Shown here piece after piece: positions 1 through 64,000 of a stretch of 64,000 nt of DNA. Numbering within the stretch: the stretch's first letter is position 1; each line of letters begins with the position of its first letter. A model generated the notes under the pieces. The model was given only the letters and a program-made list of their open reading frames with translations. It had not been told where the DNA came from and searched no databases. This DNA is from an uncultured Bacteroidota bacterium (GTDB taxonomy: Bacteria > Bacteroidota > Ignavibacteria > Kryptoniales > JAKASW01), in the NCBI GenBank assembly GCA_963768145.1, contig CAVYHK010000012.1:10193-74192 (forward strand), written 5' to 3'. The position numbers and the translations under genes were made by a program.

Positions 1-277
1 CAAATATCCGTAGCATCTTCTCCGCAAAGTCGACTCCCACTATTCTCGATGGATTCTTTTTCGCCGCTTCAATCGAAAGATCGCCGGTGCCACAAGCGAC
101 ATCCAGGAATAATTCCCCATCACGAAGCCGCGAGATTCCTATCGTCCGCTTCCTCCAGTGCCGATCAATCCCTGCACTCAGGAAATGGTTAAGAAAATCA
201 TAGCGGCCGGAGACATCATTGAACATTCGGCGGATAGAGACACTCTTCTGTTCTGCGGAAATAGTTTCCTCACCCAT
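1..277 (-). CDS. menG: UbiE/MenG family quinone C-methyltransferase (5' part; runs off window start)
   Basis: Manual translation from ATG at 277: MGEETISAEQKSVSIRRMFNDVSGRYDFLNHFLSAGIDRHWRKRT...FLDVACGTGDL...GVDFAEKML. It has the MF-x-x-V/I-x-x-x-YD-x-LN motif and the SAM-binding DVACGTGD. The start overlaps the stop of the upstream gene. Confidence 0.9.
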   Translation of the reverse strand, partial: MGEETISAEQKSVSIRRMFNDVSGRYDFLNHFLSAGIDRHWRKRTIGISRLRDGELFLDVACGTGDLSIEAAKKNPSRIVGVDFAEKMLRIF

Positions 278-1367
278 TTGCTCTCTGCGCGAGCTCGGCG
301 ATCTTCTTCTGGTAAGTCTCCGCCTGCTCCGGTTTCTTCCGGATCAAGATAGTGTACGCTTCAATAGCTGTTTTCAATTGCCCCTGTTGCTCGAAGATCC
401 TGGCGAGCGTTTCTGTCACAATCTCGGGAGTAAGTTCTATGCCCGCTTCTTCACTCTGCTCCCGTGGGCGATCATCGTTGGGCCTTATCGGTTCCGCGGC
501 TTCGAGCTCACGTGCGAGTGCATCAAGATCAAAATCACCGGTATCCGGTCCGCCTTCATCTGGCTCAAAAGTCGAAGAAAGGGACTCGGGCACGATGAAT
601 TCCTTTTCCGTTGGCGGAATCTCAACAGTGGATGGTTCGGCTTGGATCAACGGTTTTTCGCTCTCTGCCTCCCTTAAATCGGGAGATTCACCGGACTTCG
701 ATTCAATTTCACGAGCAACTCTTTCTATTATTGCCTTTGCGATTGTCGAACGCCCTTCGACTTTTCCGGACATTCCCGGCATCTCCTCCCTAGCGTGTCC
801 AAGGTCGAGATGCTTGGGATGCCTCTCTACTTGAGAAGGGAATAATGTCGATGTTAGCAGTTGCGTTTCTATCTGCGAATGTTCGTCACCGATTATGGCA
901 TCCAGCCCCGGTATAATTAGATCTTCGCCTGTCTCTTTTGGGCGGTATGCTTCAATCGTTTCCTCGATGGTTTTCATCAAATCTTTGCCGCCGGCCCTGT
1001 TCTTTTGAAATTGTTCCGCAAGTTTTCTGCCAATTTCATCGGCTTGTTCTTCTTTGTCCAATTTTGCTGCCAGGTTTTCAGCGATCTTGGAACCAGGGTT
1101 AAGATCTATTGCTCTGGCTAATTCTTTCCTCGCATCATAAAACAGGCGGGCTTTCATCATAGCCATGGCAAGAACTATGTGACCTGTCGAATAGTTCGGA
1201 TGGGATATGACCCCCCGCTGAGCCACTGACAACGCTTCAGCGATCCTATCCGTCACGAGGTAGGAAGATGAAAGCATCGCAAAAAATGACGACGCCGGAT
1301 TAGTCTGCACCCGTTCTTCAAGATACTTGAGAAAGTCTTCGTCATCGTTGCTATAATGGTAGGTCAT
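270..1367 (-). CDS. Tetratricopeptide-repeat protein
   Basis: TPR-like helices at the N-terminus; C-terminal ETLARIFEQQG...AIEAY motif typical of the TPR gene near lptE in FCB bacteria. Confidence 0.7.
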   Translation of the reverse strand: MTYHYSNDDEDFLKYLEERVQTNPASSFFAMLSSSYLVTDRIAEALSVAQRGVISHPNYSTGHIVLAMAMMKARLFYDARKELARAIDLNPGSKIAENLAAKLDKEEQADEIGRKLAEQFQKNRAGGKDLMKTIEETIEAYRPKETGEDLIIPGLDAIIGDEHSQIETQLLTSTLFPSQVERHPKHLDLGHAREEMPGMSGKVEGRSTIAKAIIERVAREIESKSGESPDLREAESEKPLIQAEPSTVEIPPTEKEFIVPESLSSTFEPDEGGPDTGDFDLDALARELEAAEPIRPNDDRPREQSEEAGIELTPEIVTETLARIFEQQGQLKTAIEAYTILIRKKPEQAETYQKKIAELAQRANG

Positions 1368-1419
1368 TGTCGCGAGATATACTTAGAGATTAGAGCACAC
1401 TTAAAACAATGATGAGACG

Positions 1420-1549
1420 AATCCTCACAGATTAATTCATTCAGATTAAAAAATGAGAATTTAGGATTCCCTGGATGAGAGCTTTCGGAAAAGACTGCAC
1501 TTTGTTGATCCGTGTAATTCCATCCTGACCGCGTCATCAGTTTTCTATT
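1420..1549. repeat. Degenerate intergenic short-unit repeat (CAGATT ... ATCCGTGT/ACCGCGTCATCAG type)
   Basis: CACAGATT/TCAGATT units on the left and complementary ATCCGTGT/CCGCGTCATCAG units on the right; similar to 13650-13740. Confidence 0.35.
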
Positions 1550-3091
1550 TCATTTGCCGATGTTTTGTATGACAGGCTCAGTCTTGGGGGCAAACCGAAC
1601 TGCCGCTTTCTTTGCGATCAAAGCCTCCCTGATTGACAGATAGGAAATCGTGCCGAAGCCCGCAAAGTACAGCAGCTGAAATGGAATAGCCGCGATCTCA
1701 AGGTCAACAATCGACATAATAATTCCCGCCAGGCAGTAAAGCGCCAGAACAAACTCTGCGATCGAGACCCAGTTCATTTTTCGCTGTGTATACCTCTTAT
1801 CTGCCCATGAGCCCTGCTTGCCCGTCCCGCCGTACTTCGGCGTGCGGACAAACTCCGATTTCCTGTTCATCAGCCCTTCAATTACTGCCTTGGTATTGTT
1901 TACCGAAAGCCCCATGCTTCCCGCCATAAAGACCGGGAACAAATAGATTCTTCTTCTCCAATCGCTGTAAACATCCTTTTGACTGTAGAGGTAAAACACA
2001 AATGATCCGAAAAACGCGAATATGAATCCGCTCATCATCATGAACGTCGCGTCGAATTCCCCGCTATGTTTGATAAAGACTATCGGAACTTGAAGAATTC
2101 CTATCAGGAGTACGAAAGGATAGACCATGCTGGAAGATAGATGAATCGTAGAATGTAATTTGATACGGAGAGGCAATTTCGATTTCCAGACTTTCGGAAG
2201 AAGTTTCTTCGACGCTTCGATCGCACCTTTTGTCCACCTAAACTGCTGCGAGCGAAGTGAGTTTATATCCGCCGGAAGCTCTGCGGGAGAAGTATATTCC
2301 TTCATGAACACAAAATGCCAACCCTTAAGCTGGGCTCTATAACTTAAGTCGAGGTCCTCGGCAAGCGTATCAGCTTCCCAATTACCTGCATCTTCGATGC
2401 AGCTTCTTCTCCAAACACCTGCCGTCCCATTAAAGTTGATGAAAAAACCGGCTTTGTTCCGAACCTGCTGCTCAATTACAAAATGTCCATCCAGAGCAAT
2501 TGCCTGTGCACGCGTAAGCAGCGAGTAGTCGCTGTTGATATGCTCCCATCTCGTTTGAACAAGGCCGACTTTCGCATCCACAAAATAGGGAAGGGTCTTC
2601 TTAAGAAAGTCTACTCGTGGGATGAAGTCAGCATCGAAGATCGCCACGTACTCGCCCCGCGCCTGAGCGAGTCCATACTTCAATGCACCGGCCTTGTAGC
2701 CCTGTCGATTTCTTCTTCTAATATGTTTGATGTCAAAACCCGCGCGAGCTTTTTCGGAAATCTTCTGCGCTAAGATGGAAGTGGTCTCATCCGTCGAGTC
2801 ATCCAGAACCTGAATTTCAATTCTGTCTTTCGGATAGTCCAATGCACAGATTGCGTCCACGGCACGATTTACGACATACAGCTCGTTGTAAACCGGAAGC
2901 TGGACCGTGACAACCGGGATGTCTTTCAACTCTCCCTTTCGTGCAACTTGCTTCTTCCGATACTTGAAATAATAATATATCATCAAGAAGCCATTCGACC
3001 CGAAGATGAACGGGAAGCTCAAGACAATTATATAAAAAATTAAAAGTGCGTTCTCGACGCGCGGTGACATTTTATCATGCTCCTTTGGCAT
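1550..3091 (-). CDS. Cellulose-synthase-like GT2 glycosyltransferase, membrane-bound
   Basis: QLPVYNE, DDS, KAG, FDADF, EDLDL and QQFRW (QxxRW) motifs plus TM helices. Confidence 0.9.
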   Translation of the reverse strand: MPKEHDKMSPRVENALLIFYIIVLSFPFIFGSNGFLMIYYYFKYRKKQVARKGELKDIPVVTVQLPVYNELYVVNRAVDAICALDYPKDRIEIQVLDDSTDETTSILAQKISEKARAGFDIKHIRRRNRQGYKAGALKYGLAQARGEYVAIFDADFIPRVDFLKKTLPYFVDAKVGLVQTRWEHINSDYSLLTRAQAIALDGHFVIEQQVRNKAGFFINFNGTAGVWRRSCIEDAGNWEADTLAEDLDLSYRAQLKGWHFVFMKEYTSPAELPADINSLRSQQFRWTKGAIEASKKLLPKVWKSKLPLRIKLHSTIHLSSSMVYPFVLLIGILQVPIVFIKHSGEFDATFMMMSGFIFAFFGSFVFYLYSQKDVYSDWRRRIYLFPVFMAGSMGLSVNNTKAVIEGLMNRKSEFVRTPKYGGTGKQGSWADKRYTQRKMNWVSIAEFVLALYCLAGIIMSIVDLEIAAIPFQLLYFAGFGTISYLSIREALIAKKAAVRFAPKTEPVIQNIGK

Positions 3092-3583
3092 TTACCAGTT
3101 CGTGACCACAGCTAAGAGGATATCCTCCGTTAACTTGTCTTCTGCCTGGGTTAAGCCTGCATCTCTGTTCGAAGGACCTGCACTTGGGTCATAGTCTCCC
3201 CAATTTGAGAAGTCTTTCGACCAGATATTTTTTTGTGTCTTAAGGTTCTGAAATTTTATTGAAACATTTACTGTGATTTGCCATTTGCCGACTTGTTGAT
3301 TTCCTGCGACGGCGGCAGCTTGAGTCGTCACATTGCTTACAGTCCCGATTATTGCAGCATCAGCGCTTGACATGTTTGTTACTTGAAGCGTATTGTCGGC
3401 AACCAATTTCTGCGTCAACTGATTTGTGAGATTAATTCTAAGGTTCGGATCGCCGAACCCGCTATTGTCATCGAAAACCTGCACGGCGACGGAGCGGACC
3501 CCAGGCGGAAGCGAAGCTCCGCGAAAAGAGTAGGTGCATCCGGCAGAGGCGAATAAAAACGCCAAAAGCAGGTAATATTTCAT
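3092..3583 (-). CDS. lptE: LPS assembly lipoprotein LptE family
   Basis: Lipobox SAGC followed by YSFRGAS; C-terminal 'TEDILLAVVTNW' typical of FCB LptE. Confidence 0.8.
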   Translation of the reverse strand: MKYYLLLAFLFASAGCTYSFRGASLPPGVRSVAVQVFDDNSGFGDPNLRINLTNQLTQKLVADNTLQVTNMSSADAAIIGTVSNVTTQAAAVAGNQQVGKWQITVNVSIKFQNLKTQKNIWSKDFSNWGDYDPSAGPSNRDAGLTQAEDKLTEDILLAVVTNW

Positions 3584-4788
3584 GACATGTCTCTTAATTT
3601 ATACTGTTGAAGCTTGCGATACAAAGAACGCATGCTAATCCCCAAGGCATTCGCGGCAAGCTGCTTATTGCCATAAAACTTGCGCAGCGCTTTCTGAATG
3701 AGCACCTTCTCCATCTCCTCGATGTTCAAATCTTTTCCATCTTCCCCAGAATTCTCACCCGATGTAAATTGTGGAACAGGCACACTTTTGGCAAAGGCAT
3801 CGGCGGCGGCCGGAAGCGCCAATTTTCTTTCAAGCGCGTTGGATTCTATTGAACTTCTGAGATCCACTATGTCGTTCTTAATTTCCCACAGAGCTCGCAA
3901 GATTAATTCCCGCTCAGATTCCTCCGGGGTTTTGCCGACCCGAATCGGAAGAAACTTGTTCGTCGTCTCGGTGGAATAGAATGCGCCAGACCTCGGAAGA
4001 TGTTTATCCAGAGTTGCCGCGGTGACTTGGTTGCCTCGCTCAAGAACAATGATGCTCTCGACCAAGTTTTTTAACTCGCGAACATTCCCGGGCCATTCCA
4101 AACCACTGAGAATTTCGACCGCTTCCGGCGTGAACCCTCCAAATTTTATTTTCTGGCTCGTCGTAAAATTCTGCACAAACTGCTCGACAAGTGCCGGGAT
4201 ATCCTCTCGACGATCTCTCAGCGGCGGGACAAAAATATTAACTGACCTTAACCTGTAATAGAGATCTTGCCTGAAATACCCACGTGCGACCTCTGCTTCG
4301 AGCGGTTTGTTGGAGGCAGCGACAACTCTCACATCAACTTTTTGAGTCGATGAGGAGCCGACCCGCATGAACTCGCCAGTTTCAATAACTCTGAGGAGCT
4401 TGACCTGTGTGGATAGTGGTGTGTCTCCGATCTCATCGAGAAACAGAGTTCCATGATCCGCAATTTCGAAATAACCTTTGCGAGATTCTACGGCTCCGGT
4501 GAATGCTCCGCGTTGGTGCCCGAACAGTTCCGATTCAAGGATACCCTCAGGAATTGCACCGCAATTTACTGCAACAAGTTGATTACCTGCACGCATGCTT
4601 GCACCATGGATCGCTCGCGCAATGACTTCTTTTCCAACCCCGCTTTCGCCGCTGATCAAGACAGTCACGTCGGTAGGAGCCACCTGCATTACAGTTGCGA
4701 CAACTTCCTTCATTGCTGTCGAAACACCGTTTATGCCGAACTTATCTTGAAACTCTTCGACTGTCATTTCAATCACTATAGCTTTCAC
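3580..4788 (-). CDS. Sigma-54-dependent Fis-family activator without an N-terminal receiver
   Basis: GESGVGKE, GAFTGA, FLDEIG and WPGNVREL motifs; C-terminal Fis HTH. Confidence 0.92.
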   Translation of the reverse strand: MKAIVIEMTVEEFQDKFGINGVSTAMKEVVATVMQVAPTDVTVLISGESGVGKEVIARAIHGASMRAGNQLVAVNCGAIPEGILESELFGHQRGAFTGAVESRKGYFEIADHGTLFLDEIGDTPLSTQVKLLRVIETGEFMRVGSSSTQKVDVRVVAASNKPLEAEVARGYFRQDLYYRLRSVNIFVPPLRDRREDIPALVEQFVQNFTTSQKIKFGGFTPEAVEILSGLEWPGNVRELKNLVESIIVLERGNQVTAATLDKHLPRSGAFYSTETTNKFLPIRVGKTPEESERELILRALWEIKNDIVDLRSSIESNALERKLALPAAADAFAKSVPVPQFTSGENSGEDGKDLNIEEMEKVLIQKALRKFYGNKQLAANALGISMRSLYRKLQQYKLRDMS

Positions 4789-4814
4789 ACGCTTTGAAAA
4801 CGCGTGAGATTTCG

Positions 4815-5573
4815 CTAAATATCAAAAATTTGCCCGTCATGGACCGCATTGATCCTTCCTACTCCAAACTTTTCACGCAACTCTTTTCTCCATTTTCCAC
4901 CAGGCTCAAGTTCTTGTGGAATGTGAGTGAAAAAGATATTGTCATTTGCTTTCTTAGAAATTTGAGCGATCTCTCCAAGTTCCGGATGTGCGGCTTCGAT
5001 CAGCGCCAGAGAGCCCTCAATCCGTGAATCAATTTCACCGATTGAGCCGATGTCGCTACTGAAAAAGAATGACTTGTTTCGTTCACGCACCACCACGGCG
5101 AAACTCAGCGGATCAATTCCTGCCTTCAATGCCGGTTCTATATACTTAGCGAGATGGTTAGTCGGGATGAATTCAAGCTCCACATTGTCGCCGAGATTCT
5201 TCTTGCCAGCTTCCAGAGGCAACAGATCGAACTTGAAAGACCATCTTTCATTGTAAATAAACAAATTCGCGAGCCAGGATTTTACAAAGTCAAGCTGCGT
5301 CGCTGGAACGTGGACCCGCACCGGCTCTCTTCGATCAAGCACATGCATAGCAGTTAGAACTGCTGGCAAACCGGCGCAATGGTCAGCATGCATGTGAGTT
5401 AGGAAAATATGCTGAATCGAAAAGAAATCTACTTCGGCTTTCTGCAGGGCGCGAACCGCATCTGAGCCGCAGTCGATCATGAAGCATTGATTGACGCTCT
5501 CCACCAAATAGGCACTGTTAAGCCTTGACAAATCAGAAAAAGCAGAACCGGAACCTAACACGGTGATCTTCAT
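4815..5573 (-). CDS. MBL-fold metallohydrolase (RNase Z/BN-like)
   Basis: MKITVLGSGS start, IDCG, THMHADH motif; ATGA overlap with the upstream gene. Confidence 0.85.
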   Translation of the reverse strand: MKITVLGSGSAFSDLSRLNSAYLVESVNQCFMIDCGSDAVRALQKAEVDFFSIQHIFLTHMHADHCAGLPAVLTAMHVLDRREPVRVHVPATQLDFVKSWLANLFIYNERWSFKFDLLPLEAGKKNLGDNVELEFIPTNHLAKYIEPALKAGIDPLSFAVVVRERNKSFFFSSDIGSIGEIDSRIEGSLALIEAAHPELGEIAQISKKANDNIFFTHIPQELEPGGKWRKELREKFGVGRINAVHDGQIFDI

Positions 5574-6337
5574 TCCCGTGATTCTCCTGCCTTCACGACC
5601 ACGCAATCAATCGACTTGCTTTTCAGATGGGATGCAAAATGTTCCGCATCTTCCCGAGTCGAGAATTTTCCAGTCGTCACCGCATAAAATTTCTTTTCCG
5701 CTGACGTCCTCAAAGAAACGGTTGCTTTGATGTCTTCCGTTTTCAAACGAGCCACAAGTCTCTCGGCATTCTCTCGCGTAGAAAACAGGCCAAGTTGCAC
5801 TGAGAATTTCTCCACCTTGTTCGACGTTGATCCGGTTTGAAGCTCTGGGCCTTGCACTTGCGCAGATGCTGGCAAAGCTGGATTTCGAACTGTGTCTTCC
5901 AAACCGGCGGGATCAACAAGTTGAGTCGCTCCAGGATACTTGCAGAGCTCAAGATAATCCGCACGGGCTAACCGGTAGTTGCCTGCTGCGTAATGGTACT
6001 TGTAAAGTTGCAGCAGAGCCTCGCGAGCGATCGGCCTGCCGGGATATTCATTGACAATGACTTTGTAAATATTGGTGGCCTGCCCCGCATCCGGTATCAA
6101 AGCGGCACGGACAAACATGGCAAATGGATTTGAGGCGTCCGCAGACAATAGGTGTTTTCTTGCGTCATCGAGATCACCAGCTTTGAATGCGAAATATGCT
6201 TTCTCGGCATTCATGAAACCAATATCGGGCTTGTTTGCAGTCTGGGTATCTCTGCTTGCAAATCTCTGCGCAAGCACCGGGCATGCGGTCATAATTATGA
6301 TAGAGAGAATTGAATTGACCAACGGGCTCGCTTTCAT
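5570..6337 (-). CDS. SPOR-domain protein with signal peptide
   Basis: C-terminal FSVQLGLFSTRENA...YAVTTGKFSTREDA SPOR motif. Confidence 0.8.
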   Translation of the reverse strand: MKASPLVNSILSIIIMTACPVLAQRFASRDTQTANKPDIGFMNAEKAYFAFKAGDLDDARKHLLSADASNPFAMFVRAALIPDAGQATNIYKVIVNEYPGRPIAREALLQLYKYHYAAGNYRLARADYLELCKYPGATQLVDPAGLEDTVRNPALPASAQVQGPELQTGSTSNKVEKFSVQLGLFSTRENAERLVARLKTEDIKATVSLRTSAEKKFYAVTTGKFSTREDAEHFASHLKSKSIDCVVVKAGESRE

Positions 6338-6338
6338 C

Positions 6339-7691
6339 TCAATTAAGGCTCGTCAAAACCTCTCCGAATAATGTCGCGGCCGATGCTCTGTTTATCTTCA
6401 CGTTTACTATATCTCCCGGTTTGAATGGGCCGAGAGGGAAAATAGTTGTCTTATTGGAACCAGTCCTGCCACTTAGCTGCAAATCCGATTTCTTGCTCGC
6501 CCCTTCGACCATTACTTTGACCACTTTGCCAATCATCGATTGGTTCACTTCAAATGAAATCTTCTGCTGCAATGAGATAATTTCATTCAGTCTCCGCGTT
6601 TTGATCTCATCTGTGAGATCGCTGCCTAATCTAAATGCAGGGGTTCCTTCGCGCGGAGAATACTTAAACATATATGCACCATCATAGCGAATTTCAGCCA
6701 TTAGATTAAGCGTCTCACGGTGCTGCTTTTCTGTCTCGCCTGGGAAGCTCGTTATTATGTCCGTCGACAATGCAACATCTGGAATTCTACTGCGAATCTT
6801 ACGGACAAGCTCGACATAATATTCGCGTGTGTAAGTCCTGTTCATTGCTTCGAGTACTTCGTTCGACCCAGACTGCACCGGCAAATGGACATATTTGCAA
6901 AGATTGTCATGGCTCGCAATGGTATCTATCAGCTTATCTGACAAATCTTGCGGGTGCGAAGTGGTGAATCTCACACGCAGGTCAGGATCGACCTTCGCCA
7001 CCGCCACAAGCAAATCGGAAAAATCCGAATTGTCGTCGCGATAAGAATTCACATTTTGGCCGAGCAAAGTTACCTCGTGAAAACCCTGCCCGACAAGCCT
7101 CTCCACTTCCCTTACGACACTCTTCAAAGTCCGGCTTCTCTCACGACCCCGAGTAAATGGGACAACACAAAACGTACAGAACTTGTCGCATCCCCGCATC
7201 ACGGAAATCCAGGCAGAGATTCCTTCGGTTCTTAATGGCACAATGTCATCATAAGTTTCCGTCCTGGAGAGTTGCACACCTATTCCCCGCGTACCGCTAA
7301 TTGCGTCTTCCAAAAGTTGAGGCAGCTTGCGATATTCATCGGGTCCCACCACAACGTCAACTTTATGTTTGTCCATGAGATTCGCGCGAAGACGTTCTGC
7401 CATGCACCCAAGAATTCCGACAACCAAATTCGGTCTATCAATTCTCTTTTTCTTTATGACTCCGAGCCGCTGGTGAATCTTCTCCTCGGCATGTTCCCGG
7501 ACGCTGCAAGTATTGAGAAGGATCACATCTGCCTCATCGATGATCTGAGTCGGTAAGTACCCCGATTTATTCATTATCCCAAGGACTATCTCCGTATCCG
7601 CAAGGTTCATCTGGCATCCATACGTCTCCACATATACTCTCAATTCCCCGGAGTGGGGTCTCTGACTATCCTCACCGTTCATATGCGCCAT
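6339..7691 (-). CDS. miaB: tRNA-2-methylthio-N6-dimethylallyladenosine synthase
   Basis: ETYGCQMN, NTCSVRE, radical-SAM CDKFCTFC and C-terminal TRAM domain. Confidence 0.96.
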   Translation of the reverse strand: MAHMNGEDSQRPHSGELRVYVETYGCQMNLADTEIVLGIMNKSGYLPTQIIDEADVILLNTCSVREHAEEKIHQRLGVIKKKRIDRPNLVVGILGCMAERLRANLMDKHKVDVVVGPDEYRKLPQLLEDAISGTRGIGVQLSRTETYDDIVPLRTEGISAWISVMRGCDKFCTFCVVPFTRGRERSRTLKSVVREVERLVGQGFHEVTLLGQNVNSYRDDNSDFSDLLVAVAKVDPDLRVRFTTSHPQDLSDKLIDTIASHDNLCKYVHLPVQSGSNEVLEAMNRTYTREYYVELVRKIRSRIPDVALSTDIITSFPGETEKQHRETLNLMAEIRYDGAYMFKYSPREGTPAFRLGSDLTDEIKTRRLNEIISLQQKISFEVNQSMIGKVVKVMVEGASKKSDLQLSGRTGSNKTTIFPLGPFKPGDIVNVKINRASAATLFGEVLTSLN

Positions 7692-8044
7692 TTTGTCATT
7701 ATTATGTAAAATTTCGGCAATAATTTAAGTCCAAGTTGATGAATAAACAACCCACATGGAATGTGCCAAGGGATGGAATGCAAAGGACTTAGGGGCAAAG
7801 ATCTCGTGGGATGCAAATCTGCAGGGCAAGCCCCTTGTGCAAGGGAACAATGAAAAAGGGCTTATTTGCACAGGATTCCTCTCCATCGGAAGAGAGAATC
7901 AGCCATGGAGGATCGGGCCGAATGCCCAATTTCCACTTCTCCCGCAATAGGAAAGGAAGTAGTTTTGATACCCCAACTTCGAAATGAAAGCCCAGGCAAC
8001 AGTCGGGTTTCTTAACTTCCACACCATGATCACCCGAACTTACG

Positions 8045-8080
8045 GCGGTATCCGACGAGGAATCCCTCGCGGGATGCCGC
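8045..8080. repeat. Palindrome/hairpin just downstream of the TPR gene
   Basis: GCGGTATCC-GA-CGAGG-AATC-CCTCG-CG-GGATGCCGC. Confidence 0.55.
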
Positions 8081-8084
8081 TGCC

Positions 8085-8990
8085 CTAGTTCTTCCCATTG
8101 CTCTCCATCATCTTCTTAATCTGTTCCACTTTTTCCTGCGCATTCTTAGAATTCGGATCGATCTCAAGCACTTGGCTGTATTCCGCCAATGATTCTTTAA
8201 GCATCCCTTTCTTCAGGAATCCTTCGCCGAGACTGTCATGGGCATTCGCATCGTTCGGAGCAAGCTCAACCTGCTTTCTAAACTTTTCAATAGCCATGTC
8301 GATTTTCCCCTGGTTGAGCAGAAAGTATCCGTACATATTGTAGAAACCATAGTACTTCCGGTCATCGCCGATTTTCTTTTCGAGCGCAGAAAATTCCTTT
8401 TCAGCCTCATCATTTTTTTTCTGATAGAGATATATTTGCGTGAAAAGAATCCTCCCGCGGATCTCATCCAACTTCAAAACGATATTTGCATGTTCAATAG
8501 CCTTGTTCTCATCGCCTCCCATAATTCCCGGGGCGAACAAATAGAATTGCACGAGTCCTGATTGCGCACCTATGTGGTCTGGATTGATTTCGATCGCCTT
8601 CTGAAACTCATTCTTAACATCTTTTGCTAGAAACGGCTGACGAAAAATGCTCGCATTTTGGGCATCCTTTCCATAACATACACCGAGCCAGTAATGGTAT
8701 TCCGCACTGTCGCCTTCAAGCTTCACGGCTTCTTCGGCTTGATCCTCGGCATTGTCGACGTCGTTCTTGAAGTAGAAAATCTTCGACAGCCAGTAATGAG
8801 GCTCGGCTTGATTCCCGTTTTTATTTATTATTTCTTGAAGAATCACCCTTGATTCGTCGTACTGTTTTTCGTTGAACAATTCCTTAGCTCTTGCCAAATC
8901 ATTCTGTGAATTGGTCCCCCGCGACTGACAAAACGAATAATCAGCTATGATGAAGTAAGAGAGAAAGATTATGGATAAGAAACATTTCAT
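8085..8990 (-). CDS. Secreted TPR protein
   Basis: Signal peptide then several TPRs (AEPHYWLSK, AEYHYWLGV, ANAHDSLGE). Confidence 0.85.
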   Translation of the reverse strand: MKCFLSIIFLSYFIIADYSFCQSRGTNSQNDLARAKELFNEKQYDESRVILQEIINKNGNQAEPHYWLSKIFYFKNDVDNAEDQAEEAVKLEGDSAEYHYWLGVCYGKDAQNASIFRQPFLAKDVKNEFQKAIEINPDHIGAQSGLVQFYLFAPGIMGGDENKAIEHANIVLKLDEIRGRILFTQIYLYQKKNDEAEKEFSALEKKIGDDRKYYGFYNMYGYFLLNQGKIDMAIEKFRKQVELAPNDANAHDSLGEGFLKKGMLKESLAEYSQVLEIDPNSKNAQEKVEQIKKMMESNGKN

Positions 8991-9041
8991 AGCCAGCCTC
9001 CTTATAATTTTAGATTGTGCCAATCTCTTCTGTCAACCAGC

Positions 9042-10082
9042 CTACTCGCCCACTTCCACGACAATCTTCCCTGTTGTTCCACCCGATTGAAACACTCTTA
9101 TGGCATCTTTAAGTTTCTCGAATGAAAATACTTTTCCGACGTAAGGCTTATCAAGATGAAGGGATTGAATTTCGTCCAACATTTTCTTTAGCGCATCGAC
9201 TCGGTCGTAAAGCCAAATTAGGTTGAAACCCATGATGGACTTGTTTGATTCGATGAGAGTCAGGGTATGGTACCGCGGCATAGTGATGAATTTGAACGCG
9301 AGCTTGAGGTAGTTTGGCCTTGCTCCGGGCGACGCGAATTCCGAAAGTCCATAAGCCACCAACCTTCCGGTCGTGTTCAGAAAATCGAAGCTGTCTTTCT
9401 GGACTTTTCCTCCAATGGCATCAAGGACTAAATCGAGTTTTTTCCCGTCGAGATGTTTTTTTAATTCTGCTTTGAAATTGCGATTCCTGACTATGATGTC
9501 GTCGAATCCTTCAGACTCCAACCGGTTGATCTTAGACGGACTTCCGATTGTGCCGATGGTATATGCTAGAAATTTCTTTGCGATCCGGTTCGCGTAAGTT
9601 CCGACTCCACCTGCGGCACTGTGTATGAGCACGATCTGTTGAGACGCAAAATCTTGCGTCTTCGCTAAACCTCCAAGCCGGACGAGCGCGTAGTATGCCG
9701 TCAGCGCCTGCACTATGAACGACGCGCCATCTTCAAACGACCAGCCGTCAGGGACTTTCATGACGTACCTGTGGTCGATGTTCAGATGAGTAGTGTATGC
9801 CCCGAACCGCACAGTTCCCATTATCCTGTCGTTGACTTCTACATCGGAGACATTTGTCCCCTTATCCACCACAATTCCACTGAATTCAAGTCCGGGGATG
9901 AAATCTCTTTCCGGTGCAGCGCTGTACAATCCCAGAATCGTAAATACGTCGGCAAAATTGAGACCGATCGCTTTGACTTCGATGCAAACTTCATTTTCGG
10001 CAGGAGGGGGAAGCTCTTCCTCTACTAGCCTTAGATTATTAAGTGAACCAACCTTAGTGATCCTGTAGGACGCTCTCTTCAT
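9042..10082 (-). CDS. MDR-family (quinone oxidoreductase/VAT-1-like) dehydrogenase
   Basis: AIGLNFAD, PGLEFSG, VLIHSAAGGVG, C-terminal TTGKIVV. Confidence 0.88.
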   Translation of the reverse strand: MKRASYRITKVGSLNNLRLVEEELPPPAENEVCIEVKAIGLNFADVFTILGLYSAAPERDFIPGLEFSGIVVDKGTNVSDVEVNDRIMGTVRFGAYTTHLNIDHRYVMKVPDGWSFEDGASFIVQALTAYYALVRLGGLAKTQDFASQQIVLIHSAAGGVGTYANRIAKKFLAYTIGTIGSPSKINRLESEGFDDIIVRNRNFKAELKKHLDGKKLDLVLDAIGGKVQKDSFDFLNTTGRLVAYGLSEFASPGARPNYLKLAFKFITMPRYHTLTLIESNKSIMGFNLIWLYDRVDALKKMLDEIQSLHLDKPYVGKVFSFEKLKDAIRVFQSGGTTGKIVVEVGE

Positions 10083-10386
10083 AATACGCCACCGCAAATA
10101 GTGATTCGATTTGGTTACATTTCAAACTATGAACCACGCGTTTCAAAATCAATTTCTTCCATGGAAGTCTGAGCTTAGGCAGGAGGCGCTCCATCCTCCA
10201 AATAATATAGTCGTCACCCATTATGGTTTCGACAAGAATGTCATCGGGGGTTGCTTAACTTAGATCGTAAGATTTAACTTAGTCGGCAAATTGTGACTGC
10301 GTCTCGTCATGCGCTAAGGTCCAAAAGAATTATGTAGTGGCGAGTTACCAAGAATGATTTTTCTCACTATCCTACAAGGAAATGAA

Positions 10387-11409
10387 ATGGAGACAATTTT
10401 AATAACTGGCGCCAACGGCGAAATAGGACACGGGCTGATTTCATATTTTGCAGAGCGCGAGGACATAAGAGTGGTCGCGCTCGACCTGAATTCTCTTGAC
10501 GATTCCACACGCTCGAAATGTTACAAGACTTACACCGGCGATATTCTTGACGGGCGCTTCCTAGATTCCATGGCAACCGGCCACGACTTCGACACCATTT
10601 ATCATCTTGCCGCTCTCCTCTCCACACGCGCCGAGCGCCAGCCACCAATTGCACACAAAGTCAATGTTGACGGGACACTGAATCTTCTTGAGATGGCCGT
10701 GACACAATCGCGGCTCCAGGGAAAAGAAATAAAATTCGTTTATCCAAGCTCGATCGCGGTCTATGGCCTGCCTGATGTCGCGACGAAACATAAAGTGGGA
10801 AAAATCAAGGAGGACGAGTGGACCGAGCCAAGTACTATGTACGGAATAAATAAACTCTATTGCGAGAGGCTTGGGAGATATTATGCGAAGTTTTATCGCC
10901 AACTCGATGCGCAGCCGATGGGGGGCAAGGTCGATTTCAGATGCGTCAGATTTCCCGGATTGATCAGCGCTGTTACTCTTCCGACGGGTGGCACAAGTGA
11001 CTTCGCGCCGGAGATGCTCCACTATGCCGCCAAGGGCGAAGCATATTCATGCTTCGTTCGCGAAGACACGAGAATTCCATTCATGGCGATGCCGGACGCG
11101 GTGTCGGCGCTTCTCAAACTCGATGCGGCGCCGCACGAGAACCTTGGGCGTCAGGTCTATAATGTCAGCTCATTCTCACCCTCGGCACGCGAGCTGAGCC
11201 AAAGGGTGAAGAAAGCATTCCCATCAGCAGTCACCAACTTTAAACCCGACTTGAAACGGCAAGCTATCCTCGACACCTGGCCCGAAGACGCCGATGATTC
11301 GGAAGCAAGAAAAGACTGGGGGTGGGATCCGGTCTATGGATTCGAGAGAGCGTTCGAAGAGTACTTGGTCCCGGCAGTGTCAAAGTTTTATAAGTCGAGA
11401 CCGAAATAG
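10387..11409 (+). CDS. NAD-dependent epimerase/dehydratase (L-threonine dehydrogenase-like SDR)
   Basis: ITGANGEIG, YHLAALLS, PSSIAVYG, YGINK, RFPGLIS..PTGGTSD. Confidence 0.88.
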   Translation: METILITGANGEIGHGLISYFAEREDIRVVALDLNSLDDSTRSKCYKTYTGDILDGRFLDSMATGHDFDTIYHLAALLSTRAERQPPIAHKVNVDGTLNLLEMAVTQSRLQGKEIKFVYPSSIAVYGLPDVATKHKVGKIKEDEWTEPSTMYGINKLYCERLGRYYAKFYRQLDAQPMGGKVDFRCVRFPGLISAVTLPTGGTSDFAPEMLHYAAKGEAYSCFVREDTRIPFMAMPDAVSALLKLDAAPHENLGRQVYNVSSFSPSARELSQRVKKAFPSAVTNFKPDLKRQAILDTWPEDADDSEARKDWGWDPVYGFERAFEEYLVPAVSKFYKSRPK

Positions 11410-11456
11410 GTCTAAGAACTTCGATTTAGATTGTCAACCTGAGATTTCAGAGGCTC

Positions 11457-13640
11457 CTAGCTTGCCTTCAAGAACTCCAAACTCTCTTTGTAATTCTTCA
11501 AAAGAGTTTCCCGCAACTTTATATGCCCACTTTCTCGGAGGTGTGGATCCCGCTCGGCGATCTTGAACGCCGATCTTCTTGCCTGACTTATTATGTCTCG
11601 GTCTTTGATTAGATCTGCTAACCTCAACGGCGGGATTCCACTCTGTTTGGTTCCGAAAAATTCTCCCGGGCCACGAAGCATGAGATCGTATTCCGCGATT
11701 TTGAAGCCGTCCGATGTGGAGGAGAAAAGCTTGAGTCTCTGGTATGCGAGCGCGTCTTCTCTTGTTCGGATTTTCTTTTCATCCAGATACTGTTCATCCG
11801 TCATGAGAATGCAATAAGACTGATAAATACCGCGCCCTATTCTCCCGCGAAGCTGGTGAAGCTGACTCAGACCAAACCGCTCGGCGTGCTCCACTACCAT
11901 CAAAGTGGCATTTGGAACATCGATCCCGACCTCGATCACGGTCGTCGCAACTAATATGTTTATGGCGTTTTTTTTGAAGGCGAACATGATGTCGTTCTTC
12001 TCTGTCTCCGTCATTTGCCCGTGAACTAGACCGACTCTCAACCCGTGAAAGACCTCATCTCTCAACTGCACAAAGCTTTGCGTTGCAGCTTTCAGATCCG
12101 ACTTTCCTGCCCCTTTGGGGTCCGTTTCGTTAACCAACGGATATACAATAAAAGCCTGCCGCCCCGCCAGGACTTGTTCACGAATAAACTTGTAAATGTT
12201 ATTTCTCCGTGATTCGCCGCGCAACGCCGTCTTAATTTTTTTCCGTCCGCCCGGCATCTTATCAATGACTGAGATGTCAAGGTCGCCATAAATTGTAAGC
12301 GACAGCGTCCTCGGTATCGGAGTTGCCGTCATGACCAATAAATGGGGAGTTTCTCCTTTGGCCTGGAGTGTCATCCGCTGAACGACACCGAAGCGATGCT
12401 GCTCGTCAATCACTATAAGACCAAGCCTATTGAACTTTACTTTCTCCTGAATGAGCGCGTGTGTCCCAACCACAATAGACGCCTTGCCTTCTTCAATATC
12501 TGAATAGACTCGTGTTCTATCTCCCTTCTTTTGACCGCCAACGAGAATTGCAGATTCAATTCCAAGCAGATCGACATATTGTTTCACTGTCGCAAAATGT
12601 TGCGCCGCAAGAATTTCCGTCGGTGCCATGAAAGCTGTCTGGTAACCGTTTTCCACCGCGATGAGAATTGCGATGAGCGCGACAATGGTTTTTCCGCTGC
12701 CGACGTCGCCTTGGAGAAGCCTCTGCATCGGGTGACTCGACTTCATGTCGATGAAGATTTCCTGTAGAACTTTTTTCTGCGACTCAGTGAGTTTGAAGGG
12801 GAGAATCTCGTTTGTCAACTTTCTAACAAGCTGATCTTTTCCAGAGGACATCTGGATGCCAGGTGCAAGTTTCAGAAGATTCCGCCTGATGCCGAGAAGC
12901 AGCTGGAGGTAGAAAAGCTCTTCGAACTTAAACCTGCGCAGCGAATAGTTGAGGCGTTTTTCATCTTTAGGAAAATGAATCGAAACCAATGCCTCCTTAA
13001 AACTCATAAGAGAATTTGTAGACAGGACTTCAGCCGGTAGAACGTCGTCGGGGAATTCGAACTTCTCCTGTGATTCCAAAAGTTTCCAGATGATTCGTCG
13101 CAATCCTCGCGAATCAAGTCCGACCCTTCTCAGTCCTTCGATAGTCGGGTAGACAGGAATTATTCCACCGGTGTGCAAAAACTCCTCGTCCGATTCATCC
13201 TCCAGGTGATCATAATCCGGATGAATAAGACACGGCTCGTCCTGGTACGTTGTAACTTTTCCTGAAAAAGCAATCAGCTCGCCTTCTTTGAATGCATGAG
13301 AAAAGTATTGGACCCCATTAAACCAGACGCACCGCAGCGTCCCTGTTTCATCCGATAATCTCAGGAAAAGGAACTGCCGTCCCCCTCTTTTGACATACAG
13401 CGATTTTATTCTTCCGACAAATGTCACCTCATCCGGCGTTAGCAACGCCGACTGCGCGTCTTTTATCTTGATAATTCGGCTTCTGTCCAGATATTTTCGG
13501 GGAAAATAGTAAAGAAGGTCGAGCGGGGTATTGACGCCGACCGAGGCAAGTGCCTCGGCCCGCCTTGGACCGACTCCCTTTAGGAATTTTATTTCTGTTT
13601 CTGAGACTAAGCGCTTACCGCCGAATGTAGGTTGGGTCAT
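11457..13640 (-). CDS. recG: ATP-dependent DNA helicase RecG (start uncertain)
   Basis: RLLQGDVGSGKT, DEQHRFG, MTATPIPRT, QLHQLRGRIGRG, DLMLRGPGEFFGTKQSG. Confidence 0.97.
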   Translation of the reverse strand: MTQPTFGGKRLVSETEIKFLKGVGPRRAEALASVGVNTPLDLLYYFPRKYLDRSRIIKIKDAQSALLTPDEVTFVGRIKSLYVKRGGRQFLFLRLSDETGTLRCVWFNGVQYFSHAFKEGELIAFSGKVTTYQDEPCLIHPDYDHLEDESDEEFLHTGGIIPVYPTIEGLRRVGLDSRGLRRIIWKLLESQEKFEFPDDVLPAEVLSTNSLMSFKEALVSIHFPKDEKRLNYSLRRFKFEELFYLQLLLGIRRNLLKLAPGIQMSSGKDQLVRKLTNEILPFKLTESQKKVLQEIFIDMKSSHPMQRLLQGDVGSGKTIVALIAILIAVENGYQTAFMAPTEILAAQHFATVKQYVDLLGIESAILVGGQKKGDRTRVYSDIEEGKASIVVGTHALIQEKVKFNRLGLIVIDEQHRFGVVQRMTLQAKGETPHLLVMTATPIPRTLSLTIYGDLDISVIDKMPGGRKKIKTALRGESRRNNIYKFIREQVLAGRQAFIVYPLVNETDPKGAGKSDLKAATQSFVQLRDEVFHGLRVGLVHGQMTETEKNDIMFAFKKNAINILVATTVIEVGIDVPNATLMVVEHAERFGLSQLHQLRGRIGRGIYQSYCILMTDEQYLDEKKIRTREDALAYQRLKLFSSTSDGFKIAEYDLMLRGPGEFFGTKQSGIPPLRLADLIKDRDIISQARRSAFKIAERDPHLRESGHIKLRETLLKNYKESLEFLKAS

Positions 13641-13649
13641 GCGAAAAAC

Positions 13650-13740
13650 ATGGGACACAGACAACACGGAAGGCACAAATCCGTGCAGATAGGAAAATGC
13701 CGCAAACAGACAGATAGGTCATCCTTGGGAATTTGCATCA
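13650..13740. repeat. Degenerate ~9-nt-period repeat
   Basis: GACACAGAC AACACGGAA GGCACAAAT CCGTGCAGAT in the intergenic gap. Confidence 0.4.
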
Positions 13741-14397
13741 TCTAGTCAATCCGCGCTCAATCTTCGCGATAATGTCGTTCAGGTGTTTATGGTTATTGAC
13801 AAAATCTATCCCATCCGACTCGATAACGAGAAGATTGCCAATGCCTGCACCCGAATGCTTCAATCGGGTGTCATATCTCTTGATCCAGTCTTCGTAGCTG
13901 GCGTTCAACCGTTCAAGGTAATCTTTGCTTATGCTTTGCTCGTATTCACGCCCGCGGAGCTTTATTTGTTTCATCAGCGTGTCGATGTTCGCCCGGAGAT
14001 AGATGAGAAGGTCTGGCGGCTTCAAATAATCGACCATGATATTGAAAAGCTCACGGTAGTTCTCGTAGTCGCGTTTGTCCATACTGCCCATTTCATGAAG
14101 GTTGCGGGCGAAGATCTCGACGTCCTCATAAATCGATCTATCCTGTACGACCGATTCCGGCATCTCGATGATTTTCTTGTGGTTCTTGAAGCGATTCGAT
14201 AGGAAGTAAACCTGCAAATGAAATGACCAGCGCTTCATGTCGCCGTAGAAATCGCTAAGGTACGGATTATCATCAACCGATTCAAAGAAAGGTACCCAGC
14301 CGAAATGTTTGCTGAGTAGTTTGGTGAGGGACGATTTCCCGCTGCCGATATTTCCGGCAATGGAAATGAAAACCTTTTTGGGTGACTGGCTCGCCAT
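13738..14397 (-). CDS. Deoxynucleoside kinase
   Basis: IAGNIGSGKS P-loop, QDRSIYED, PPDLLIYL, RGREYE. Confidence 0.93.
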   Translation of the reverse strand: MASQSPKKVFISIAGNIGSGKSSLTKLLSKHFGWVPFFESVDDNPYLSDFYGDMKRWSFHLQVYFLSNRFKNHKKIIEMPESVVQDRSIYEDVEIFARNLHEMGSMDKRDYENYRELFNIMVDYLKPPDLLIYLRANIDTLMKQIKLRGREYEQSISKDYLERLNASYEDWIKRYDTRLKHSGAGIGNLLVIESDGIDFVNNHKHLNDIIAKIERGLTR

Positions 14398-14478
14398 GGA
14401 TGCCTCAGATTTCTATCAATTTAGTTTTGGACTGAAGAAATTGCAACGCAACGGGCGAAAATCGGCAGAAAACTGACA

Positions 14479-15114
14479 TTATTGAGTTCTTGCCAATTCA
14501 ATCAAAATCTTTTTCGCTTCTTCAAGTGCTCTTGCCCGGTGACTCAATTTGTTCTTGAGTTCTGAATCCATTTCCGCATAACTTGTTTCATACCCGTCCG
14601 GGTGGAACAGCGGATCATACCCGAAACCGTTTTTTCCTCTGGCTTCATTCAGGATTCGTCCGGATATTTCACCCGCAGCAATCTCATCTATTCCTTTTCC
14701 GATTATCGAAATCACGCAGCGAAACTTCGCGCCTCTCCTTTCAAGAGGAACGTCTTTCATTTCGAGAAGTAATTTCCTGTTGTTTTGCTCATAAGTTGAG
14801 TTCTCGCCCGAATATCTCGCGGAATAAACCCCCGGCCTTCCGCCGAGAGCATCTACCTCAAGCCCAGTATCGTCTGCAAGCGAAAGAAAATTTTGTCCCG
14901 GCTGGAATTCCGCAGTCGGGATTGAATTTCTAATTGAATCGAAAACAAATCTTGCTTTCTTCCTTGCATTATCTTCCAGTGTCTCTCCGTCTTCCATTAT
15001 CTCGCCAATCTCCGGATAATCATCCAAAGACAAAAGCTCAAATGGAAGATCGGATAGGATGCTTCTGATCTCTTCAACTTTGTGACGATTGTGAGTTGCA
15101 AGAACAATCTTCAT
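14479..15114 (-). CDS. rdgB: Non-canonical purine NTP pyrophosphatase RdgB/HAM1
   Basis: MKIVLATHNRHK, ADDTGLEVDALGGRPGVYSAR, GFGYDP, SHR. Confidence 0.95.
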   Translation of the reverse strand: MKIVLATHNRHKVEEIRSILSDLPFELLSLDDYPEIGEIMEDGETLEDNARKKARFVFDSIRNSIPTAEFQPGQNFLSLADDTGLEVDALGGRPGVYSARYSGENSTYEQNNRKLLLEMKDVPLERRGAKFRCVISIIGKGIDEIAAGEISGRILNEARGKNGFGYDPLFHPDGYETSYAEMDSELKNKLSHRARALEEAKKILIELARTQ

Positions 15115-15129
15115 GAAAGCTCCAAGTTC

Positions 15130-15152
15130 TCCGAATGGATCCCTTCGGGACA
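15130..15152. repeat. Short palindromic element, family A (intergenic copy)
   Basis: TCCGAATGGATCCCTTCGGGACA; 20/23 identical to the copies at 15672 and (reverse) 19822. Confidence 0.75.
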
Positions 15153-15270
15153 AATGCCAACCTCCAAACAAATTCCAATGAGGAAAAACAAAACGCCCAA
15201 ACTCGACTACCTCGTTTTTGCTGTTTTGAATTTTGTTTTTGCTTGGAACTTGGATTTGGGTGTTTGACAC
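15153..15270. repeat. Degenerate heptamer-like inverted repeat element
   Basis: Left arm rich in CCAA/CAAA units (AAATGCCAACCTCCAAACAAATTCCAA) and right arm rich in TTGG/TTTG units (TTGGAACTTGGATTTGGGTGTTTG). Confidence 0.5.
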
Positions 15271-15310
15271 TTATAACGGTCAGGCTGCGGTCGCTGCACA
15301 TTAGAGGTAC

Positions 15311-15559
15311 TCACGTTTGCATTTTACCCGGAAATGCCTTAAAGTAGAGATTGATTGCACTGCCGATCGCCGCGAGCAAATTCAGAGCAACAAAAATAGG
15401 ATCGCCAATTGCATAAATAGTCAATGCGATGCTGCCAAGGGAATACAGCAAAAGGAAGGAGAGTCTCATGTCGGAGCGCTTTGTTCTCACAACCGCTAAC
15501 GTTTGTGGAATCCAGCAAGCAACGATTGCGAGCAAGCCTATTAGGCCGACAATTTTCAT
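15311..15559 (-). CDS. PQ-loop / SemiSWEET-like small membrane protein
   Basis: WIPQ motif and three hydrophobic helices in 82 aa. Confidence 0.7.
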   Translation of the reverse strand: MKIVGLIGLLAIVACWIPQTLAVVRTKRSDMRLSFLLLYSLGSIALTIYAIGDPIFVALNLLAAIGSAINLYFKAFPGKMQT

Positions 15560-15593
15560 TTCACGATCTTACATTTTTGGTTTTTGCTTATTG

Positions 15594-16964
15594 TCACACC
15601 AGCAGTTTCATTGCTTCTGAGATTTTCTGAACCTCGACGATTTCAATTTCTAATTTCGACTTTGCCCCCTTTCCAGATGGATCCCTTCGGGAAAAGTTTG
15701 CATGAGGCACGATTGCCCTCTTGAAACCCAGCTTTGCCGCTTCCTGGACCCGACGCTCGATCTGGCTGACGCTTCTCACCTCTCCGGCGAGTCCAACTTC
15801 CCCAATTACGATTGTGCTCGAGTCAACTGGAATATCTTTATAACTCGAAATGACAGAGACAGCCGCGGCAAGATCGATCGCAGGCTCATCGACCTTGACT
15901 CCACCTGCAACATTAAGAAAAACATCGAATCCGCCTAATTTCAGTCCAAGCCTTTTCTCCACAACTGCGAGGATTATGCTGAGGCGCCGATAATCAAAGC
16001 CGGTCGAGGTGCGTTGCGGTACCGAATAGCCTGTCGGCGCAACGAGCGCCTGGATCTCCAAAAGTATTGGTCTCGTTCCCTCAATAGCAGCGGTCACCGT
16101 CGAGCCGCTGGCGCCGTAGCTTCTTTCAGAGAGGAAAATCTCCGACGGGTTTTCGACTTCGACTAACCCAGATTCTCTCATCTCGAAGATTCCGATCTCA
16201 TTCGTCGATCCAAACCGATTCTTGTTTGCACGGAGAATTCTGAAGGCGTAATGCCGTTCGCCTTCAAGCTGCAATACCGCATCGACAATATGTTCTAGCA
16301 CTTTTGGTCCTGCGGCAATTCCATCTTTCGTTACGTGCCCGACGACAAAAACCGCGGTACCGGTAAGCTTCGCCAGCTGTGCAAGTCTTGCTGAGCATTC
16401 TCGCACCTGGCTGACACTTCCCGGTGCGGACACAACTTCGGGGTGATAGATCGTCTGTATGGAATCGACAATTAGAATCGGCGGATTAAATTCAGAAACG
16501 GCTTTCGTTACCAATTCGAGATCGGTCTCGGAGAGCACAAAAAGATTATTCAGGCTGGTTATCCCCAATCTTTCCGCACGTACTCTAACTTGTGCGCGTG
16601 ATTCTTCGCCGGTCACATAGAGTATCTTGCCTAATTTTGCGTTTCGAGCAAGCTGCATCATTAGAGTTGACTTGCCGACGCCAGGATCTCCAGCGATAAG
16701 GATGATTGACCCTGGTACAATCCCACCTCCAAGCACTCGATCAAATTCTTCAATTCCTGTGGAGAGACGGTTTCCCTCAGTCAAGTCGACTTCGCTCAGC
16801 GGGACAATATCTACTTTTCCCTTGGTCTCCTTGCTCCTGGGAGGCTCGCTGATCAGCTCCTCAACAAAACTGTTCCATTCTCCGCATTCCGGACATCGCC
16901 CGATCCAGCGCGGCGAGACGTACCCGCAGTTCTGACATGCGAACCTGATTGTTTGCTTGGACAT
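15594..16964 (-). CDS. radA: DNA repair protein RadA/Sms
   Basis: CxxC...CxxC zinc finger, GDPGVGKST, KNRFG motif, Lon-like C-terminus. Confidence 0.97.
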   Translation of the reverse strand: MSKQTIRFACQNCGYVSPRWIGRCPECGEWNSFVEELISEPPRSKETKGKVDIVPLSEVDLTEGNRLSTGIEEFDRVLGGGIVPGSIILIAGDPGVGKSTLMMQLARNAKLGKILYVTGEESRAQVRVRAERLGITSLNNLFVLSETDLELVTKAVSEFNPPILIVDSIQTIYHPEVVSAPGSVSQVRECSARLAQLAKLTGTAVFVVGHVTKDGIAAGPKVLEHIVDAVLQLEGERHYAFRILRANKNRFGSTNEIGIFEMRESGLVEVENPSEIFLSERSYGASGSTVTAAIEGTRPILLEIQALVAPTGYSVPQRTSTGFDYRRLSIILAVVEKRLGLKLGGFDVFLNVAGGVKVDEPAIDLAAAVSVISSYKDIPVDSSTIVIGEVGLAGEVRSVSQIERRVQEAAKLGFKRAIVPHANFSRRDPSGKGAKSKLEIEIVEVQKISEAMKLLV

Positions 16965-16968
16965 GACA

Positions 16969-16979
16969 ATTCAATTTAA
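16969..16979. repeat. 11-bp direct repeat ATTCAATTTAA (left flank of R-M module)
   Basis: Identical copy at 18846-18856. Confidence 0.6.
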
Positions 16980-17024
16980 TAAAGATGAGTGGGAAAGGAA
17001 AAACCAGGAATTAAAGATAAGACT

Positions 17025-17969
17025 TTAACCTTTATGTTTTCTACCTTGTCTTAACGTGTATTGGGTTGTCTTTTCGAGAAGCACTAATTGCTCGGCGCGC
17101 TTTCTAATGTCATGATTATGTTTCCTTATATCTGAAGGGAAGTTAAACACAAGAGCCTCAACGATCGCCTTCCTGTTTTCAATCTTTCCCCCAGAATGGT
17201 AAAAATGATCTCTGGTGACAATATTAAAATCAGCCCAGAATTTATCTATCATTACATTTTTTCTGAATTCGTTGTGATGCCATGTAGATAAAATGAATTT
17301 TGCTCTTGTTCTCTTCAACGCTTCGTATAATGTTCTTTCATCATCTTCGGTCCAGCCGTTATAGTAGTCAACATATCTTCCAATATATGGGGGATCACAG
17401 TAAATGATATCATCCTCGTTAGCCATTTCGATTATTTTTTCGAAGCTCCTTTTGTAAAAGAACCACTCAGGGGTAATTATTTGTGACACGTAGTCCACTT
17501 GATTCACAATCTTTGTTATATAGGCTTGTGAGAATCTATTGGGTTTCTTACAGAAGGGAATATTCCAACCACCACTTTTGTTAAATCTCATCATTCCATT
17601 GAACCCAGCCCTCGATAGGAATAAAAAATCTAAAGGATCGCGATTCGAGTTGAATCTGTCTCTTACGAACCGATAGTGTTCGTATCCTTGATCAGGCGCT
17701 TTTCTCAGTTTATCGCCTTCTTTGGTCAAGTATTCTCTCACTATCAGTGGAGTTATTTTTCGGTTTTGAACAGATCTGTAAAAATCTATGATGTAAGGGT
17801 TTGAATCGTTCAAGACGGCGTTGTAGTACCTAGAATTGAACGCCACAACACCCGTTCCCAAGAATGGCTCTACCCACCTTCCACTGACTTTTGGTGCCAA
17901 AGACAAAATCCAAGGAACGAGTTTGGTCTTAATTCCCTGGCTTTTTATGGGAGGTACTACAAGTTTCAT
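17025..17969 (-). CDS. Dam/M.EcoRV-family N6-adenine DNA methyltransferase
   Basis: VPPIKSQGIKTKL N-terminus as in M.EcoRV, EPFLGTG motif I, DPPY motif IV. Confidence 0.92.
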   Translation of the reverse strand: MKLVVPPIKSQGIKTKLVPWILSLAPKVSGRWVEPFLGTGVVAFNSRYYNAVLNDSNPYIIDFYRSVQNRKITPLIVREYLTKEGDKLRKAPDQGYEHYRFVRDRFNSNRDPLDFLFLSRAGFNGMMRFNKSGGWNIPFCKKPNRFSQAYITKIVNQVDYVSQIITPEWFFYKRSFEKIIEMANEDDIIYCDPPYIGRYVDYYNGWTEDDERTLYEALKRTRAKFILSTWHHNEFRKNVMIDKFWADFNIVTRDHFYHSGGKIENRKAIVEALVFNFPSDIRKHNHDIRKRAEQLVLLEKTTQYTLRQGRKHKG

Positions 17970-18841
17970 TTCTTCTTAGTCCGACTCCTGCCAGCCTTAT
18001 TCACAATTAAATTTACGTCGCCATTTCTATATAATACAAAATCATGTAAGTCTTTGATCGTTCCGAATTTCCCGTTCTTTTTCTGTATCTTAATTTTCCC
18101 ATAATTCATCCAGTAGTCGTCAAACCACTTTTCGCCAAGCCTTGAGAATATTCCTTCTCCGGACGTAATGTCGGAAATCCTCTTTATGCTGCCGATGTTG
18201 GCTGTATTTCCGCTTCCTCCTTTGTCGCTTGCGATTTTCCATTTCTCAGCAACAAAGAATTGCATATCTTTGATTACGGAAGTTATGGAGTCCAATTCAT
18301 CGATTTTGTATGTCTTTGTCTCATCTACTTTCGAATTTTTCGCTCGTGTATAGATTATACCCAGACAGAAATGTCCGAGGTAATCCTTATAAGGAAACTG
18401 TATGTTTTTCCTGCTATCGCGATTGACAAAGTACTTGCCGTGTGATCCTAGTGTGAACCCGTTGCAATACTCTCCGTTCTTCGATCGGTACGTCGTCTTT
18501 AAATCCACCGCGAACTTTATCTTTTTGTCTTTCTTGTTCATAAAAGTCATATCAGGATAGTAATTCTGATGCTCAGCCAAAACCAGTTCATAGCCGTTGT
18601 CGGTCGCAAACTTCAATATTTTTGGAAAAAGATGGATTTCAAGGATCTTTGAAATAATCTTAGTGTCTGCCGAAATTGTGTAAACATTCTTGAGAACGTC
18701 TATGAATCCTTTGATCGCCCATTGACCATCTTTGGTAGAAACATAATGGTTTAGTGTTTTTACAAATTGCTTCAAATCCTTCTCGAAACTGTGTTTGACC
18801 ATGGCTTTTGTTTTCTTCTTGGTAATTGGCTGCTTAGGCAC
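17966..18841 (-). CDS. EcoRV-family type II restriction endonuclease
   Basis: QNYYPD...VDLKTTY (PD...DxK), FTLG and GSGNTAN recognition-loop motif; ATGA overlap with the MTase. Confidence 0.9.
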   Translation of the reverse strand: MPKQPITKKKTKAMVKHSFEKDLKQFVKTLNHYVSTKDGQWAIKGFIDVLKNVYTISADTKIISKILEIHLFPKILKFATDNGYELVLAEHQNYYPDMTFMNKKDKKIKFAVDLKTTYRSKNGEYCNGFTLGSHGKYFVNRDSRKNIQFPYKDYLGHFCLGIIYTRAKNSKVDETKTYKIDELDSITSVIKDMQFFVAEKWKIASDKGGSGNTANIGSIKRISDITSGEGIFSRLGEKWFDDYWMNYGKIKIQKKNGKFGTIKDLHDFVLYRNGDVNLIVNKAGRSRTKKK

Positions 18842-18845
18842 GATG

Positions 18846-18856
18846 ATTCAATTTAA
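18846..18856. repeat. 11-bp direct repeat ATTCAATTTAA (right flank of R-M module)
   Basis: Identical copy at 16969-16979. Confidence 0.6.
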
Positions 18857-18922
18857 CAGCAAAAAACTAATAGTTAAAAGTGAGGAGTAACGACTTTTCA
18901 CCAGTCACTGTCGACTGACCAT

Positions 18923-20122
18923 TTAACGAATCAGCACCAGCTCGTCTTGCTCTCTTCCGGTGATCATCACCTTATTTGAACCCTCTATGAAAGCATTCAG
19001 CTCCGACCGAACTCCCATTTTGCCTTCTAAGTAGATTCCAGGTTCAAGCGAGAATAGGCATCCCGGCACAAGGAGCCGTGTGTCCTGGGTTTCAAAGTTG
19101 TCTATATTCGCGCCGTTACCGTGGACTTCTTCGCCAATCGAATGCCCGGTACGATGCGTGAAATATTCACCGTAGCCGGCTTCCTTGACCACACTTCTAC
19201 ATACATCGTCAACCTCCCAACCAGCAACTTGTCTGCCTGCGTTCAACCTCTCACTCAGAAACTTGAATCCTGCCCGCCTTGCATCACGGACAACATGGAA
19301 TGCTCTCACATATTCTTCCGGAGGATCATCGCCGACAAATGCACACCATGTTATGTCGTAATAAATAGACCCCGGTTTGTCGAACTTTGCCCAGAGGTCA
19401 ATAAGCAATTTGTCACCCGGTTTTATCCTCCGCGAGTTCTTCGGAGTCGGAGCAAAATGCGGATTCGCAGGATGATCATTTATGCCGACAATCAGCGGAT
19501 CGTCTGTCACAAGACCATTTGCTTTGAAACGTTTCTCAATGAATTGCTCAATTTCATACTCCGTTTTGTAGTTCTTGCTCCGCAGCGATTTTCGCACTTC
19601 GTCAAAAGCCTCATCTAAAATCTTGTCGATCAGTTTGCCAGCCTTGAAATGGGACTTGATCGCCTTCTCGTCCAGGAGAGCCTCAAATTGTTGGACTAAA
19701 TCCGCCGACGAAACGATTTCGTGGCCAAAGCTTTTCACAAGCTCAACTGTACCACCATCTACGATTGAGACATATGGAATTGCATTCATCTGTGAATACT
19801 GCATTGCAATCTTCGACGGCCTGTCCCGAAGTGATCCACTCGCACCGAGAATCTCCTTGAGATTCTCGTGAAGTTCCCGCCAACTTGAATACATCAGTTT
19901 TTTTCCGGGGAGATGATCTAATTTGGTCGGCTCGACGCGGTGGGCAAGTTTGACAGGATCGCCAACCGCGGGAACAAAATAGTACCACCGGCGTGTTGAC
20001 ATAGCATGAGGATCGATTCGGAGAATTTTCAAGCCGAGGTGATCACGGTTGTGAAAATCAAAAAAGAGCCAGCCGTCGATCCCGAGCGACTTTATTGCAG
20101 TTTGGATTTTGTTCAGGTCCAT
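18923..20122 (-). CDS. M24 family Xaa-Pro aminopeptidase
   Basis: LIDLWAK, YYDIT, HRTGHSIG..VHG, SLEPGIY, GVRSE metal ligands. Confidence 0.9.
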   Translation of the reverse strand: MDLNKIQTAIKSLGIDGWLFFDFHNRDHLGLKILRIDPHAMSTRRWYYFVPAVGDPVKLAHRVEPTKLDHLPGKKLMYSSWRELHENLKEILGASGSLRDRPSKIAMQYSQMNAIPYVSIVDGGTVELVKSFGHEIVSSADLVQQFEALLDEKAIKSHFKAGKLIDKILDEAFDEVRKSLRSKNYKTEYEIEQFIEKRFKANGLVTDDPLIVGINDHPANPHFAPTPKNSRRIKPGDKLLIDLWAKFDKPGSIYYDITWCAFVGDDPPEEYVRAFHVVRDARRAGFKFLSERLNAGRQVAGWEVDDVCRSVVKEAGYGEYFTHRTGHSIGEEVHGNGANIDNFETQDTRLLVPGCLFSLEPGIYLEGKMGVRSELNAFIEGSNKVMITGREQDELVLIR

Positions 20123-20273
20123 GATTGCTCCGGGTTTTGACACAATTAAAGGAATCGAAACAAGTTATGAAAAGATTTCTGCTGATTCAAAAGATGTCTA
20201 ACTATGAGTCGCAGGAAGACTGGTCGAGTTTAACTTGTGAAACTATCGACGACATTCTTTCTAGAGGGCACAT

Positions 20274-20311
20274 AAAAAAACCGACCCGCTGTGGGGTAGC
20301 CAGCAGGTCGG
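20274..20311 (-). terminator. Rho-independent terminator
   Basis: 11-bp stem with one U-G pair followed by a T7 run on the minus strand. Confidence 0.8.
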
Positions 20312-20372
20312 TACGGATAGTCCGAGGATTCTTGGGGTAGGGTGGGATCCTCGTCGAATATCATTTAAATTC
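20274..20372 (-). ncRNA. Candidate small RNA (or attenuated leader) with two hairpins carrying CUACCCCA loops
   Basis: Minus strand: CGAGGATCC-CACCCTACCCCAA-GAATCCTCG, then CCGACCTGCTG-GCTACCCCA-CAGCGGGTCGG-TTTTTTT; promoter directly upstream. Confidence 0.6.
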
Positions 20373-20378
20373 GGTTTT

Positions 20379-20407
20379 AATATAGTTTCACCTTTCTGTT
20401 AATGCAA
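20379..20407 (-). promoter_or_regulatory. Sigma70-type promoter
   Basis: TTGCAT-17 nt-TATATT on the minus strand. Confidence 0.65.
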
Positions 20408-20559
20408 GTGAAAAAATGAAACGATAAGCTAGACTTGGATTAACTTCAGATACCCAGCCCCCGTTCAAGACGTGGACGTCGAAAAGCTTGAGGGCACCTC
20501 GGCAACAATGCATCATACGGCCCGTTTACTTATATTGAAACTCAAACGAGCCAGGTTTC

Positions 20560-21672
20560 TTGAATATTCTCAGCAGACGACATAACAGAATTCTCGTGGT
20601 GAGACCGGACAGAACCGGTGATGTTGTCCTTTCGACACCAGTCTTTCACACTCTGAAGGAATCCTTTCCGGATTCATTTATCGGTGCCCTTGTCTCCCCC
20701 TACACAAGCTCATTATTGATGGGAAATCCGTATCTGAATGTCATAATAACGGACGATCCGCTGAAAGAAAACTTCCGAACAAAAATAAAGGAGATTCGGG
20801 AGTTCAGATTTGATACGGCTCTTCTTCTTCTCCCCACGAAACGGCTTGCATATTTGTTGTTTTTCGCTGGAATCCCATACCGCGTTGGTGTCGGACATAT
20901 CTTGTACGAGGTGATCACATTCATGCACGGGGTGTCACGGAAGAAATACAACCCGCTGAGGCATGAGTCGGACTACATGCTCGACCTTCCAAAGAAAATC
21001 GGGGCCGAGAAAATACGGAGGAAACCCGAGATTTTTTTGAACGCAGAGGAAAAGGAGTCAGCCCGCAAGTTTTTGGAGCAAAGAGGCTTTAACACGGAAC
21101 GTCCCATTGTCGGCATCCATCCCGGCAGTGGTCACTCTTCGCCTAACTGGCAGATTGAAAGGTACTCCGAACTGGCAAACATGCTCGCGAGGAGCAGCGT
21201 TCAAACGTTGGTCACCGGTGCAAGTCACGAAAAAAATCAGGAAGATCTTCTCTTGAAAATGGTTGATAGGAGTGTCAAGACCACTTACGGGGAGCTATCG
21301 CTACGCGAATTGGCTTCCGTCATCTCTCAATTGAGTCTGCTTGTCTCCTCAAGCACGGGACCGATGCATGTCGCTGCGGCGGTCAACACTCCAACCGTCT
21401 CAATGTTTTGTCCCCTGACGGCTTGTTCGCCGAAGTTGTGGGGCCCTGTCGGGAACGTTTCTAAGATCATTCTTCCTCCGGACGATTTCTGCCACTCGAA
21501 ATGCCCCGGTTACCCCCACGTTTGCACCTTCGGCAGCGGGACCGATGGCATTGCCGTCAGGAAAGTCTACGACGCAATTATCCAGTCGATAAATGAGACC
21601 GACAAGATTCTCGCGGGCGGAATCTCCGACAAATCCAACCCATCACGCATGCAGGAGGAGCCGCGACAGTAG
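20560..21672 (+). CDS. GT9 glycosyltransferase (LPS heptosyltransferase-like)
   Basis: ILVVRPDRTGDVVLSTP, GIHPGSG, SSSTGPMHVAAA. Confidence 0.9.
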   Translation: MNILSRRHNRILVVRPDRTGDVVLSTPVFHTLKESFPDSFIGALVSPYTSSLLMGNPYLNVIITDDPLKENFRTKIKEIREFRFDTALLLLPTKRLAYLLFFAGIPYRVGVGHILYEVITFMHGVSRKKYNPLRHESDYMLDLPKKIGAEKIRRKPEIFLNAEEKESARKFLEQRGFNTERPIVGIHPGSGHSSPNWQIERYSELANMLARSSVQTLVTGASHEKNQEDLLLKMVDRSVKTTYGELSLRELASVISQLSLLVSSSTGPMHVAAAVNTPTVSMFCPLTACSPKLWGPVGNVSKIILPPDDFCHSKCPGYPHVCTFGSGTDGIAVRKVYDAIIQSINETDKILAGGISDKSNPSRMQEEPRQ

Positions 21673-21674
21673 CC

Positions 21675-22940
21675 ATGATAATCCGTCAAGCTTCAGGCAA
21701 TGACACCGACTCCTTAGCTTCACTTCTTTCAAAATCCTTTTTGGAAGAAACCTCCGTCATTCGCGTCAGCCTTGAAAATAATCCGCGTTATTCCCTATCC
21801 AACATGTACGTTGCTGAAGACAAGACAATCAATGCTGGCATTGTGGGTTGTCTTCGAATAACTCCATTTGAAGTCTACTCTCGCGGGACAAAAATGCCGA
21901 TGGCAGGTATCGCTGCAGTTGCGGTTCAACCGGAAGCGAGAAGACGTGGAATCGCAGAAGCCCTCATGGAAGATGCGTTGAGGAAAATGTATGAAATGGA
22001 TTACCCGATCTCGATGTTGTTCCCATTCAAACACCATTTCTACAAGAAGTTCGGTTACGGCTATGTTGGAAACATAATGTTTTACGAAATTACGCCGAGT
22101 AATATTTCCCAATTCCCTTCCGAATCCCGTTCATTATCGGGAGAAGAGCGATCACATGTCCGCGCTTTTAACAAAGCAGACAAGAACAAGCTGAAGAGAG
22201 TTTTGCAGCAGGAAATGCAAACAAATGGCAGGCTCACCCTCTTGAGGAACGATAACTTCTGGGATCTGGTTGTGTTTCCAAAGTTCAAGGACGCTTATGT
22301 TTACGATGACGGCGAAGTAAAGGGTTACATAGTCCTTGAAGTTTACAAAGAGCATGATCGCTCCGATGGACTTGTCGGCAAGACAGTCTTGAACATTAAA
22401 GAACTCGTCGGACTCGATGCGGCAGTCCACCGCGGATTGTGGGGATTTGTGGGCGCACTGGGCGAACAGGTAAGCCGCATTAAGTTTCTGGCTCCAGCCG
22501 ATTACCCCCTTCACCTTTTCCTGAAGGAACCAAGCGAAGCTGAATACCGAAGATTGTTTTTTGAATATAAATCTTTTTCCACAGTTGCGGCGGGTTTCAT
22601 GCTGAGAGTGATAAATGTTTTTGATGCGCTCAGCAGATTACATCATAATTTCGATTCACCGGCGGACTTCGTTATTAGAGTCAACGATGGAAGCCTCATG
22701 CAGAATTCCCGGAATTTCAACCTGCATGTTCACAATGGGGAAACTGTAGTCGATGAGACAAAACAAAATGTTCAGTTTGAATCGGACATTGAAATATTTT
22801 CGCAGATCTATTCCGGTTTCCTGAAACCCAGCGATGCTCTGAGATTTAGTCTTGCTCAGGGTGAAAAGCCGGTTGCAGCAAGACTTGATGAACTTTTTAA
22901 GGCACCTGCACCGTTCATATATCACTACGATATTTTCTAA
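21675..22940 (+). CDS. Eis-like GNAT acetyltransferase with C-terminal SCP2-like domain
   Basis: GIAAVAVQPEARRRGIA, LFPF..HFYKKFGY, FMLRVIN. Confidence 0.88.
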   Translation: MIIRQASGNDTDSLASLLSKSFLEETSVIRVSLENNPRYSLSNMYVAEDKTINAGIVGCLRITPFEVYSRGTKMPMAGIAAVAVQPEARRRGIAEALMEDALRKMYEMDYPISMLFPFKHHFYKKFGYGYVGNIMFYEITPSNISQFPSESRSLSGEERSHVRAFNKADKNKLKRVLQQEMQTNGRLTLLRNDNFWDLVVFPKFKDAYVYDDGEVKGYIVLEVYKEHDRSDGLVGKTVLNIKELVGLDAAVHRGLWGFVGALGEQVSRIKFLAPADYPLHLFLKEPSEAEYRRLFFEYKSFSTVAAGFMLRVINVFDALSRLHHNFDSPADFVIRVNDGSLMQNSRNFNLHVHNGETVVDETKQNVQFESDIEIFSQIYSGFLKPSDALRFSLAQGEKPVAARLDELFKAPAPFIYHYDIF

Positions 22941-22954
22941 CTCAAGGAGAGAAA

Positions 22955-23515
22955 ATGAACTCGATCCTGGTGATGTGGTTAGGTTTTCTGTTCGTCACGG
23001 GCACAGGTTCCGTTCCCGGACTGTCTCAGAGGAATCCCAATTCGGAACAACCTGTAAGTGCAATTACGAGCAGCGGCAGCGGCGGCGACCTCAATTGGAC
23101 AAATTATACCGATGGTATCAGGCAAGCGTCGGCGGCAAGAAAGAAGATACTCATTGATGTCTATACTGACTGGTGCGGTTGGTGCAAGAAGATGGAGAAA
23201 GATACCTACAGCGATGAAGACATCAAGGGTTACCTGACATCGAACTATATTCTTGTAAGATTAAATGCCGAGAGCGATAAGAAGGAAACGGTAGGGAATG
23301 AGGAAATGACGCAGGCCGATATCGCCAGGGCTTATAAGGTGAATGGTTACCCTACAACGGTCTTCCTAAATTCGGATGGCCTGCCGATTACCTATGTCAG
23401 CGGTTACATGAAGCCCGCGGAGTTCAAGCCGGTGCTGAAATACATCGCAGAGGATTACTACAAGAAAATGGGCTATCAGGAGTATCTGAGGTCACCGGGG
23501 GCGCCTTCAAATTAG
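22955..23515 (+). CDS. Exported thioredoxin-fold protein (SoxW-like)
   Basis: Signal peptide; DVYTDWCGWCKKM; GYPTTVF. Confidence 0.85.
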   Translation: MNSILVMWLGFLFVTGTGSVPGLSQRNPNSEQPVSAITSSGSGGDLNWTNYTDGIRQASAARKKILIDVYTDWCGWCKKMEKDTYSDEDIKGYLTSNYILVRLNAESDKKETVGNEEMTQADIARAYKVNGYPTTVFLNSDGLPITYVSGYMKPAEFKPVLKYIAEDYYKKMGYQEYLRSPGAPSN

Positions 23516-23700
23516 TTAGCCTGATGAAATTCTGTGTTAGGCCGAAATGTGGTTGACTTGCAATGAGGGGCGAAAAAAATCCGCTTCGTTTCGATATTGA
23601 GAAATTTTATAATGCTTCCTTCTAGACATTTCAACTATTCGCTCGATGTGGTGTCTGACATTGAAGCTAAAGTCCTGTTGAAGTAAATTTCTATTTCAAA

Positions 23701-24816
23701 ATGGAAAACAAGGATAGACTCGTTCTTCTCGACTTGATCCGGGCAGTGGGCGTTGTGTTAATGATTGAGGGACACACCGTAGATGCAATGCTGAGTCCGA
23801 TGTATAAAGACGGCACCGCATTTATGTTCCAATTGTGGACATTTCTCCGTGGACTGACAGCTCCGTTCTTTTTCTTCTCGGCGGGACTAGCATTTGTATT
23901 CGCGACAGTCAAGATCAACGGCGGCGTCCTGAGCGTTCCAAAGAAAAAAAAGCACAGGCGGATCAGGAGAATAGTTACTCTCCTTCTTTTGGGGTATGGT
24001 CTTCATTTCCCTATTGAACTTCTTTTCGATTCATCTAACGTGCCTGCAGACCATTTGAAACTATTCTTCTATGTGGACGCGCTTCATGTAATTTCGTTAT
24101 CTCTCCTAGTGATTCTCATTATTGCGCTGTTCGCGAAAAGATCCGAGACGCTGTTTCGTTCCTACGTTGTCGTCGCCTTTCTGTCACTTGCGATAGCGCC
24201 TATAACCGAAACCATCCGGTGGGAAAGTTTTCTGCACCCGCTCTTTTATTCTTATTTGACGTTCCGTTCCGGTTCGTTTTTTACTTTCTTCCCGTTCTCG
24301 GCTTACCTTTTTGCCGGGGCTTCGTTCGGGGCAGCTTCCTTCTCAATGTCCGTGCAGACTCGCGCACGAATGTTATCGAAGAATTTTATGCGGGTGTCTT
24401 TAGGCTCGCTCCTGTTGTTTCTTCTTTTCTTTCCCGTCCAGCTCCTTTTCGTCTCTCCCTACATTGATTACTGGCGAGCACTACCGGCAATCAACTTTCT
24501 AAGATTTGGCATCGTAGCATTCGTGGCTGGTTGCGCCGGATACTTGAGTTTGAAGGTTACGCGACTTCCAAAGATTTTGCCGGCGATCGGGAAGAGTTCA
24601 CTCACTATATATGTTGTGCACCTGATGATAGTTTACGGCTCGCCGATAAATTTTGGGCTCGCGCAGCTTATTCCCGATGGGACAAACCCTGTGCTTGCGA
24701 TTCTTCTCGCTGTGGGAGTTGTGTCGCTGATGGTTGGCATGGTCTACGGAATCGAAACTTACAGGGCACGGAAGAAGCGAATTGAGGTTATTACAATCAG
24801 TGAGATAGCGAAGTAG
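23701..24816 (+). CDS. Membrane acyltransferase-like protein (DUF1624/HGSNAT-like)
   Basis: RLVLLDLIRAVGVVLMIEGH, RGLTAP, IGKSSLTIYVVH; many TM helices. Confidence 0.75.
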   Translation: MENKDRLVLLDLIRAVGVVLMIEGHTVDAMLSPMYKDGTAFMFQLWTFLRGLTAPFFFFSAGLAFVFATVKINGGVLSVPKKKKHRRIRRIVTLLLLGYGLHFPIELLFDSSNVPADHLKLFFYVDALHVISLSLLVILIIALFAKRSETLFRSYVVVAFLSLAIAPITETIRWESFLHPLFYSYLTFRSGSFFTFFPFSAYLFAGASFGAASFSMSVQTRARMLSKNFMRVSLGSLLLFLLFFPVQLLFVSPYIDYWRALPAINFLRFGIVAFVAGCAGYLSLKVTRLPKILPAIGKSSLTIYVVHLMIVYGSPINFGLAQLIPDGTNPVLAILLAVGVVSLMVGMVYGIETYRARKKRIEVITISEIAK

Positions 24817-25227
24817 CCTGCTATTAGAAGGGGACCTGCGCGCTCGTGGGCGCCACAGAGGACGGGACTGTTCTTCTTTCCGGGATGACGAACAACCAGC
24901 ATAGCCGACTTTCATGGTTATCTGGTAACCGGTCTTTTCAAAGATAGAGGAGTCTTGGTCAGATAGAGAAAAAGGAGAAGCGTTGATGAGGCACGTGGGG
25001 ATCGCGATCATGGCGTGGTGGGCAAACTCTTACCCAATCAAATGGGTAACGGTTGACCCAATGGGCAGAGTGACCGTTCAAATTTCAAAATCCTGAGGCC
25101 AAAAAGGATGGCACCTGTCTTGCATTAAGAAGATAATGACGTTGAAAGGGAGCGTTGTGTCCGTAAAAGCCGGCACTGCCAAGTGAAAAAAGATTTGACT
25201 TTAATGACGTACAAATTAAATTCAATC

Positions 25228-26571
25228 ATGGCTTGTGAGTCAAAGCCAATATTTACCCTCTCAATTCTGCTTTTTGCAGTAACAGTTAGTCTTGTCTTTT
25301 CTGCATCGAGCTGCCGCTCTCCCGTTGGACCATCGAAATCGAATGTTCAACTAACTGCAGCAGATGTGGAATGCACCGAAATTTGGCTAAAGATAAGTTT
25401 TGTCAATACCACTAGCGGCGGAGACTTCGCAATCGATAGAGATGGCACAACAGTCATAAGCGGACACTTCAGCGGTACGGACACCACCGTGGTTGACGAC
25501 AGCGTTCAGGCAAATAAGACTTACAACTACGTTGCATATAACATGCTAAATGGGAAGCCATCAGAGCAAAGCCAAGCACTTCAGGTCACCACCCTTGACA
25601 CAACGAGTAACAACTGGACGTTCCAGACGTTTGAACTTGGTGGCTCGCAATCGAGCGTACTTAACGATGTGGCGATAATAAACGACACCTTGGCATATGC
25701 AGTCGGAGAAATCTATGGCTATGACTCGACGGGACACGCGGATTTGTATCCTTATGGTGTAGCAAGAAGGGATGGAACGAGTTGGAAGTTGATAAAGTTG
25801 TTAGATAATGCGGGGTACCCCCTGACACCGATTAGAGGAATTCTTGTCGTTAATCCGAATGATATATGGCTTGCGGCCGGGAGTGTGTACCATTGGGACG
25901 GTGTTTCTCCTCAAGCGCAACTGAGCTTTTCTCGGCTAACTCTATCTGATCCAAATGCAACAATAGAGAAACTTTGGGGAACTTCCAGTTTGTCTCTCTA
26001 CGGAGTAGGTAATGCCGGAACAATTATTTGGTATAATGGTACAGTTTGGCAGGCCCTTCCGAGCGGGATAGATTTGGACATCAACGATATTTGGGGGGAC
26101 TACAATGCTGAGACAGGGCAGGGAGAAATATTGGCGGTGGCGGCAGATGTTTTGGTAAGACCCGGAATAGAGGTGCTGAAAATAAATGGTACCAGCGTGC
26201 AGATGCTCGACACTGCAGGAATAAATGCAGGGAACCTGAGCAGCGTTTGGTTTGAAGCGGGAAAAAAATATTATGTAGCAGGTGGTGGAATCTTTCAGAA
26301 AAACAGTTTGAGCAACTTGAGCTGGACAAACGGAAAGTATGACATTACCAGTTATTACATTTATAGAATTAGAGGAACGAGCTTTAATAGTATTGTGGCG
26401 GTGGGAGGCGTTGGTGAAATCCTGACATATAATGGTGCATCGTGGAAAAGCCATTTTGATGAAACGAAACTGAATTCGGGTAACTATAATTCGGTCGCAA
26501 CAAGGGATAATATCATCGTGGCTGTTGGTGAGGATGCTCCTTATGGAGTAGTGACGATTGGCAGAAGATGA
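25228..26571 (+). CDS. Lipoprotein with Ig/FN3-like N-terminal domain and beta-propeller-like repeats
   Basis: Lipobox SASSC; repeated AVG/GVG...W..G..W blades. Confidence 0.7.
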   Translation: MACESKPIFTLSILLFAVTVSLVFSASSCRSPVGPSKSNVQLTAADVECTEIWLKISFVNTTSGGDFAIDRDGTTVISGHFSGTDTTVVDDSVQANKTYNYVAYNMLNGKPSEQSQALQVTTLDTTSNNWTFQTFELGGSQSSVLNDVAIINDTLAYAVGEIYGYDSTGHADLYPYGVARRDGTSWKLIKLLDNAGYPLTPIRGILVVNPNDIWLAAGSVYHWDGVSPQAQLSFSRLTLSDPNATIEKLWGTSSLSLYGVGNAGTIIWYNGTVWQALPSGIDLDINDIWGDYNAETGQGEILAVAADVLVRPGIEVLKINGTSVQMLDTAGINAGNLSSVWFEAGKKYYVAGGGIFQKNSLSNLSWTNGKYDITSYYIYRIRGTSFNSIVAVGGVGEILTYNGASWKSHFDETKLNSGNYNSVATRDNIIVAVGEDAPYGVVTIGRR

Positions 26572-26660
26572 ATAAATGAATTGTCCATAGAAAACGGTCT
26601 TGAAACAACGAAATATTCCAGCGGCCAGATTATCAAACACTAAAGCAGGGAGGCTTTACA

Positions 26661-29600
26661 ATGAAAAATCAACGGACAATGGTTGTGGCATTTGTGCTGT
26701 CCATTTTGGTAAGCGCGAATTTTACTTTTGGCCAGAATAACTCTAATGCTCACATGCTGGAGCAGATGGAGCAATCCGAAAAAGAGTACGCGGCAAGAAC
26801 AAACGATGAAAGGAAATTAGACGAACCGACATATGAGCTTCTCCGAGATGCTGAAAGAGCCGATACGTCCGTCGAGGCAAGACAAAGATTTAGATTTGCC
26901 CTTGATCATGATAAGGACTTTAAGACCGATTCAAAAGACCGGGTTAGAATAGAACTCGGAATAAGACCAAGATCAGAACAAGCAAATGTAGAAACGGTCA
27001 TACTATCTTTGGATGGAGTAGTAGTGTTTGCTGCAAAGGATTTTGGGTATATTCTATGTCAGATCCATCCTAAGAACTTGCGCAAATTGGCCTCTATTCC
27101 TGCAGTCGTAAGCATAGATATTCCAGTTGGACCGCATTATAAAAGCGTGACGAGTGCCGGAGACATGCAATTGAAAGCGGATTCTGCTCGTATGCAGTTT
27201 TCAGTCGGTGGCTTGGGCGTTAACGTCGGTGTAATAAGTGATGGAGTTGACAATTGGCAGGACGCAAAGAACAATTTTGAATTGCCTGATATGACTGGAA
27301 AAGTACTGGATGCTGGAAGTGGAAACGAGGGAACGGCCATGCTCGAAATAGTCCATGATCTTGCACCCTATGCAACTTTGTGGTTTTGCAGCTCAGGTGA
27401 AACCTATGTAACCTTTGCAAATGCAGTTAAGACACTGAGTTCTAACGGATGCAAGATCATAGTTGACGATGTTGGCTTTCTCAATGAACCGTATTTTACC
27501 GATGAAGATGATACATTGGGAGCTGCTATACGTAATTTCCTGAGCAGCGGCGGGACATTCGTTTCTGCCGGAGGCAACGATAATTATTCCATATACAACG
27601 ATCCGGATGGATATTCTGTTTTTTCAGGGACGACAAATATTGGCCCGGGGAATCTCAATGTGTTTCCTAACAGTCAGACCACACTTGATTTTACGGTAAA
27701 CGCAAACTCTACTCAAGTAATATTTTTTGAGTGGGCAACATCGTGGAAGCATCCATTATCGGATTACAATTTGTATGTTTATGATGAAAGTGGCACTCAG
27801 GTCACACAAAGTGAGATAGCGCAGTTTCAGAATGGTTCGTATCCACCAAGGGAACGAGTCAATGTGCAAAATACAACATCGAGCACAAAATTGTACACGC
27901 TTTCGATTAAATATTATTCCGGGACTTCTACACCGGTTGATTTTAAGATAGTCTCTAATGCTTTTGCTGGCAAGCTCAGCAACATGGACACAGACAACAG
28001 ACACCTTTACGGACATCCATGTTATCCCAAAGTGATTGGGGTTGCCGCGTACGATGCTGAATTACCGGATCAGATGGCGACGTACAGCTCGGGTGGACCA
28101 CTGACAATGTTCTCTACTCTATCGAATCAATGGAGCTCGGAAAATACACCACTTGTCACAGCAACCTCCGGTGTCTCCACTTGGGTTGGCAACAATCCTA
28201 CTGGAAACCCATATTGGCCTGACGGCTATCCTTTGTTTTATGGTACATCGGCGGCTGCGCCTCACATCGCTGCCATTGCCGCACTTTATTTCAACGCATT
28301 TCTTACTCGAACACGGGACAATTTTATTACTGACCTCGAAAGCAGCGCGGCTCCGATCGAAGGAAAGGGAGGAAACGGTTCTTGGGACGCGAGAGCTGGA
28401 TACGGGAAAGCAAATGCGCTTGCTTGTCTCAAAACCGCCCAGGCCGGAGGGTCTCTGCCTCCTCCCGGCACGCCGACCATTATCGTGAACAGTATGAGCT
28501 CGACCCAAATACCAAATGGCCAAACAACAGTTACGGTCACGGTGACTTTCAGTAATCAATTGGAATTTGGTACGACAAATTACCCTAACCCGCGATTGGG
28601 AGTAGAAATAGATGGCGTATGGAGCGATAGCATTGTACTTAGCCCCGCCACCCCAGGTGTGCACAGTTTTTCATATCCTTTTGCGATAGGAAGTCACACA
28701 ATCTACTTTCAGCAGACGGAGAACGACAAGACAGAATGTCCTAATTCTCCAATAGACTGTACGTCTATTATTACCACGGCGACGGCGACAAAAACATTCA
28801 GTGTTACTTGGGCTCCAATCACCGTGACCCTTGACCAGAAAACACAGGAAGGCGGTCGTGTCGGTGTGTTGCAGGTATGGAATAGCACTTCATTCAGCGC
28901 GCCTTTCTCACCGGGGGCAACACCAAGCTATCCGAAATACTCTACACAAACCTTTCGTGGCGACACTAATGTAATTTCGGGAGAGAAATACAATAACTGG
29001 AACAGCTTGCCGGATGTAACAAACCACCACAGCTTTTATGTCGATGGAGGTGCAACCACTTTTCTGTCAAACTTCAACCACGTGGCCGATGCAACCCTTC
29101 AGGCACAGCTCATCGACGGCGGCAATCCGGGTGGGACTTTGAACTTCCTCGATCCATGGCGCAGAGATACGACAGACAGCTACGGTCTGCGCAACAAGGG
29201 AATGTCAGACTGGGCAAGACCTGTAAATTATTCACAGAACAATATCGGACTTAATTCGCCGGACAAAGGTGTGCTCTTGGGCCAGGACCCCAATAAAGTT
29301 CCTACATACTATACCGTCTCCGCTCCAGCGACGCAGACGAATGTAAACGGCTACACCGGATATTTTCAAAACTGGAGCGCACCGGGAGGGAAGGCTCATT
29401 TTCAAAATTCTTCTGCACTGCAGACGGCGGTGGCGTTTGACTCGGCAGGGGCTGTGGTTACCGCTCTTTACAAGGGCCATCTTGTATCGAGCTTTTCCTC
29501 AGCCGCAGGCATAATGAGCCAGAGGAAGATAGTGACGGACGCTGCAGGCGGGATTGACCTGTTCTACGAATCGGGAAACAAAGGCTGGTGGACGCGCTCC

Positions 29601-31334
29601 ACAGATAACGGCTTGACCTGGACCCAGGAAGACACCTTAAGCAGCGCTTCGGCGTCACACGAGCCCTCAGCCTGCGCGGGTGGAAACTATGTTTTTGTCA
29701 CGTGGTCCGAAATAGGTAGTTATAACGGAAATGTTTGCGTGAAAAGGATAATGCCGGCAAAACCCTACACCACCGCGATTCGAAGGACGATAGGCACTTT
29801 TGACTATTCCTATCCAGGTGTGCCCGTGATTGCAGCTTCAAGCGATGGAAAGAAAATACTCGTGGTGTACAGATCGGATTACGACCTTTACTATAGCCTA
29901 TCTTCGGATAGCGGATTGACGTATTCTAGTATTACAAGTCTTCTCGAAAGTTCGGGACTCCCTGAGCCCGCTTCGATAGCGTACAATCCGTCGAATAGCA
30001 AGTTCTACCTTGCCACGGACGACGGTGTTAATGGTCATCTTTATAGTTTCAACGGCACGAGCTGGTCAGACGAAGGGAGTACTCCACTTGTCAGCGCTAT
30101 CGGCTACGTAAGTCAATCGCCGCAGGTCGCTGTAGATGGGGCAGGCGTAGTCCATTTAGTATGGATCGGGTTTGACGAAGTACACAACCGCTATGTCGTC
30201 CTCTACTGTAGCAAGAACGGAACGACATGGTCTCAGGTAACGCAGTTTGTTGATGGGAACGGCTACCAGCCAGCAAGCGCATCGATTTCCGGACACAATG
30301 ATTCAAACGGCGGAGCGTCTGTTCTCTATGCGGACGCAGGCGGGTACATAACCAATCCCTACAGAATGACATCGGCAGGAACATGGTACACGTTGTCTAA
30401 CCATTATACTACGTCTGTATATTGTCCCAGTCTACTTGAGAAATCGACGCCGAGTGCGGTAAAGTCCATAACCGGAAAGAATTCGTCTCAGCCGTATGCG
30501 CTATCCTTCGAATCGAGGGACAATAGCAAACTGTGGGGTGAAAAGATTTCTTATACCGAGGGAGTAAATCCGGTTCATCCGGCATTCACAAAAGTGTACA
30601 AGGTCTTGTCATTGACGGATGACAACAACAAATCCAACGCGATCATCGAGGTCGGGAATGTGCAAGTGGCTGGCAGTCAGATAGGCTTCTCGCCGGAAGA
30701 TGCTTCGATGTCGACACTTCCTTTTAACGTTACAGCGGGTAGCGGTCAATTTGAATTAAGCGTGGAGTCGAGCGAGTGGAACGGGACGCTATATGGCTTT
30801 GCATCCATTACCGACACCGCGGCAAAAGCGTCCACCGCAAACGTAGCGAGGTTAGGTTTCAGCGACAGCGTAAATTTCAGGCAATTGTACAAGTTTAACA
30901 CGGTTGGAATCTCAAAAAGGCTTTCCTTCGACGTTTCGGCCTCTTCTGCCGATGCCCTGGACAGGATATATTCCAATCTGCTCGTAATAAGCGATACGAC
31001 AAAAGCTAATGATAATATTCAGAAGGACTTTGCATCCAATCAGGGCGAGGTTCCGGTGGAATACGGACTAACTCAGAACTATCCAAACCCATTCAATCCA
31101 TCGACAGTGATTAGCTATCAGCTGCCGAAAGATGGGCAGGTCATATTGAAAGTGTACGACATTTTGGGTAGGGAAGTAAAAACGCTGGTCAATCAAGATG
31201 AGCCTGCCGGGTACCATCAAGTAACGCTTGACGGAACACATCTCTCAAGCGGGATCTATTTTTACAGAATATACATTTCAGGCAGCGATGGAAAGAATTT
31301 CGTCTCAACGAAGAAAATGATTCTCGTTAAGTAA
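26661..31334 (+). CDS. Secreted S8/S53-like subtilase with BNR-like propeller and T9SS C-terminal sorting domain
   Basis: VGVISDG, NEGTAMLEIVHDLAP, FYGTSAAAPH; Asp-boxes STDNGLTW and SSDSGLTY; C-terminal QNYPNPFNPST...LKVYDILGREV...GIYFYR...KKMILVK. Confidence 0.85.
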   Translation: MKNQRTMVVAFVLSILVSANFTFGQNNSNAHMLEQMEQSEKEYAARTNDERKLDEPTYELLRDAERADTSVEARQRFRFALDHDKDFKTDSKDRVRIELGIRPRSEQANVETVILSLDGVVVFAAKDFGYILCQIHPKNLRKLASIPAVVSIDIPVGPHYKSVTSAGDMQLKADSARMQFSVGGLGVNVGVISDGVDNWQDAKNNFELPDMTGKVLDAGSGNEGTAMLEIVHDLAPYATLWFCSSGETYVTFANAVKTLSSNGCKIIVDDVGFLNEPYFTDEDDTLGAAIRNFLSSGGTFVSAGGNDNYSIYNDPDGYSVFSGTTNIGPGNLNVFPNSQTTLDFTVNANSTQVIFFEWATSWKHPLSDYNLYVYDESGTQVTQSEIAQFQNGSYPPRERVNVQNTTSSTKLYTLSIKYYSGTSTPVDFKIVSNAFAGKLSNMDTDNRHLYGHPCYPKVIGVAAYDAELPDQMATYSSGGPLTMFSTLSNQWSSENTPLVTATSGVSTWVGNNPTGNPYWPDGYPLFYGTSAAAPHIAAIAALYFNAFLTRTRDNFITDLESSAAPIEGKGGNGSWDARAGYGKANALACLKTAQAGGSLPPPGTPTIIVNSMSSTQIPNGQTTVTVTVTFSNQLEFGTTNYPNPRLGVEIDGVWSDSIVLSPATPGVHSFSYPFAIGSHTIYFQQTENDKTECPNSPIDCTSIITTATATKTFSVTWAPITVTLDQKTQEGGRVGVLQVWNSTSFSAPFSPGATPSYPKYSTQTFRGDTNVISGEKYNNWNSLPDVTNHHSFYVDGGATTFLSNFNHVADATLQAQLIDGGNPGGTLNFLDPWRRDTTDSYGLRNKGMSDWARPVNYSQNNIGLNSPDKGVLLGQDPNKVPTYYTVSAPATQTNVNGYTGYFQNWSAPGGKAHFQNSSALQTAVAFDSAGAVVTALYKGHLVSSFSSAAGIMSQRKIVTDAAGGIDLFYESGNKGWWTRSTDNGLTWTQEDTLSSASASHEPSACAGGNYVFVTWSEIGSYNGNVCVKRIMPAKPYTTAIRRTIGTFDYSYPGVPVIAASSDGKKILVVYRSDYDLYYSLSSDSGLTYSSITSLLESSGLPEPASIAYNPSNSKFYLATDDGVNGHLYSFNGTSWSDEGSTPLVSAIGYVSQSPQVAVDGAGVVHLVWIGFDEVHNRYVVLYCSKNGTTWSQVTQFVDGNGYQPASASISGHNDSNGGASVLYADAGGYITNPYRMTSAGTWYTLSNHYTTSVYCPSLLEKSTPSAVKSITGKNSSQPYALSFESRDNSKLWGEKISYTEGVNPVHPAFTKVYKVLSLTDDNNKSNAIIEVGNVQVAGSQIGFSPEDASMSTLPFNVTAGSGQFELSVESSEWNGTLYGFASITDTAAKASTANVARLGFSDSVNFRQLYKFNTVGISKRLSFDVSASSADALDRIYSNLLVISDTTKANDNIQKDFASNQGEVPVEYGLTQNYPNPFNPSTVISYQLPKDGQVILKVYDILGREVKTLVNQDEPAGYHQVTLDGTHLSSGIYFYRIYISGSDGKNFVSTKKMILVK

Positions 31335-31344
31335 TGCGATGCTT

Positions 31345-31381
31345 TCGGAGGTGAGTCTGATTGGGCTTGCCTCCGAGTTTT
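31345..31381 (+). terminator. Rho-independent terminator after the subtilase gene
   Basis: TCGGAGGTGAGTCT-GATT-GGGCTTGCCTCCGA (with G-U pairs) followed by GTTTT. Confidence 0.65.
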
Positions 31382-31944
31382 CATTTCACCTCGTGCGGGA
31401 TTCTATTCTTCACCCAATCTTCAACTTCTATTTGCATCGCAACCTCGTCGCAAACGGGAAACTTCAAGCAATCGATACAAATGCTCCAGACTTTGTGTGG
31501 AAGCTGCTGCTTGTCGATAATCTTGAATCCAAGCCTTTCAAAGAAATGCGGCTTGTAAGTCAGTGCGAAGACATGTTTCAACCCAAGCTCTGACGCATCA
31601 CGCATGAGTGCTTCGACGACTTGCGTACCGAGTCCCCTTCCCAGTGTGTCCGGCTCGACTGCCAGGGAACGAAGCTCGGCGAGATCATTCCAGGTTATGT
31701 CTAGTGAGCCGCACGCGAGTATAGAGTCCGACGATTCCAGCGAAGAGTCTCCATTGTCATGATTGTTCAAGTTCGGACTGGCGGCTACAAAGTAGTTCCT
31801 TACTTGTTGAAGAACCTGGCTCTGCGATCGGTAAAGCATCTCTCCCTTTTCTGCATAGGAATTTATCAGCGAAACGATTTGCTGCACGTCACTGACCTTC
31901 GCACGACGCACTCTTGTATTTATGACTTTCCGATCAATATCCAA
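31381..31944 (-). CDS. Short ArgA-like amino-acid N-acetyltransferase (GNAT)
   Basis: LINSYAEKGEMLYRS, LAELRSLAV, VFALTY, LPHKVW..C..C.KFP.CDE. Confidence 0.85.
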   Translation of the reverse strand: MDIDRKVINTRVRRAKVSDVQQIVSLINSYAEKGEMLYRSQSQVLQQVRNYFVAASPNLNNHDNGDSSLESSDSILACGSLDITWNDLAELRSLAVEPDTLGRGLGTQVVEALMRDASELGLKHVFALTYKPHFFERLGFKIIDKQQLPHKVWSICIDCLKFPVCDEVAMQIEVEDWVKNRIPHEVK

Positions 31945-34624
31945 CTAAGGTATCCTCTCTCTTTGTAACCTTTATGTCTTGAAGTTGCGGAGCTTTTATT
32001 CTTATTTCAAGGTTAAAACCCCGATAGTATCCTATCGGGTTCCACCTCAAGTTCATTTCCCAGCAGTGTAAGTCGCGGTAGACTGTCACGGTTGGCACGA
32101 CAATCTGATGCTGGAGAATGTCATACCCGCCGTTTACCGTGATTTTCCAGTTTTCTGTCAGGTTGAACCCGAGCTGCATGTTAAAACTTGCAGTCTGTTG
32201 GAGTTCACTAGGAGCGGGTCTGGTTCGGCTGTAAACGACTCCAAGGCTGAGATTCCATGGTATGCTGAGATCGGGAGATTCAACCTGCTGATAGAATCCA
32301 TTATATTGCTGCAATGATTTTAATGAATCTTGCTGCGCGAGAGAATCCAAGGATCGAGGCTGCTGGCTTGATGCTGTTTTCTTCTTCTCGCCTTGGAACG
32401 AAGTATTAATGCTGAGTGAAAAGTCGGTCATGTCGGGCGCTTTCCCTTCTGACCACAAGAATTTGTTTACTCTACCCCCTGAAGCCGTATCATATTTGTA
32501 AAAGTTGAACGTTGCCCCTCCGCCGACGTCAAATTTCTGAGCGATATTTGTCCGGTAGCTCACTGAAAGCGGTGAAAGGTTCATCGAATCAGCGGCAAAG
32601 TTGTAAGCCGTGTTCAAGTCTAGATTGAGAAGCTGGATCTTGTTCTCGGTTTGAGACGTATCGCCCGATAGTGTTTTCATCTCGAAATTATTGCTGAGAT
32701 CGAAACTCGCCGCTCCGACAGTTCCGGACGGTGCTCCACCATAAATTCCCTGTGAGTAATAACTGTATTTTTGGTCAACGCCTTTGATTGTCGTATAATG
32801 TCCATAGTAGTTCCAGTTAGGTTTCGAAAAATCAGGCTGATAAGTAAACGTAATGCTTGGCTGCAACGTGTGCCTGAAAGCGGTGATCCCCCAAATGTTG
32901 GGCTGTATAATTCCAAAGAGTCTCGTGCTCGCGGAAACTCCGGTGCGGAAATATCCAATATTGTTGAAACCCGGTTGTTTTGCGTAAACGAGGCTGTCCT
33001 CCCCGTTAGAGCCCTGCAAATCCTCAGACACAATTGTACGTGAGCCGTACATCATGTCGGTTATTGACACGAAAGGAGAGATTGTGAAAAAGCCTGCCTT
33101 GGGGGACGCGCTGATCGAAACCGAATGCTGTGCGCCGTACAGACTCGATCTCGCAAAATCGCTGTCAGCAGCATTCCAACTCTTTTGTGTCTGGCTTACA
33201 AACTGTCCGCTGTATGAGTATCCGATCATCTCGTACCATGACAATTGATCGTTGAGATTGTCTGAATGTTCTGAGCTTTTGAATGGATAGCTCATCGAAT
33301 GTGAAAAACTCAAGCTCGGGAGCGTGGCAGAGATCGATCCGTTCTGAAGATTCTGATCCCTGTGAATATTGAGAGACAAGCTGTTGCCGGACTCTCCCCA
33401 ATTCTTATATAAAGAAGCGTCCGAAACAAGATTCTGCTGGAGAATTTGGTCGTAGTCAATGCTTGTAGTTCGGAAGTAATTGCTTGAGCTCATGTTGACG
33501 TTTGCGACAAGCTGCGTGCTCGGATCAATAGTCTGGTTATGCGTGAATTGAAGGTTCCAGTCTTTTTGAAGATTGTAACCCTGGGGCTCCGTTGCGGTAG
33601 GAACATCCCCGGACTGGCCGGTGTACCTGTAACTGTACGCTCCATAAATACTTCCGTTCAGATAATATCTCACATTGTATCTCAGTCCACTCTTAAGCAC
33701 ATACCCCCCGCGGGTGTACCAGTCTGCCGTAGCTGTCAAATCAGAATAGTCGTTTATTGCCCAGAAATAACCGAAATGAGAGAGGTACCTGCCAGCATCT
33801 GCGCTTTCGCCGAACGCTGGTGTAATTATGCCGCTCCGCCTCCCAGCCTTGCTTGGAAATACGCCGAACGGAAGCGCAAACACCGGCACGCCATCGAGAT
33901 AAAAAATTATCGGCTCCGCAACGATTCTGCCGTCGACAACCAGTTTCATTTTTGAACTCTGGAAATAATAATCAGGATCTTCTTTATCGCAAGTTGTAAA
34001 TCGACCATTGTCGATGAAGAGAACATCCTTCCCGAATTTCTTTATTAGTTCGCCATGATAATAACTTTTGTCGATCTCTGTATTTGCAACGTTGACCCTC
34101 CCTTTTTGGGTCTTGAAATCGTAGGTGACGTGAGAACTCTTGTAGACCTCTCCGCCATCGTTGAAGACCGGCTGTTCCACGATCTTGTCAGCACTGTCTT
34201 TCCGACCTTGCGCTGTAAGCAACGATGTATCCCAATCGATGTTGACCTGGCCGGCATTCAGCTTGAAATCCTTGTAGCTCATTTCCCCCTTTTTGTAGAG
34301 CGTCATCTGGCGGCTGTCAATGGAGTAGACGACCGAGTCAGTTGCACTGTACGTTACAACTGAATCAATCTCTTCTTTCGACGCGGTTGTATCCTTAACA
34401 GGGTTCTGAGAAATCTTCGTCGTGTCAGTTGCCGGGCTAGCCTTCGTGGTGTCTTGTCCCAGGGCGCTGAGATCCATTGAGAACGCTTGAAGTGTCGAAA
34501 AAGTAAAAAACAAGATTAATATCGGATAAGAATTCTTCACAACACATCTGATTCCGGATTCAGCCAACCCCAAGCGCGGGAGCATTGCGCGTGAGGTTCC
34601 GAATCTTTTCCAGATAGAGGACAT
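31934..34624 (-). CDS. lptD: LPS-assembly protein LptD family (start uncertain)
   Basis: OstA-like N-terminus (YSATDS, GRFTTCD, PVFALPFG) and C-terminal YRDLHCWEM barrel motif. Confidence 0.85.
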   Translation of the reverse strand: MSSIWKRFGTSRAMLPRLGLAESGIRCVVKNSYPILILFFTFSTLQAFSMDLSALGQDTTKASPATDTTKISQNPVKDTTASKEEIDSVVTYSATDSVVYSIDSRQMTLYKKGEMSYKDFKLNAGQVNIDWDTSLLTAQGRKDSADKIVEQPVFNDGGEVYKSSHVTYDFKTQKGRVNVANTEIDKSYYHGELIKKFGKDVLFIDNGRFTTCDKEDPDYYFQSSKMKLVVDGRIVAEPIIFYLDGVPVFALPFGVFPSKAGRRSGIITPAFGESADAGRYLSHFGYFWAINDYSDLTATADWYTRGGYVLKSGLRYNVRYYLNGSIYGAYSYRYTGQSGDVPTATEPQGYNLQKDWNLQFTHNQTIDPSTQLVANVNMSSSNYFRTTSIDYDQILQQNLVSDASLYKNWGESGNSLSLNIHRDQNLQNGSISATLPSLSFSHSMSYPFKSSEHSDNLNDQLSWYEMIGYSYSGQFVSQTQKSWNAADSDFARSSLYGAQHSVSISASPKAGFFTISPFVSITDMMYGSRTIVSEDLQGSNGEDSLVYAKQPGFNNIGYFRTGVSASTRLFGIIQPNIWGITAFRHTLQPSITFTYQPDFSKPNWNYYGHYTTIKGVDQKYSYYSQGIYGGAPSGTVGAASFDLSNNFEMKTLSGDTSQTENKIQLLNLDLNTAYNFAADSMNLSPLSVSYRTNIAQKFDVGGGATFNFYKYDTASGGRVNKFLWSEGKAPDMTDFSLSINTSFQGEKKKTASSQQPRSLDSLAQQDSLKSLQQYNGFYQQVESPDLSIPWNLSLGVVYSRTRPAPSELQQTASFNMQLGFNLTENWKITVNGGYDILQHQIVVPTVTVYRDLHCWEMNLRWNPIGYYRGFNLEIRIKAPQLQDIKVTKREDTLVGY

Positions 34625-34776
34625 GGACTGGCTTTCCGAGAAATGGAATGTCTGCCATTATACCGTGAACTATCACATCCACGTATCTTGGTGCAAAATC
34701 ATAAACAGGAAATTCCATTTGTCGGCATCGATTTCGTATTCAAACTTGAGATTTCTGTGACATTATCCACCTGCAT

Positions 34777-35724
34777 CTAGCTGTCGATCAGCGCCGCTGC
34801 ACCAAGGATCCCGGCAGAATTTTTCAGTTGTGCCTGCAAGATTTTCACCTTTGCTTTGATAGACGAGAGAACTCGAGCCTTGACTGTCCTCTCAATGGAA
34901 TCCATTAGCGGCCTTCCCGCCTTCGCAACACCGCCCCCAACAATTACAGCATCGATGTCAAACATGTTAAGTGCCGAAGCAACCGCAACTCCCACATACA
35001 TTCCGGTCTCATCCCAAATTCTAAGCGCGAACTTGTCTCCTGCATCTGCAGCTTCACTGATTAGTTTTGGCTCCAGCTTTTCCCCATTGCGTTTAACCAA
35101 CTCATTTATAATAGATTCAGGATGAGACTTCAGTTCTTCAAGAACTCTTTGTGAAAGGTATTTCTGTCCCACATAAGCTTCGACGCATCCATAGTTGCCG
35201 CAGTTGCAAAGTGGCCCATTGTAGTTGATCGTAATATGTCCGATTTCACCGGCTCCTCCGTTCTCGCCTCGAAAGACTTTCCCATCGACGATAAAACCGC
35301 CTCCCATTCCTGTTCCCAGAGTGATCATCACAAAATTTCTTAACCCCTTCCCGGAGCCGAATCTCAACTCCCCGACGGCGGCGGCATTTGCATCGTTTTC
35401 AACTCGAACGCACGCACCAACCAGCTTTGATGCCTCTTCACCCAAACGAAAGACGGTCCAGTTCGCAAAGTTCGGCGGATATTTCACGGTGCCGCCGTCA
35501 AGGTCTACAATTCCCGCCGATCCTATCCCGATCCCTAACAGCTGACTGTTGCTAAGCTTTTCTCTGATCGCCTCAACCGCACCAGCTATCCGGTAAACGA
35601 CTGCCTGCGGATTTATCTCAGCATTAGAGGGTATGGAGATTTGATGAAGGATCTCTCCTTCCTTTGATACAGCACCGGCTTTGATAAAGGTTCCTCCGAG
35701 ATCAACTCCAATAATGTAATCCAT
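34777..35724 (-). CDS. ROK-family sugar kinase (glucokinase-like)
   Basis: GVDLGGT, ENDANAAA, TLGTGMGGG, GEIGH, CNCGNYGCVE. Confidence 0.92.
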   Translation of the reverse strand: MDYIIGVDLGGTFIKAGAVSKEGEILHQISIPSNAEINPQAVVYRIAGAVEAIREKLSNSQLLGIGIGSAGIVDLDGGTVKYPPNFANWTVFRLGEEASKLVGACVRVENDANAAAVGELRFGSGKGLRNFVMITLGTGMGGGFIVDGKVFRGENGGAGEIGHITINYNGPLCNCGNYGCVEAYVGQKYLSQRVLEELKSHPESIINELVKRNGEKLEPKLISEAADAGDKFALRIWDETGMYVGVAVASALNMFDIDAVIVGGGVAKAGRPLMDSIERTVKARVLSSIKAKVKILQAQLKNSAGILGAAALIDS

Positions 35725-35752
35725 CTATATAAGTTTCTTTCTGTAGCTTAAG

Positions 35753-37126
35753 CTACTTTTTCCTTTTAGTCCAAATTGATTCGAGATATTTCTTCAAAAT
35801 AGATTCCCTGCCTATTTCAGTCGGTTCATAATATATTTTATCCTTGATTTCGTCGGGCAGATATTGTTGTTCGACGAAATGATTCTGGAATTCATGAGCG
35901 TACTTGTAACCTTTATGGTATCCAAGCTCTTTCATTAGTTTTGTCGGCGCATTTCTCAGATAAAGCGGTACGGGAAGATAAGGCACTTCACGCACATCGG
36001 CAGCCGCTTTTTCAATCGACATATACGACGCATTACTCTTAGGGCAGCTTGCCAGATACGTAGTTGCCTGAGCAAGCACGATTCGGGCCTCAGGCATACC
36101 GATGTAATCGACTGCCGTAAAACAAGCTGTTGCCAGAGTCAGGGCATAAGGTTCGGCATTTCCGATGTCTTCCGAGGCAAGGATGATGAGCCTTCTCGCA
36201 ATGAATTTTGGATCTTCTCCGGCCTCCAACATTCGTGCAAGATAGTAAACCGCCGCATCGGGGTCGCTGCCCCGCACGCTTTTTATAAAGGCTGAGATTG
36301 AATTGTAGTGTTCCTCGCCGGTTCTGTCGTATTTGTAGTGCCTTATTTGGTAAGCTTCCCGAACAATCTCGCGATTTATCTGGAAAGGAGTCTGCTTTCT
36401 GGCAAGATCAGTCGCCACTTCAAGTGCATTCAGCATTACCCTCGCATCTCCGCCGCTTAATCTAACCATTTCTTCTTCTGCATCTGGTAAAATAATGCGG
36501 TATTCTCCCGGTAACCCGCTAATTTCTTTGAAGACTTCATCCTGTTCAAGAGTACGATTAAGTATGGTCTTGAGTTCCTTCTCACCCAGGTTTTCCAGGA
36601 CATAAACTTGGCTTCTTGAGAGGAGGGGTGAGATGACCTCAAACGAGGGATTTTCCGTTGTTGCACCAATAAGGATTATAGATCCGTTCTCAACGCTATC
36701 GAGAAGCGCATCTTGCTGAGCCTTGTTGAACCGGTGAATTTCGTCGATGAAGAGTATTGTTCGCCTTCCCATCTCAAGAGATTTTTCGGCGGTGGAGATG
36801 ATTTCACGGAGTTCCTGCACGCCTGAAGAGACTGCGTTGATCTGGAAAAAGTCTGCCTGAAGTTTTCCCGCTATCAAACGCGCAAGAGTTGTCTTGCCGG
36901 TACCTGGCGGTCCCCACAGGATCATGGAACGCACATTTCCCGCGTCTAACATTTTTCGCAGAGTTCCGCTTTCTCCGACCAGATGGTCCTGTCCGACAAA
37001 TTCCTCAAATCTCCGCGGCCGGACTCTTTCAGCCAAGGGAATTGCAGCTCTTGGCGGAGAGAACAATCTCGATTCGCGCCCCTGAGAAGTTCGCTTAATT
37101 TGGCTGTACTTTGATGATTTTTTCAC
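35753..37126 (-). CDS. rarA: Replication-associated recombination protein A (RarA/MgsA)
   Basis: PLAERVRP, WGPPGTGKT, DEIHRFNKAQQD, SAFIKSVRGSD. Confidence 0.95.
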   Translation of the reverse strand: MKKSSKYSQIKRTSQGRESRLFSPPRAAIPLAERVRPRRFEEFVGQDHLVGESGTLRKMLDAGNVRSMILWGPPGTGKTTLARLIAGKLQADFFQINAVSSGVQELREIISTAEKSLEMGRRTILFIDEIHRFNKAQQDALLDSVENGSIILIGATTENPSFEVISPLLSRSQVYVLENLGEKELKTILNRTLEQDEVFKEISGLPGEYRIILPDAEEEMVRLSGGDARVMLNALEVATDLARKQTPFQINREIVREAYQIRHYKYDRTGEEHYNSISAFIKSVRGSDPDAAVYYLARMLEAGEDPKFIARRLIILASEDIGNAEPYALTLATACFTAVDYIGMPEARIVLAQATTYLASCPKSNASYMSIEKAAADVREVPYLPVPLYLRNAPTKLMKELGYHKGYKYAHEFQNHFVEQQYLPDEIKDKIYYEPTEIGRESILKKYLESIWTKRKK

Positions 37127-37403
37127 CGTTTCTATGCATAAAATACTTCTCTCGGGCTATCCGTTCAATTTCTTGATCGCTACTCTTCAGTTTTTGAATT
37201 TCCGTTTGTATCAGCGCATTCGCTTTGTCTAACTCTTGGATCTTCTTCTCAAGGGAAGATTTCTCGGTTTCGAGTCTGATCCGCTGGATTAACCCTCTCG
37301 AGTCGAAGAGCATATACACGAAACCAATCGATAAAAGCAGAAGAACAACCGCGGTTTTCTTCTTTATACCTCCTAAAAATCCGTGAAGATTTTTTGACCT
37401 CAT
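37095..37403 (-). CDS. ftsB: Septum formation initiator FtsB/DivIC
   Basis: TM helix, coiled coil, IERIAREKYFM..GE motif. Confidence 0.8.
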   Translation of the reverse strand: MRSKNLHGFLGGIKKKTAVVLLLLSIGFVYMLFDSRGLIQRIRLETEKSSLEKKIQELDKANALIQTEIQKLKSSDQEIERIAREKYFMHRNGEKIIKVQPN

Positions 37404-38419
37404 TTACCCTTCAGACTTAGCTCGACAATTTTTCCCACAAGCTGTTTGAAAGAAATTCCGATTGCCGCGGCAGCTTTGGGGACAAGACTTGTCTCAGTCA
37501 TTCCGGGAATTGTGTTCACTTCAAGACAGTAAGGGATCTGGTCACTGCCCACTCTGAAATCGACACGACCGAAAGTCTTGCAGCCAAGTGACTCGAATGT
37601 ATTGAGCGCGATCTCCTGTAGCTTCACGCTGAATGATTTTTCAATCGGCGCAGGAACCAGATAATCCGTCATTCCTTTTGTGTATTTGTGATGATAATCG
37701 TAAAATCCGTTGTGCGGTCTAATCTCAATTACCGGAAGAGGTTCATCACCCAGGATGCTTACCGTCAGTTCGGCACCAGGGATATACTCTTCAACAAGCA
37801 CAACATCAGAAAGTTTTTCAGCGTCGTCGAGCGCTGCGTCAAGCTCGGATTCACTCTTGACGATCGTGATTGCAACCGATGACCCTTGGTCGTTAGGCTT
37901 GACAACGTTGGGATATCCTAACTGGGAAATCTTCTTTCTGGTTATCGAAGAACGAGGTAGAATGTCTTTGCGATAATCGTACCACTTAGCAGTCGGTATA
38001 CCATGCTGCATGAATAATTTCTTTGACATGACCTTGTCCATCGCAATCGCACTTGCCATGACTCCGGAACCTGTGTAAGGGATGGAAGCCAGTTCAAGCA
38101 GCGATTGGATGACTCCATCTTCACCCCATTTGCCGTGAAGAATGATGAAAGCCAGGTCAAAATGATTATGTGTCTGCATTTCGACGGCGGTTAAATAGTT
38201 TTTCGGCGATAAGCCTCTAAGAAATTCCTGAGAAGGGGGTGTGGTTTCGATTGCTTGTGATAAGAGTTCGAACTCGGAAACCTGATGATCTCCAAGAGCC
38301 GGATCAATAGCGACTGCTTCATATCCCAGTTCTCGAAGCGCTTTGATGATCCCTTTTCCCGAAGCTATAGAGACCAGCCTCTCAGGAGAACTCCCGCCCA
38401 ACAGAACTGCGATTCTCAT
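37400..38419 (-). CDS. ddl: D-alanine--D-alanine ligase
   Basis: GGSSPERLVS, LHGKWGEDG, GSS, YDYHHKY, LEVNTIPGMT..SL. Confidence 0.96.
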   Translation of the reverse strand: MRIAVLLGGSSPERLVSIASGKGIIKALRELGYEAVAIDPALGDHQVSEFELLSQAIETTPPSQEFLRGLSPKNYLTAVEMQTHNHFDLAFIILHGKWGEDGVIQSLLELASIPYTGSGVMASAIAMDKVMSKKLFMQHGIPTAKWYDYRKDILPRSSITRKKISQLGYPNVVKPNDQGSSVAITIVKSESELDAALDDAEKLSDVVLVEEYIPGAELTVSILGDEPLPVIEIRPHNGFYDYHHKYTKGMTDYLVPAPIEKSFSVKLQEIALNTFESLGCKTFGRVDFRVGSDQIPYCLEVNTIPGMTETSLVPKAAAAIGISFKQLVGKIVELSLKGK

Positions 38420-38755
38420 CCAATCTCCAAACTATTCTGTCCCGTATTGTTTGTCAGATGATTCTCGAATACCATTTTTGACTTAACAAGTTATTTAACG
38501 GTGTCCCGAAATACAAACCTCTCCAACTGTTTTGCCTGCTGAATGTTCCGGTTCCGCCGTGAAAATTGTCAAAGCGGCCTTGGTCTCAAATTGCAAGCTT
38601 TCGACAAAAGTGATGAAACCATAACAATTCTTCTTTCGGGGAAGGCAGCCTTTCTATCTGGGAAACGATTGTTTCTGTCACCAGCCGACAGGCGCTTTTT
38701 TTATCTCCAATGTATTCCTAATTTACTTCGTCATGTTTTGCGATGGAAACGGAAA

Positions 38756-39448
38756 ATGAAATCGGGTTATCGCACATTCCTCATTTTTCTAGTATTCCCG
38801 ATGGCATTCGGGTACAATCCAGTCACCGACACATTGAGCCAGAGTTTCGACCTGGATCTTCTGACAGGTCAATCAAATTACTGGACCGGATGCGAAAGTC
38901 CCACTAAGACCATGACTTTTCAGGAAATACATGCGGGATACAGGAAAAAGGTTCAGGATCGAGCGACGATTCATGTTGACGGAGGACTTCTTCCTACCGA
39001 CGTCGAGCCAGTTGACAGTTATGGAGGCGGCAAGAAACTTTATGGCTACATTAATGGCGGGGTTGACTGCGATTGGGAGTATCTTGGTTTTGGCGTGGGT
39101 GCAGGAACAAAAACTTTTCTAGATCCTTATCTGCGACTGGGAAGCAGGAAAATCCTATACGCCGACTTAGGATTCGCACACAAGTTTCCACTGGCATCTT
39201 CAGGAATGTTTACCCTCGGACTTGGAAGCGGATTCGGCACAGAGAAGCTCAATTTGTGGGTTGGCAGCGGGGGATATTTGTTAACCGGCGGCAATGCCAT
39301 AGACAACTCAGATTTTGGCGGTTACAGTGTTAACATCGACTATCGCATCGATGAAAGATTCGCGATCAAGATTGGGGGTCTTAGGGATTTGACCGGGAAT
39401 TCCTCTTCAAAAAGCGCGTGGGTCGGTGTAAGATATTACTTTGAATAG
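38756..39448 (+). CDS. Hypothetical exported protein, probable outer-membrane beta-barrel
   Basis: Signal-like N-terminus, Gly/aromatic alternating strands, ends WVGVRYYFE. Confidence 0.5.
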   Translation: MKSGYRTFLIFLVFPMAFGYNPVTDTLSQSFDLDLLTGQSNYWTGCESPTKTMTFQEIHAGYRKKVQDRATIHVDGGLLPTDVEPVDSYGGGKKLYGYINGGVDCDWEYLGFGVGAGTKTFLDPYLRLGSRKILYADLGFAHKFPLASSGMFTLGLGSGFGTEKLNLWVGSGGYLLTGGNAIDNSDFGGYSVNIDYRIDERFAIKIGGLRDLTGNSSSKSAWVGVRYYFE

Positions 39449-39589
39449 ACGGAAACTGCGATCACCTTACAATCCACCCCTGGGCGCGCAAGTTTTCAAT
39501 ATCAGAAAGTCAACAAGTGGATTTTCTTACAAGAGTTACACGATAACGTCCATTGAGATGTGGAAGGCGTACTTTTGGATTTTGACTCT

Positions 39590-41090
39590 CTACTTCGGCA
39601 CCACAGTGTCGTACCATCTTCTCTTTGCCCGAGGCACGCCGTCGTCGATATGGATGTGTTTTACCTCTAAGTATTCTTCCAGTCCGATTCTGCCTAATTC
39701 TCTTCCAATTCCGCTTTGCTTGTAGCCGCCAAACGGCGCCCGCTCGTTGAGCAAATGCCATTCGTTTATCCAGACCGTCCCGGCTTTCAGCTTTGCCGCC
39801 ATTTCTTTTGCCCGCCCAATGTTTCTGCTCCACACACCGGCCGCAAGACCATACGACGTATCGTTTGCAAGCTCGACCGCTTCTTCATCCGACTTGAATC
39901 TGTTCATCACCAATACAGGTCCGAAAATTTCTTCCCGCGCAAGCGCGGACTTATTGTCAACATCGGCGAAGATTGTAGGCTCAACAAAATTTCCCATTGC
40001 TAATTTGGGGGATACGGGAATGCCGCCGCCAATCAGAATCTTGAAGCCGTCTTTCTTCCCCTCCTCGATGTAGCCGAGAACCCTGTCCCTCTGCTTTCTT
40101 GATATGAGCGGCCCTAAATCGGTCGCTGGGTCCATCGGATTTCCAATTATCATCTTCCCGGTTTTCTCGACAAGTGCAGATGCAAAGTCATCGTAGATGT
40201 TTTCGTGAACATAGAGCCTGCTCGCCGCTTCGCAGCACTGACCGGAATGATAGAACATTCCGAAGATGCTTCCGTCGATTGCAATCTCAAGATCGGCGTC
40301 GTCAAGGACAATGTTTGCAGACTTGCCGCCGCATTCAAGCGTCAGCCGCTTAAGACTACCTGAGCCAAGCTGCATGATCTTCCTGCCGACTGCCGTGGAA
40401 CCTGTGAAGGCAATCTTATCAACGCCCGGATGGATGACAAGCGCCTCGCCCGCATCGGGTCCGTACCCGGAAATTATGTTGACAACTCCAGGTGGTAGGC
40501 CGACCTCGTCGATTATTTTCGCAAGTTCCATCGCCGTGACCGGAGTCAGCTCTGAAGGTTTCAGCACGATGGTACACCCAGCGGCAAGAGCAGGACCCAA
40601 TTTCCAGACCGCTATCCTGAACGGAAAATCCCAAGGTATAATTGCGCCAACAACGCCAACCGGCTCGCGTCGCAAGAAATTTCTCGCGAATCGGGCTTTC
40701 GACACTTCTGAGAGTTCCCATTCATAGTTAGTCACTCCAGCCTTGCCGAATATGTTGACTGCCCGCGCGCTTAATGAGAATATCCTCCTTCGCTTTCTTG
40801 ATCGTTGAGCCTGAGTCGAGAACCTCCAATTCGACAAGCTCGTTCGCAAGGGCACTAATTTTTTTGCCAATCTTTTCAAGATAACCAGCCCTGACTTCTG
40901 GAGAGAGTCCGCTCCATACACCGGATTCGTGAGCCCGCCGGGCTGCGCACACGGCCTCGTTAACGTCTCCTGCCGAAGCAACTGCAAATCTTGCGATGGC
41001 AGAGCCGTCGAAAGGATTCACTGTCACATCATATCTACCACTTTGCGGCTCCACAAATTTTCCATCGATGTAAAGTTTATATTCCTTCAT
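39590..41090 (-). CDS. Aldehyde dehydrogenase, split by one frameshift near 40775
   Basis: N-part MKEYKLYIDGKFV (40728-41090) plus C-part with FTGST, LECGGK, GQCC, EEIFGPV, PFGGYKQSG; removing one base joins them. Confidence 0.85.
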
Positions 41091-41098
41091 GGCGGCGG

Positions 41099-41575
41099 TT
41101 ATTTGATCTTGAATTTCCTTCTTATTTTCTCGACCATCTTCGTATGGTGTTCTGCATGTTCAACCGCATTTTCGAGGAGCCTCAACAGCGTCACTTTCCC
41201 GTCTTCGGTATGGATTCCGTTCCTGTCGAAATCCTTGACGCTCAACTGCTTCAATATCGGCACCATGGCTGCACGAAGTGTAAAGAACATGGCGAGCGCG
41301 TCATCGACTGACGCCTTATCGTAAAACAACCTATCAGTCCATTTGTCTTGGTCGAATGCGGGCAGGAGCGGATTGTCTTCCGCAATGACCTTTTTCATCC
41401 GGTGTACCATGTTCATTTCCGAATCCGCCAGATGACTTAGCTGTTGTCTTATGCTCCATTTCCCGGGCTTGAGGCGTTTGTCCAATTCCGAATACGTCAA
41501 GCCATCCACCGCCGCAATCAAATCGCCGGGCTGGTTCGAGTATTTAACGATCAGTTCCGCAATTTTTGATTTCAT
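41099..41575 (-). CDS. DinB family protein
   Basis: GKWSIRQQLSHLADSE, FDQDKW, HAEHH. Confidence 0.88.
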   Translation of the reverse strand: MKSKIAELIVKYSNQPGDLIAAVDGLTYSELDKRLKPGKWSIRQQLSHLADSEMNMVHRMKKVIAEDNPLLPAFDQDKWTDRLFYDKASVDDALAMFFTLRAAMVPILKQLSVKDFDRNGIHTEDGKVTLLRLLENAVEHAEHHTKMVEKIRRKFKIK

Positions 41576-41601
41576 AGTAATCCCTTTCTTGGTCTAGATT
41601 C

Positions 41602-42088
41602 CTACGGCCTGAACAGTGTCAGGAGCAAGATCATTAGGACGAGAATCCAATTAATCACAAAGAAAGTGGTCTGTTTCCTGTCCAGGGAATCCATCTTTTC
41701 ATCGAATATCTTCCGGCGGATTGGATTGGCTCAAATGTTCGAGGAGAATCAATCGCTGGCGGGCTGTCCTCGGACTCAACGCCATTCCCATAGCAAGCAG
41801 CACGACGAAGATCACTAACTTCATCCCCAGCCACGCCTGGCTTCCAAAGAGTTCCGCAAAAGTAATTCCAAGAGCAACCATATTTCCTATCCCGCTTATA
41901 ACCAAGACGAGTGCGGCAAACGGCGAAAGGAGGCCGATATTCCGAAGAAGTTTTGCCGAATGGAGTTTCATCCTGATGTCGCTTTCCCATCTGAAGTTCG
42001 ACTCGATAATTGGCCCGGCAAAAAGGAGCGTGAAGATCATTCCGAATCCGACAAAATGAAAAAGCCGCGATATGTTGAACCAATTCAT
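41602..42088 (-). CDS. Four-TM membrane protein with a frameshift near 41704
   Basis: MNWFNISRLFHFVG...WLGMKL; removing one base from GATATTCGATG continues as DIDEKMDSLDRKQTTFFVINWILVLMILLLTLFRP*. Confidence 0.65.
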
Positions 42089-42395
42089 TACTCTCTCCTC
42101 AATTGATTTCCTGGTTATAACCAATTTAAGAAACCAGTTCTCAATTATTAAGTTAATTCGATAATTGCCGAAATTCCTTGCCGGGCACTGATGCGCATTG
42201 TCCCGAGCCCACATACCGTCTTTCTCTTCATGTTTCCGGAGCAGCGACGTTCACGGCGCACGCACGACACAAATTCGCTTACAATCATCGGTGTTAGGGC
42301 TATCCCTACCGGGGTCGCTCGACCACTTCAGCCGACCTTGTGCAGTTTCAGAATCTCCGCAAAGTTTGAATTTGGGGATTGAGACCCGCCAAAAG

Positions 42396-42935
42396 TTATT
42401 TCATCGGGTTGTTCGGCCCCGCCTGAGCAATTCTCTTCAGACCCTCGATTCCTGTTTTGTCAAGAAATAAATAGAGCGACGACGGGCCAGCGAGACCTTC
42501 TCCGTTGATCTCGATCAGAAATCTAGTCGCCAAAGCAACCTGCAATTTTGCCCGATGCGAAGTGCTGTCGAAGGTCTCAATGACGTTCATGCTGTCGTAA
42601 CTCACGGTCTTTTTCTGCTCTGAGCCAACTGGACGAGCTGGATTCTCCGCGGGCGTCGGCGGCAAAGACATGTATGAAGGTATGTTAAGCATATCGGTGA
42701 TCTTGATGGAGACCGTGCATTTGTTCGAATCCGATGATGATGAGTATTTAACCTGAGCCCAAGAAGTTGCGAACCCCATCATGGATGACGTCTCGCCATC
42801 CATTTTTCCACGCGCGTAGGTCTGAAAATCTCCACGAGGAAGGAATTGCTGCAACTCTTTGAACCCCAGTACCTGCGGCTGTGCTGTTGCGGATACAGAA
42901 AGGAGAAGAGAAACGTAAAACAACGATTTATTCAC
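42396..42935 (-). CDS. Hypothetical exported protein
   Basis: GTG start after GAGGAG, signal peptide ending ATA-Q. Confidence 0.6.
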   Translation of the reverse strand: MNKSLFYVSLLLSVSATAQPQVLGFKELQQFLPRGDFQTYARGKMDGETSSMMGFATSWAQVKYSSSSDSNKCTVSIKITDMLNIPSYMSLPPTPAENPARPVGSEQKKTVSYDSMNVIETFDSTSHRAKLQVALATRFLIEINGEGLAGPSSLYLFLDKTGIEGLKRIAQAGPNNPMK

Positions 42936-42954
42936 GGGGAAGTTCTCCTCTTTA

Positions 42955-44160
42955 TCAATTTGACAGCAAAAGACATGGCCTGTCAATATCGCCGTAAGCA
43001 CGGCGCATCGCCTGGAGAAACTCTGCAATCAAGTACTTGCCTATCGAATCTGCGAGCTCAAGAGGCCCCTTCGGGAGATTCATTCCCAATTTCATCGCAA
43101 GGTCTATGTCATCACCCGCCGCAACACCTTCTTCCAGCATGAAGAATGCCTCGTTGACCATCATAGAAATTGTGCGGGCAAGAATGAAATGCTGCATGTC
43201 GTTCAACGGATGCTTCATTTCAAGTTTCCCACCCATCTTGTGTGCCATCTCGCGGAGACTTTCGCTGACAAAAATCTCGCGTCGATCTATTTTCAAGGAT
43301 GCTCTTGAGCCCTTTCCGTTATAAGAATAAAAACCCTCTCCGCTTTTTCTGCCGAGCAACCCCCCGTCCACCATCTTTTGCTGAAGGAGGACCGGCCTGA
43401 ATCGAGGCTCATGGAAAAACTGCTCATAGATGGATTTTGACACGAGCAAGTTGACATCAAGGCCCGCGAGATCGAGAAGTTTAAAAGGTCCCATAGGGAA
43501 GTTCGATGATTCGAAGGCGAAGTCTATTTCTTCGATGCTTCCTGCTCTTTCCGAAATAAATCGAAGCGGCTCGAGATAGAAATGCCGAACACATCGATTG
43601 ACGACGAACCCAGGCATATCGCGCGTTACTATCGGAGTTTTGCCGATTTGCCGCACGATCTGGGCAAGCTCGACCGCTGTCTCTTCGGACAGGAAAGCTG
43701 TTTTCACAACTTCGACGAGTTTCATCTTGTGAGCTGGGTTGAAGAAATGAAGCCCAGCAATTTTGTCACGCCTCTTACAGTCGCGGGCGATCGCTCCAAT
43801 TGAAAGGCTGGAAGTGTTCGACGTGAGCGGCACACCCGAGTCGCAAATCTCATCGAGCTTCGCAAAAAGAGCCTGCTTGATTGGGAGATCTTCAGTGACA
43901 GCTTCGACGACGAGATGCACCTCCGCAAAATCGGCGAGGAGCATGCGTGGGTGGATTCTCGCAATCGAAGCCTGAGCGTCCTCAGCGCTGATTCTTTCCT
44001 TCTCAACTTCCCGCTGAAATTCCTTGCTGATCACTCCGAATGCGTGCGCGACATTTTCCTTCTCCACATCATAGAGCAAAACGTCCCAGCCGCTCCGCGC
44101 AAACGAGATGGCGATGCCGGCACCCATCGTTCCGGTACCGGCTATTCCTACAGCCTTCAT
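42955..44160 (-). CDS. paaH: 3-hydroxyacyl-CoA dehydrogenase (PaaH-like, duplicated C-terminal domain)
   Basis: GTGTMGAGIA, VEAVTE, SNTSSL, GLHFFNP, PMGPF, PKGPL. Confidence 0.85.
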   Translation of the reverse strand: MKAVGIAGTGTMGAGIAISFARSGWDVLLYDVEKENVAHAFGVISKEFQREVEKERISAEDAQASIARIHPRMLLADFAEVHLVVEAVTEDLPIKQALFAKLDEICDSGVPLTSNTSSLSIGAIARDCKRRDKIAGLHFFNPAHKMKLVEVVKTAFLSEETAVELAQIVRQIGKTPIVTRDMPGFVVNRCVRHFYLEPLRFISERAGSIEEIDFAFESSNFPMGPFKLLDLAGLDVNLLVSKSIYEQFFHEPRFRPVLLQQKMVDGGLLGRKSGEGFYSYNGKGSRASLKIDRREIFVSESLREMAHKMGGKLEMKHPLNDMQHFILARTISMMVNEAFFMLEEGVAAGDDIDLAMKLGMNLPKGPLELADSIGKYLIAEFLQAMRRAYGDIDRPCLLLSN

Positions 44161-45002
44161 CAGTCTGAAATCACTCCGCCTTCATCAACTTTCCCCCAGT
44201 CGGGTTTCCAACTGGGAAGATTCAATCCGCATTCGCTGCATTTCAATCTCATTTCATCGGCAAACGCCTCGCGAACAATGTTGTTGTCTCTTTGCTTAAG
44301 CCCATATTTCCTGTAGACCTCATTCCGATGAGTTTTTGGTCTGCCGAATATGTTCATTGTTCGCGGAAACCATTTATCCAATGCCGCTTGCACCTCTATC
44401 TTGCTTGTTTTGTTAAGGGCTAACTTTTTTATCCAATAGTCGGCATGGTTCACATGTGCCATTCCCTCATTGAAAATACGCTCGATTTCCCTTTTCCACG
44501 GGCCGTACGTAGACTCTTTTACTTCCTTAAGCTGGTGGCCTGCACCGCGATCCACACAAAACCGGAAGACGATGAAATCTACCCAGGCACCTATCGGATA
44601 GCAGAAAATATTCAAGCGCCTGTCGTCCGAGACCCGCCTGTTCTTCAATTCGTCCGATTTCATTTCCACCCTGAACGTATAATCGTACTTTGCTACGTGA
44701 GAATCGACATCGATGCCCAGGTCCTCGAGAAGTCTGTACATTGCTCTCGCATGGCGCAATTCGTCTTTGACTAAGTCTGCAACGACAAGTTTCTCTTCGG
44801 TAGTAGGGGCTTGCAAAATCCAAGGCACGCACCCGAAAGCTGCGGCAAGCTCCGAGTCCGCTTGCTGGAGCATGAGATTGACAAGATTCTCGAAGTAGCC
44901 ATCGCTCATCTCCTCCCTGTTTTCTATCGTTTCACCCGAGCGAATCTTCTCCCACATCTTTTTTTCTCGTTCCTCGTTGGAGAGCTTTGACGTGACTACC
45001 AT
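44160..45002 (-). CDS. Phenylacetyl-CoA epoxidase subunit (PaaA/PaaC ferritin-like family)
   Basis: QADSEL, APT.EEK...KDELRH, SxYGPW, Q.ALDKWFPR.M..FG, GLK.R.N motifs. Confidence 0.8.
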   Translation of the reverse strand: MVVTSKLSNEEREKKMWEKIRSGETIENREEMSDGYFENLVNLMLQQADSELAAAFGCVPWILQAPTTEEKLVVADLVKDELRHARAMYRLLEDLGIDVDSHVAKYDYTFRVEMKSDELKNRRVSDDRRLNIFCYPIGAWVDFIVFRFCVDRGAGHQLKEVKESTYGPWKREIERIFNEGMAHVNHADYWIKKLALNKTSKIEVQAALDKWFPRTMNIFGRPKTHRNEVYRKYGLKQRDNNIVREAFADEMRLKCSECGLNLPSWKPDWGKVDEGGVISD

Positions 45003-45251
45003 CTTATTTTCCTTTCCCGATACGACAGACCAGCCAGACTACCACGCCAGTATAGGGGCACAAAAGAATATTTTAGTCTAAACGTTTCATTATCCTTGGT
45101 GCTCTGAGCAGACTATTCATTAATTTTTTTACGATCGCTCTTTACCAACGCTCGCCGGCCACGATTCTCGCGGCTCCAAAACCTAAGCTGAAACGTTCCA
45201 TATCAAACTCAGCTGCTCTGTTCATTTCAATTGAGGATTCAGGCCGCGAGT

Positions 45252-46061
45252 CTATGCAGACTCCACAGGAACCAACTGCGTTTCACCAATTCTTCCGGAA
45301 ACAGTCGGTTCTTTCAACAATCTGAATTTTCGCAAATAATTCAATACGGACCGCATGTCTTTCGGCATTTCCGCCGAGAATGAAACCTGCGCTCTGGTCG
45401 CAGGGTGCACAAACGAAATCGATTCCGCATGAAGAGCGGTTCTTGAAAGCAGCGGTTTTTCATCACCTTCGGAAAAGTATCTGGGCTTGACCTGTGATAG
45501 AAAGAACGGCTTCCCGTCTCCATAGATTCGGTCGCACATAATCGGAAGCCCGACGGATGCGAGGTGTACCCTGATCTGATGGGTTCGCCCAGTTGACGGG
45601 GTCACTTTAATATATGCGTAACCGTCAAACTTTTCGATCACGCTGTAGCTTGTCCCGGAGGGTTTGCCATGTTTGTGATCGATCTTCGAGACTCCGGGAT
45701 GTTTCTGGCTTTCTGAAATAGGAGCATCGATGATCCCAACGTCTTCCTTCGGCGTCCCGACAACAATCGCCCGGTAAGTCTTTTCCACTTCCCTGTTCCC
45801 GAACTCCGAATTGAGTGCCGCATGTGTCTCCGCATTCTTCGCAAAGACAATCACACCGCTGGTCTCTTTGTCGATTCGGTGCACCACAAATACCTCGCCA
45901 AGCTCTTCCCTCAGCATGCGATTCAAGTTCGGAAGAGACTGGTTGTACCGGTCCGAAAGGACGAGGAGGTGAGCAGGCTTGTCAATCACGATAATATTCT
46001 CGTCCTCAAAAATTATCGAGCCATTATGAGACCTCAATACAAAATCAATTTTCCGTTTCAT
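45252..46061 (-). CDS. RluA-family pseudouridine synthase
   Basis: VIDKPA, VHRIDKETSG, TGRTHQIRVH, LHA. Confidence 0.93.
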   Translation of the reverse strand: MKRKIDFVLRSHNGSIIFEDENIIVIDKPAHLLVLSDRYNQSLPNLNRMLREELGEVFVVHRIDKETSGVIVFAKNAETHAALNSEFGNREVEKTYRAIVVGTPKEDVGIIDAPISESQKHPGVSKIDHKHGKPSGTSYSVIEKFDGYAYIKVTPSTGRTHQIRVHLASVGLPIMCDRIYGDGKPFFLSQVKPRYFSEGDEKPLLSRTALHAESISFVHPATRAQVSFSAEMPKDMRSVLNYLRKFRLLKEPTVSGRIGETQLVPVESA

Positions 46062-46104
46062 CTTTTCTGTCCTAAACTTAAACCTATCAACGCCCAGCGA
46101 TTAA

Positions 46105-46899
46105 CTACTTCCCTTTCCATTGTGGTTTGCGCTTCTCCACAAAGGCCCTCATACCTTCCTTCTGATCTTCACTTGAGAACAGCATGTAGAAATTTTTTCT
46201 CTCAAACTCCAGTCCAGCCTCGAGCGGCATCTCAAAACTCTTCAGCACGGATTCCTTCGCAAGCCTCACAGCTACTGGTGGTTTGGAAGCGACAATTGCC
46301 GCTAATTTCTTTGCCTCCGTCAAATACAACTCAGTGGGGACTACTTTGCTGACCAATCCTATCCGCATCGCCTCTCTCGCATCAAACATCTCACCGGTCA
46401 AAACAATTTCCATCGCCTTGTGCTTGCCAACGGTTCTTGCAAGTCGTTGCGTGCCACCTGCTCCAGGCATGACGCCCATGTTTATTTCCGGTTGACCAAA
46501 CTTCGCTGTCTCGGAGGCTATAATGATGTCACACATCATCGCAAGCTCGCACCCGCCGCCGAGTGCAAAGCCGCTGACGGCGGCTACCAAAGGCTTTTTT
46601 ATCTTTCTGATTCTATCCCATGTGGCGAAATCGTCTTTCAGCAACATTTCCATCGTATCCGGATCTGCCATTTCCTTTATGTCAGCGCCGGCAGCAAATG
46701 CTTTTTCATTCCCAGTGATGACGATGCAATTTACGGTGTCATCTGAATCGAGTTGTTCCAGACAACTGGTAAGCTCGACCATCATCTCGTGAGTCAATGC
46801 ATTTAGGACTTCGGGACGATTAAGCTGGATTGTTGCAATTGGAGTTTCTTTTGAAAGAAGAATTTTCCTGCCGTCTTCGGAACTTTTTTGAAATTCCAT
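46105..46899 (-). CDS. Enoyl-CoA hydratase (PaaF-like)
   Basis: LNRPEVLNAL, AFAAGADIKEM, ALGGGCE, FGQPE, PGAGGTQRL. Confidence 0.92.
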   Translation of the reverse strand: MEFQKSSEDGRKILLSKETPIATIQLNRPEVLNALTHEMMVELTSCLEQLDSDDTVNCIVITGNEKAFAAGADIKEMADPDTMEMLLKDDFATWDRIRKIKKPLVAAVSGFALGGGCELAMMCDIIIASETAKFGQPEINMGVMPGAGGTQRLARTVGKHKAMEIVLTGEMFDAREAMRIGLVSKVVPTELYLTEAKKLAAIVASKPPVAVRLAKESVLKSFEMPLEAGLEFERKNFYMLFSSEDQKEGMRAFVEKRKPQWKGK

Positions 46900-46922
46900 C
46901 CTCTCTCCGAGTTGGTATGAAT

Positions 46923-46960
46923 GCCGGCACCCTGAATCAGACTCGCTTCAGCATGCAGGC
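46923..46960. repeat. Intergenic imperfect palindrome
   Basis: GCCGGCACCCTGAA...TTCAGCATGCAGGC, 11/14 complementary. Confidence 0.5.
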
Positions 46961-47100
46961 ACGGGAAATTTATTGATGCAATCGAAAAAAAACAAGGAGC
47001 ATCTGCTTTAGAATACACGGGCGTGGCATAATAAGCCCAGATATTCACGGTCAGCGACAACGAATCCGCGAGAATCTACTGAGTTGTCATTTTCAGCCTG

Positions 47101-47808
47101 TTATTTCTTGGCGTTTATTTCCCCGAAGATTGCACTTCCTATTCTTATCATCGTCGCTCCCTCCTCAACCGCAATCTCAAAATCGCCCGACATTCCCATT
47201 GAAAGTTCCAGCATCTCGATCCTGTTGACCGCCTCTTCCCGAATTTGAGAGAATAATTCTCTCAGTTTCACAAAACAATTCCGCACCAGATCATCGTTCT
47301 CAGTCAACGCGCCGATCGTCATCAAACCTTTGACATTGATCGTCTCTAACTTTCCGATCGCCCGTACCAGCTCGATCGCCTCCTTCGGTTGCACCCCACC
47401 TTTACTCGCTTCACCCGATGTGTTTACTTCTACGAGAACTTCCCTCGACTCCCCTCGTTTCTGCAACTGGCGTTCCAATTCGATGGCCACTTCCAGGCGA
47501 TCTACGGAGTGAATATATTTTGTCGGGACATCGAGAAGTTTTTTTACCTTGTTCGCCTGAAGATGCCCGATGAAATGCCACTCGATTTCTCTGTCCCTAA
47601 GTTGTTCAAACTTCGGGATGATTTCCTGGACCCGATTCTCCCCAAATCTAAAGAGTCCAGCATCTATAGCCTCGACGAGTTTTTCCGCAGGAAGAGTTTT
47701 TGAAACTGCGATGAGCTTCACTTCTCGCGATGGATCGGGGGATCTCAGGAGTGCCCGCGAAACCTTCCGGTTTATCTCCGCCACGTTTTCCCCCAGCGCA
47801 GCGCCCAT
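47101..47808 (-). CDS. yggS: PLP homeostasis protein YggS
   Basis: LIAVSKT, FGENRVQE, WHFIGHLQ.NK, LSMGMSGD, RIGSAIFG. Confidence 0.96.
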   Translation of the reverse strand: MGAALGENVAEINRKVSRALLRSPDPSREVKLIAVSKTLPAEKLVEAIDAGLFRFGENRVQEIIPKFEQLRDREIEWHFIGHLQANKVKKLLDVPTKYIHSVDRLEVAIELERQLQKRGESREVLVEVNTSGEASKGGVQPKEAIELVRAIGKLETINVKGLMTIGALTENDDLVRNCFVKLRELFSQIREEAVNRIEMLELSMGMSGDFEIAVEEGATMIRIGSAIFGEINAKK

Positions 47809-47818
47809 TCGGATTTCT

Positions 47819-48814
47819 CTAATCCTGACTGAATTTCTTTGATAGATAAATGGAGATGCCGATTATTTTCTCTTCTTCCTCTCCCTGACGGGTTTTCAGA
47901 TCATAGGTTTTGCAGATACTCTCAAGCAAGCGCATGGTTCGCTTTGTCGAGTGATGTTGGATGCTTAATTCTTCCGAGAGCTTCTGGGATATCAACGGCG
48001 AGAATTTATGAACAAGTTTCCACGCATCTTTCAGATTCCTTTTCGTCCGAAAACCGTTCGGGAAAATCCGGCGCATGGCTTCGACATCTTCAAGCAATTG
48101 TTCGGAAGGACTGAGATCTTCGTCATCTGCCCCGTAAAACTCTCTGATCTTCATTTTAACTTTCTCGATTGGAGCATCCCTTTTAATCCTATTGTTGATC
48201 GGTTCGATACAGCTGATCTCACCCATCTTCTTGTCAACATAGAGGAGTTTTTGAAGAGCCGGCATCTTGGAATAAACTCGCCGCCAATTGCTTCCGGGGG
48301 TCAACCAGACTGCAAAAGTCTCTGCCCAGTCCTCATCGGGATGTTTCTGTGCATAGTAATCGGGAAGATGCTTTACATGCCGCTTGCTCCATGGATTGAA
48401 ACGATAATAATCTGAATATTTCTTGTCGAAATTTCCGAACATCTTCCTCCACTCAGGTTCGAGATAAAGTTTGTAGGCGTAGTTCAGAGCGTGTCCGAAT
48501 TCGTGCCGAAGTCCCATCTTGATTTCGCTCTCGTTTTCAACTCCATCGTATGCCATCTCGTCTTCGATAGCAGTCAGGGTTTCATTCTGGAACCAAAACG
48601 GAATCTCGATGGATATGCTCTTGTTCACGCATCCCCAGCCGATACCAAGGTAGTATTCCGGCCTGAATTTGATGTTCTTTCTTGCGGCTTCCGCCTCGAC
48701 CCGTTTTATAAGTTTTAGAAAACTCCCACTGATCTTTGTGGGTAATTCACAGATGGGCACATCCAAGTACTTCAATTGCTCTAACGCTTCCTCAAGCTCA
48801 ACCTTCGTCATCAA
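47819..48814 (-). CDS. Putative zinc-binding metallopeptidase (Peptidase_Mx-like)
   Basis: LRHEFGHA (HExxH) and YAQKHPDEDWAETFAVWL. Confidence 0.75.
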   Translation of the reverse strand: MMTKVELEEALEQLKYLDVPICELPTKISGSFLKLIKRVEAEAARKNIKFRPEYYLGIGWGCVNKSISIEIPFWFQNETLTAIEDEMAYDGVENESEIKMGLRHEFGHALNYAYKLYLEPEWRKMFGNFDKKYSDYYRFNPWSKRHVKHLPDYYAQKHPDEDWAETFAVWLTPGSNWRRVYSKMPALQKLLYVDKKMGEISCIEPINNRIKRDAPIEKVKMKIREFYGADDEDLSPSEQLLEDVEAMRRIFPNGFRTKRNLKDAWKLVHKFSPLISQKLSEELSIQHHSTKRTMRLLESICKTYDLKTRQGEEEEKIIGISIYLSKKFSQD

Positions 48815-49116
48815 GACCTCTCAAATGCTCCTTTTTGCGACATTTTCCGATTTTTTGCGGTCTAAATAACACCAACTCATTCGAAAATACAAGCCATTTT
48901 TTTGCAACACCACCACTTCTAATTTTACGTCCAAAGGTTCAGGAACTTCTGAGTCCTTCAGCTCATTTAGCCTTATGATCCTCGAAACTAATTTAATCCG
49001 GATTGGGAAGTGAATTTTCTAATTTCTTTTGCTTGTTATGATAGGAGTGTCTCCTGGAAGTACGAACTAGTACCAGGATCCAAAAAGCATGCAATTGTCT
49101 TTACTGCACGCTCCGG

Positions 49117-49296
49117 ATCAATCTGAAAGTCTATGATGTTTTGGGAAGAGAAGTTGCGACATTAGTGGATGAGGACCAGATCGCGGGGTTGCATTCCGCG
49201 AATTTCAACGCGGTCAACATCCCGCGCGGCGTGTATTTATACCGTCTGGTGTCAGGAGATATTACAGCAACAAAGAAAATGGTACTTATCAAGTAA
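49117..49296 (+). pseudogene. Orphan T9SS C-terminal sorting-domain fragment
   Basis: INLKVYDVLGREVATLVDEDQIAGLHSANFNAVNIPRGVYLYRLVSGDITATKKMVLIK*; in-frame stops at 49039-49044 and no ATG ahead of the domain. Confidence 0.75.
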
Positions 49297-49376
49297 ATTT
49301 TCGTGTTCTTCGCTCGGCAACGTGACCGTCAATTTTTGATCCTATGTAATTTCTCTCCGGTCTGTTATTTTTCTGG

Positions 49377-50240
49377 ATGAAGTTTCTTAAGAAAAGGACA
49401 AAGCCGGACTGGATTTTCCGCGAAGGAACCGGCAAGAGTGGGAAGAAAGTTTGGCGCCTTTTTCCCGCAAGCGGCGTGCTCGTGGCCGAGTTTCGCGATG
49501 TCGACAAGAAAGCGGTGGGATTTGCTGGAATAGATTTGGCTTCAGGCTCACTCGTTTGGGAAAACGATCAACTTAAAGAGGAGTGGTGGATCACCCTAAA
49601 CACAGTTTACAGAGACACCGTCCTCCTTCAACAATTTGCCAGACCCGACATGCCTACCCCGGGCAAAATCTTCGCGCTCGATCTTCACAACGGGAAATTG
49701 TTGTGGCAAAATCAGGAAGTCTCGTTCATGAGCGTTGAAAATGGCACGATCCACTGCTTGAAAAGATCATTCTCGTCCGAATCGATAATTGGGTTAAATT
49801 TACGAACTGGGGTCGAGAGTGAGATTCCTTCGTCTGAGCTTCCCGATAAAAACGAAGTCCCCCTGTCAGAATTGGCTCTGCCAGAATTTATGGAGTTCAT
49901 TTCGGGAGGATCACAGGAGCCGACAGACCGTGACAAGCCAGTTTCACAAATGAAACTGATCGCTCTTCCAATCATTCCCTCCGATGCCATTCAACCCACA
50001 CTCCTTAGATTTGGACAGAAGAACGTTTTTGGCTTTTATGTACCATCGGGAAAAGAGGAAAAAGGAACTACTCTGTATAACGCTTGTTTAGTTGTTACAA
50101 ATTCAGAAGGGAAAGTTCTTTTTGAAGATATCGCCGACAAGAACATTTACGTGCCGTTGGCGGACTTTTACTTTGGTGTCGACGGGAGATTGATCTACGT
50201 CAGAAACTCAGAAGAGATAGTCGGCATGAAGTTAAACTGA
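49377..50240 (+). CDS. Hypothetical protein with PQQ-like propeller repeats (DUF4905-like)
   Basis: VWRL, EFRD, EEWW, ALDLHNGKLLWQ motifs. Confidence 0.6.
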   Translation: MKFLKKRTKPDWIFREGTGKSGKKVWRLFPASGVLVAEFRDVDKKAVGFAGIDLASGSLVWENDQLKEEWWITLNTVYRDTVLLQQFARPDMPTPGKIFALDLHNGKLLWQNQEVSFMSVENGTIHCLKRSFSSESIIGLNLRTGVESEIPSSELPDKNEVPLSELALPEFMEFISGGSQEPTDRDKPVSQMKLIALPIIPSDAIQPTLLRFGQKNVFGFYVPSGKEEKGTTLYNACLVVTNSEGKVLFEDIADKNIYVPLADFYFGVDGRLIYVRNSEEIVGMKLN

Positions 50241-53200
50241 TTCCTTACTCGAGAATCTCTCCCCGCTTAGAGCTATCCTGCAAGTTTCGGAGTAGGGACA
50301 AAAAGTGCAGACTCTCTCAAAAGAAAACTCTGTGAGATTGAACCGACCTGTCGTTGCTTCGGACACTTTCTCGTTGAAAATTGATTCGGTCTCAGCAAGG
50401 AGTTCTTCCATCGATTTCGGATATTCCTCAGTGGAGCTCAATTTGCGTCCGCTACCGAATGTCGGATTGTACCTCAATTCAGAGCCATCCGTTTGAACGA
50501 TAAAATTGACTAAATCTTTTCCGTCCTCCGCGCTCATCAGCCTGTCACGGTTTATCGAGATGAACGCAGCTCCTTTGACTTTCCCTTCGATTTTGTTCTC
50601 GCCGATTAGCTGATGTAAGGCGTTCAAATACAAAACTAACTGCGGCGAGATTTTGTCGCCGATGACATCCTTGCTCGTTGGAATGGTTGAAGAAGTCTTG
50701 TAATCAAAAATTGTCAGCCCATTTGAGTCAGCATCAATTCTGTCGATCTTTCCGCGCAGGAATATGTTGCCAACTCTCACCGGAGGAATCTCTTCTTTGG
50801 CTTCCTTTTCCGAATGAGCAGGATTTCGCTTCGCAAGCGGCATCCCGAAGCCCAATTCAAATTCTTTCGGCTGGAAACCATATTCCGAAAGTTTCGATTG
50901 AACTTTCTCTAAGAAGAGTTCCAGCGTTCCCTTTACGCCGGAAGCACCGAGAATTGTTTCCCGCTCAACTTCGAACAAATCATGTGTGATTCCAAGCTCA
51001 TCGAGGGTTTGTTTCCCGATTTCAAGCAGAAGTTCGAGCTCATCTTTCACAATATTGAGTTTGTTCGTTTTTGACAACTCAGTGTAAAATCGAAACAGAA
51101 TTCTATGGAGAACTGCACCTCTTTCAATCGCGCTTAAGGATGTCTCAATGTCTGGGACTTCAGCGATATGCAAGACCCTGCGCACGAAATATTGGAAGCC
51201 GCATCTGGCTAAAGATTCCAATTGAGCAGCAGAGAAGATTCTTTCCGCGAACAGACCTGACAAACGTCTGATTGAATCAGTCTCTCCAATCTTCCCGTGG
51301 AATTCGCTTTCCATATTATTCTGGTACCTTGAGAGTTCAGCTCTTTTGCATCGCTCTAAATTCGAAGGGATGAGACGAGCGTTTTCCAGTCCGATGTGCT
51401 CCAAGATTTCTGGTGAAGCTTCTATCGCTTGCTGAATATTGTAAATACTCCTTGAGCGCGCTTCATTCTTCGAGTCATCACTGCTTGTAAAATCAGAGAC
51501 ATCCTGCACAGCATCGATAAACGACGATCTAGTATGTCGCACTTCATCTGTCCTGAGAGGATGGACCAAATACAATCCCCTTTTGAATGAGTTGACTGCC
51601 TGATAGAAGAGATACCTTTGAAGATATGGCTGCATCTCCCGATTTTCTTTCTGTGAAACGAGTGGCAGAAAAATCTCGGGAGTATACCTAGTCGGAAGCT
51701 CACCTTCGTTCAGTCCGACGATAAACAGGTAATCAAATTCAAGCCCGCGAATTTCCTCAAGTGAAGTCACATACACGCCATAACCGTATTTCTGACGAAC
51801 GTTATACCGAGTCAACGAGAGCGCCGAGCGAAGTTTCTCCATCCAGATATCCAGCTCAATCTTTGTATTTCCCTTCTGCGTCTCGACATCGACGATTTCA
51901 TCAATGACATCGAGGAAGGCAGAGAGTGCCCTTGCATCGCGCTCCACTATTTCTGCCGGAACATCTCGCGCAACAATCTTCGCAATACTTTCGTGAACTC
52001 TGAGGCTGTTCAAAAGAGATATCATCGCGCCGTGAAACTCGAATGGCGTCATTTCCCTGTTTAGCGGAGCCAACTTATTTTCAACGGATTCTAAGATAGC
52101 CTGAGCTTGTCTAAGTGTTTCAGCGTTCCTACGGGTTTGGATCTCATCCTCGTCAAGTTCTTCCGAACTGAGTTTGCCGAGCAACTCGAGGCGGGATGCT
52201 ATCGCTTCTTTGAAACTCTTTAAACCCCTCTCAAACTTGCAAAGAAACGCCGCGTTATAAATGATGCTGCCTGCTGCACTTGGCGTCAGAGTGTCACTGA
52301 TAACGATGAACCTGTTTGTTATGGCACGAAGCAACGCACTTCGCTCGTAATCTGCTAATCTGATATCGATGAACGACAAGAGGGCATTTATGACGCTATT
52401 GCTTTCGAGGGTAAAACGGTCCGTGACATTTGCCGGGATCCGGTACTTAGCAAAGACCTCTCTTACAATCCGAGAATAGTTTTGTGGAAGGTATGAAGCA
52501 ACGCAAATACTGTCCAATTTCTGGCCGGGATTGCTCTTGATTATCTCTTTGATTTCTTCCGCAACAAATTCTATTTCACGCAGCTTATCGCGCACTGCTA
52601 CGACGGAGACCTTTTCTCTGAGGTTGCGTCTTACAGCCGGTGGTTCTTCCGCAAACAAATTTAAAGCAAAATATTCACGAAGATCTTGAACGTCTTCTGA
52701 TTTCCGGCTTCTAGCCCCGTCAGAATCATTTATGCTTCGTGGTCCAGTTGGCGGGACTTCCATCCTTTTGAATCCTCTTGCCGTCAGCTCCGAGGCCGTC
52801 CGGAGCATTGTTTTAAAGAGGTTTTCGTTGGCTTCAACGCAATCGAGTTTGATGAGAAACGAGAGGCCCTTTTGAGACGAAAGGATTCTCAGGAACTCAA
52901 GCTCAGGTTTCTTAAAGTCATAAAAACCTTCGACAAAGAAAGTCGCAGATCCGGCATCCTCTATCGAGCTCTGCGGGATAAGATTACCCGGGAAACTCTT
53001 GCCGATTAATTCCGGCGTCGCCGCAATTTCACGGTTCAGAAGCGAGAGGAGTCCTGCGCTGTCTATCAGTTTCGCGCCGAGACTCTTTTCGTATTCCTCA
53101 TAGATCCGAAGGAATTCTTCCAGTTTATGCCGCTCAGATTTTTCCGCTGCGACGAGCAAATTTTCATAATCTTCGGGCAGGATTCCATTTTCTCTGAGAT

Positions 53201-53600
53201 AATCAATTTGATCGACAATCTTCTTAATCGTGCCTGCTGGTGCGACCCCTTTCCTGCCGCCGGGACGATAGGATAGGTATCTAAAAAACTTAAACTCATC
53301 TTCAGATAATATTTCGCTTACAATCATTCCTTGCATCGAAGGGGAGATTATTCGCCTGCCTACTCTTAATTTTGCGTAGAGTTCCCGGGCAAACAACTCG
53401 AGTGTATAGATCGGGAGTCTGCCGAAGACAATTTCTCCCACAAGCTCCCGCTGCAATTCGCGCACACGTCTGCGAGTTGGGACAATATAGATGAAATCGT
53501 AAGCGGCTTTCGCACAGCCTACAGCGGCACGCCGCTTCACCTCGGCTGCAAAGTCTTCTACCGCTTCGCCACCAAAATTTTTCGTAAGAACAATTGCCAT
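50232..53600 (-). CDS. AddB/RexB-like inactive helicase + PD-(D/E)XK nuclease
   Basis: FSAAQLE...CGFQYF, RGAVLH, LRGKIDRID, FDYKT, QLVLY and C-terminal CTFCPYSETC (Fe-S staple cysteines). Confidence 0.85.
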   Translation of the reverse strand: MAIVLTKNFGGEAVEDFAAEVKRRAAVGCAKAAYDFIYIVPTRRRVRELQRELVGEIVFGRLPIYTLELFARELYAKLRVGRRIISPSMQGMIVSEILSEDEFKFFRYLSYRPGGRKGVAPAGTIKKIVDQIDYLRENGILPEDYENLLVAAEKSERHKLEEFLRIYEEYEKSLGAKLIDSAGLLSLLNREIAATPELIGKSFPGNLIPQSSIEDAGSATFFVEGFYDFKKPELEFLRILSSQKGLSFLIKLDCVEANENLFKTMLRTASELTARGFKRMEVPPTGPRSINDSDGARSRKSEDVQDLREYFALNLFAEEPPAVRRNLREKVSVVAVRDKLREIEFVAEEIKEIIKSNPGQKLDSICVASYLPQNYSRIVREVFAKYRIPANVTDRFTLESNSVINALLSFIDIRLADYERSALLRAITNRFIVISDTLTPSAAGSIIYNAAFLCKFERGLKSFKEAIASRLELLGKLSSEELDEDEIQTRRNAETLRQAQAILESVENKLAPLNREMTPFEFHGAMISLLNSLRVHESIAKIVARDVPAEIVERDARALSAFLDVIDEIVDVETQKGNTKIELDIWMEKLRSALSLTRYNVRQKYGYGVYVTSLEEIRGLEFDYLFIVGLNEGELPTRYTPEIFLPLVSQKENREMQPYLQRYLFYQAVNSFKRGLYLVHPLRTDEVRHTRSSFIDAVQDVSDFTSSDDSKNEARSRSIYNIQQAIEASPEILEHIGLENARLIPSNLERCKRAELSRYQNNMESEFHGKIGETDSIRRLSGLFAERIFSAAQLESLARCGFQYFVRRVLHIAEVPDIETSLSAIERGAVLHRILFRFYTELSKTNKLNIVKDELELLLEIGKQTLDELGITHDLFEVERETILGASGVKGTLELFLEKVQSKLSEYGFQPKEFELGFGMPLAKRNPAHSEKEAKEEIPPVRVGNIFLRGKIDRIDADSNGLTIFDYKTSSTIPTSKDVIGDKISPQLVLYLNALHQLIGENKIEGKVKGAAFISINRDRLMSAEDGKDLVNFIVQTDGSELRYNPTFGSGRKLSSTEEYPKSMEELLAETESIFNEKVSEATTGRFNLTEFSFERVCTFCPYSETCRIALSGERFSSKESV

Positions 53601-53601
53601 T

Positions 53602-54801
53602 TTATTCTATTTTTTTTGCATCATCGTCTATTTTCGCAACTCCTTGCAGGCGCTCTCTGAATCTACCCAACGCTTCGTGAGAATCATCGTACTTGTTCGC
53701 AGCATTCTTCAAGTGCGTGCCGAGCGTTTCGAAATGATCATCGAACTTCAGCAGAGAATTCTCAAGCTGGGCAAGCTGGTCGCGGATCAGTTGGGCATTC
53801 CTCTCGATTTGCATTCCTTTTAGCCCTATGGCGATCGCCTGAATATACGCATAGAAACTATTCGGCGAGGCGGGAATGACGTGCTTCTTCATTGCATAAC
53901 GATATGCGCCGTTCTCATCGCCTTCTTGCATCAGTAACTCGTAATACATGCTCTCCGAAGGTATGAACATTATCGCGAAATCGAAGGTGTTCTCGGTCGG
54001 CTTGATATATTTCCCAGCAATGTCGTCAATCTGATCTTTTAGCGCCTTCGAGAACTTTGTCATGGCGTTGCTTTTTTCGGAGTCGCTCTCGGCATTAACG
54101 TAACGCTCAAATTCATCTTTCGGAAATTTCGAATCGATCGGGATTAGCCTTTCGGAAGTCTTTATGATTGCGTCGACTTTTGATCCATCACGAAAGGTGT
54201 ATTGAAATTCATAGAAGCCCTGCGGTATGACTTGTTTGATTAAATCCTCAAGGAGTGTCTCGCCCAGGTTTCCACGAAGTTTCGGCGAGCTTAAAATATT
54301 CTGCAGCTGGTTTATCTGTTTTCCGATCTCGACCATATTATTGCTGGACTCCTTCAACTGACCGAAGTCCTGCTTAAGAGACGAAAATAGATTATTGGCT
54401 TCGGAGAGCTGCCCCCCGACCTGAGAACCGATGCTGGTGAGACGCTCTTCAACCGACCCGCGAAGGCTTTCAACTTGTTTGCCGACGATGTTTGCTAATT
54501 GGGAAACTTGGCTCGCAAGCTGCTCGACCTGCGAGTTTGTTCCTGCCCGGTTCTCCTCCATTCCTTTAGACAGGGTATTCGCCACCAGCTGAAGTGTGCC
54601 TGCCATGGTTTCATTGTTGGTACGTGTCGTCTCAGACGCAGATTTAATTGCGGATTCGACATCCGCTTTAAACACGGTAAACAATTGCATTACTTGTTCT
54701 GATGATGAGTGCTGCTTGGTTGATAGATTCCTGAATTGGAGGAAAATCAAAATCATTCCGACGAACAATAATGCGATGATAGACAAGATTATTGGTTCCA
54801 C
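53602..54801 (-). CDS. rmuC: DNA recombination protein RmuC
   Basis: N-terminal TM, coiled coil, PKLRGNLGE, IPIDSKFP, TFDFAIMFIPSE, ASPN. Confidence 0.92.
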   Translation of the reverse strand: MEPIILSIIALLFVGMILIFLQFRNLSTKQHSSSEQVMQLFTVFKADVESAIKSASETTRTNNETMAGTLQLVANTLSKGMEENRAGTNSQVEQLASQVSQLANIVGKQVESLRGSVEERLTSIGSQVGGQLSEANNLFSSLKQDFGQLKESSNNMVEIGKQINQLQNILSSPKLRGNLGETLLEDLIKQVIPQGFYEFQYTFRDGSKVDAIIKTSERLIPIDSKFPKDEFERYVNAESDSEKSNAMTKFSKALKDQIDDIAGKYIKPTENTFDFAIMFIPSESMYYELLMQEGDENGAYRYAMKKHVIPASPNSFYAYIQAIAIGLKGMQIERNAQLIRDQLAQLENSLLKFDDHFETLGTHLKNAANKYDDSHEALGRFRERLQGVAKIDDDAKKIE

Positions 54802-54932
54802 ATTTTCTCCTTATCGAATCTCAAATTCGAAGTGCCACGCCACAATTGTTACTCGTGGAATGCCTCCAGAAACTTGTACGGTTTTTAAAACAGCATCTGC
54901 GAAAACCTTCAAGGGTAATGAACTTCCGCATG

Positions 54933-55065
54933 CCCACCCCATCCCCGCATAAGAACATTGCGGGACAGGCCTGACCTTCCCCCACAAGGGAAAGGAATTG
55001 GCATCCCCTCTCCTCGTAGAAGAGGGTCAGAGCTTGCCCCGAACATGATTCGGGGGTCAGGTGAG
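54933..55065. repeat. Composite (nested) palindromic repeat element
   Basis: Two inverted CCTTCCC..GGGAAAGG / CCCCTCTCC..AGAGGG units, each interrupted by a smaller palindrome. Confidence 0.7.
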
Positions 55066-55088
55066 TTTTCTTTGCGACATTATTGTTG

Positions 55089-56009
55089 TCAAAACATCTT
55101 CTTTCTTCGCGTTAGATATGCTGTCAAAGCCTTATCAAACGGCGTCGAAGTGCTGATGAGTGTATAATCGATGTCGTTCTCGAAGCACCTGCTTTTCAAC
55201 TCGTGGATGAAGCTGCTTACACTTTTCTTATAGGCTGTTTTCAAAGCGGGAGCCTGCGTGGAAATGTGTTCTCCTGTTTCGAGATCGGTAAACAGGGTGT
55301 CGCCTGGAAAATCCAGGTTTATTTCTGAGTCGTCCAGAATGTGAAATGCTATGACTTCGTTCTTCCGATGACGGAAATGTTTCAACGCAGTGATGACGCT
55401 CCTGGTTTCATCCAGGAAGTCGCTTATTACAATTATCAAACCGCGGCGTTTTATTCTCTCGGCAAGAGAAGAGAGCGCCGTTGCTGTCGCGGTCTTTGCA
55501 TTGGGCCGCATGTCCGACAGCTCCGCAAGAAGCAATTTCATGTACGAATAAGTGAGATGCGGTTCAAAGAAACGTCTGATCGTTTCGTCATAAATTGCAA
55601 GACCGGTTGCATCCTGCTGTTTCATCATCAGGTAAATCAAGCCAGCGGCAAGGTAAGATGCATATTCAAGTTTGGTTACCTCACCATCGCGCTTGCCCGA
55701 GAGACCCGGTTTGGGGAATCCCATCGAGTTGCTTGCATCTATGAGAATGTAAGCCTTAAGATTCGTCTCTTCCTCATATTGTTTTATGTAGAGACGGTCG
55801 GTTCTGCCGAAAACTTTCCAGTCGATGTTGCTTATGTCGTCGCCTGGGAAATATTGTCTGTGTTCTGCAAACTCGACGCTGAAGCCGTGGTACGGACTTC
55901 GATGCATCCCGACGAGAAATCCTTCAACGATCAATCTTGCTCTAAGTTCCATTCCGGATAATTGGGAGATGAATTGGGGGGTCAATATTTTAAGTGCGTT
56001 TTCGCTCAT
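55089..56009 (-). CDS. DUF58 (vWA-like, MoxR-associated) protein
   Basis: G.HRSPYHGFSVEFAEHRQY.PGDD...IDWK, YEEETNL, ISDF. Confidence 0.92.
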   Translation of the reverse strand: MSENALKILTPQFISQLSGMELRARLIVEGFLVGMHRSPYHGFSVEFAEHRQYFPGDDISNIDWKVFGRTDRLYIKQYEEETNLKAYILIDASNSMGFPKPGLSGKRDGEVTKLEYASYLAAGLIYLMMKQQDATGLAIYDETIRRFFEPHLTYSYMKLLLAELSDMRPNAKTATATALSSLAERIKRRGLIIVISDFLDETRSVITALKHFRHRKNEVIAFHILDDSEINLDFPGDTLFTDLETGEHISTQAPALKTAYKKSVSSFIHELKSRCFENDIDYTLISTSTPFDKALTAYLTRRKKMF

Positions 56010-56314
56010 GTATAAGTAAATTTACCAAAATCAGAAGCCAAAACCATCCAGAAACTTGCTGACCGATCCCGTTGCTTCCGACGGACTATCAGCTTGGAGA
56101 TTCCCATTAGTCAACCGGGTGCCGTCGAGAGATTGATGGGCGAACTGCTACACCACCGTCTGCTTTGTATATTTCTTCATATTTCCACAAATTGTCCGAG
56201 TGGAAGATATTGCGGTCCGGAATTGGCGCAAGTTCAGGGAAGTGCCGTGAGAACCTGCGATCCGGTTTCATGGCTTCCGAAGACCGATAATTGAAGTAAA
56301 GGGGAAAGACTGGC

Positions 56315-59300
56315 ATGAGATCATCAAAGAGGCCCGGGGCATCGATTTCCTCTTTTGAGAGGGCACTGAAGGGCCCATTCTTTGAGAAGAATCCACTGCC
56401 GATGTGGATATTTGACCCCGAATCGTTTCACTTCCTAGCAGTCAATGAAGCGGCAATTCAGAGGTGTGGGTACACAAGGTCGGAGTTCCTGAAAATGAAG
56501 GCGACTGAGATTCGTCCGCCAGAGGACGTGGAGCGCTTTGCTAAAGCTGTACCAGGGGTAAGTGATTCGGGCTTTCAACCCAAGGGGGAATGGCGGCTCA
56601 AAGCCAAAAATGGAGAAACAATCAACGTCGAGGTTCACGCAACCAGAGTTCAGTTCAGGCATAAGAAAGCCGTGCTTTCGATCATACATGACGTGACAGA
56701 ACGGAAGAAGACCGAGGAAGGGATGAAACTGTATGGACTCCTCTTCAAGAACCTATCAGAAATGGTACTGTGCATCCGTCAGAAAGACCAGAGAATTATC
56801 GAAGCAAATGAAGCGGCCCAGAAGGCATTTGGGTATACTAGAGCTGAGCTTCTGTCAAAAACCATTAGTGACCTTCGGCCCCCTGGAAGCCAAGAGTCGA
56901 TTCCGGTCCGGTTTTCCGGCCAGGACTCCGTGGTGCAGACGTATGAGACGATTAATCAGAGAAAGGATGGGAGTACATTCCACGTTGAGGTCACGCTGAA
57001 GAGGTTGATATTCGAGAGCGAACAAGTAATTGTCGGTATTGCCAGAGACCTGACAGAGCGCAGGCGTGCGGAGGCGGCGCTACATGAGAGCGAAGCGAAA
57101 TACCATGATCTCATTGAGACGATGCCTGATGGTTACTATCTCAGCACGTCTGCAGGAAGGTTCGTGGAAGTGAACCCCGCATTTTGCAGGATGCTGGGAT
57201 ACAGCAATGATGAAATGCTGGCGATGAATATTCCGGAGACACTCTATTTCCATCCATCGGAACGAAAAGGAGAGTTTAGGTTTTCCGGATTCTCGCCTGC
57301 ATCGGAAGTATACCGATTGAAACGAAAGGACGGAACAGAGGCATGGTTTGAAGACAGCGCGAGATACATCCTTGATGAAAGCGGGAAGATCATATACCAT
57401 GAAGGAATATCACGGGATATCACCGACCGAAAACACGCCGAGGAAGCGTTGAAGGCAAGCGAGTCGCGGTTTCGAGCAGTCATCGAGAACATTTATGACG
57501 CGATAATTTTTCTTGACGAAAAAGGGAAGATAACCGATTGTCTCAATCCACGATCCCTCGAACGTTTCACAGGCTTGGCGATGAACGCTCAAATGGGCAA
57601 AAGCGCATTCGAATCGGTCCACCCTGATGATATGGCAAATGTACGAAACAAATTCTCTTTGACCAGCAAACAGGGTGAACCTTTCAGTGTGGAATATCGC
57701 GTAAAGTCCAGAGACAATTCATGGACGTGGGTGGAGGCTGCCGGTCGGAACATGCTGTCTGATCCGTTGATCAAGTCGATCGTGGTGCACATACGCGAGA
57801 TTGAAGACCGCAAACGTGCGCAGATGCTGCTCATCGAGAGTGAAGAGAGATACCGGATGCTCGTCGACAAATCACCAGATGCAATTGTAGTGTACAGGGA
57901 TGAGAAAGTTGTATATGTCAATCCGGCATCACTAAAACCCATGGCGGCGGATTCCGCGGAACAGTTGATCGGGATATCCATCTTCGACTTCGTCCACCCC
58001 GATTCGAAAGACATTGTTGTCAGCCGTGTCAAGGAGATGATGCGAACGCAGAAAGCGCCGCCGCTGCAGGAAATGAAGATTCTTGGGCTCGATGGAAAGA
58101 CTCTTGAAGCTGAAGTACGCGCCGCGCCCGTACCTTATCTCGGCAAACCTTCCATTCAGTTGGTCATTCGTGACATAACCCCTCGGAAGAAAGTCGAAGA
58201 ACAACTCCGCCTTCAGAGCGTGGCTCTCAACACAGCAGCAAATGGAATAGTCATAACCGACAGAGACGGACACATAGTCTGGGCCAATTCAGCTTTCGAG
58301 TCACTCACGGGCTACACAATCGCCGAAGCTCTAGGCAAGAATCCGCGTGAGATCATCAGATCAGGAAAGCATGACCGTGAATTCTATAAATCCCTTTGGG
58401 ATACGATCTTATCGGGCAGGGTCTGGCGCGGAGAGATTATCAACAAAAGAAAGGACGGAAATCTGTACACAGAGGAGATGACAATTGCTCCTGTCAGGGA
58501 TGATCACGCGGAAATAACTCATTTCGTCGCAGTCAAGCAAGACATAAGTGATCGGAAATTGCTCCAGGAGCAGTTCCTGCAATCACAGAAGCTTGAGAGT
58601 ATCGGCCAACTCGCCGGGGGGGTTGCGCACGACTACAACAATATCTTGAGCGTGATAATCGGATATGCTCACCTTCTCAAGAGGAAATTCAAGGGAGACC
58701 CAGAGAACGAAAAGCCACTGGATGCGATTCTGGCTGCTGCCAGAAGGGCTGCCTCCCTCACGGAACAACTGCTCGTTTTCGCCCGAAAGGAAATGATCTC
58801 TCCCAAAATAATCAATGTCAACTCTTCGATTGAGTCGATTGAGAAAATGCTACAGAGGATTATTGGCGAAAACATTAATCTGGTATTCCATCCTGGGAGA
58901 GATGTTCGAAACATTAAAATCGATCCGTCACAATTTGATCAAATCCTCGTGAACCTTGCAACAAATTCAAGGGACGCCATAAAAGGAATTGGGACAATAG
59001 CCATAGAGACCATGAACGTTTCAATCGACGAGGATTACGTTAAGTATCACGCCGGATTAACTGTCGGCGAATTCGTGAAGTTGTCATTCACCGATACTGG
59101 GATGGGGATGGATGAGGAGACAGTCAAGAGGATTTTCGAACCTTTTTTCACCACAAAAGAGAAAGGACAGGGGACCGGACTTGGACTATCGACTGTCTAT
59201 GGAATAGTGAAACAGAACAATGGATATATCTATGCGACAAGCAAGTTGGGAGAAGGGACGACGTTTGAAATCTATCTGCCACCATCCTACGAAGAGGCCG

Positions 59301-59707
59301 ATAGAACGCTGGAGCAGTCATCCGAGATTTCCGTGCTGGGCACCGAAACAATACTCGTTGTTGAGGATCAGGTAGACATCCTCGAATTGACGAAGGCGAG
59401 TCTCGAGAAATACGGTTTTTGTGTGTTAACGGCCATAGAGCCCAATGAGGCGTTGCGGTTGTGCGAATCTTACGATGGCACAATTCACCTTCTACTTACC
59501 GATGTAATCATGCCTGTGATGAGCGGTAAGAGCTTGAGGGAGCGAGTCAAGACACTTCGGCCCAAGATCAAGACGTTGTTCATGTCAGGTTATACTGCGA
59601 ATGAGCTCAGTCCGGAGGGTATTCTTGCAGAGGGGATTGACTTCATCCAAAAGCCCTTCACCCCCGCCGAGCTTGCAAATAAAGTAAGTGAAGTGCTACG
59701 AGCATGA
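56315..59707 (+). CDS. Cytoplasmic hybrid histidine kinase: six PAS domains, HisKA, HATPase, receiver
   Basis: Six PAS/PAC repeats ending in D(V/I/L)T.RK-like motifs; LAGGVAHDYNN; NLATNSRDA; DTGMGM; GTGLGL; LLTDVIMP...MSGY...KPF. Confidence 0.93.
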   Translation: MRSSKRPGASISSFERALKGPFFEKNPLPMWIFDPESFHFLAVNEAAIQRCGYTRSEFLKMKATEIRPPEDVERFAKAVPGVSDSGFQPKGEWRLKAKNGETINVEVHATRVQFRHKKAVLSIIHDVTERKKTEEGMKLYGLLFKNLSEMVLCIRQKDQRIIEANEAAQKAFGYTRAELLSKTISDLRPPGSQESIPVRFSGQDSVVQTYETINQRKDGSTFHVEVTLKRLIFESEQVIVGIARDLTERRRAEAALHESEAKYHDLIETMPDGYYLSTSAGRFVEVNPAFCRMLGYSNDEMLAMNIPETLYFHPSERKGEFRFSGFSPASEVYRLKRKDGTEAWFEDSARYILDESGKIIYHEGISRDITDRKHAEEALKASESRFRAVIENIYDAIIFLDEKGKITDCLNPRSLERFTGLAMNAQMGKSAFESVHPDDMANVRNKFSLTSKQGEPFSVEYRVKSRDNSWTWVEAAGRNMLSDPLIKSIVVHIREIEDRKRAQMLLIESEERYRMLVDKSPDAIVVYRDEKVVYVNPASLKPMAADSAEQLIGISIFDFVHPDSKDIVVSRVKEMMRTQKAPPLQEMKILGLDGKTLEAEVRAAPVPYLGKPSIQLVIRDITPRKKVEEQLRLQSVALNTAANGIVITDRDGHIVWANSAFESLTGYTIAEALGKNPREIIRSGKHDREFYKSLWDTILSGRVWRGEIINKRKDGNLYTEEMTIAPVRDDHAEITHFVAVKQDISDRKLLQEQFLQSQKLESIGQLAGGVAHDYNNILSVIIGYAHLLKRKFKGDPENEKPLDAILAAARRAASLTEQLLVFARKEMISPKIINVNSSIESIEKMLQRIIGENINLVFHPGRDVRNIKIDPSQFDQILVNLATNSRDAIKGIGTIAIETMNVSIDEDYVKYHAGLTVGEFVKLSFTDTGMGMDEETVKRIFEPFFTTKEKGQGTGLGLSTVYGIVKQNNGYIYATSKLGEGTTFEIYLPPSYEEADRTLEQSSEISVLGTETILVVEDQVDILELTKASLEKYGFCVLTAIEPNEALRLCESYDGTIHLLLTDVIMPVMSGKSLRERVKTLRPKIKTLFMSGYTANELSPEGILAEGIDFIQKPFTPAELANKVSEVLRA

Positions 59708-60084
59708 GTCATCTGCGCCCAAGCGCACAGCTAATTCCTGCAAGGCTTTGCGAAAAGATGAGGGCCGGACATCATGGTCGTACGATAAACAAAGACCCCG
59801 GAAATGCAGCTTTCCGATTGCCTCGGTCAGGGTATTGACAACACACAGCTACCACTAAGATGGAGTTTATGAAGATCAGAAACCAAAACCATCTCGTTGT
59901 TTTTTCCTAAAGCACAGACGGCATACACTGTGGAGTGGCCTCTGAGTAACATACCGAAAGAGCATAAGTTGTATGGACCTGCCGAAAATATTTTTGTACG
60001 GCTGCTTCATGTTCAACCTCGGAGGGTGGCATTGGAGATTCAGCCGGAACCGGTTCTTATCGTTATATTCACCGAGTTTTCGCC

Positions 60085-60127
60085 TTGACATTTGGCATTG
60101 ATTAATCTATTTTAGGAACGATTCCTA
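60085..60127 (+). promoter_or_regulatory. katG promoter with overlapping palindromic operator
   Basis: TTGACA-17 nt-TATTTT followed by TAGGAA-CGA-TTCCTA (60113-60127). Confidence 0.65.
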
Positions 60128-60151
60128 TTATTATTAAATACCGTAAGATGA

Positions 60152-62346
<2,195 letters not shown>

Positions 62347-62639
62347 TCATAGCATGAACGTCTCCGATGGCTTCTGAAAGGGCGGCGCAAAAACGGTCAG
62401 CTAACAACCGGTTCCACCGGGCGGCATATCGGCGCCGCAGTTCGCCAACTTGTGGCCGCGGCCGGATCGAAACTTATCATGTTCGAAGAAATCGTGAGCT
62501 CCGGGGACTCCAGGATTCGCGATTCTTTTTTCAGAGAGGGCAACTGTCTCACCGCGCACTTGGCCAAGAATATCTTGCGATTTGTGTGCAGAGATCATAA
62601 TTTCAATTAATAGTTGCAATTCCAAGAAAGGAGAAAATC

Positions 62640-63104
62640 ATGCAAGGTAACAAACACATTATTGAAATTCTTAACCTCCGTCTGGCAGAGGAACTTACCG
62701 CTATCAACCAGTATATCGTACACGCTGAGATGTGCGCGAACTGGGGATATACCAAACTTCACGAAGCTATTGAGAAGAGAGCTATTCACGAGATGAAGCA
62801 CGCGGAAAAAATCATCGAACGTATTCTCTATCTTGAGGGTAAACCGAGCGTCAGTAAGCTCAATCCCATTAACATAGGAAAGGATGTTGAAGCGCAGCTA
62901 CAATCCGATTACGAATCCGAAAAATTGGCGGTTAAGGGCTACAATGACAGCATGCGGGCTTGCGTAGAAGCTGGCGATAACGGCACGCGTGAACTTTTCA
63001 AATCGAACCTGCTCGATGAGGAAGGCGACATTGACTGGCTTGAAGCGCAAATGGATCAAATCAAACAGATGAGCATACAAAACTATTTATCACAGCAAAA
63101 GTAA
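62640..63104 (+). CDS. bfr: Bacterioferritin
   Basis: MQG start, ELTAINQY, EMKHA, ERILYLEG, DEEG.IDWLE; colinear with the E. coli Bfr numbering. Confidence 0.92.
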   Translation: MQGNKHIIEILNLRLAEELTAINQYIVHAEMCANWGYTKLHEAIEKRAIHEMKHAEKIIERILYLEGKPSVSKLNPINIGKDVEAQLQSDYESEKLAVKGYNDSMRACVEAGDNGTRELFKSNLLDEEGDIDWLEAQMDQIKQMSIQNYLSQQK

Positions 63105-63391
63105 CAAACAGGTTTGTTTGAGTCCGACGGGGTGATCTGCCATCTCCTTCCGGGATGGCACCCCCGCCCTTTTGAATCACAATTCTTCAAGCCTTTCAAA
63201 CCGCAAGCTGTGGCCCGTCGTCCCAAGACAGACTGTGTCTCCAAACCCGGCCTCCCATTCCAGTACACCACAACTCACCCACGAATGAAAATTCCATGCT
63301 GACAATTGTTCCTGCTCCGGCTTTCTGAGAGGATTCAGTTTAGGAATCGTCGCTCTAATTCTCCGCGGAAATCAAGAACATTTCTTTCTCC

Positions 63392-63440
63392 TTGACAATA
63401 AGGATGAGATCGACGTATTTTTAATTTAGATTAAGTCTAA
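63392..63440 (+). promoter_or_regulatory. Promoter with putative metal-repressor operator
   Basis: TTGACA-18 nt-TATTTT then TTAGA-TTAAG-TCTAA (63426-63440). Confidence 0.6.
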
Positions 63441-63471
63441 GTAACAACAAAATCGATCAGAAAACGAAAAA

Positions 63472-64000
63472 ATGGACAGAAAAAGCATCAGCGTGAAAAC
63501 AGCTCAAATACATGCGACCAAAATAACGTCACGTCAAAAAAAAGAAATCCGAGCTCGAGTGTGCAAGCCAGCCAAATACTTGACAGTGTCTATGCTTTTG
63601 CTTGAGTCGCCGGTTTTGGCTCAAGTGCCCGATTCAACATTCACCCTGAAAGAAATTACCGTCGAAAGCGCGAGAATCATGGATGGGATCGGGCAAATGA
63701 AGGATTACGAAGATGGTACGATTTATGCCGGCATGAAGAATGAGGTTCTTGAGATCGACAGCCTCGATGCCAACAAAGCTATTAACAACACGAGACAAAT
63801 CATCGGGCGAATACCGGGAGTAGAAATCACCGAGAATGAAATGGGAGGCTTTACGGCAAATGGCATCGGCTTCCGCGGACTCAACCCGTACCAGAGCATC
63901 GAAACCAACACGCGTCAGAACGGTTATAACATTTCGGCGGATCTCTACGGATACAATGAAGCTTATTACTTGCCCCCCATGGAAGCGGTAAAAAGCATTA
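63472..64000 (+). CDS. TonB-dependent receptor, FecA-like (5' part; runs off window end)
   Basis: Manual translation: TLKEITVES (TonB-box-like), IYAGMKNEV, NNTRQIIGRIPGV, IGFRGLNP, RQNGYNISADLYGYNEAYYLPPMEAV plug motifs. Confidence 0.88.
   Translation, partial: MDRKSISVKTAQIHATKITSRQKKEIRARVCKPAKYLTVSMLLLESPVLAQVPDSTFTLKEITVESARIMDGIGQMKDYEDGTIYAGMKNEVLEIDSLDANKAINNTRQIIGRIPGVEITENEMGGFTANGIGFRGLNPYQSIETNTRQNGYNISADLYGYNEAYYLPPMEAVKSI

Follow-up and report, generated by a model that had tools for sequence, protein, structure and literature searches.

By what route proteins gain loops is an open question, as is the means by which gene-less repeats of about 20 bases move; the two meet in the DNA analyzed here, a stretch of 64,000 nt (the window) from the genome of an uncultured Bacteroidota bacterium of the Ignavibacteria (source genome, G000). 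An earlier note, made from the letters alone, had described palindromes within eight genes and between others, and the hairpins that it reported are indeed present at the positions it gave. Palindromes lying in frame in proteins are familiar from other bacteria, ever since the description of Rickettsia palindromic elements (RPE), which limits how surprising the general idea is. The account that we favor for the inserts, and which as a whole has about an even chance of being correct, is that they are tiny, gene-less mobile DNA, moved as folded single strands by GIY-YIG nucleases and filtered for reading frame and for loops.

Inserts within and between genes

Gene inserts were located by codon alignments with syntenic orthologues, and several families occur among them: a double mini-hairpin family (hereafter family A), GAGACG..CGTCTC hairpins, CCTG-tailed hairpins, and heptamer runs. 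Family A is represented by a 21-nt insert in radA (15672..15692, reverse strand; peptide SRRDPSG), for which 15 of 24 same-genus rows and 5 of 5 sister-family rows show an empty site, by 21 nt (7 aa) added to the M24 peptidase gene (19824..19844, reverse strand), found in G000 only among 30 rows, and by a 21-nt double mini-hairpin that lies amid heptamer-like repeats, upstream of where rdgB likely starts (15130..15150). Two further 21-nt inserts on the reverse strand likely belong to this family: a decayed double hairpin, assigned by eye, that lies in frame near the start of miaB (7645..7665; absent in G006 and G010), and a decayed, family-A-like insert (7 aa) in a DUF58 gene (55694..55714; absent in G006, the only row resolved at the site). 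The MDR gene carries the second family (9640..9661, reverse strand), a GAGACG..CGTCTC hairpin with nine genome copies, whose insert, at about 9641-9658, adds a net 18 nt (6 aa) and is empty in 4 of 7 rows.

The inserts in recG (12106..12120, reverse strand; 15 nt, 5 aa) and in the deoxynucleoside kinase gene dNK (13844..13870, reverse strand; 27 nt, 9 aa) are hairpins with a CCTG tail that resemble two intergenic ones, at 54941..54968 (13 genome copies, this one nested within a longer repeat) and at 55031..55055 (4 genome copies). The small recG hairpin gives a length seen in G000 only of 29 rows and corresponds to a gap in T. maritima RecG (1gm5), while the dNK insert is old, being decayed in six relatives and empty in one of eight rows (G011). 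In rdgB, a 26-nt hairpin lies inside a heptamer run (14896..14921, reverse strand), with a net gain of 15 nt against G010 and G017 and of 39 nt against G006 (three rows). On the forward strand, an Eis-like acetyltransferase gene holds an older 27-nt insert (22117..22143; 9 aa), decayed in four relatives and empty in three of eight rows (G001, G011, G024), and a thioredoxin-like gene holds one of about 51 nt (17 aa), assigned to no family, near its start (23009..23059, bounds approximate), absent in five of six rows. On the reverse strand, lptD has a decayed, double-hairpin-like insert of 27 nt (9 aa) near the gene start (34457..34483; absent in G006 and G014), and addB has a double-hairpin-like insert of 33 nt (50808..50840; 11 aa; absent in G006) and a hairpin insert of 36 nt (52945..52980; 12 aa; absent in G006, the one full orthologue compared). 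At 20% mismatch, the genome contains no close second copy of the dNK, rdgB, Eis, addB or LptD inserts, whose family was judged by eye. Between genes, a nested hairpin with a double-hairpin-like core amid a GCGG..CCGC palindrome (8045..8080; fold -12.9 kcal) is also present in a close relative, with no empty site seen, and a decayed hairpin at 46923..46962 has no close second copy in the genome.

The claim of in-frame inserts in eight named genes thus stands for MDR, recG, dNK, rdgB, radA, M24 and Eis, with 5-12 added codons and empty orthologues, and fails for the ArgA-like site (31725), which folds weakly and is equal in length to its counterparts in G006 and G014; the insert that had been thought possible in addB is the 36-nt one. 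Inserts beyond that list were found in miaB, LptD, DUF58 and thioredoxin genes, with two more in addB. The added residues are likely tolerated loops. As to the surface loops that had been expected, support from structure is thin: the M24 insert is a coil flanked by helix 88-98 and strand 111-114 in a predicted model of fair quality (pLDDT 77), and the RadA insert is a coil in a poor one (pLDDT 52).

Indel lengths and chance controls

Comparison with one relative, G006, sampled over 860 kb of its ~4.1 Mb with the window's own region included, gave 676 orthologue pairs, of which 461 were kept after removal of overlapping frames. Among 67 clean internal indels of 3-40 aa (required to have, on each side, 12 gap-free residues at 50% identity), 23 measured exactly 7 aa, the next class numbering 10; window genes supply 4 of the 19 G000-side 7-aa indels. 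Intergenic family templates matched 11 of these 23, ranked below 0.05 against windows of their own genes, versus 4 of 28 other indels of at least 5 aa.

Perfect hairpins in the coding DNA of the window are not clearly above synonymous shuffles (131 vs 117-146 for arms of at least 6, 41 vs 23-40 for at least 7, and 10 vs 5-12 for at least 8), and folding energy gave a weak signal, 5 of 49 G000-longer indels beating own-gene controls at a rank below 0.05. The inserts at 15130, in radA and in M24 have 81, 42 and 17 close genome copies at up to 4 mismatches, against 0-2 in shuffles. Because bulk genic hairpin counts do not exceed shuffles, the proof of inserts lies in indels and family membership, and the signal is carried by indel length, family membership and exact filled/empty pairs; these bear out the proposal that several tiny palindrome families add peptide loops. 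A direct-repeat finder run on the window returned chance families only, and Rfam gave no match within it at gathering score.

Anatomy of the family A element

Family A is a double mini-hairpin of 21-22 nt, with 86 copies genome-wide in G000 under a strict pattern, each of 19-27 nt and with two mini-hairpins. On our own gene calls (3,267 genes), 25 of the 86 lie in predicted genes and 61 are intergenic. A length of 21 nt is found in 20 of the 25 genic and 13 of the 61 intergenic copies (Fisher p 8.6e-7), and 22 nt in 33 of the latter. Genic copies are nearly always 21 bases long and add seven amino acids, an excess behind which selection very probably acts as a reading-frame filter; a single discrete element of 21 nt, and not the 16-55-nt spread of sizes first described, is the most frequent insert in genes. 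Genic copies occur in both orientations (14 vs 6 of 20), and genic inserts use both strands and several frames, yielding unrelated peptides; older copies have decayed in sequence and kept their length.

As a non-circular check of this anatomy, partner hairpins were sought around the commonest half: a perfect hairpin abuts it upstream in 37 of 64 distinct contexts, with 26 different partners, and downstream in 9 of 63, the random expectation being 8.6%. The halves are interchangeable and covary, with compensatory changes in the stems. A hairpin with a G-N-A loop opens the 5' end of the element on both strands; DNA hairpin loops of the G-N-A type are very stable. Among asymmetric copies, 22 of 31 show the short-hairpin-first orientation on the G-rich strand, a post hoc count confounded with gene strand. 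A generic double-hairpin scan without anchor stayed near its control (23,835 vs ~20,978), and an anchored scan gave 79 genic matches versus 40-46 in shuffles.

Insertion sites and targets

A close relative (~88-90% identical; contigs from a single study) retains the MDR, dNK, rdgB, M24 and Eis inserts. It is shorter by exactly 21 nt at 15130, and by a net 21 nt and 15 nt in radA and recG, respectively. An empty counterpart was found for 9 of the 86 family A copies; in all nine, zero bases are gained or lost beyond the element, and target duplication is absent from every filled/empty pair. Hairpin loops are hit repeatedly: the T-loops of tRNA-Val, tRNA-Leu and tRNA-Met copies, a REP loop, a CRISPR repeat (one repeat at six array loci of G027, the neighboring repeats listed being empty), and the element itself, nested as 21-in-21 and 22-in-22 inserts. 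A loose flank bias, TT-N|N-A(A/G), surrounds family A sites and is not fitted by the CRISPR-repeat target. Empty coding targets and controls are about equally loop-like (0.56 vs 0.55). Lineages in which the radA site is filled are interleaved with others in which it is empty, and some inserts in radA (one of 18 nt), dNK and Eis persist across several species. Insert sequences do not copy their own flanks.

Distribution across genomes

The exact 21-mer was found at 45 loci in several phyla, between unrelated flanks with the same flank bias; family A thus extends beyond the source lineage. ARAGORN detected no tRNA within 300 nt of these loci, and no cyanobacterium is named among their record titles. 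A phylum-wide 12-mer search gave matches in 89 of 251 genomes, counts being used only where they reached at least 4 per genome; genomes with 1-2 matches were rejected as evidence, with 0.3-0.5 expected by chance and a backward control that contains the rare word CTAG. In agreement with the earlier note, no description of family A or of such inserts in this lineage was found in the literature covered, which took in few subscription papers.

Candidate movers and rival explanations

No RAYT/TnpA mobiliser had been noted in the window, and possible movers lie elsewhere in G000, with 13 GIY-YIG and 11 Y1 matches (Y1 proteins at C41:23401 and C25:162481 among them). Eight of 11 small GIY-YIG matches are within 700 nt of a tRNA gene, the tRNA-linked ones including those at C1:19663, C36:11364 and C10:58782, and duplicated tRNA ends by such genes carry family inserts or swapped arms; 11 family A copies, from 5 loci, are near tRNAs. 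A small GIY-YIG gene is present within 400 nt of three of the 61 intergenic copies (0.5 expected); for Y1, DUF559, four-helix-bundle or GxxExxY genes, the number is zero. G031 and G034 have small GIY-YIG genes and no core match. Correlation with copy number among 68 related genomes, whose kin are not independent, does not discriminate (rho 0.31 for GIY-YIG, 0.28 for Y1). The proximity to GIY-YIG genes may come only from spare tRNA copies, in which an insert in a favored loop is tolerated. Related GIY-YIG enzymes with a single domain cleave ssDNA at hairpin repeats, and the main text on the Ssn enzymes, which does not mention tRNA, demonstrates cutting and not joining or insertion (PMC11893778). 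A small tRNA-linked GIY-YIG nuclease is our tentative candidate for the mover, with somewhat less than an even chance.

That family A is a real mobile element is almost certain. The opposing reading, local origin by replication slippage or template switching, could appeal to the many older inserts without a close second copy and to bulk hairpin counts equal to shuffles, but it must face the same 21-mer between unrelated flanks at dozens of loci in several phyla, inserts that do not copy those flanks, and the fixed 7-aa spike; very improbable overall and largely refuted for family A, it would stand for singletons only. The chance that the added loops or mRNA hairpins were selected for function (regulation, stability) appears just as slight, since the persistence of some inserts, those in dNK and Eis and the 18-nt one in radA, across species is countered by sequences that drift freely and lose pairing, by the unrelated peptides that result from both strands and several frames, and by close relatives that manage without inserts. 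The loops are probably near-neutral.

As for the agent of movement, an untagged, REPIN-like doublet could be moved in trans by a Y1 transposase of the genome (RAYT or IS200-type) via a single-stranded circle. HUH enzymes, as described in PMC6006769 and PMC8266576, are established to cut and join ssDNA at hairpins; the 11 Y1 matches, the inverted doublet layout, the absent target duplication and the confounded G-rich-strand orientation would fit, and precise excision would explain the interleaving at radA. However, a GTAG or CGTC tag is found at one end in only 6 of 86 copies (6% at random), none of the 61 intergenic copies has a Y1 gene within 400 nt, these genes are flanked by different hairpins of their own, and four genomes with the core (G003, G009, G013, G027) have no Y1 match, with low counts and G013 alone being single-contig. 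We regard this route as rather unlikely, and another mover or host repair as unlikely. Spread by way of a small RNA, with a reverse transcriptase or a template jump, as reportedly proposed for Nostoc SDRs, is improbable: compensatory stem changes and insertion into loops of two transcribed targets, tRNA copies and a CRISPR repeat, would suit it, but the 5' G-N-A loop on both strands and the two genic orientations fit DNA better, and loops of spare tRNA copies are ssDNA hairpins as well.

According to the GIY-YIG account, the main unit would be a 21-22-base element of two abutting hairpins, with no genes of its own, that lands at a nick as a folded single strand without duplicating its target; a single-stranded intermediate is suggested by the G-N-A loop hairpin with which either strand begins. 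Small GIY-YIG nucleases that cut hairpins, like those encoded beside the genome's tRNA genes, may make the nicks, with sealing by host ligase or repair, and copies inside genes would survive only if the frame is kept and, likely, a tolerant loop is hit. A bolder version, possible yet doubtful, is that two turns of DNA make up a complete mobile unit, a nicked dumbbell of interchangeable hairpins, cut and pasted or swapped into hairpin loops by a tiny tRNA-linked GIY-YIG enzyme with neither transposase nor reverse transcriptase, crossing phyla and serving as the main source of new loops in the proteome.

Implications

One element class explains a measurable 7-aa spike in indel lengths across a proteome; were the bolder version true, it would supply about a third of clean indels and, by extrapolation, roughly 100-140 loops of seven residues in the genome. 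The exact donor and target sequences and candidate enzymes of fewer than 100 residues can be assayed with oligonucleotides, and a GIY-YIG nuclease that inserts or swaps hairpins would represent a new mobility chemistry and possibly a tool for scarless short insertions. For annotation, 7-residue "signature indels" recur independently at the radA site in these lineages and are poor phylogenetic markers.

Relation to known elements

The small dispersed repeats (SDRs) of Nostoc (Elhai et al. 2008, Genome Res 18:1484) appear to be the closest kind to family A, a comparison resting mostly on reported features. SDRs reportedly nest, land in heptamer repeats and show compensatory changes, the mover being unknown. 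SDRs are mobile and ~20-27 nt long, and SDR5 is described as inserted precisely into HIP1 (PMC4390886; SDRs are also mentioned in PMC2884548 and PMC3116915). Family A would share their approximate size, precise insertion, nesting and compensatory stems; unlike them, it occurs in other phyla and without an HIP1 target, as compared by description and not by sequence. For family A, moreover, both a 7-aa signature across the proteome and a link to tRNA and GIY-YIG genes were quantified here.

Like RPE, family A inserts in frame in conserved proteins. RPE and intragenic REPs are described as palindromic repeats in frame in conserved proteins, including those of DNA repair genes, and in RNA genes, with a near-neutral effect shown for one RPE-bearing enzyme; RPE-1 measures 105-146 nt with one long stem, and tagged REPs, which carry a terminal GTAG or CGTC, lie mostly outside genes (PMC2229807, PMC3733652, PMC3184786). 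Membership of RPE was rejected on length and on the two mini-hairpins, that of tagged REPs on the tag frequency, that of REP/REPIN with RAYT on the lack of Y1 flanking, and that of MITEs on the absence of target-site duplication. As in the REPIN of PMC3116915, family A is a non-autonomous inverted doublet of short hairpins, but it is several-fold smaller and has no spacer, tag or flanking Y1.

In the Ssn system with NTS/SRM (Chenal et al. 2025, PMC11893778), single-domain GIY-YIG genes also lie beside short hairpin repeats, and NTS are given as rarely genic (2%), in contrast to family A. Ssn/SRM membership was rejected, none of 16 matches to the published degenerate SRM motif in G000 overlapping the 86 copies; one single-domain GIY-YIG gene of this genome has SRM matches (C35:112242-112806). 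The double-hairpin elements (DHE) of fungal mitochondria, for which Paquin et al. 2000 is the cited source, are likewise GC-rich pairs of adjacent stem-loops, thought mobile and with mover unknown (PMC4618339); as organelle elements, they are like family A in shape only.

In-frame inserts in housekeeping genes

The source genome (G000; 3.87 Mb in 53 contigs, numbered C; the window is C12:10193-74192) carries short palindromic inserts in several housekeeping genes, the main insert family being a 21-22-nt double mini-hairpin, here called family A. The earlier note had proposed that such palindromes add peptide loops to the proteins; the hairpins do lie where it placed them and Pfam supports its gene labels, and orthologue alignment reveals extra residues at the palindromes of MDR, recG, dNK, rdgB, radA, M24, Eis and addB, but not of the ArgA-like gene, which was rejected as an insert site, being equal in length in the syntenic relatives G006 and G014. 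Codon alignments with the syntenic regions of seven same-genus genomes place in-frame inserts of six residues in MDR, nine each in dNK and Eis, a net five in rdgB, five in recG (28 orthologues), and seven each in radA and M24 (29 orthologues apiece), and addB holds three, of 12, 14 and 11 residues, relative to one orthologue. Further in-frame inserts occur in miaB, lptD, DUF58 and a thioredoxin-like gene.

The inserts are of unequal age: those of M24 and recG are private to G000 among the compared genomes, and those of dNK and Eis are shared and decayed. A close relative, represented by contigs approximately 88-90% identical from three runs of one study (X2, X3 and X5), is without exactly 21 nt at window position 15130, has radA and recG shorter by a net 21 and 15 nt, respectively, and retains the remaining compared inserts. 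Family A is real and ongoing on a short evolutionary scale.

Relatives also carry hairpin inserts of their own at other sites, in recG of G010 (L035) and of G024 (L047), elsewhere in G024 (L046-L048; YggS, HGSNAT-like) and in GT9, recG and Eis of G001 (L044-L045). The RecG insert of G010, whose source is a repeat like those flanking DUF559 genes, is the longest of these, at up to 26 residues. Heptamer-type repeats, resembling those that flank four-helix-bundle genes, lie upstream of rdgB (window 15150-15290), and are found in frame in the rdgB and radA linkers of relatives (radA orthologues L012, L016 and L020).

Comparison with chance

Synonymous shuffles of the window genes contain perfect hairpins about as often as the genes themselves, and folding energy singles out only 5 of 49 indels at which G000 is longer; the tiny size of the elements, and the decay of many, explain why these tests give no clear signal. 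By indel length, template match and family copy number, the in-frame inserts exceed chance. G000 was compared with an 860-kb sample of G006 over 461 orthologue pairs (161,818 aligned residues); of the 67 clean indels, 23 measure exactly seven residues, and the next length class numbers 10. Eleven of these 23 outperform windows of their own gene (rank <0.05) in matching intergenic-only templates, and most of the others display, as judged by eye, a layout of T-C..G-A followed by T-C..G-A. At up to four mismatches, the inserts at 15130, in radA and in M24 have 81, 42 and 17 genome copies, shuffles having 0-2. The 461 sampled genes, the window being part of the sample, have 19 seven-residue indels on the G000 side; extrapolation to all 3,267 predicted genes would give approximately 100-140 such inserts in G000.

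Regarding effects on the proteins, a model of mean pLDDT 77 shows the M24 insert as coil linking a helix to a strand, that of RadA falls in low-confidence coil of a poor model, and that of RecG corresponds to a gap relative to the solved T. maritima protein; old inserts have kept their length and lost sequence and pairing. The inserts probably form near-neutral surface loops.

Anatomy and frame filter of family A

Each copy consists of two abutting perfect mini-hairpins, usually with stems of 3-6 bp and loops of 2-5 bases; a G-N-A loop marks the first on one strand and often the second on the opposite strand. One half can stand in for another: a hairpin, of 26 different kinds in all, abuts the commonest half on its upstream side in 37 of 64 distinct contexts, and one abuts it on its downstream side in 9 of 63, the random rate being 8.6%. 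Splits of 7+14, 10+11 and 11+11 are found.

A strict pattern retrieves 86 copies in G000, 25 in predicted genes and 61 outside. Most genic copies are 21 nt long (20/25) or multiples of three (22/25), and intergenic ones measure 22 nt in 33 cases and 21 nt in 13 (Fisher p 8.6e-7 for 21 nt and 7.9e-8 for multiples of three, genic versus intergenic). Genes make up 84% of G000 yet contain 29% of the copies; this deficit and the length split indicate that the element inserts blindly and that copies which shift the frame or do harm are then lost. Genic copies employ both strands and several frames, and encode unrelated peptides. Three copies of 20 or 22 nt inside predicted genes (C26:43544, C44:43146 and C7:73643) may point to genes with a frameshift, to errors in gene calling or to misplaced bounds.

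Landing sites

An empty counterpart was found for 9 of the 86 copies, and also for tRNA copies, and reveals exact addition, with nothing duplicated or lost. The flanks are biased, with T-T-N before and N-A-A/G after, both in G000 and at 45 loci of other genomes, which are titled Kryptoniota, Ignavibacteria, Chitinophagales, Calditrichia, Elusimicrobiota, Desantisbacteria and others. Non-coding copies often sit in hairpin loops. Among these are the T-loops of tRNA-Val, -Leu and -Met ends that have been duplicated, three loops (T, anticodon and D) of a single tRNA-Ser copy, as judged by eye, and the loops of a REP-like hairpin and of another family-A copy. In G027, from the sister family, an exact 22-nt double-hairpin insert occupies the loop of a single CRISPR repeat at each of six array loci (L196-L201), the other repeats examined, neighbours of the filled one, being empty; among 12 sister-family genomes, only G027 contains the 12-mer core, a sequence word of family A. 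In coding DNA, empty targets resemble loops no more than controls do, so genic copies give no sign of loop targeting.

In spare tRNA-Val, -Gln and -Pro copies the whole anticodon arm is replaced by a single related hairpin, suggesting a modular exchange of hairpins. At one radA site, inserts of seven, eight and six residues are scattered over the gene tree among empty alleles, and may reflect repeated hits, precise losses or recombination. Tandem partial tRNA-Val and tRNA-Met copies at C33:150045-150600 and C41:36198-37000 each carry a T-loop insert, some of which hold a second, nested insert.

Candidate movers

G000 contains 11 Y1, 13 GIY-YIG, 7 DUF559, 12 four-helix-bundle and 7 GxxExxY matches and, since each set is flanked by repeats of its own, these repeats probably account for the other insert families. 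Locally, family A is linked only to small GIY-YIG genes that neighbour tRNA genes: 3 of the 61 intergenic copies adjoin such genes, versus 0.5 expected, and none of the 61 adjoins a Y1, DUF559, four-helix-bundle or GxxExxY gene. Of the 11 small GIY-YIG matches, eight have a tRNA gene within 700 nt. At six loci (C1:19246-19990, C10:58782-59211, C21:32081-32746, C25:99150-99700, C36:11278-11680 and C46:11250-11950) the gene stands directly behind a tRNA gene with duplicated tRNA ends, which display a T-loop insert or a hairpin in place of the anticodon arm; some of these units form tandem repeats. Relatives show the layout too, at loci selected for it and thus not a fair sample.

A small tRNA-linked GIY-YIG nuclease is our tentative candidate for the putative mover, at somewhat below even chances. 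Related single-domain GIY-YIG enzymes cut single-stranded DNA at hairpin repeats, according to PMC11893778; however, cutting differs from inserting, spare tRNA copies may be just safe targets, family-A copy number tracks GIY-YIG and Y1 equally weakly, and two sister-family genomes have a small GIY-YIG gene and lack the 12-mer core. Mobilization by Y1 appears unlikely; an RNA route would be more doubtful still. Two further GIY-YIG arrangements were observed: an Ssn-like small gene adjoining two matches to the published SRM motif (C35:112242-112806), and, in G110, at least 14 small units arranged in tandem at a spacing of about 300 nt.

Relation to known elements

Family A presumably most resembles the very small SDRs of Nostoc. 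Membership tests place it outside tagged REPs, RAYT-flanking REPINs, SRM repeats, RPEs and MITEs. In mode of working it is like RPEs and intragenic REPs (PMC2229807, PMC3733652). No description of it was found in the largely open-access literature searched; it is apparently undescribed as a family, within the known kind of very small mobile palindromes. The locus adds a proteome-level count, a frame filter and exact donor/target pairs.

Other observations

An EcoRV-like endonuclease and D12 adenine methylase pair (window 16968-18846) is a restriction-modification cassette, recently gained or lost: it is missing from the close relative, whose sequence lacks 1,877 bases at this place, 11 bases fitting either side, and the pair has no orthologue in the syntenic regions compared. 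The 12-mer core has 84 matches in G098 and 34 in G018. A 25-nt double palindrome has many copies elsewhere in G000, and dense runs of CCCCTCTC..GAGAGGGG repeats, many holding a nested tailed hairpin, occupy C33 (~554000-570000) and C48 (~3000-27000).
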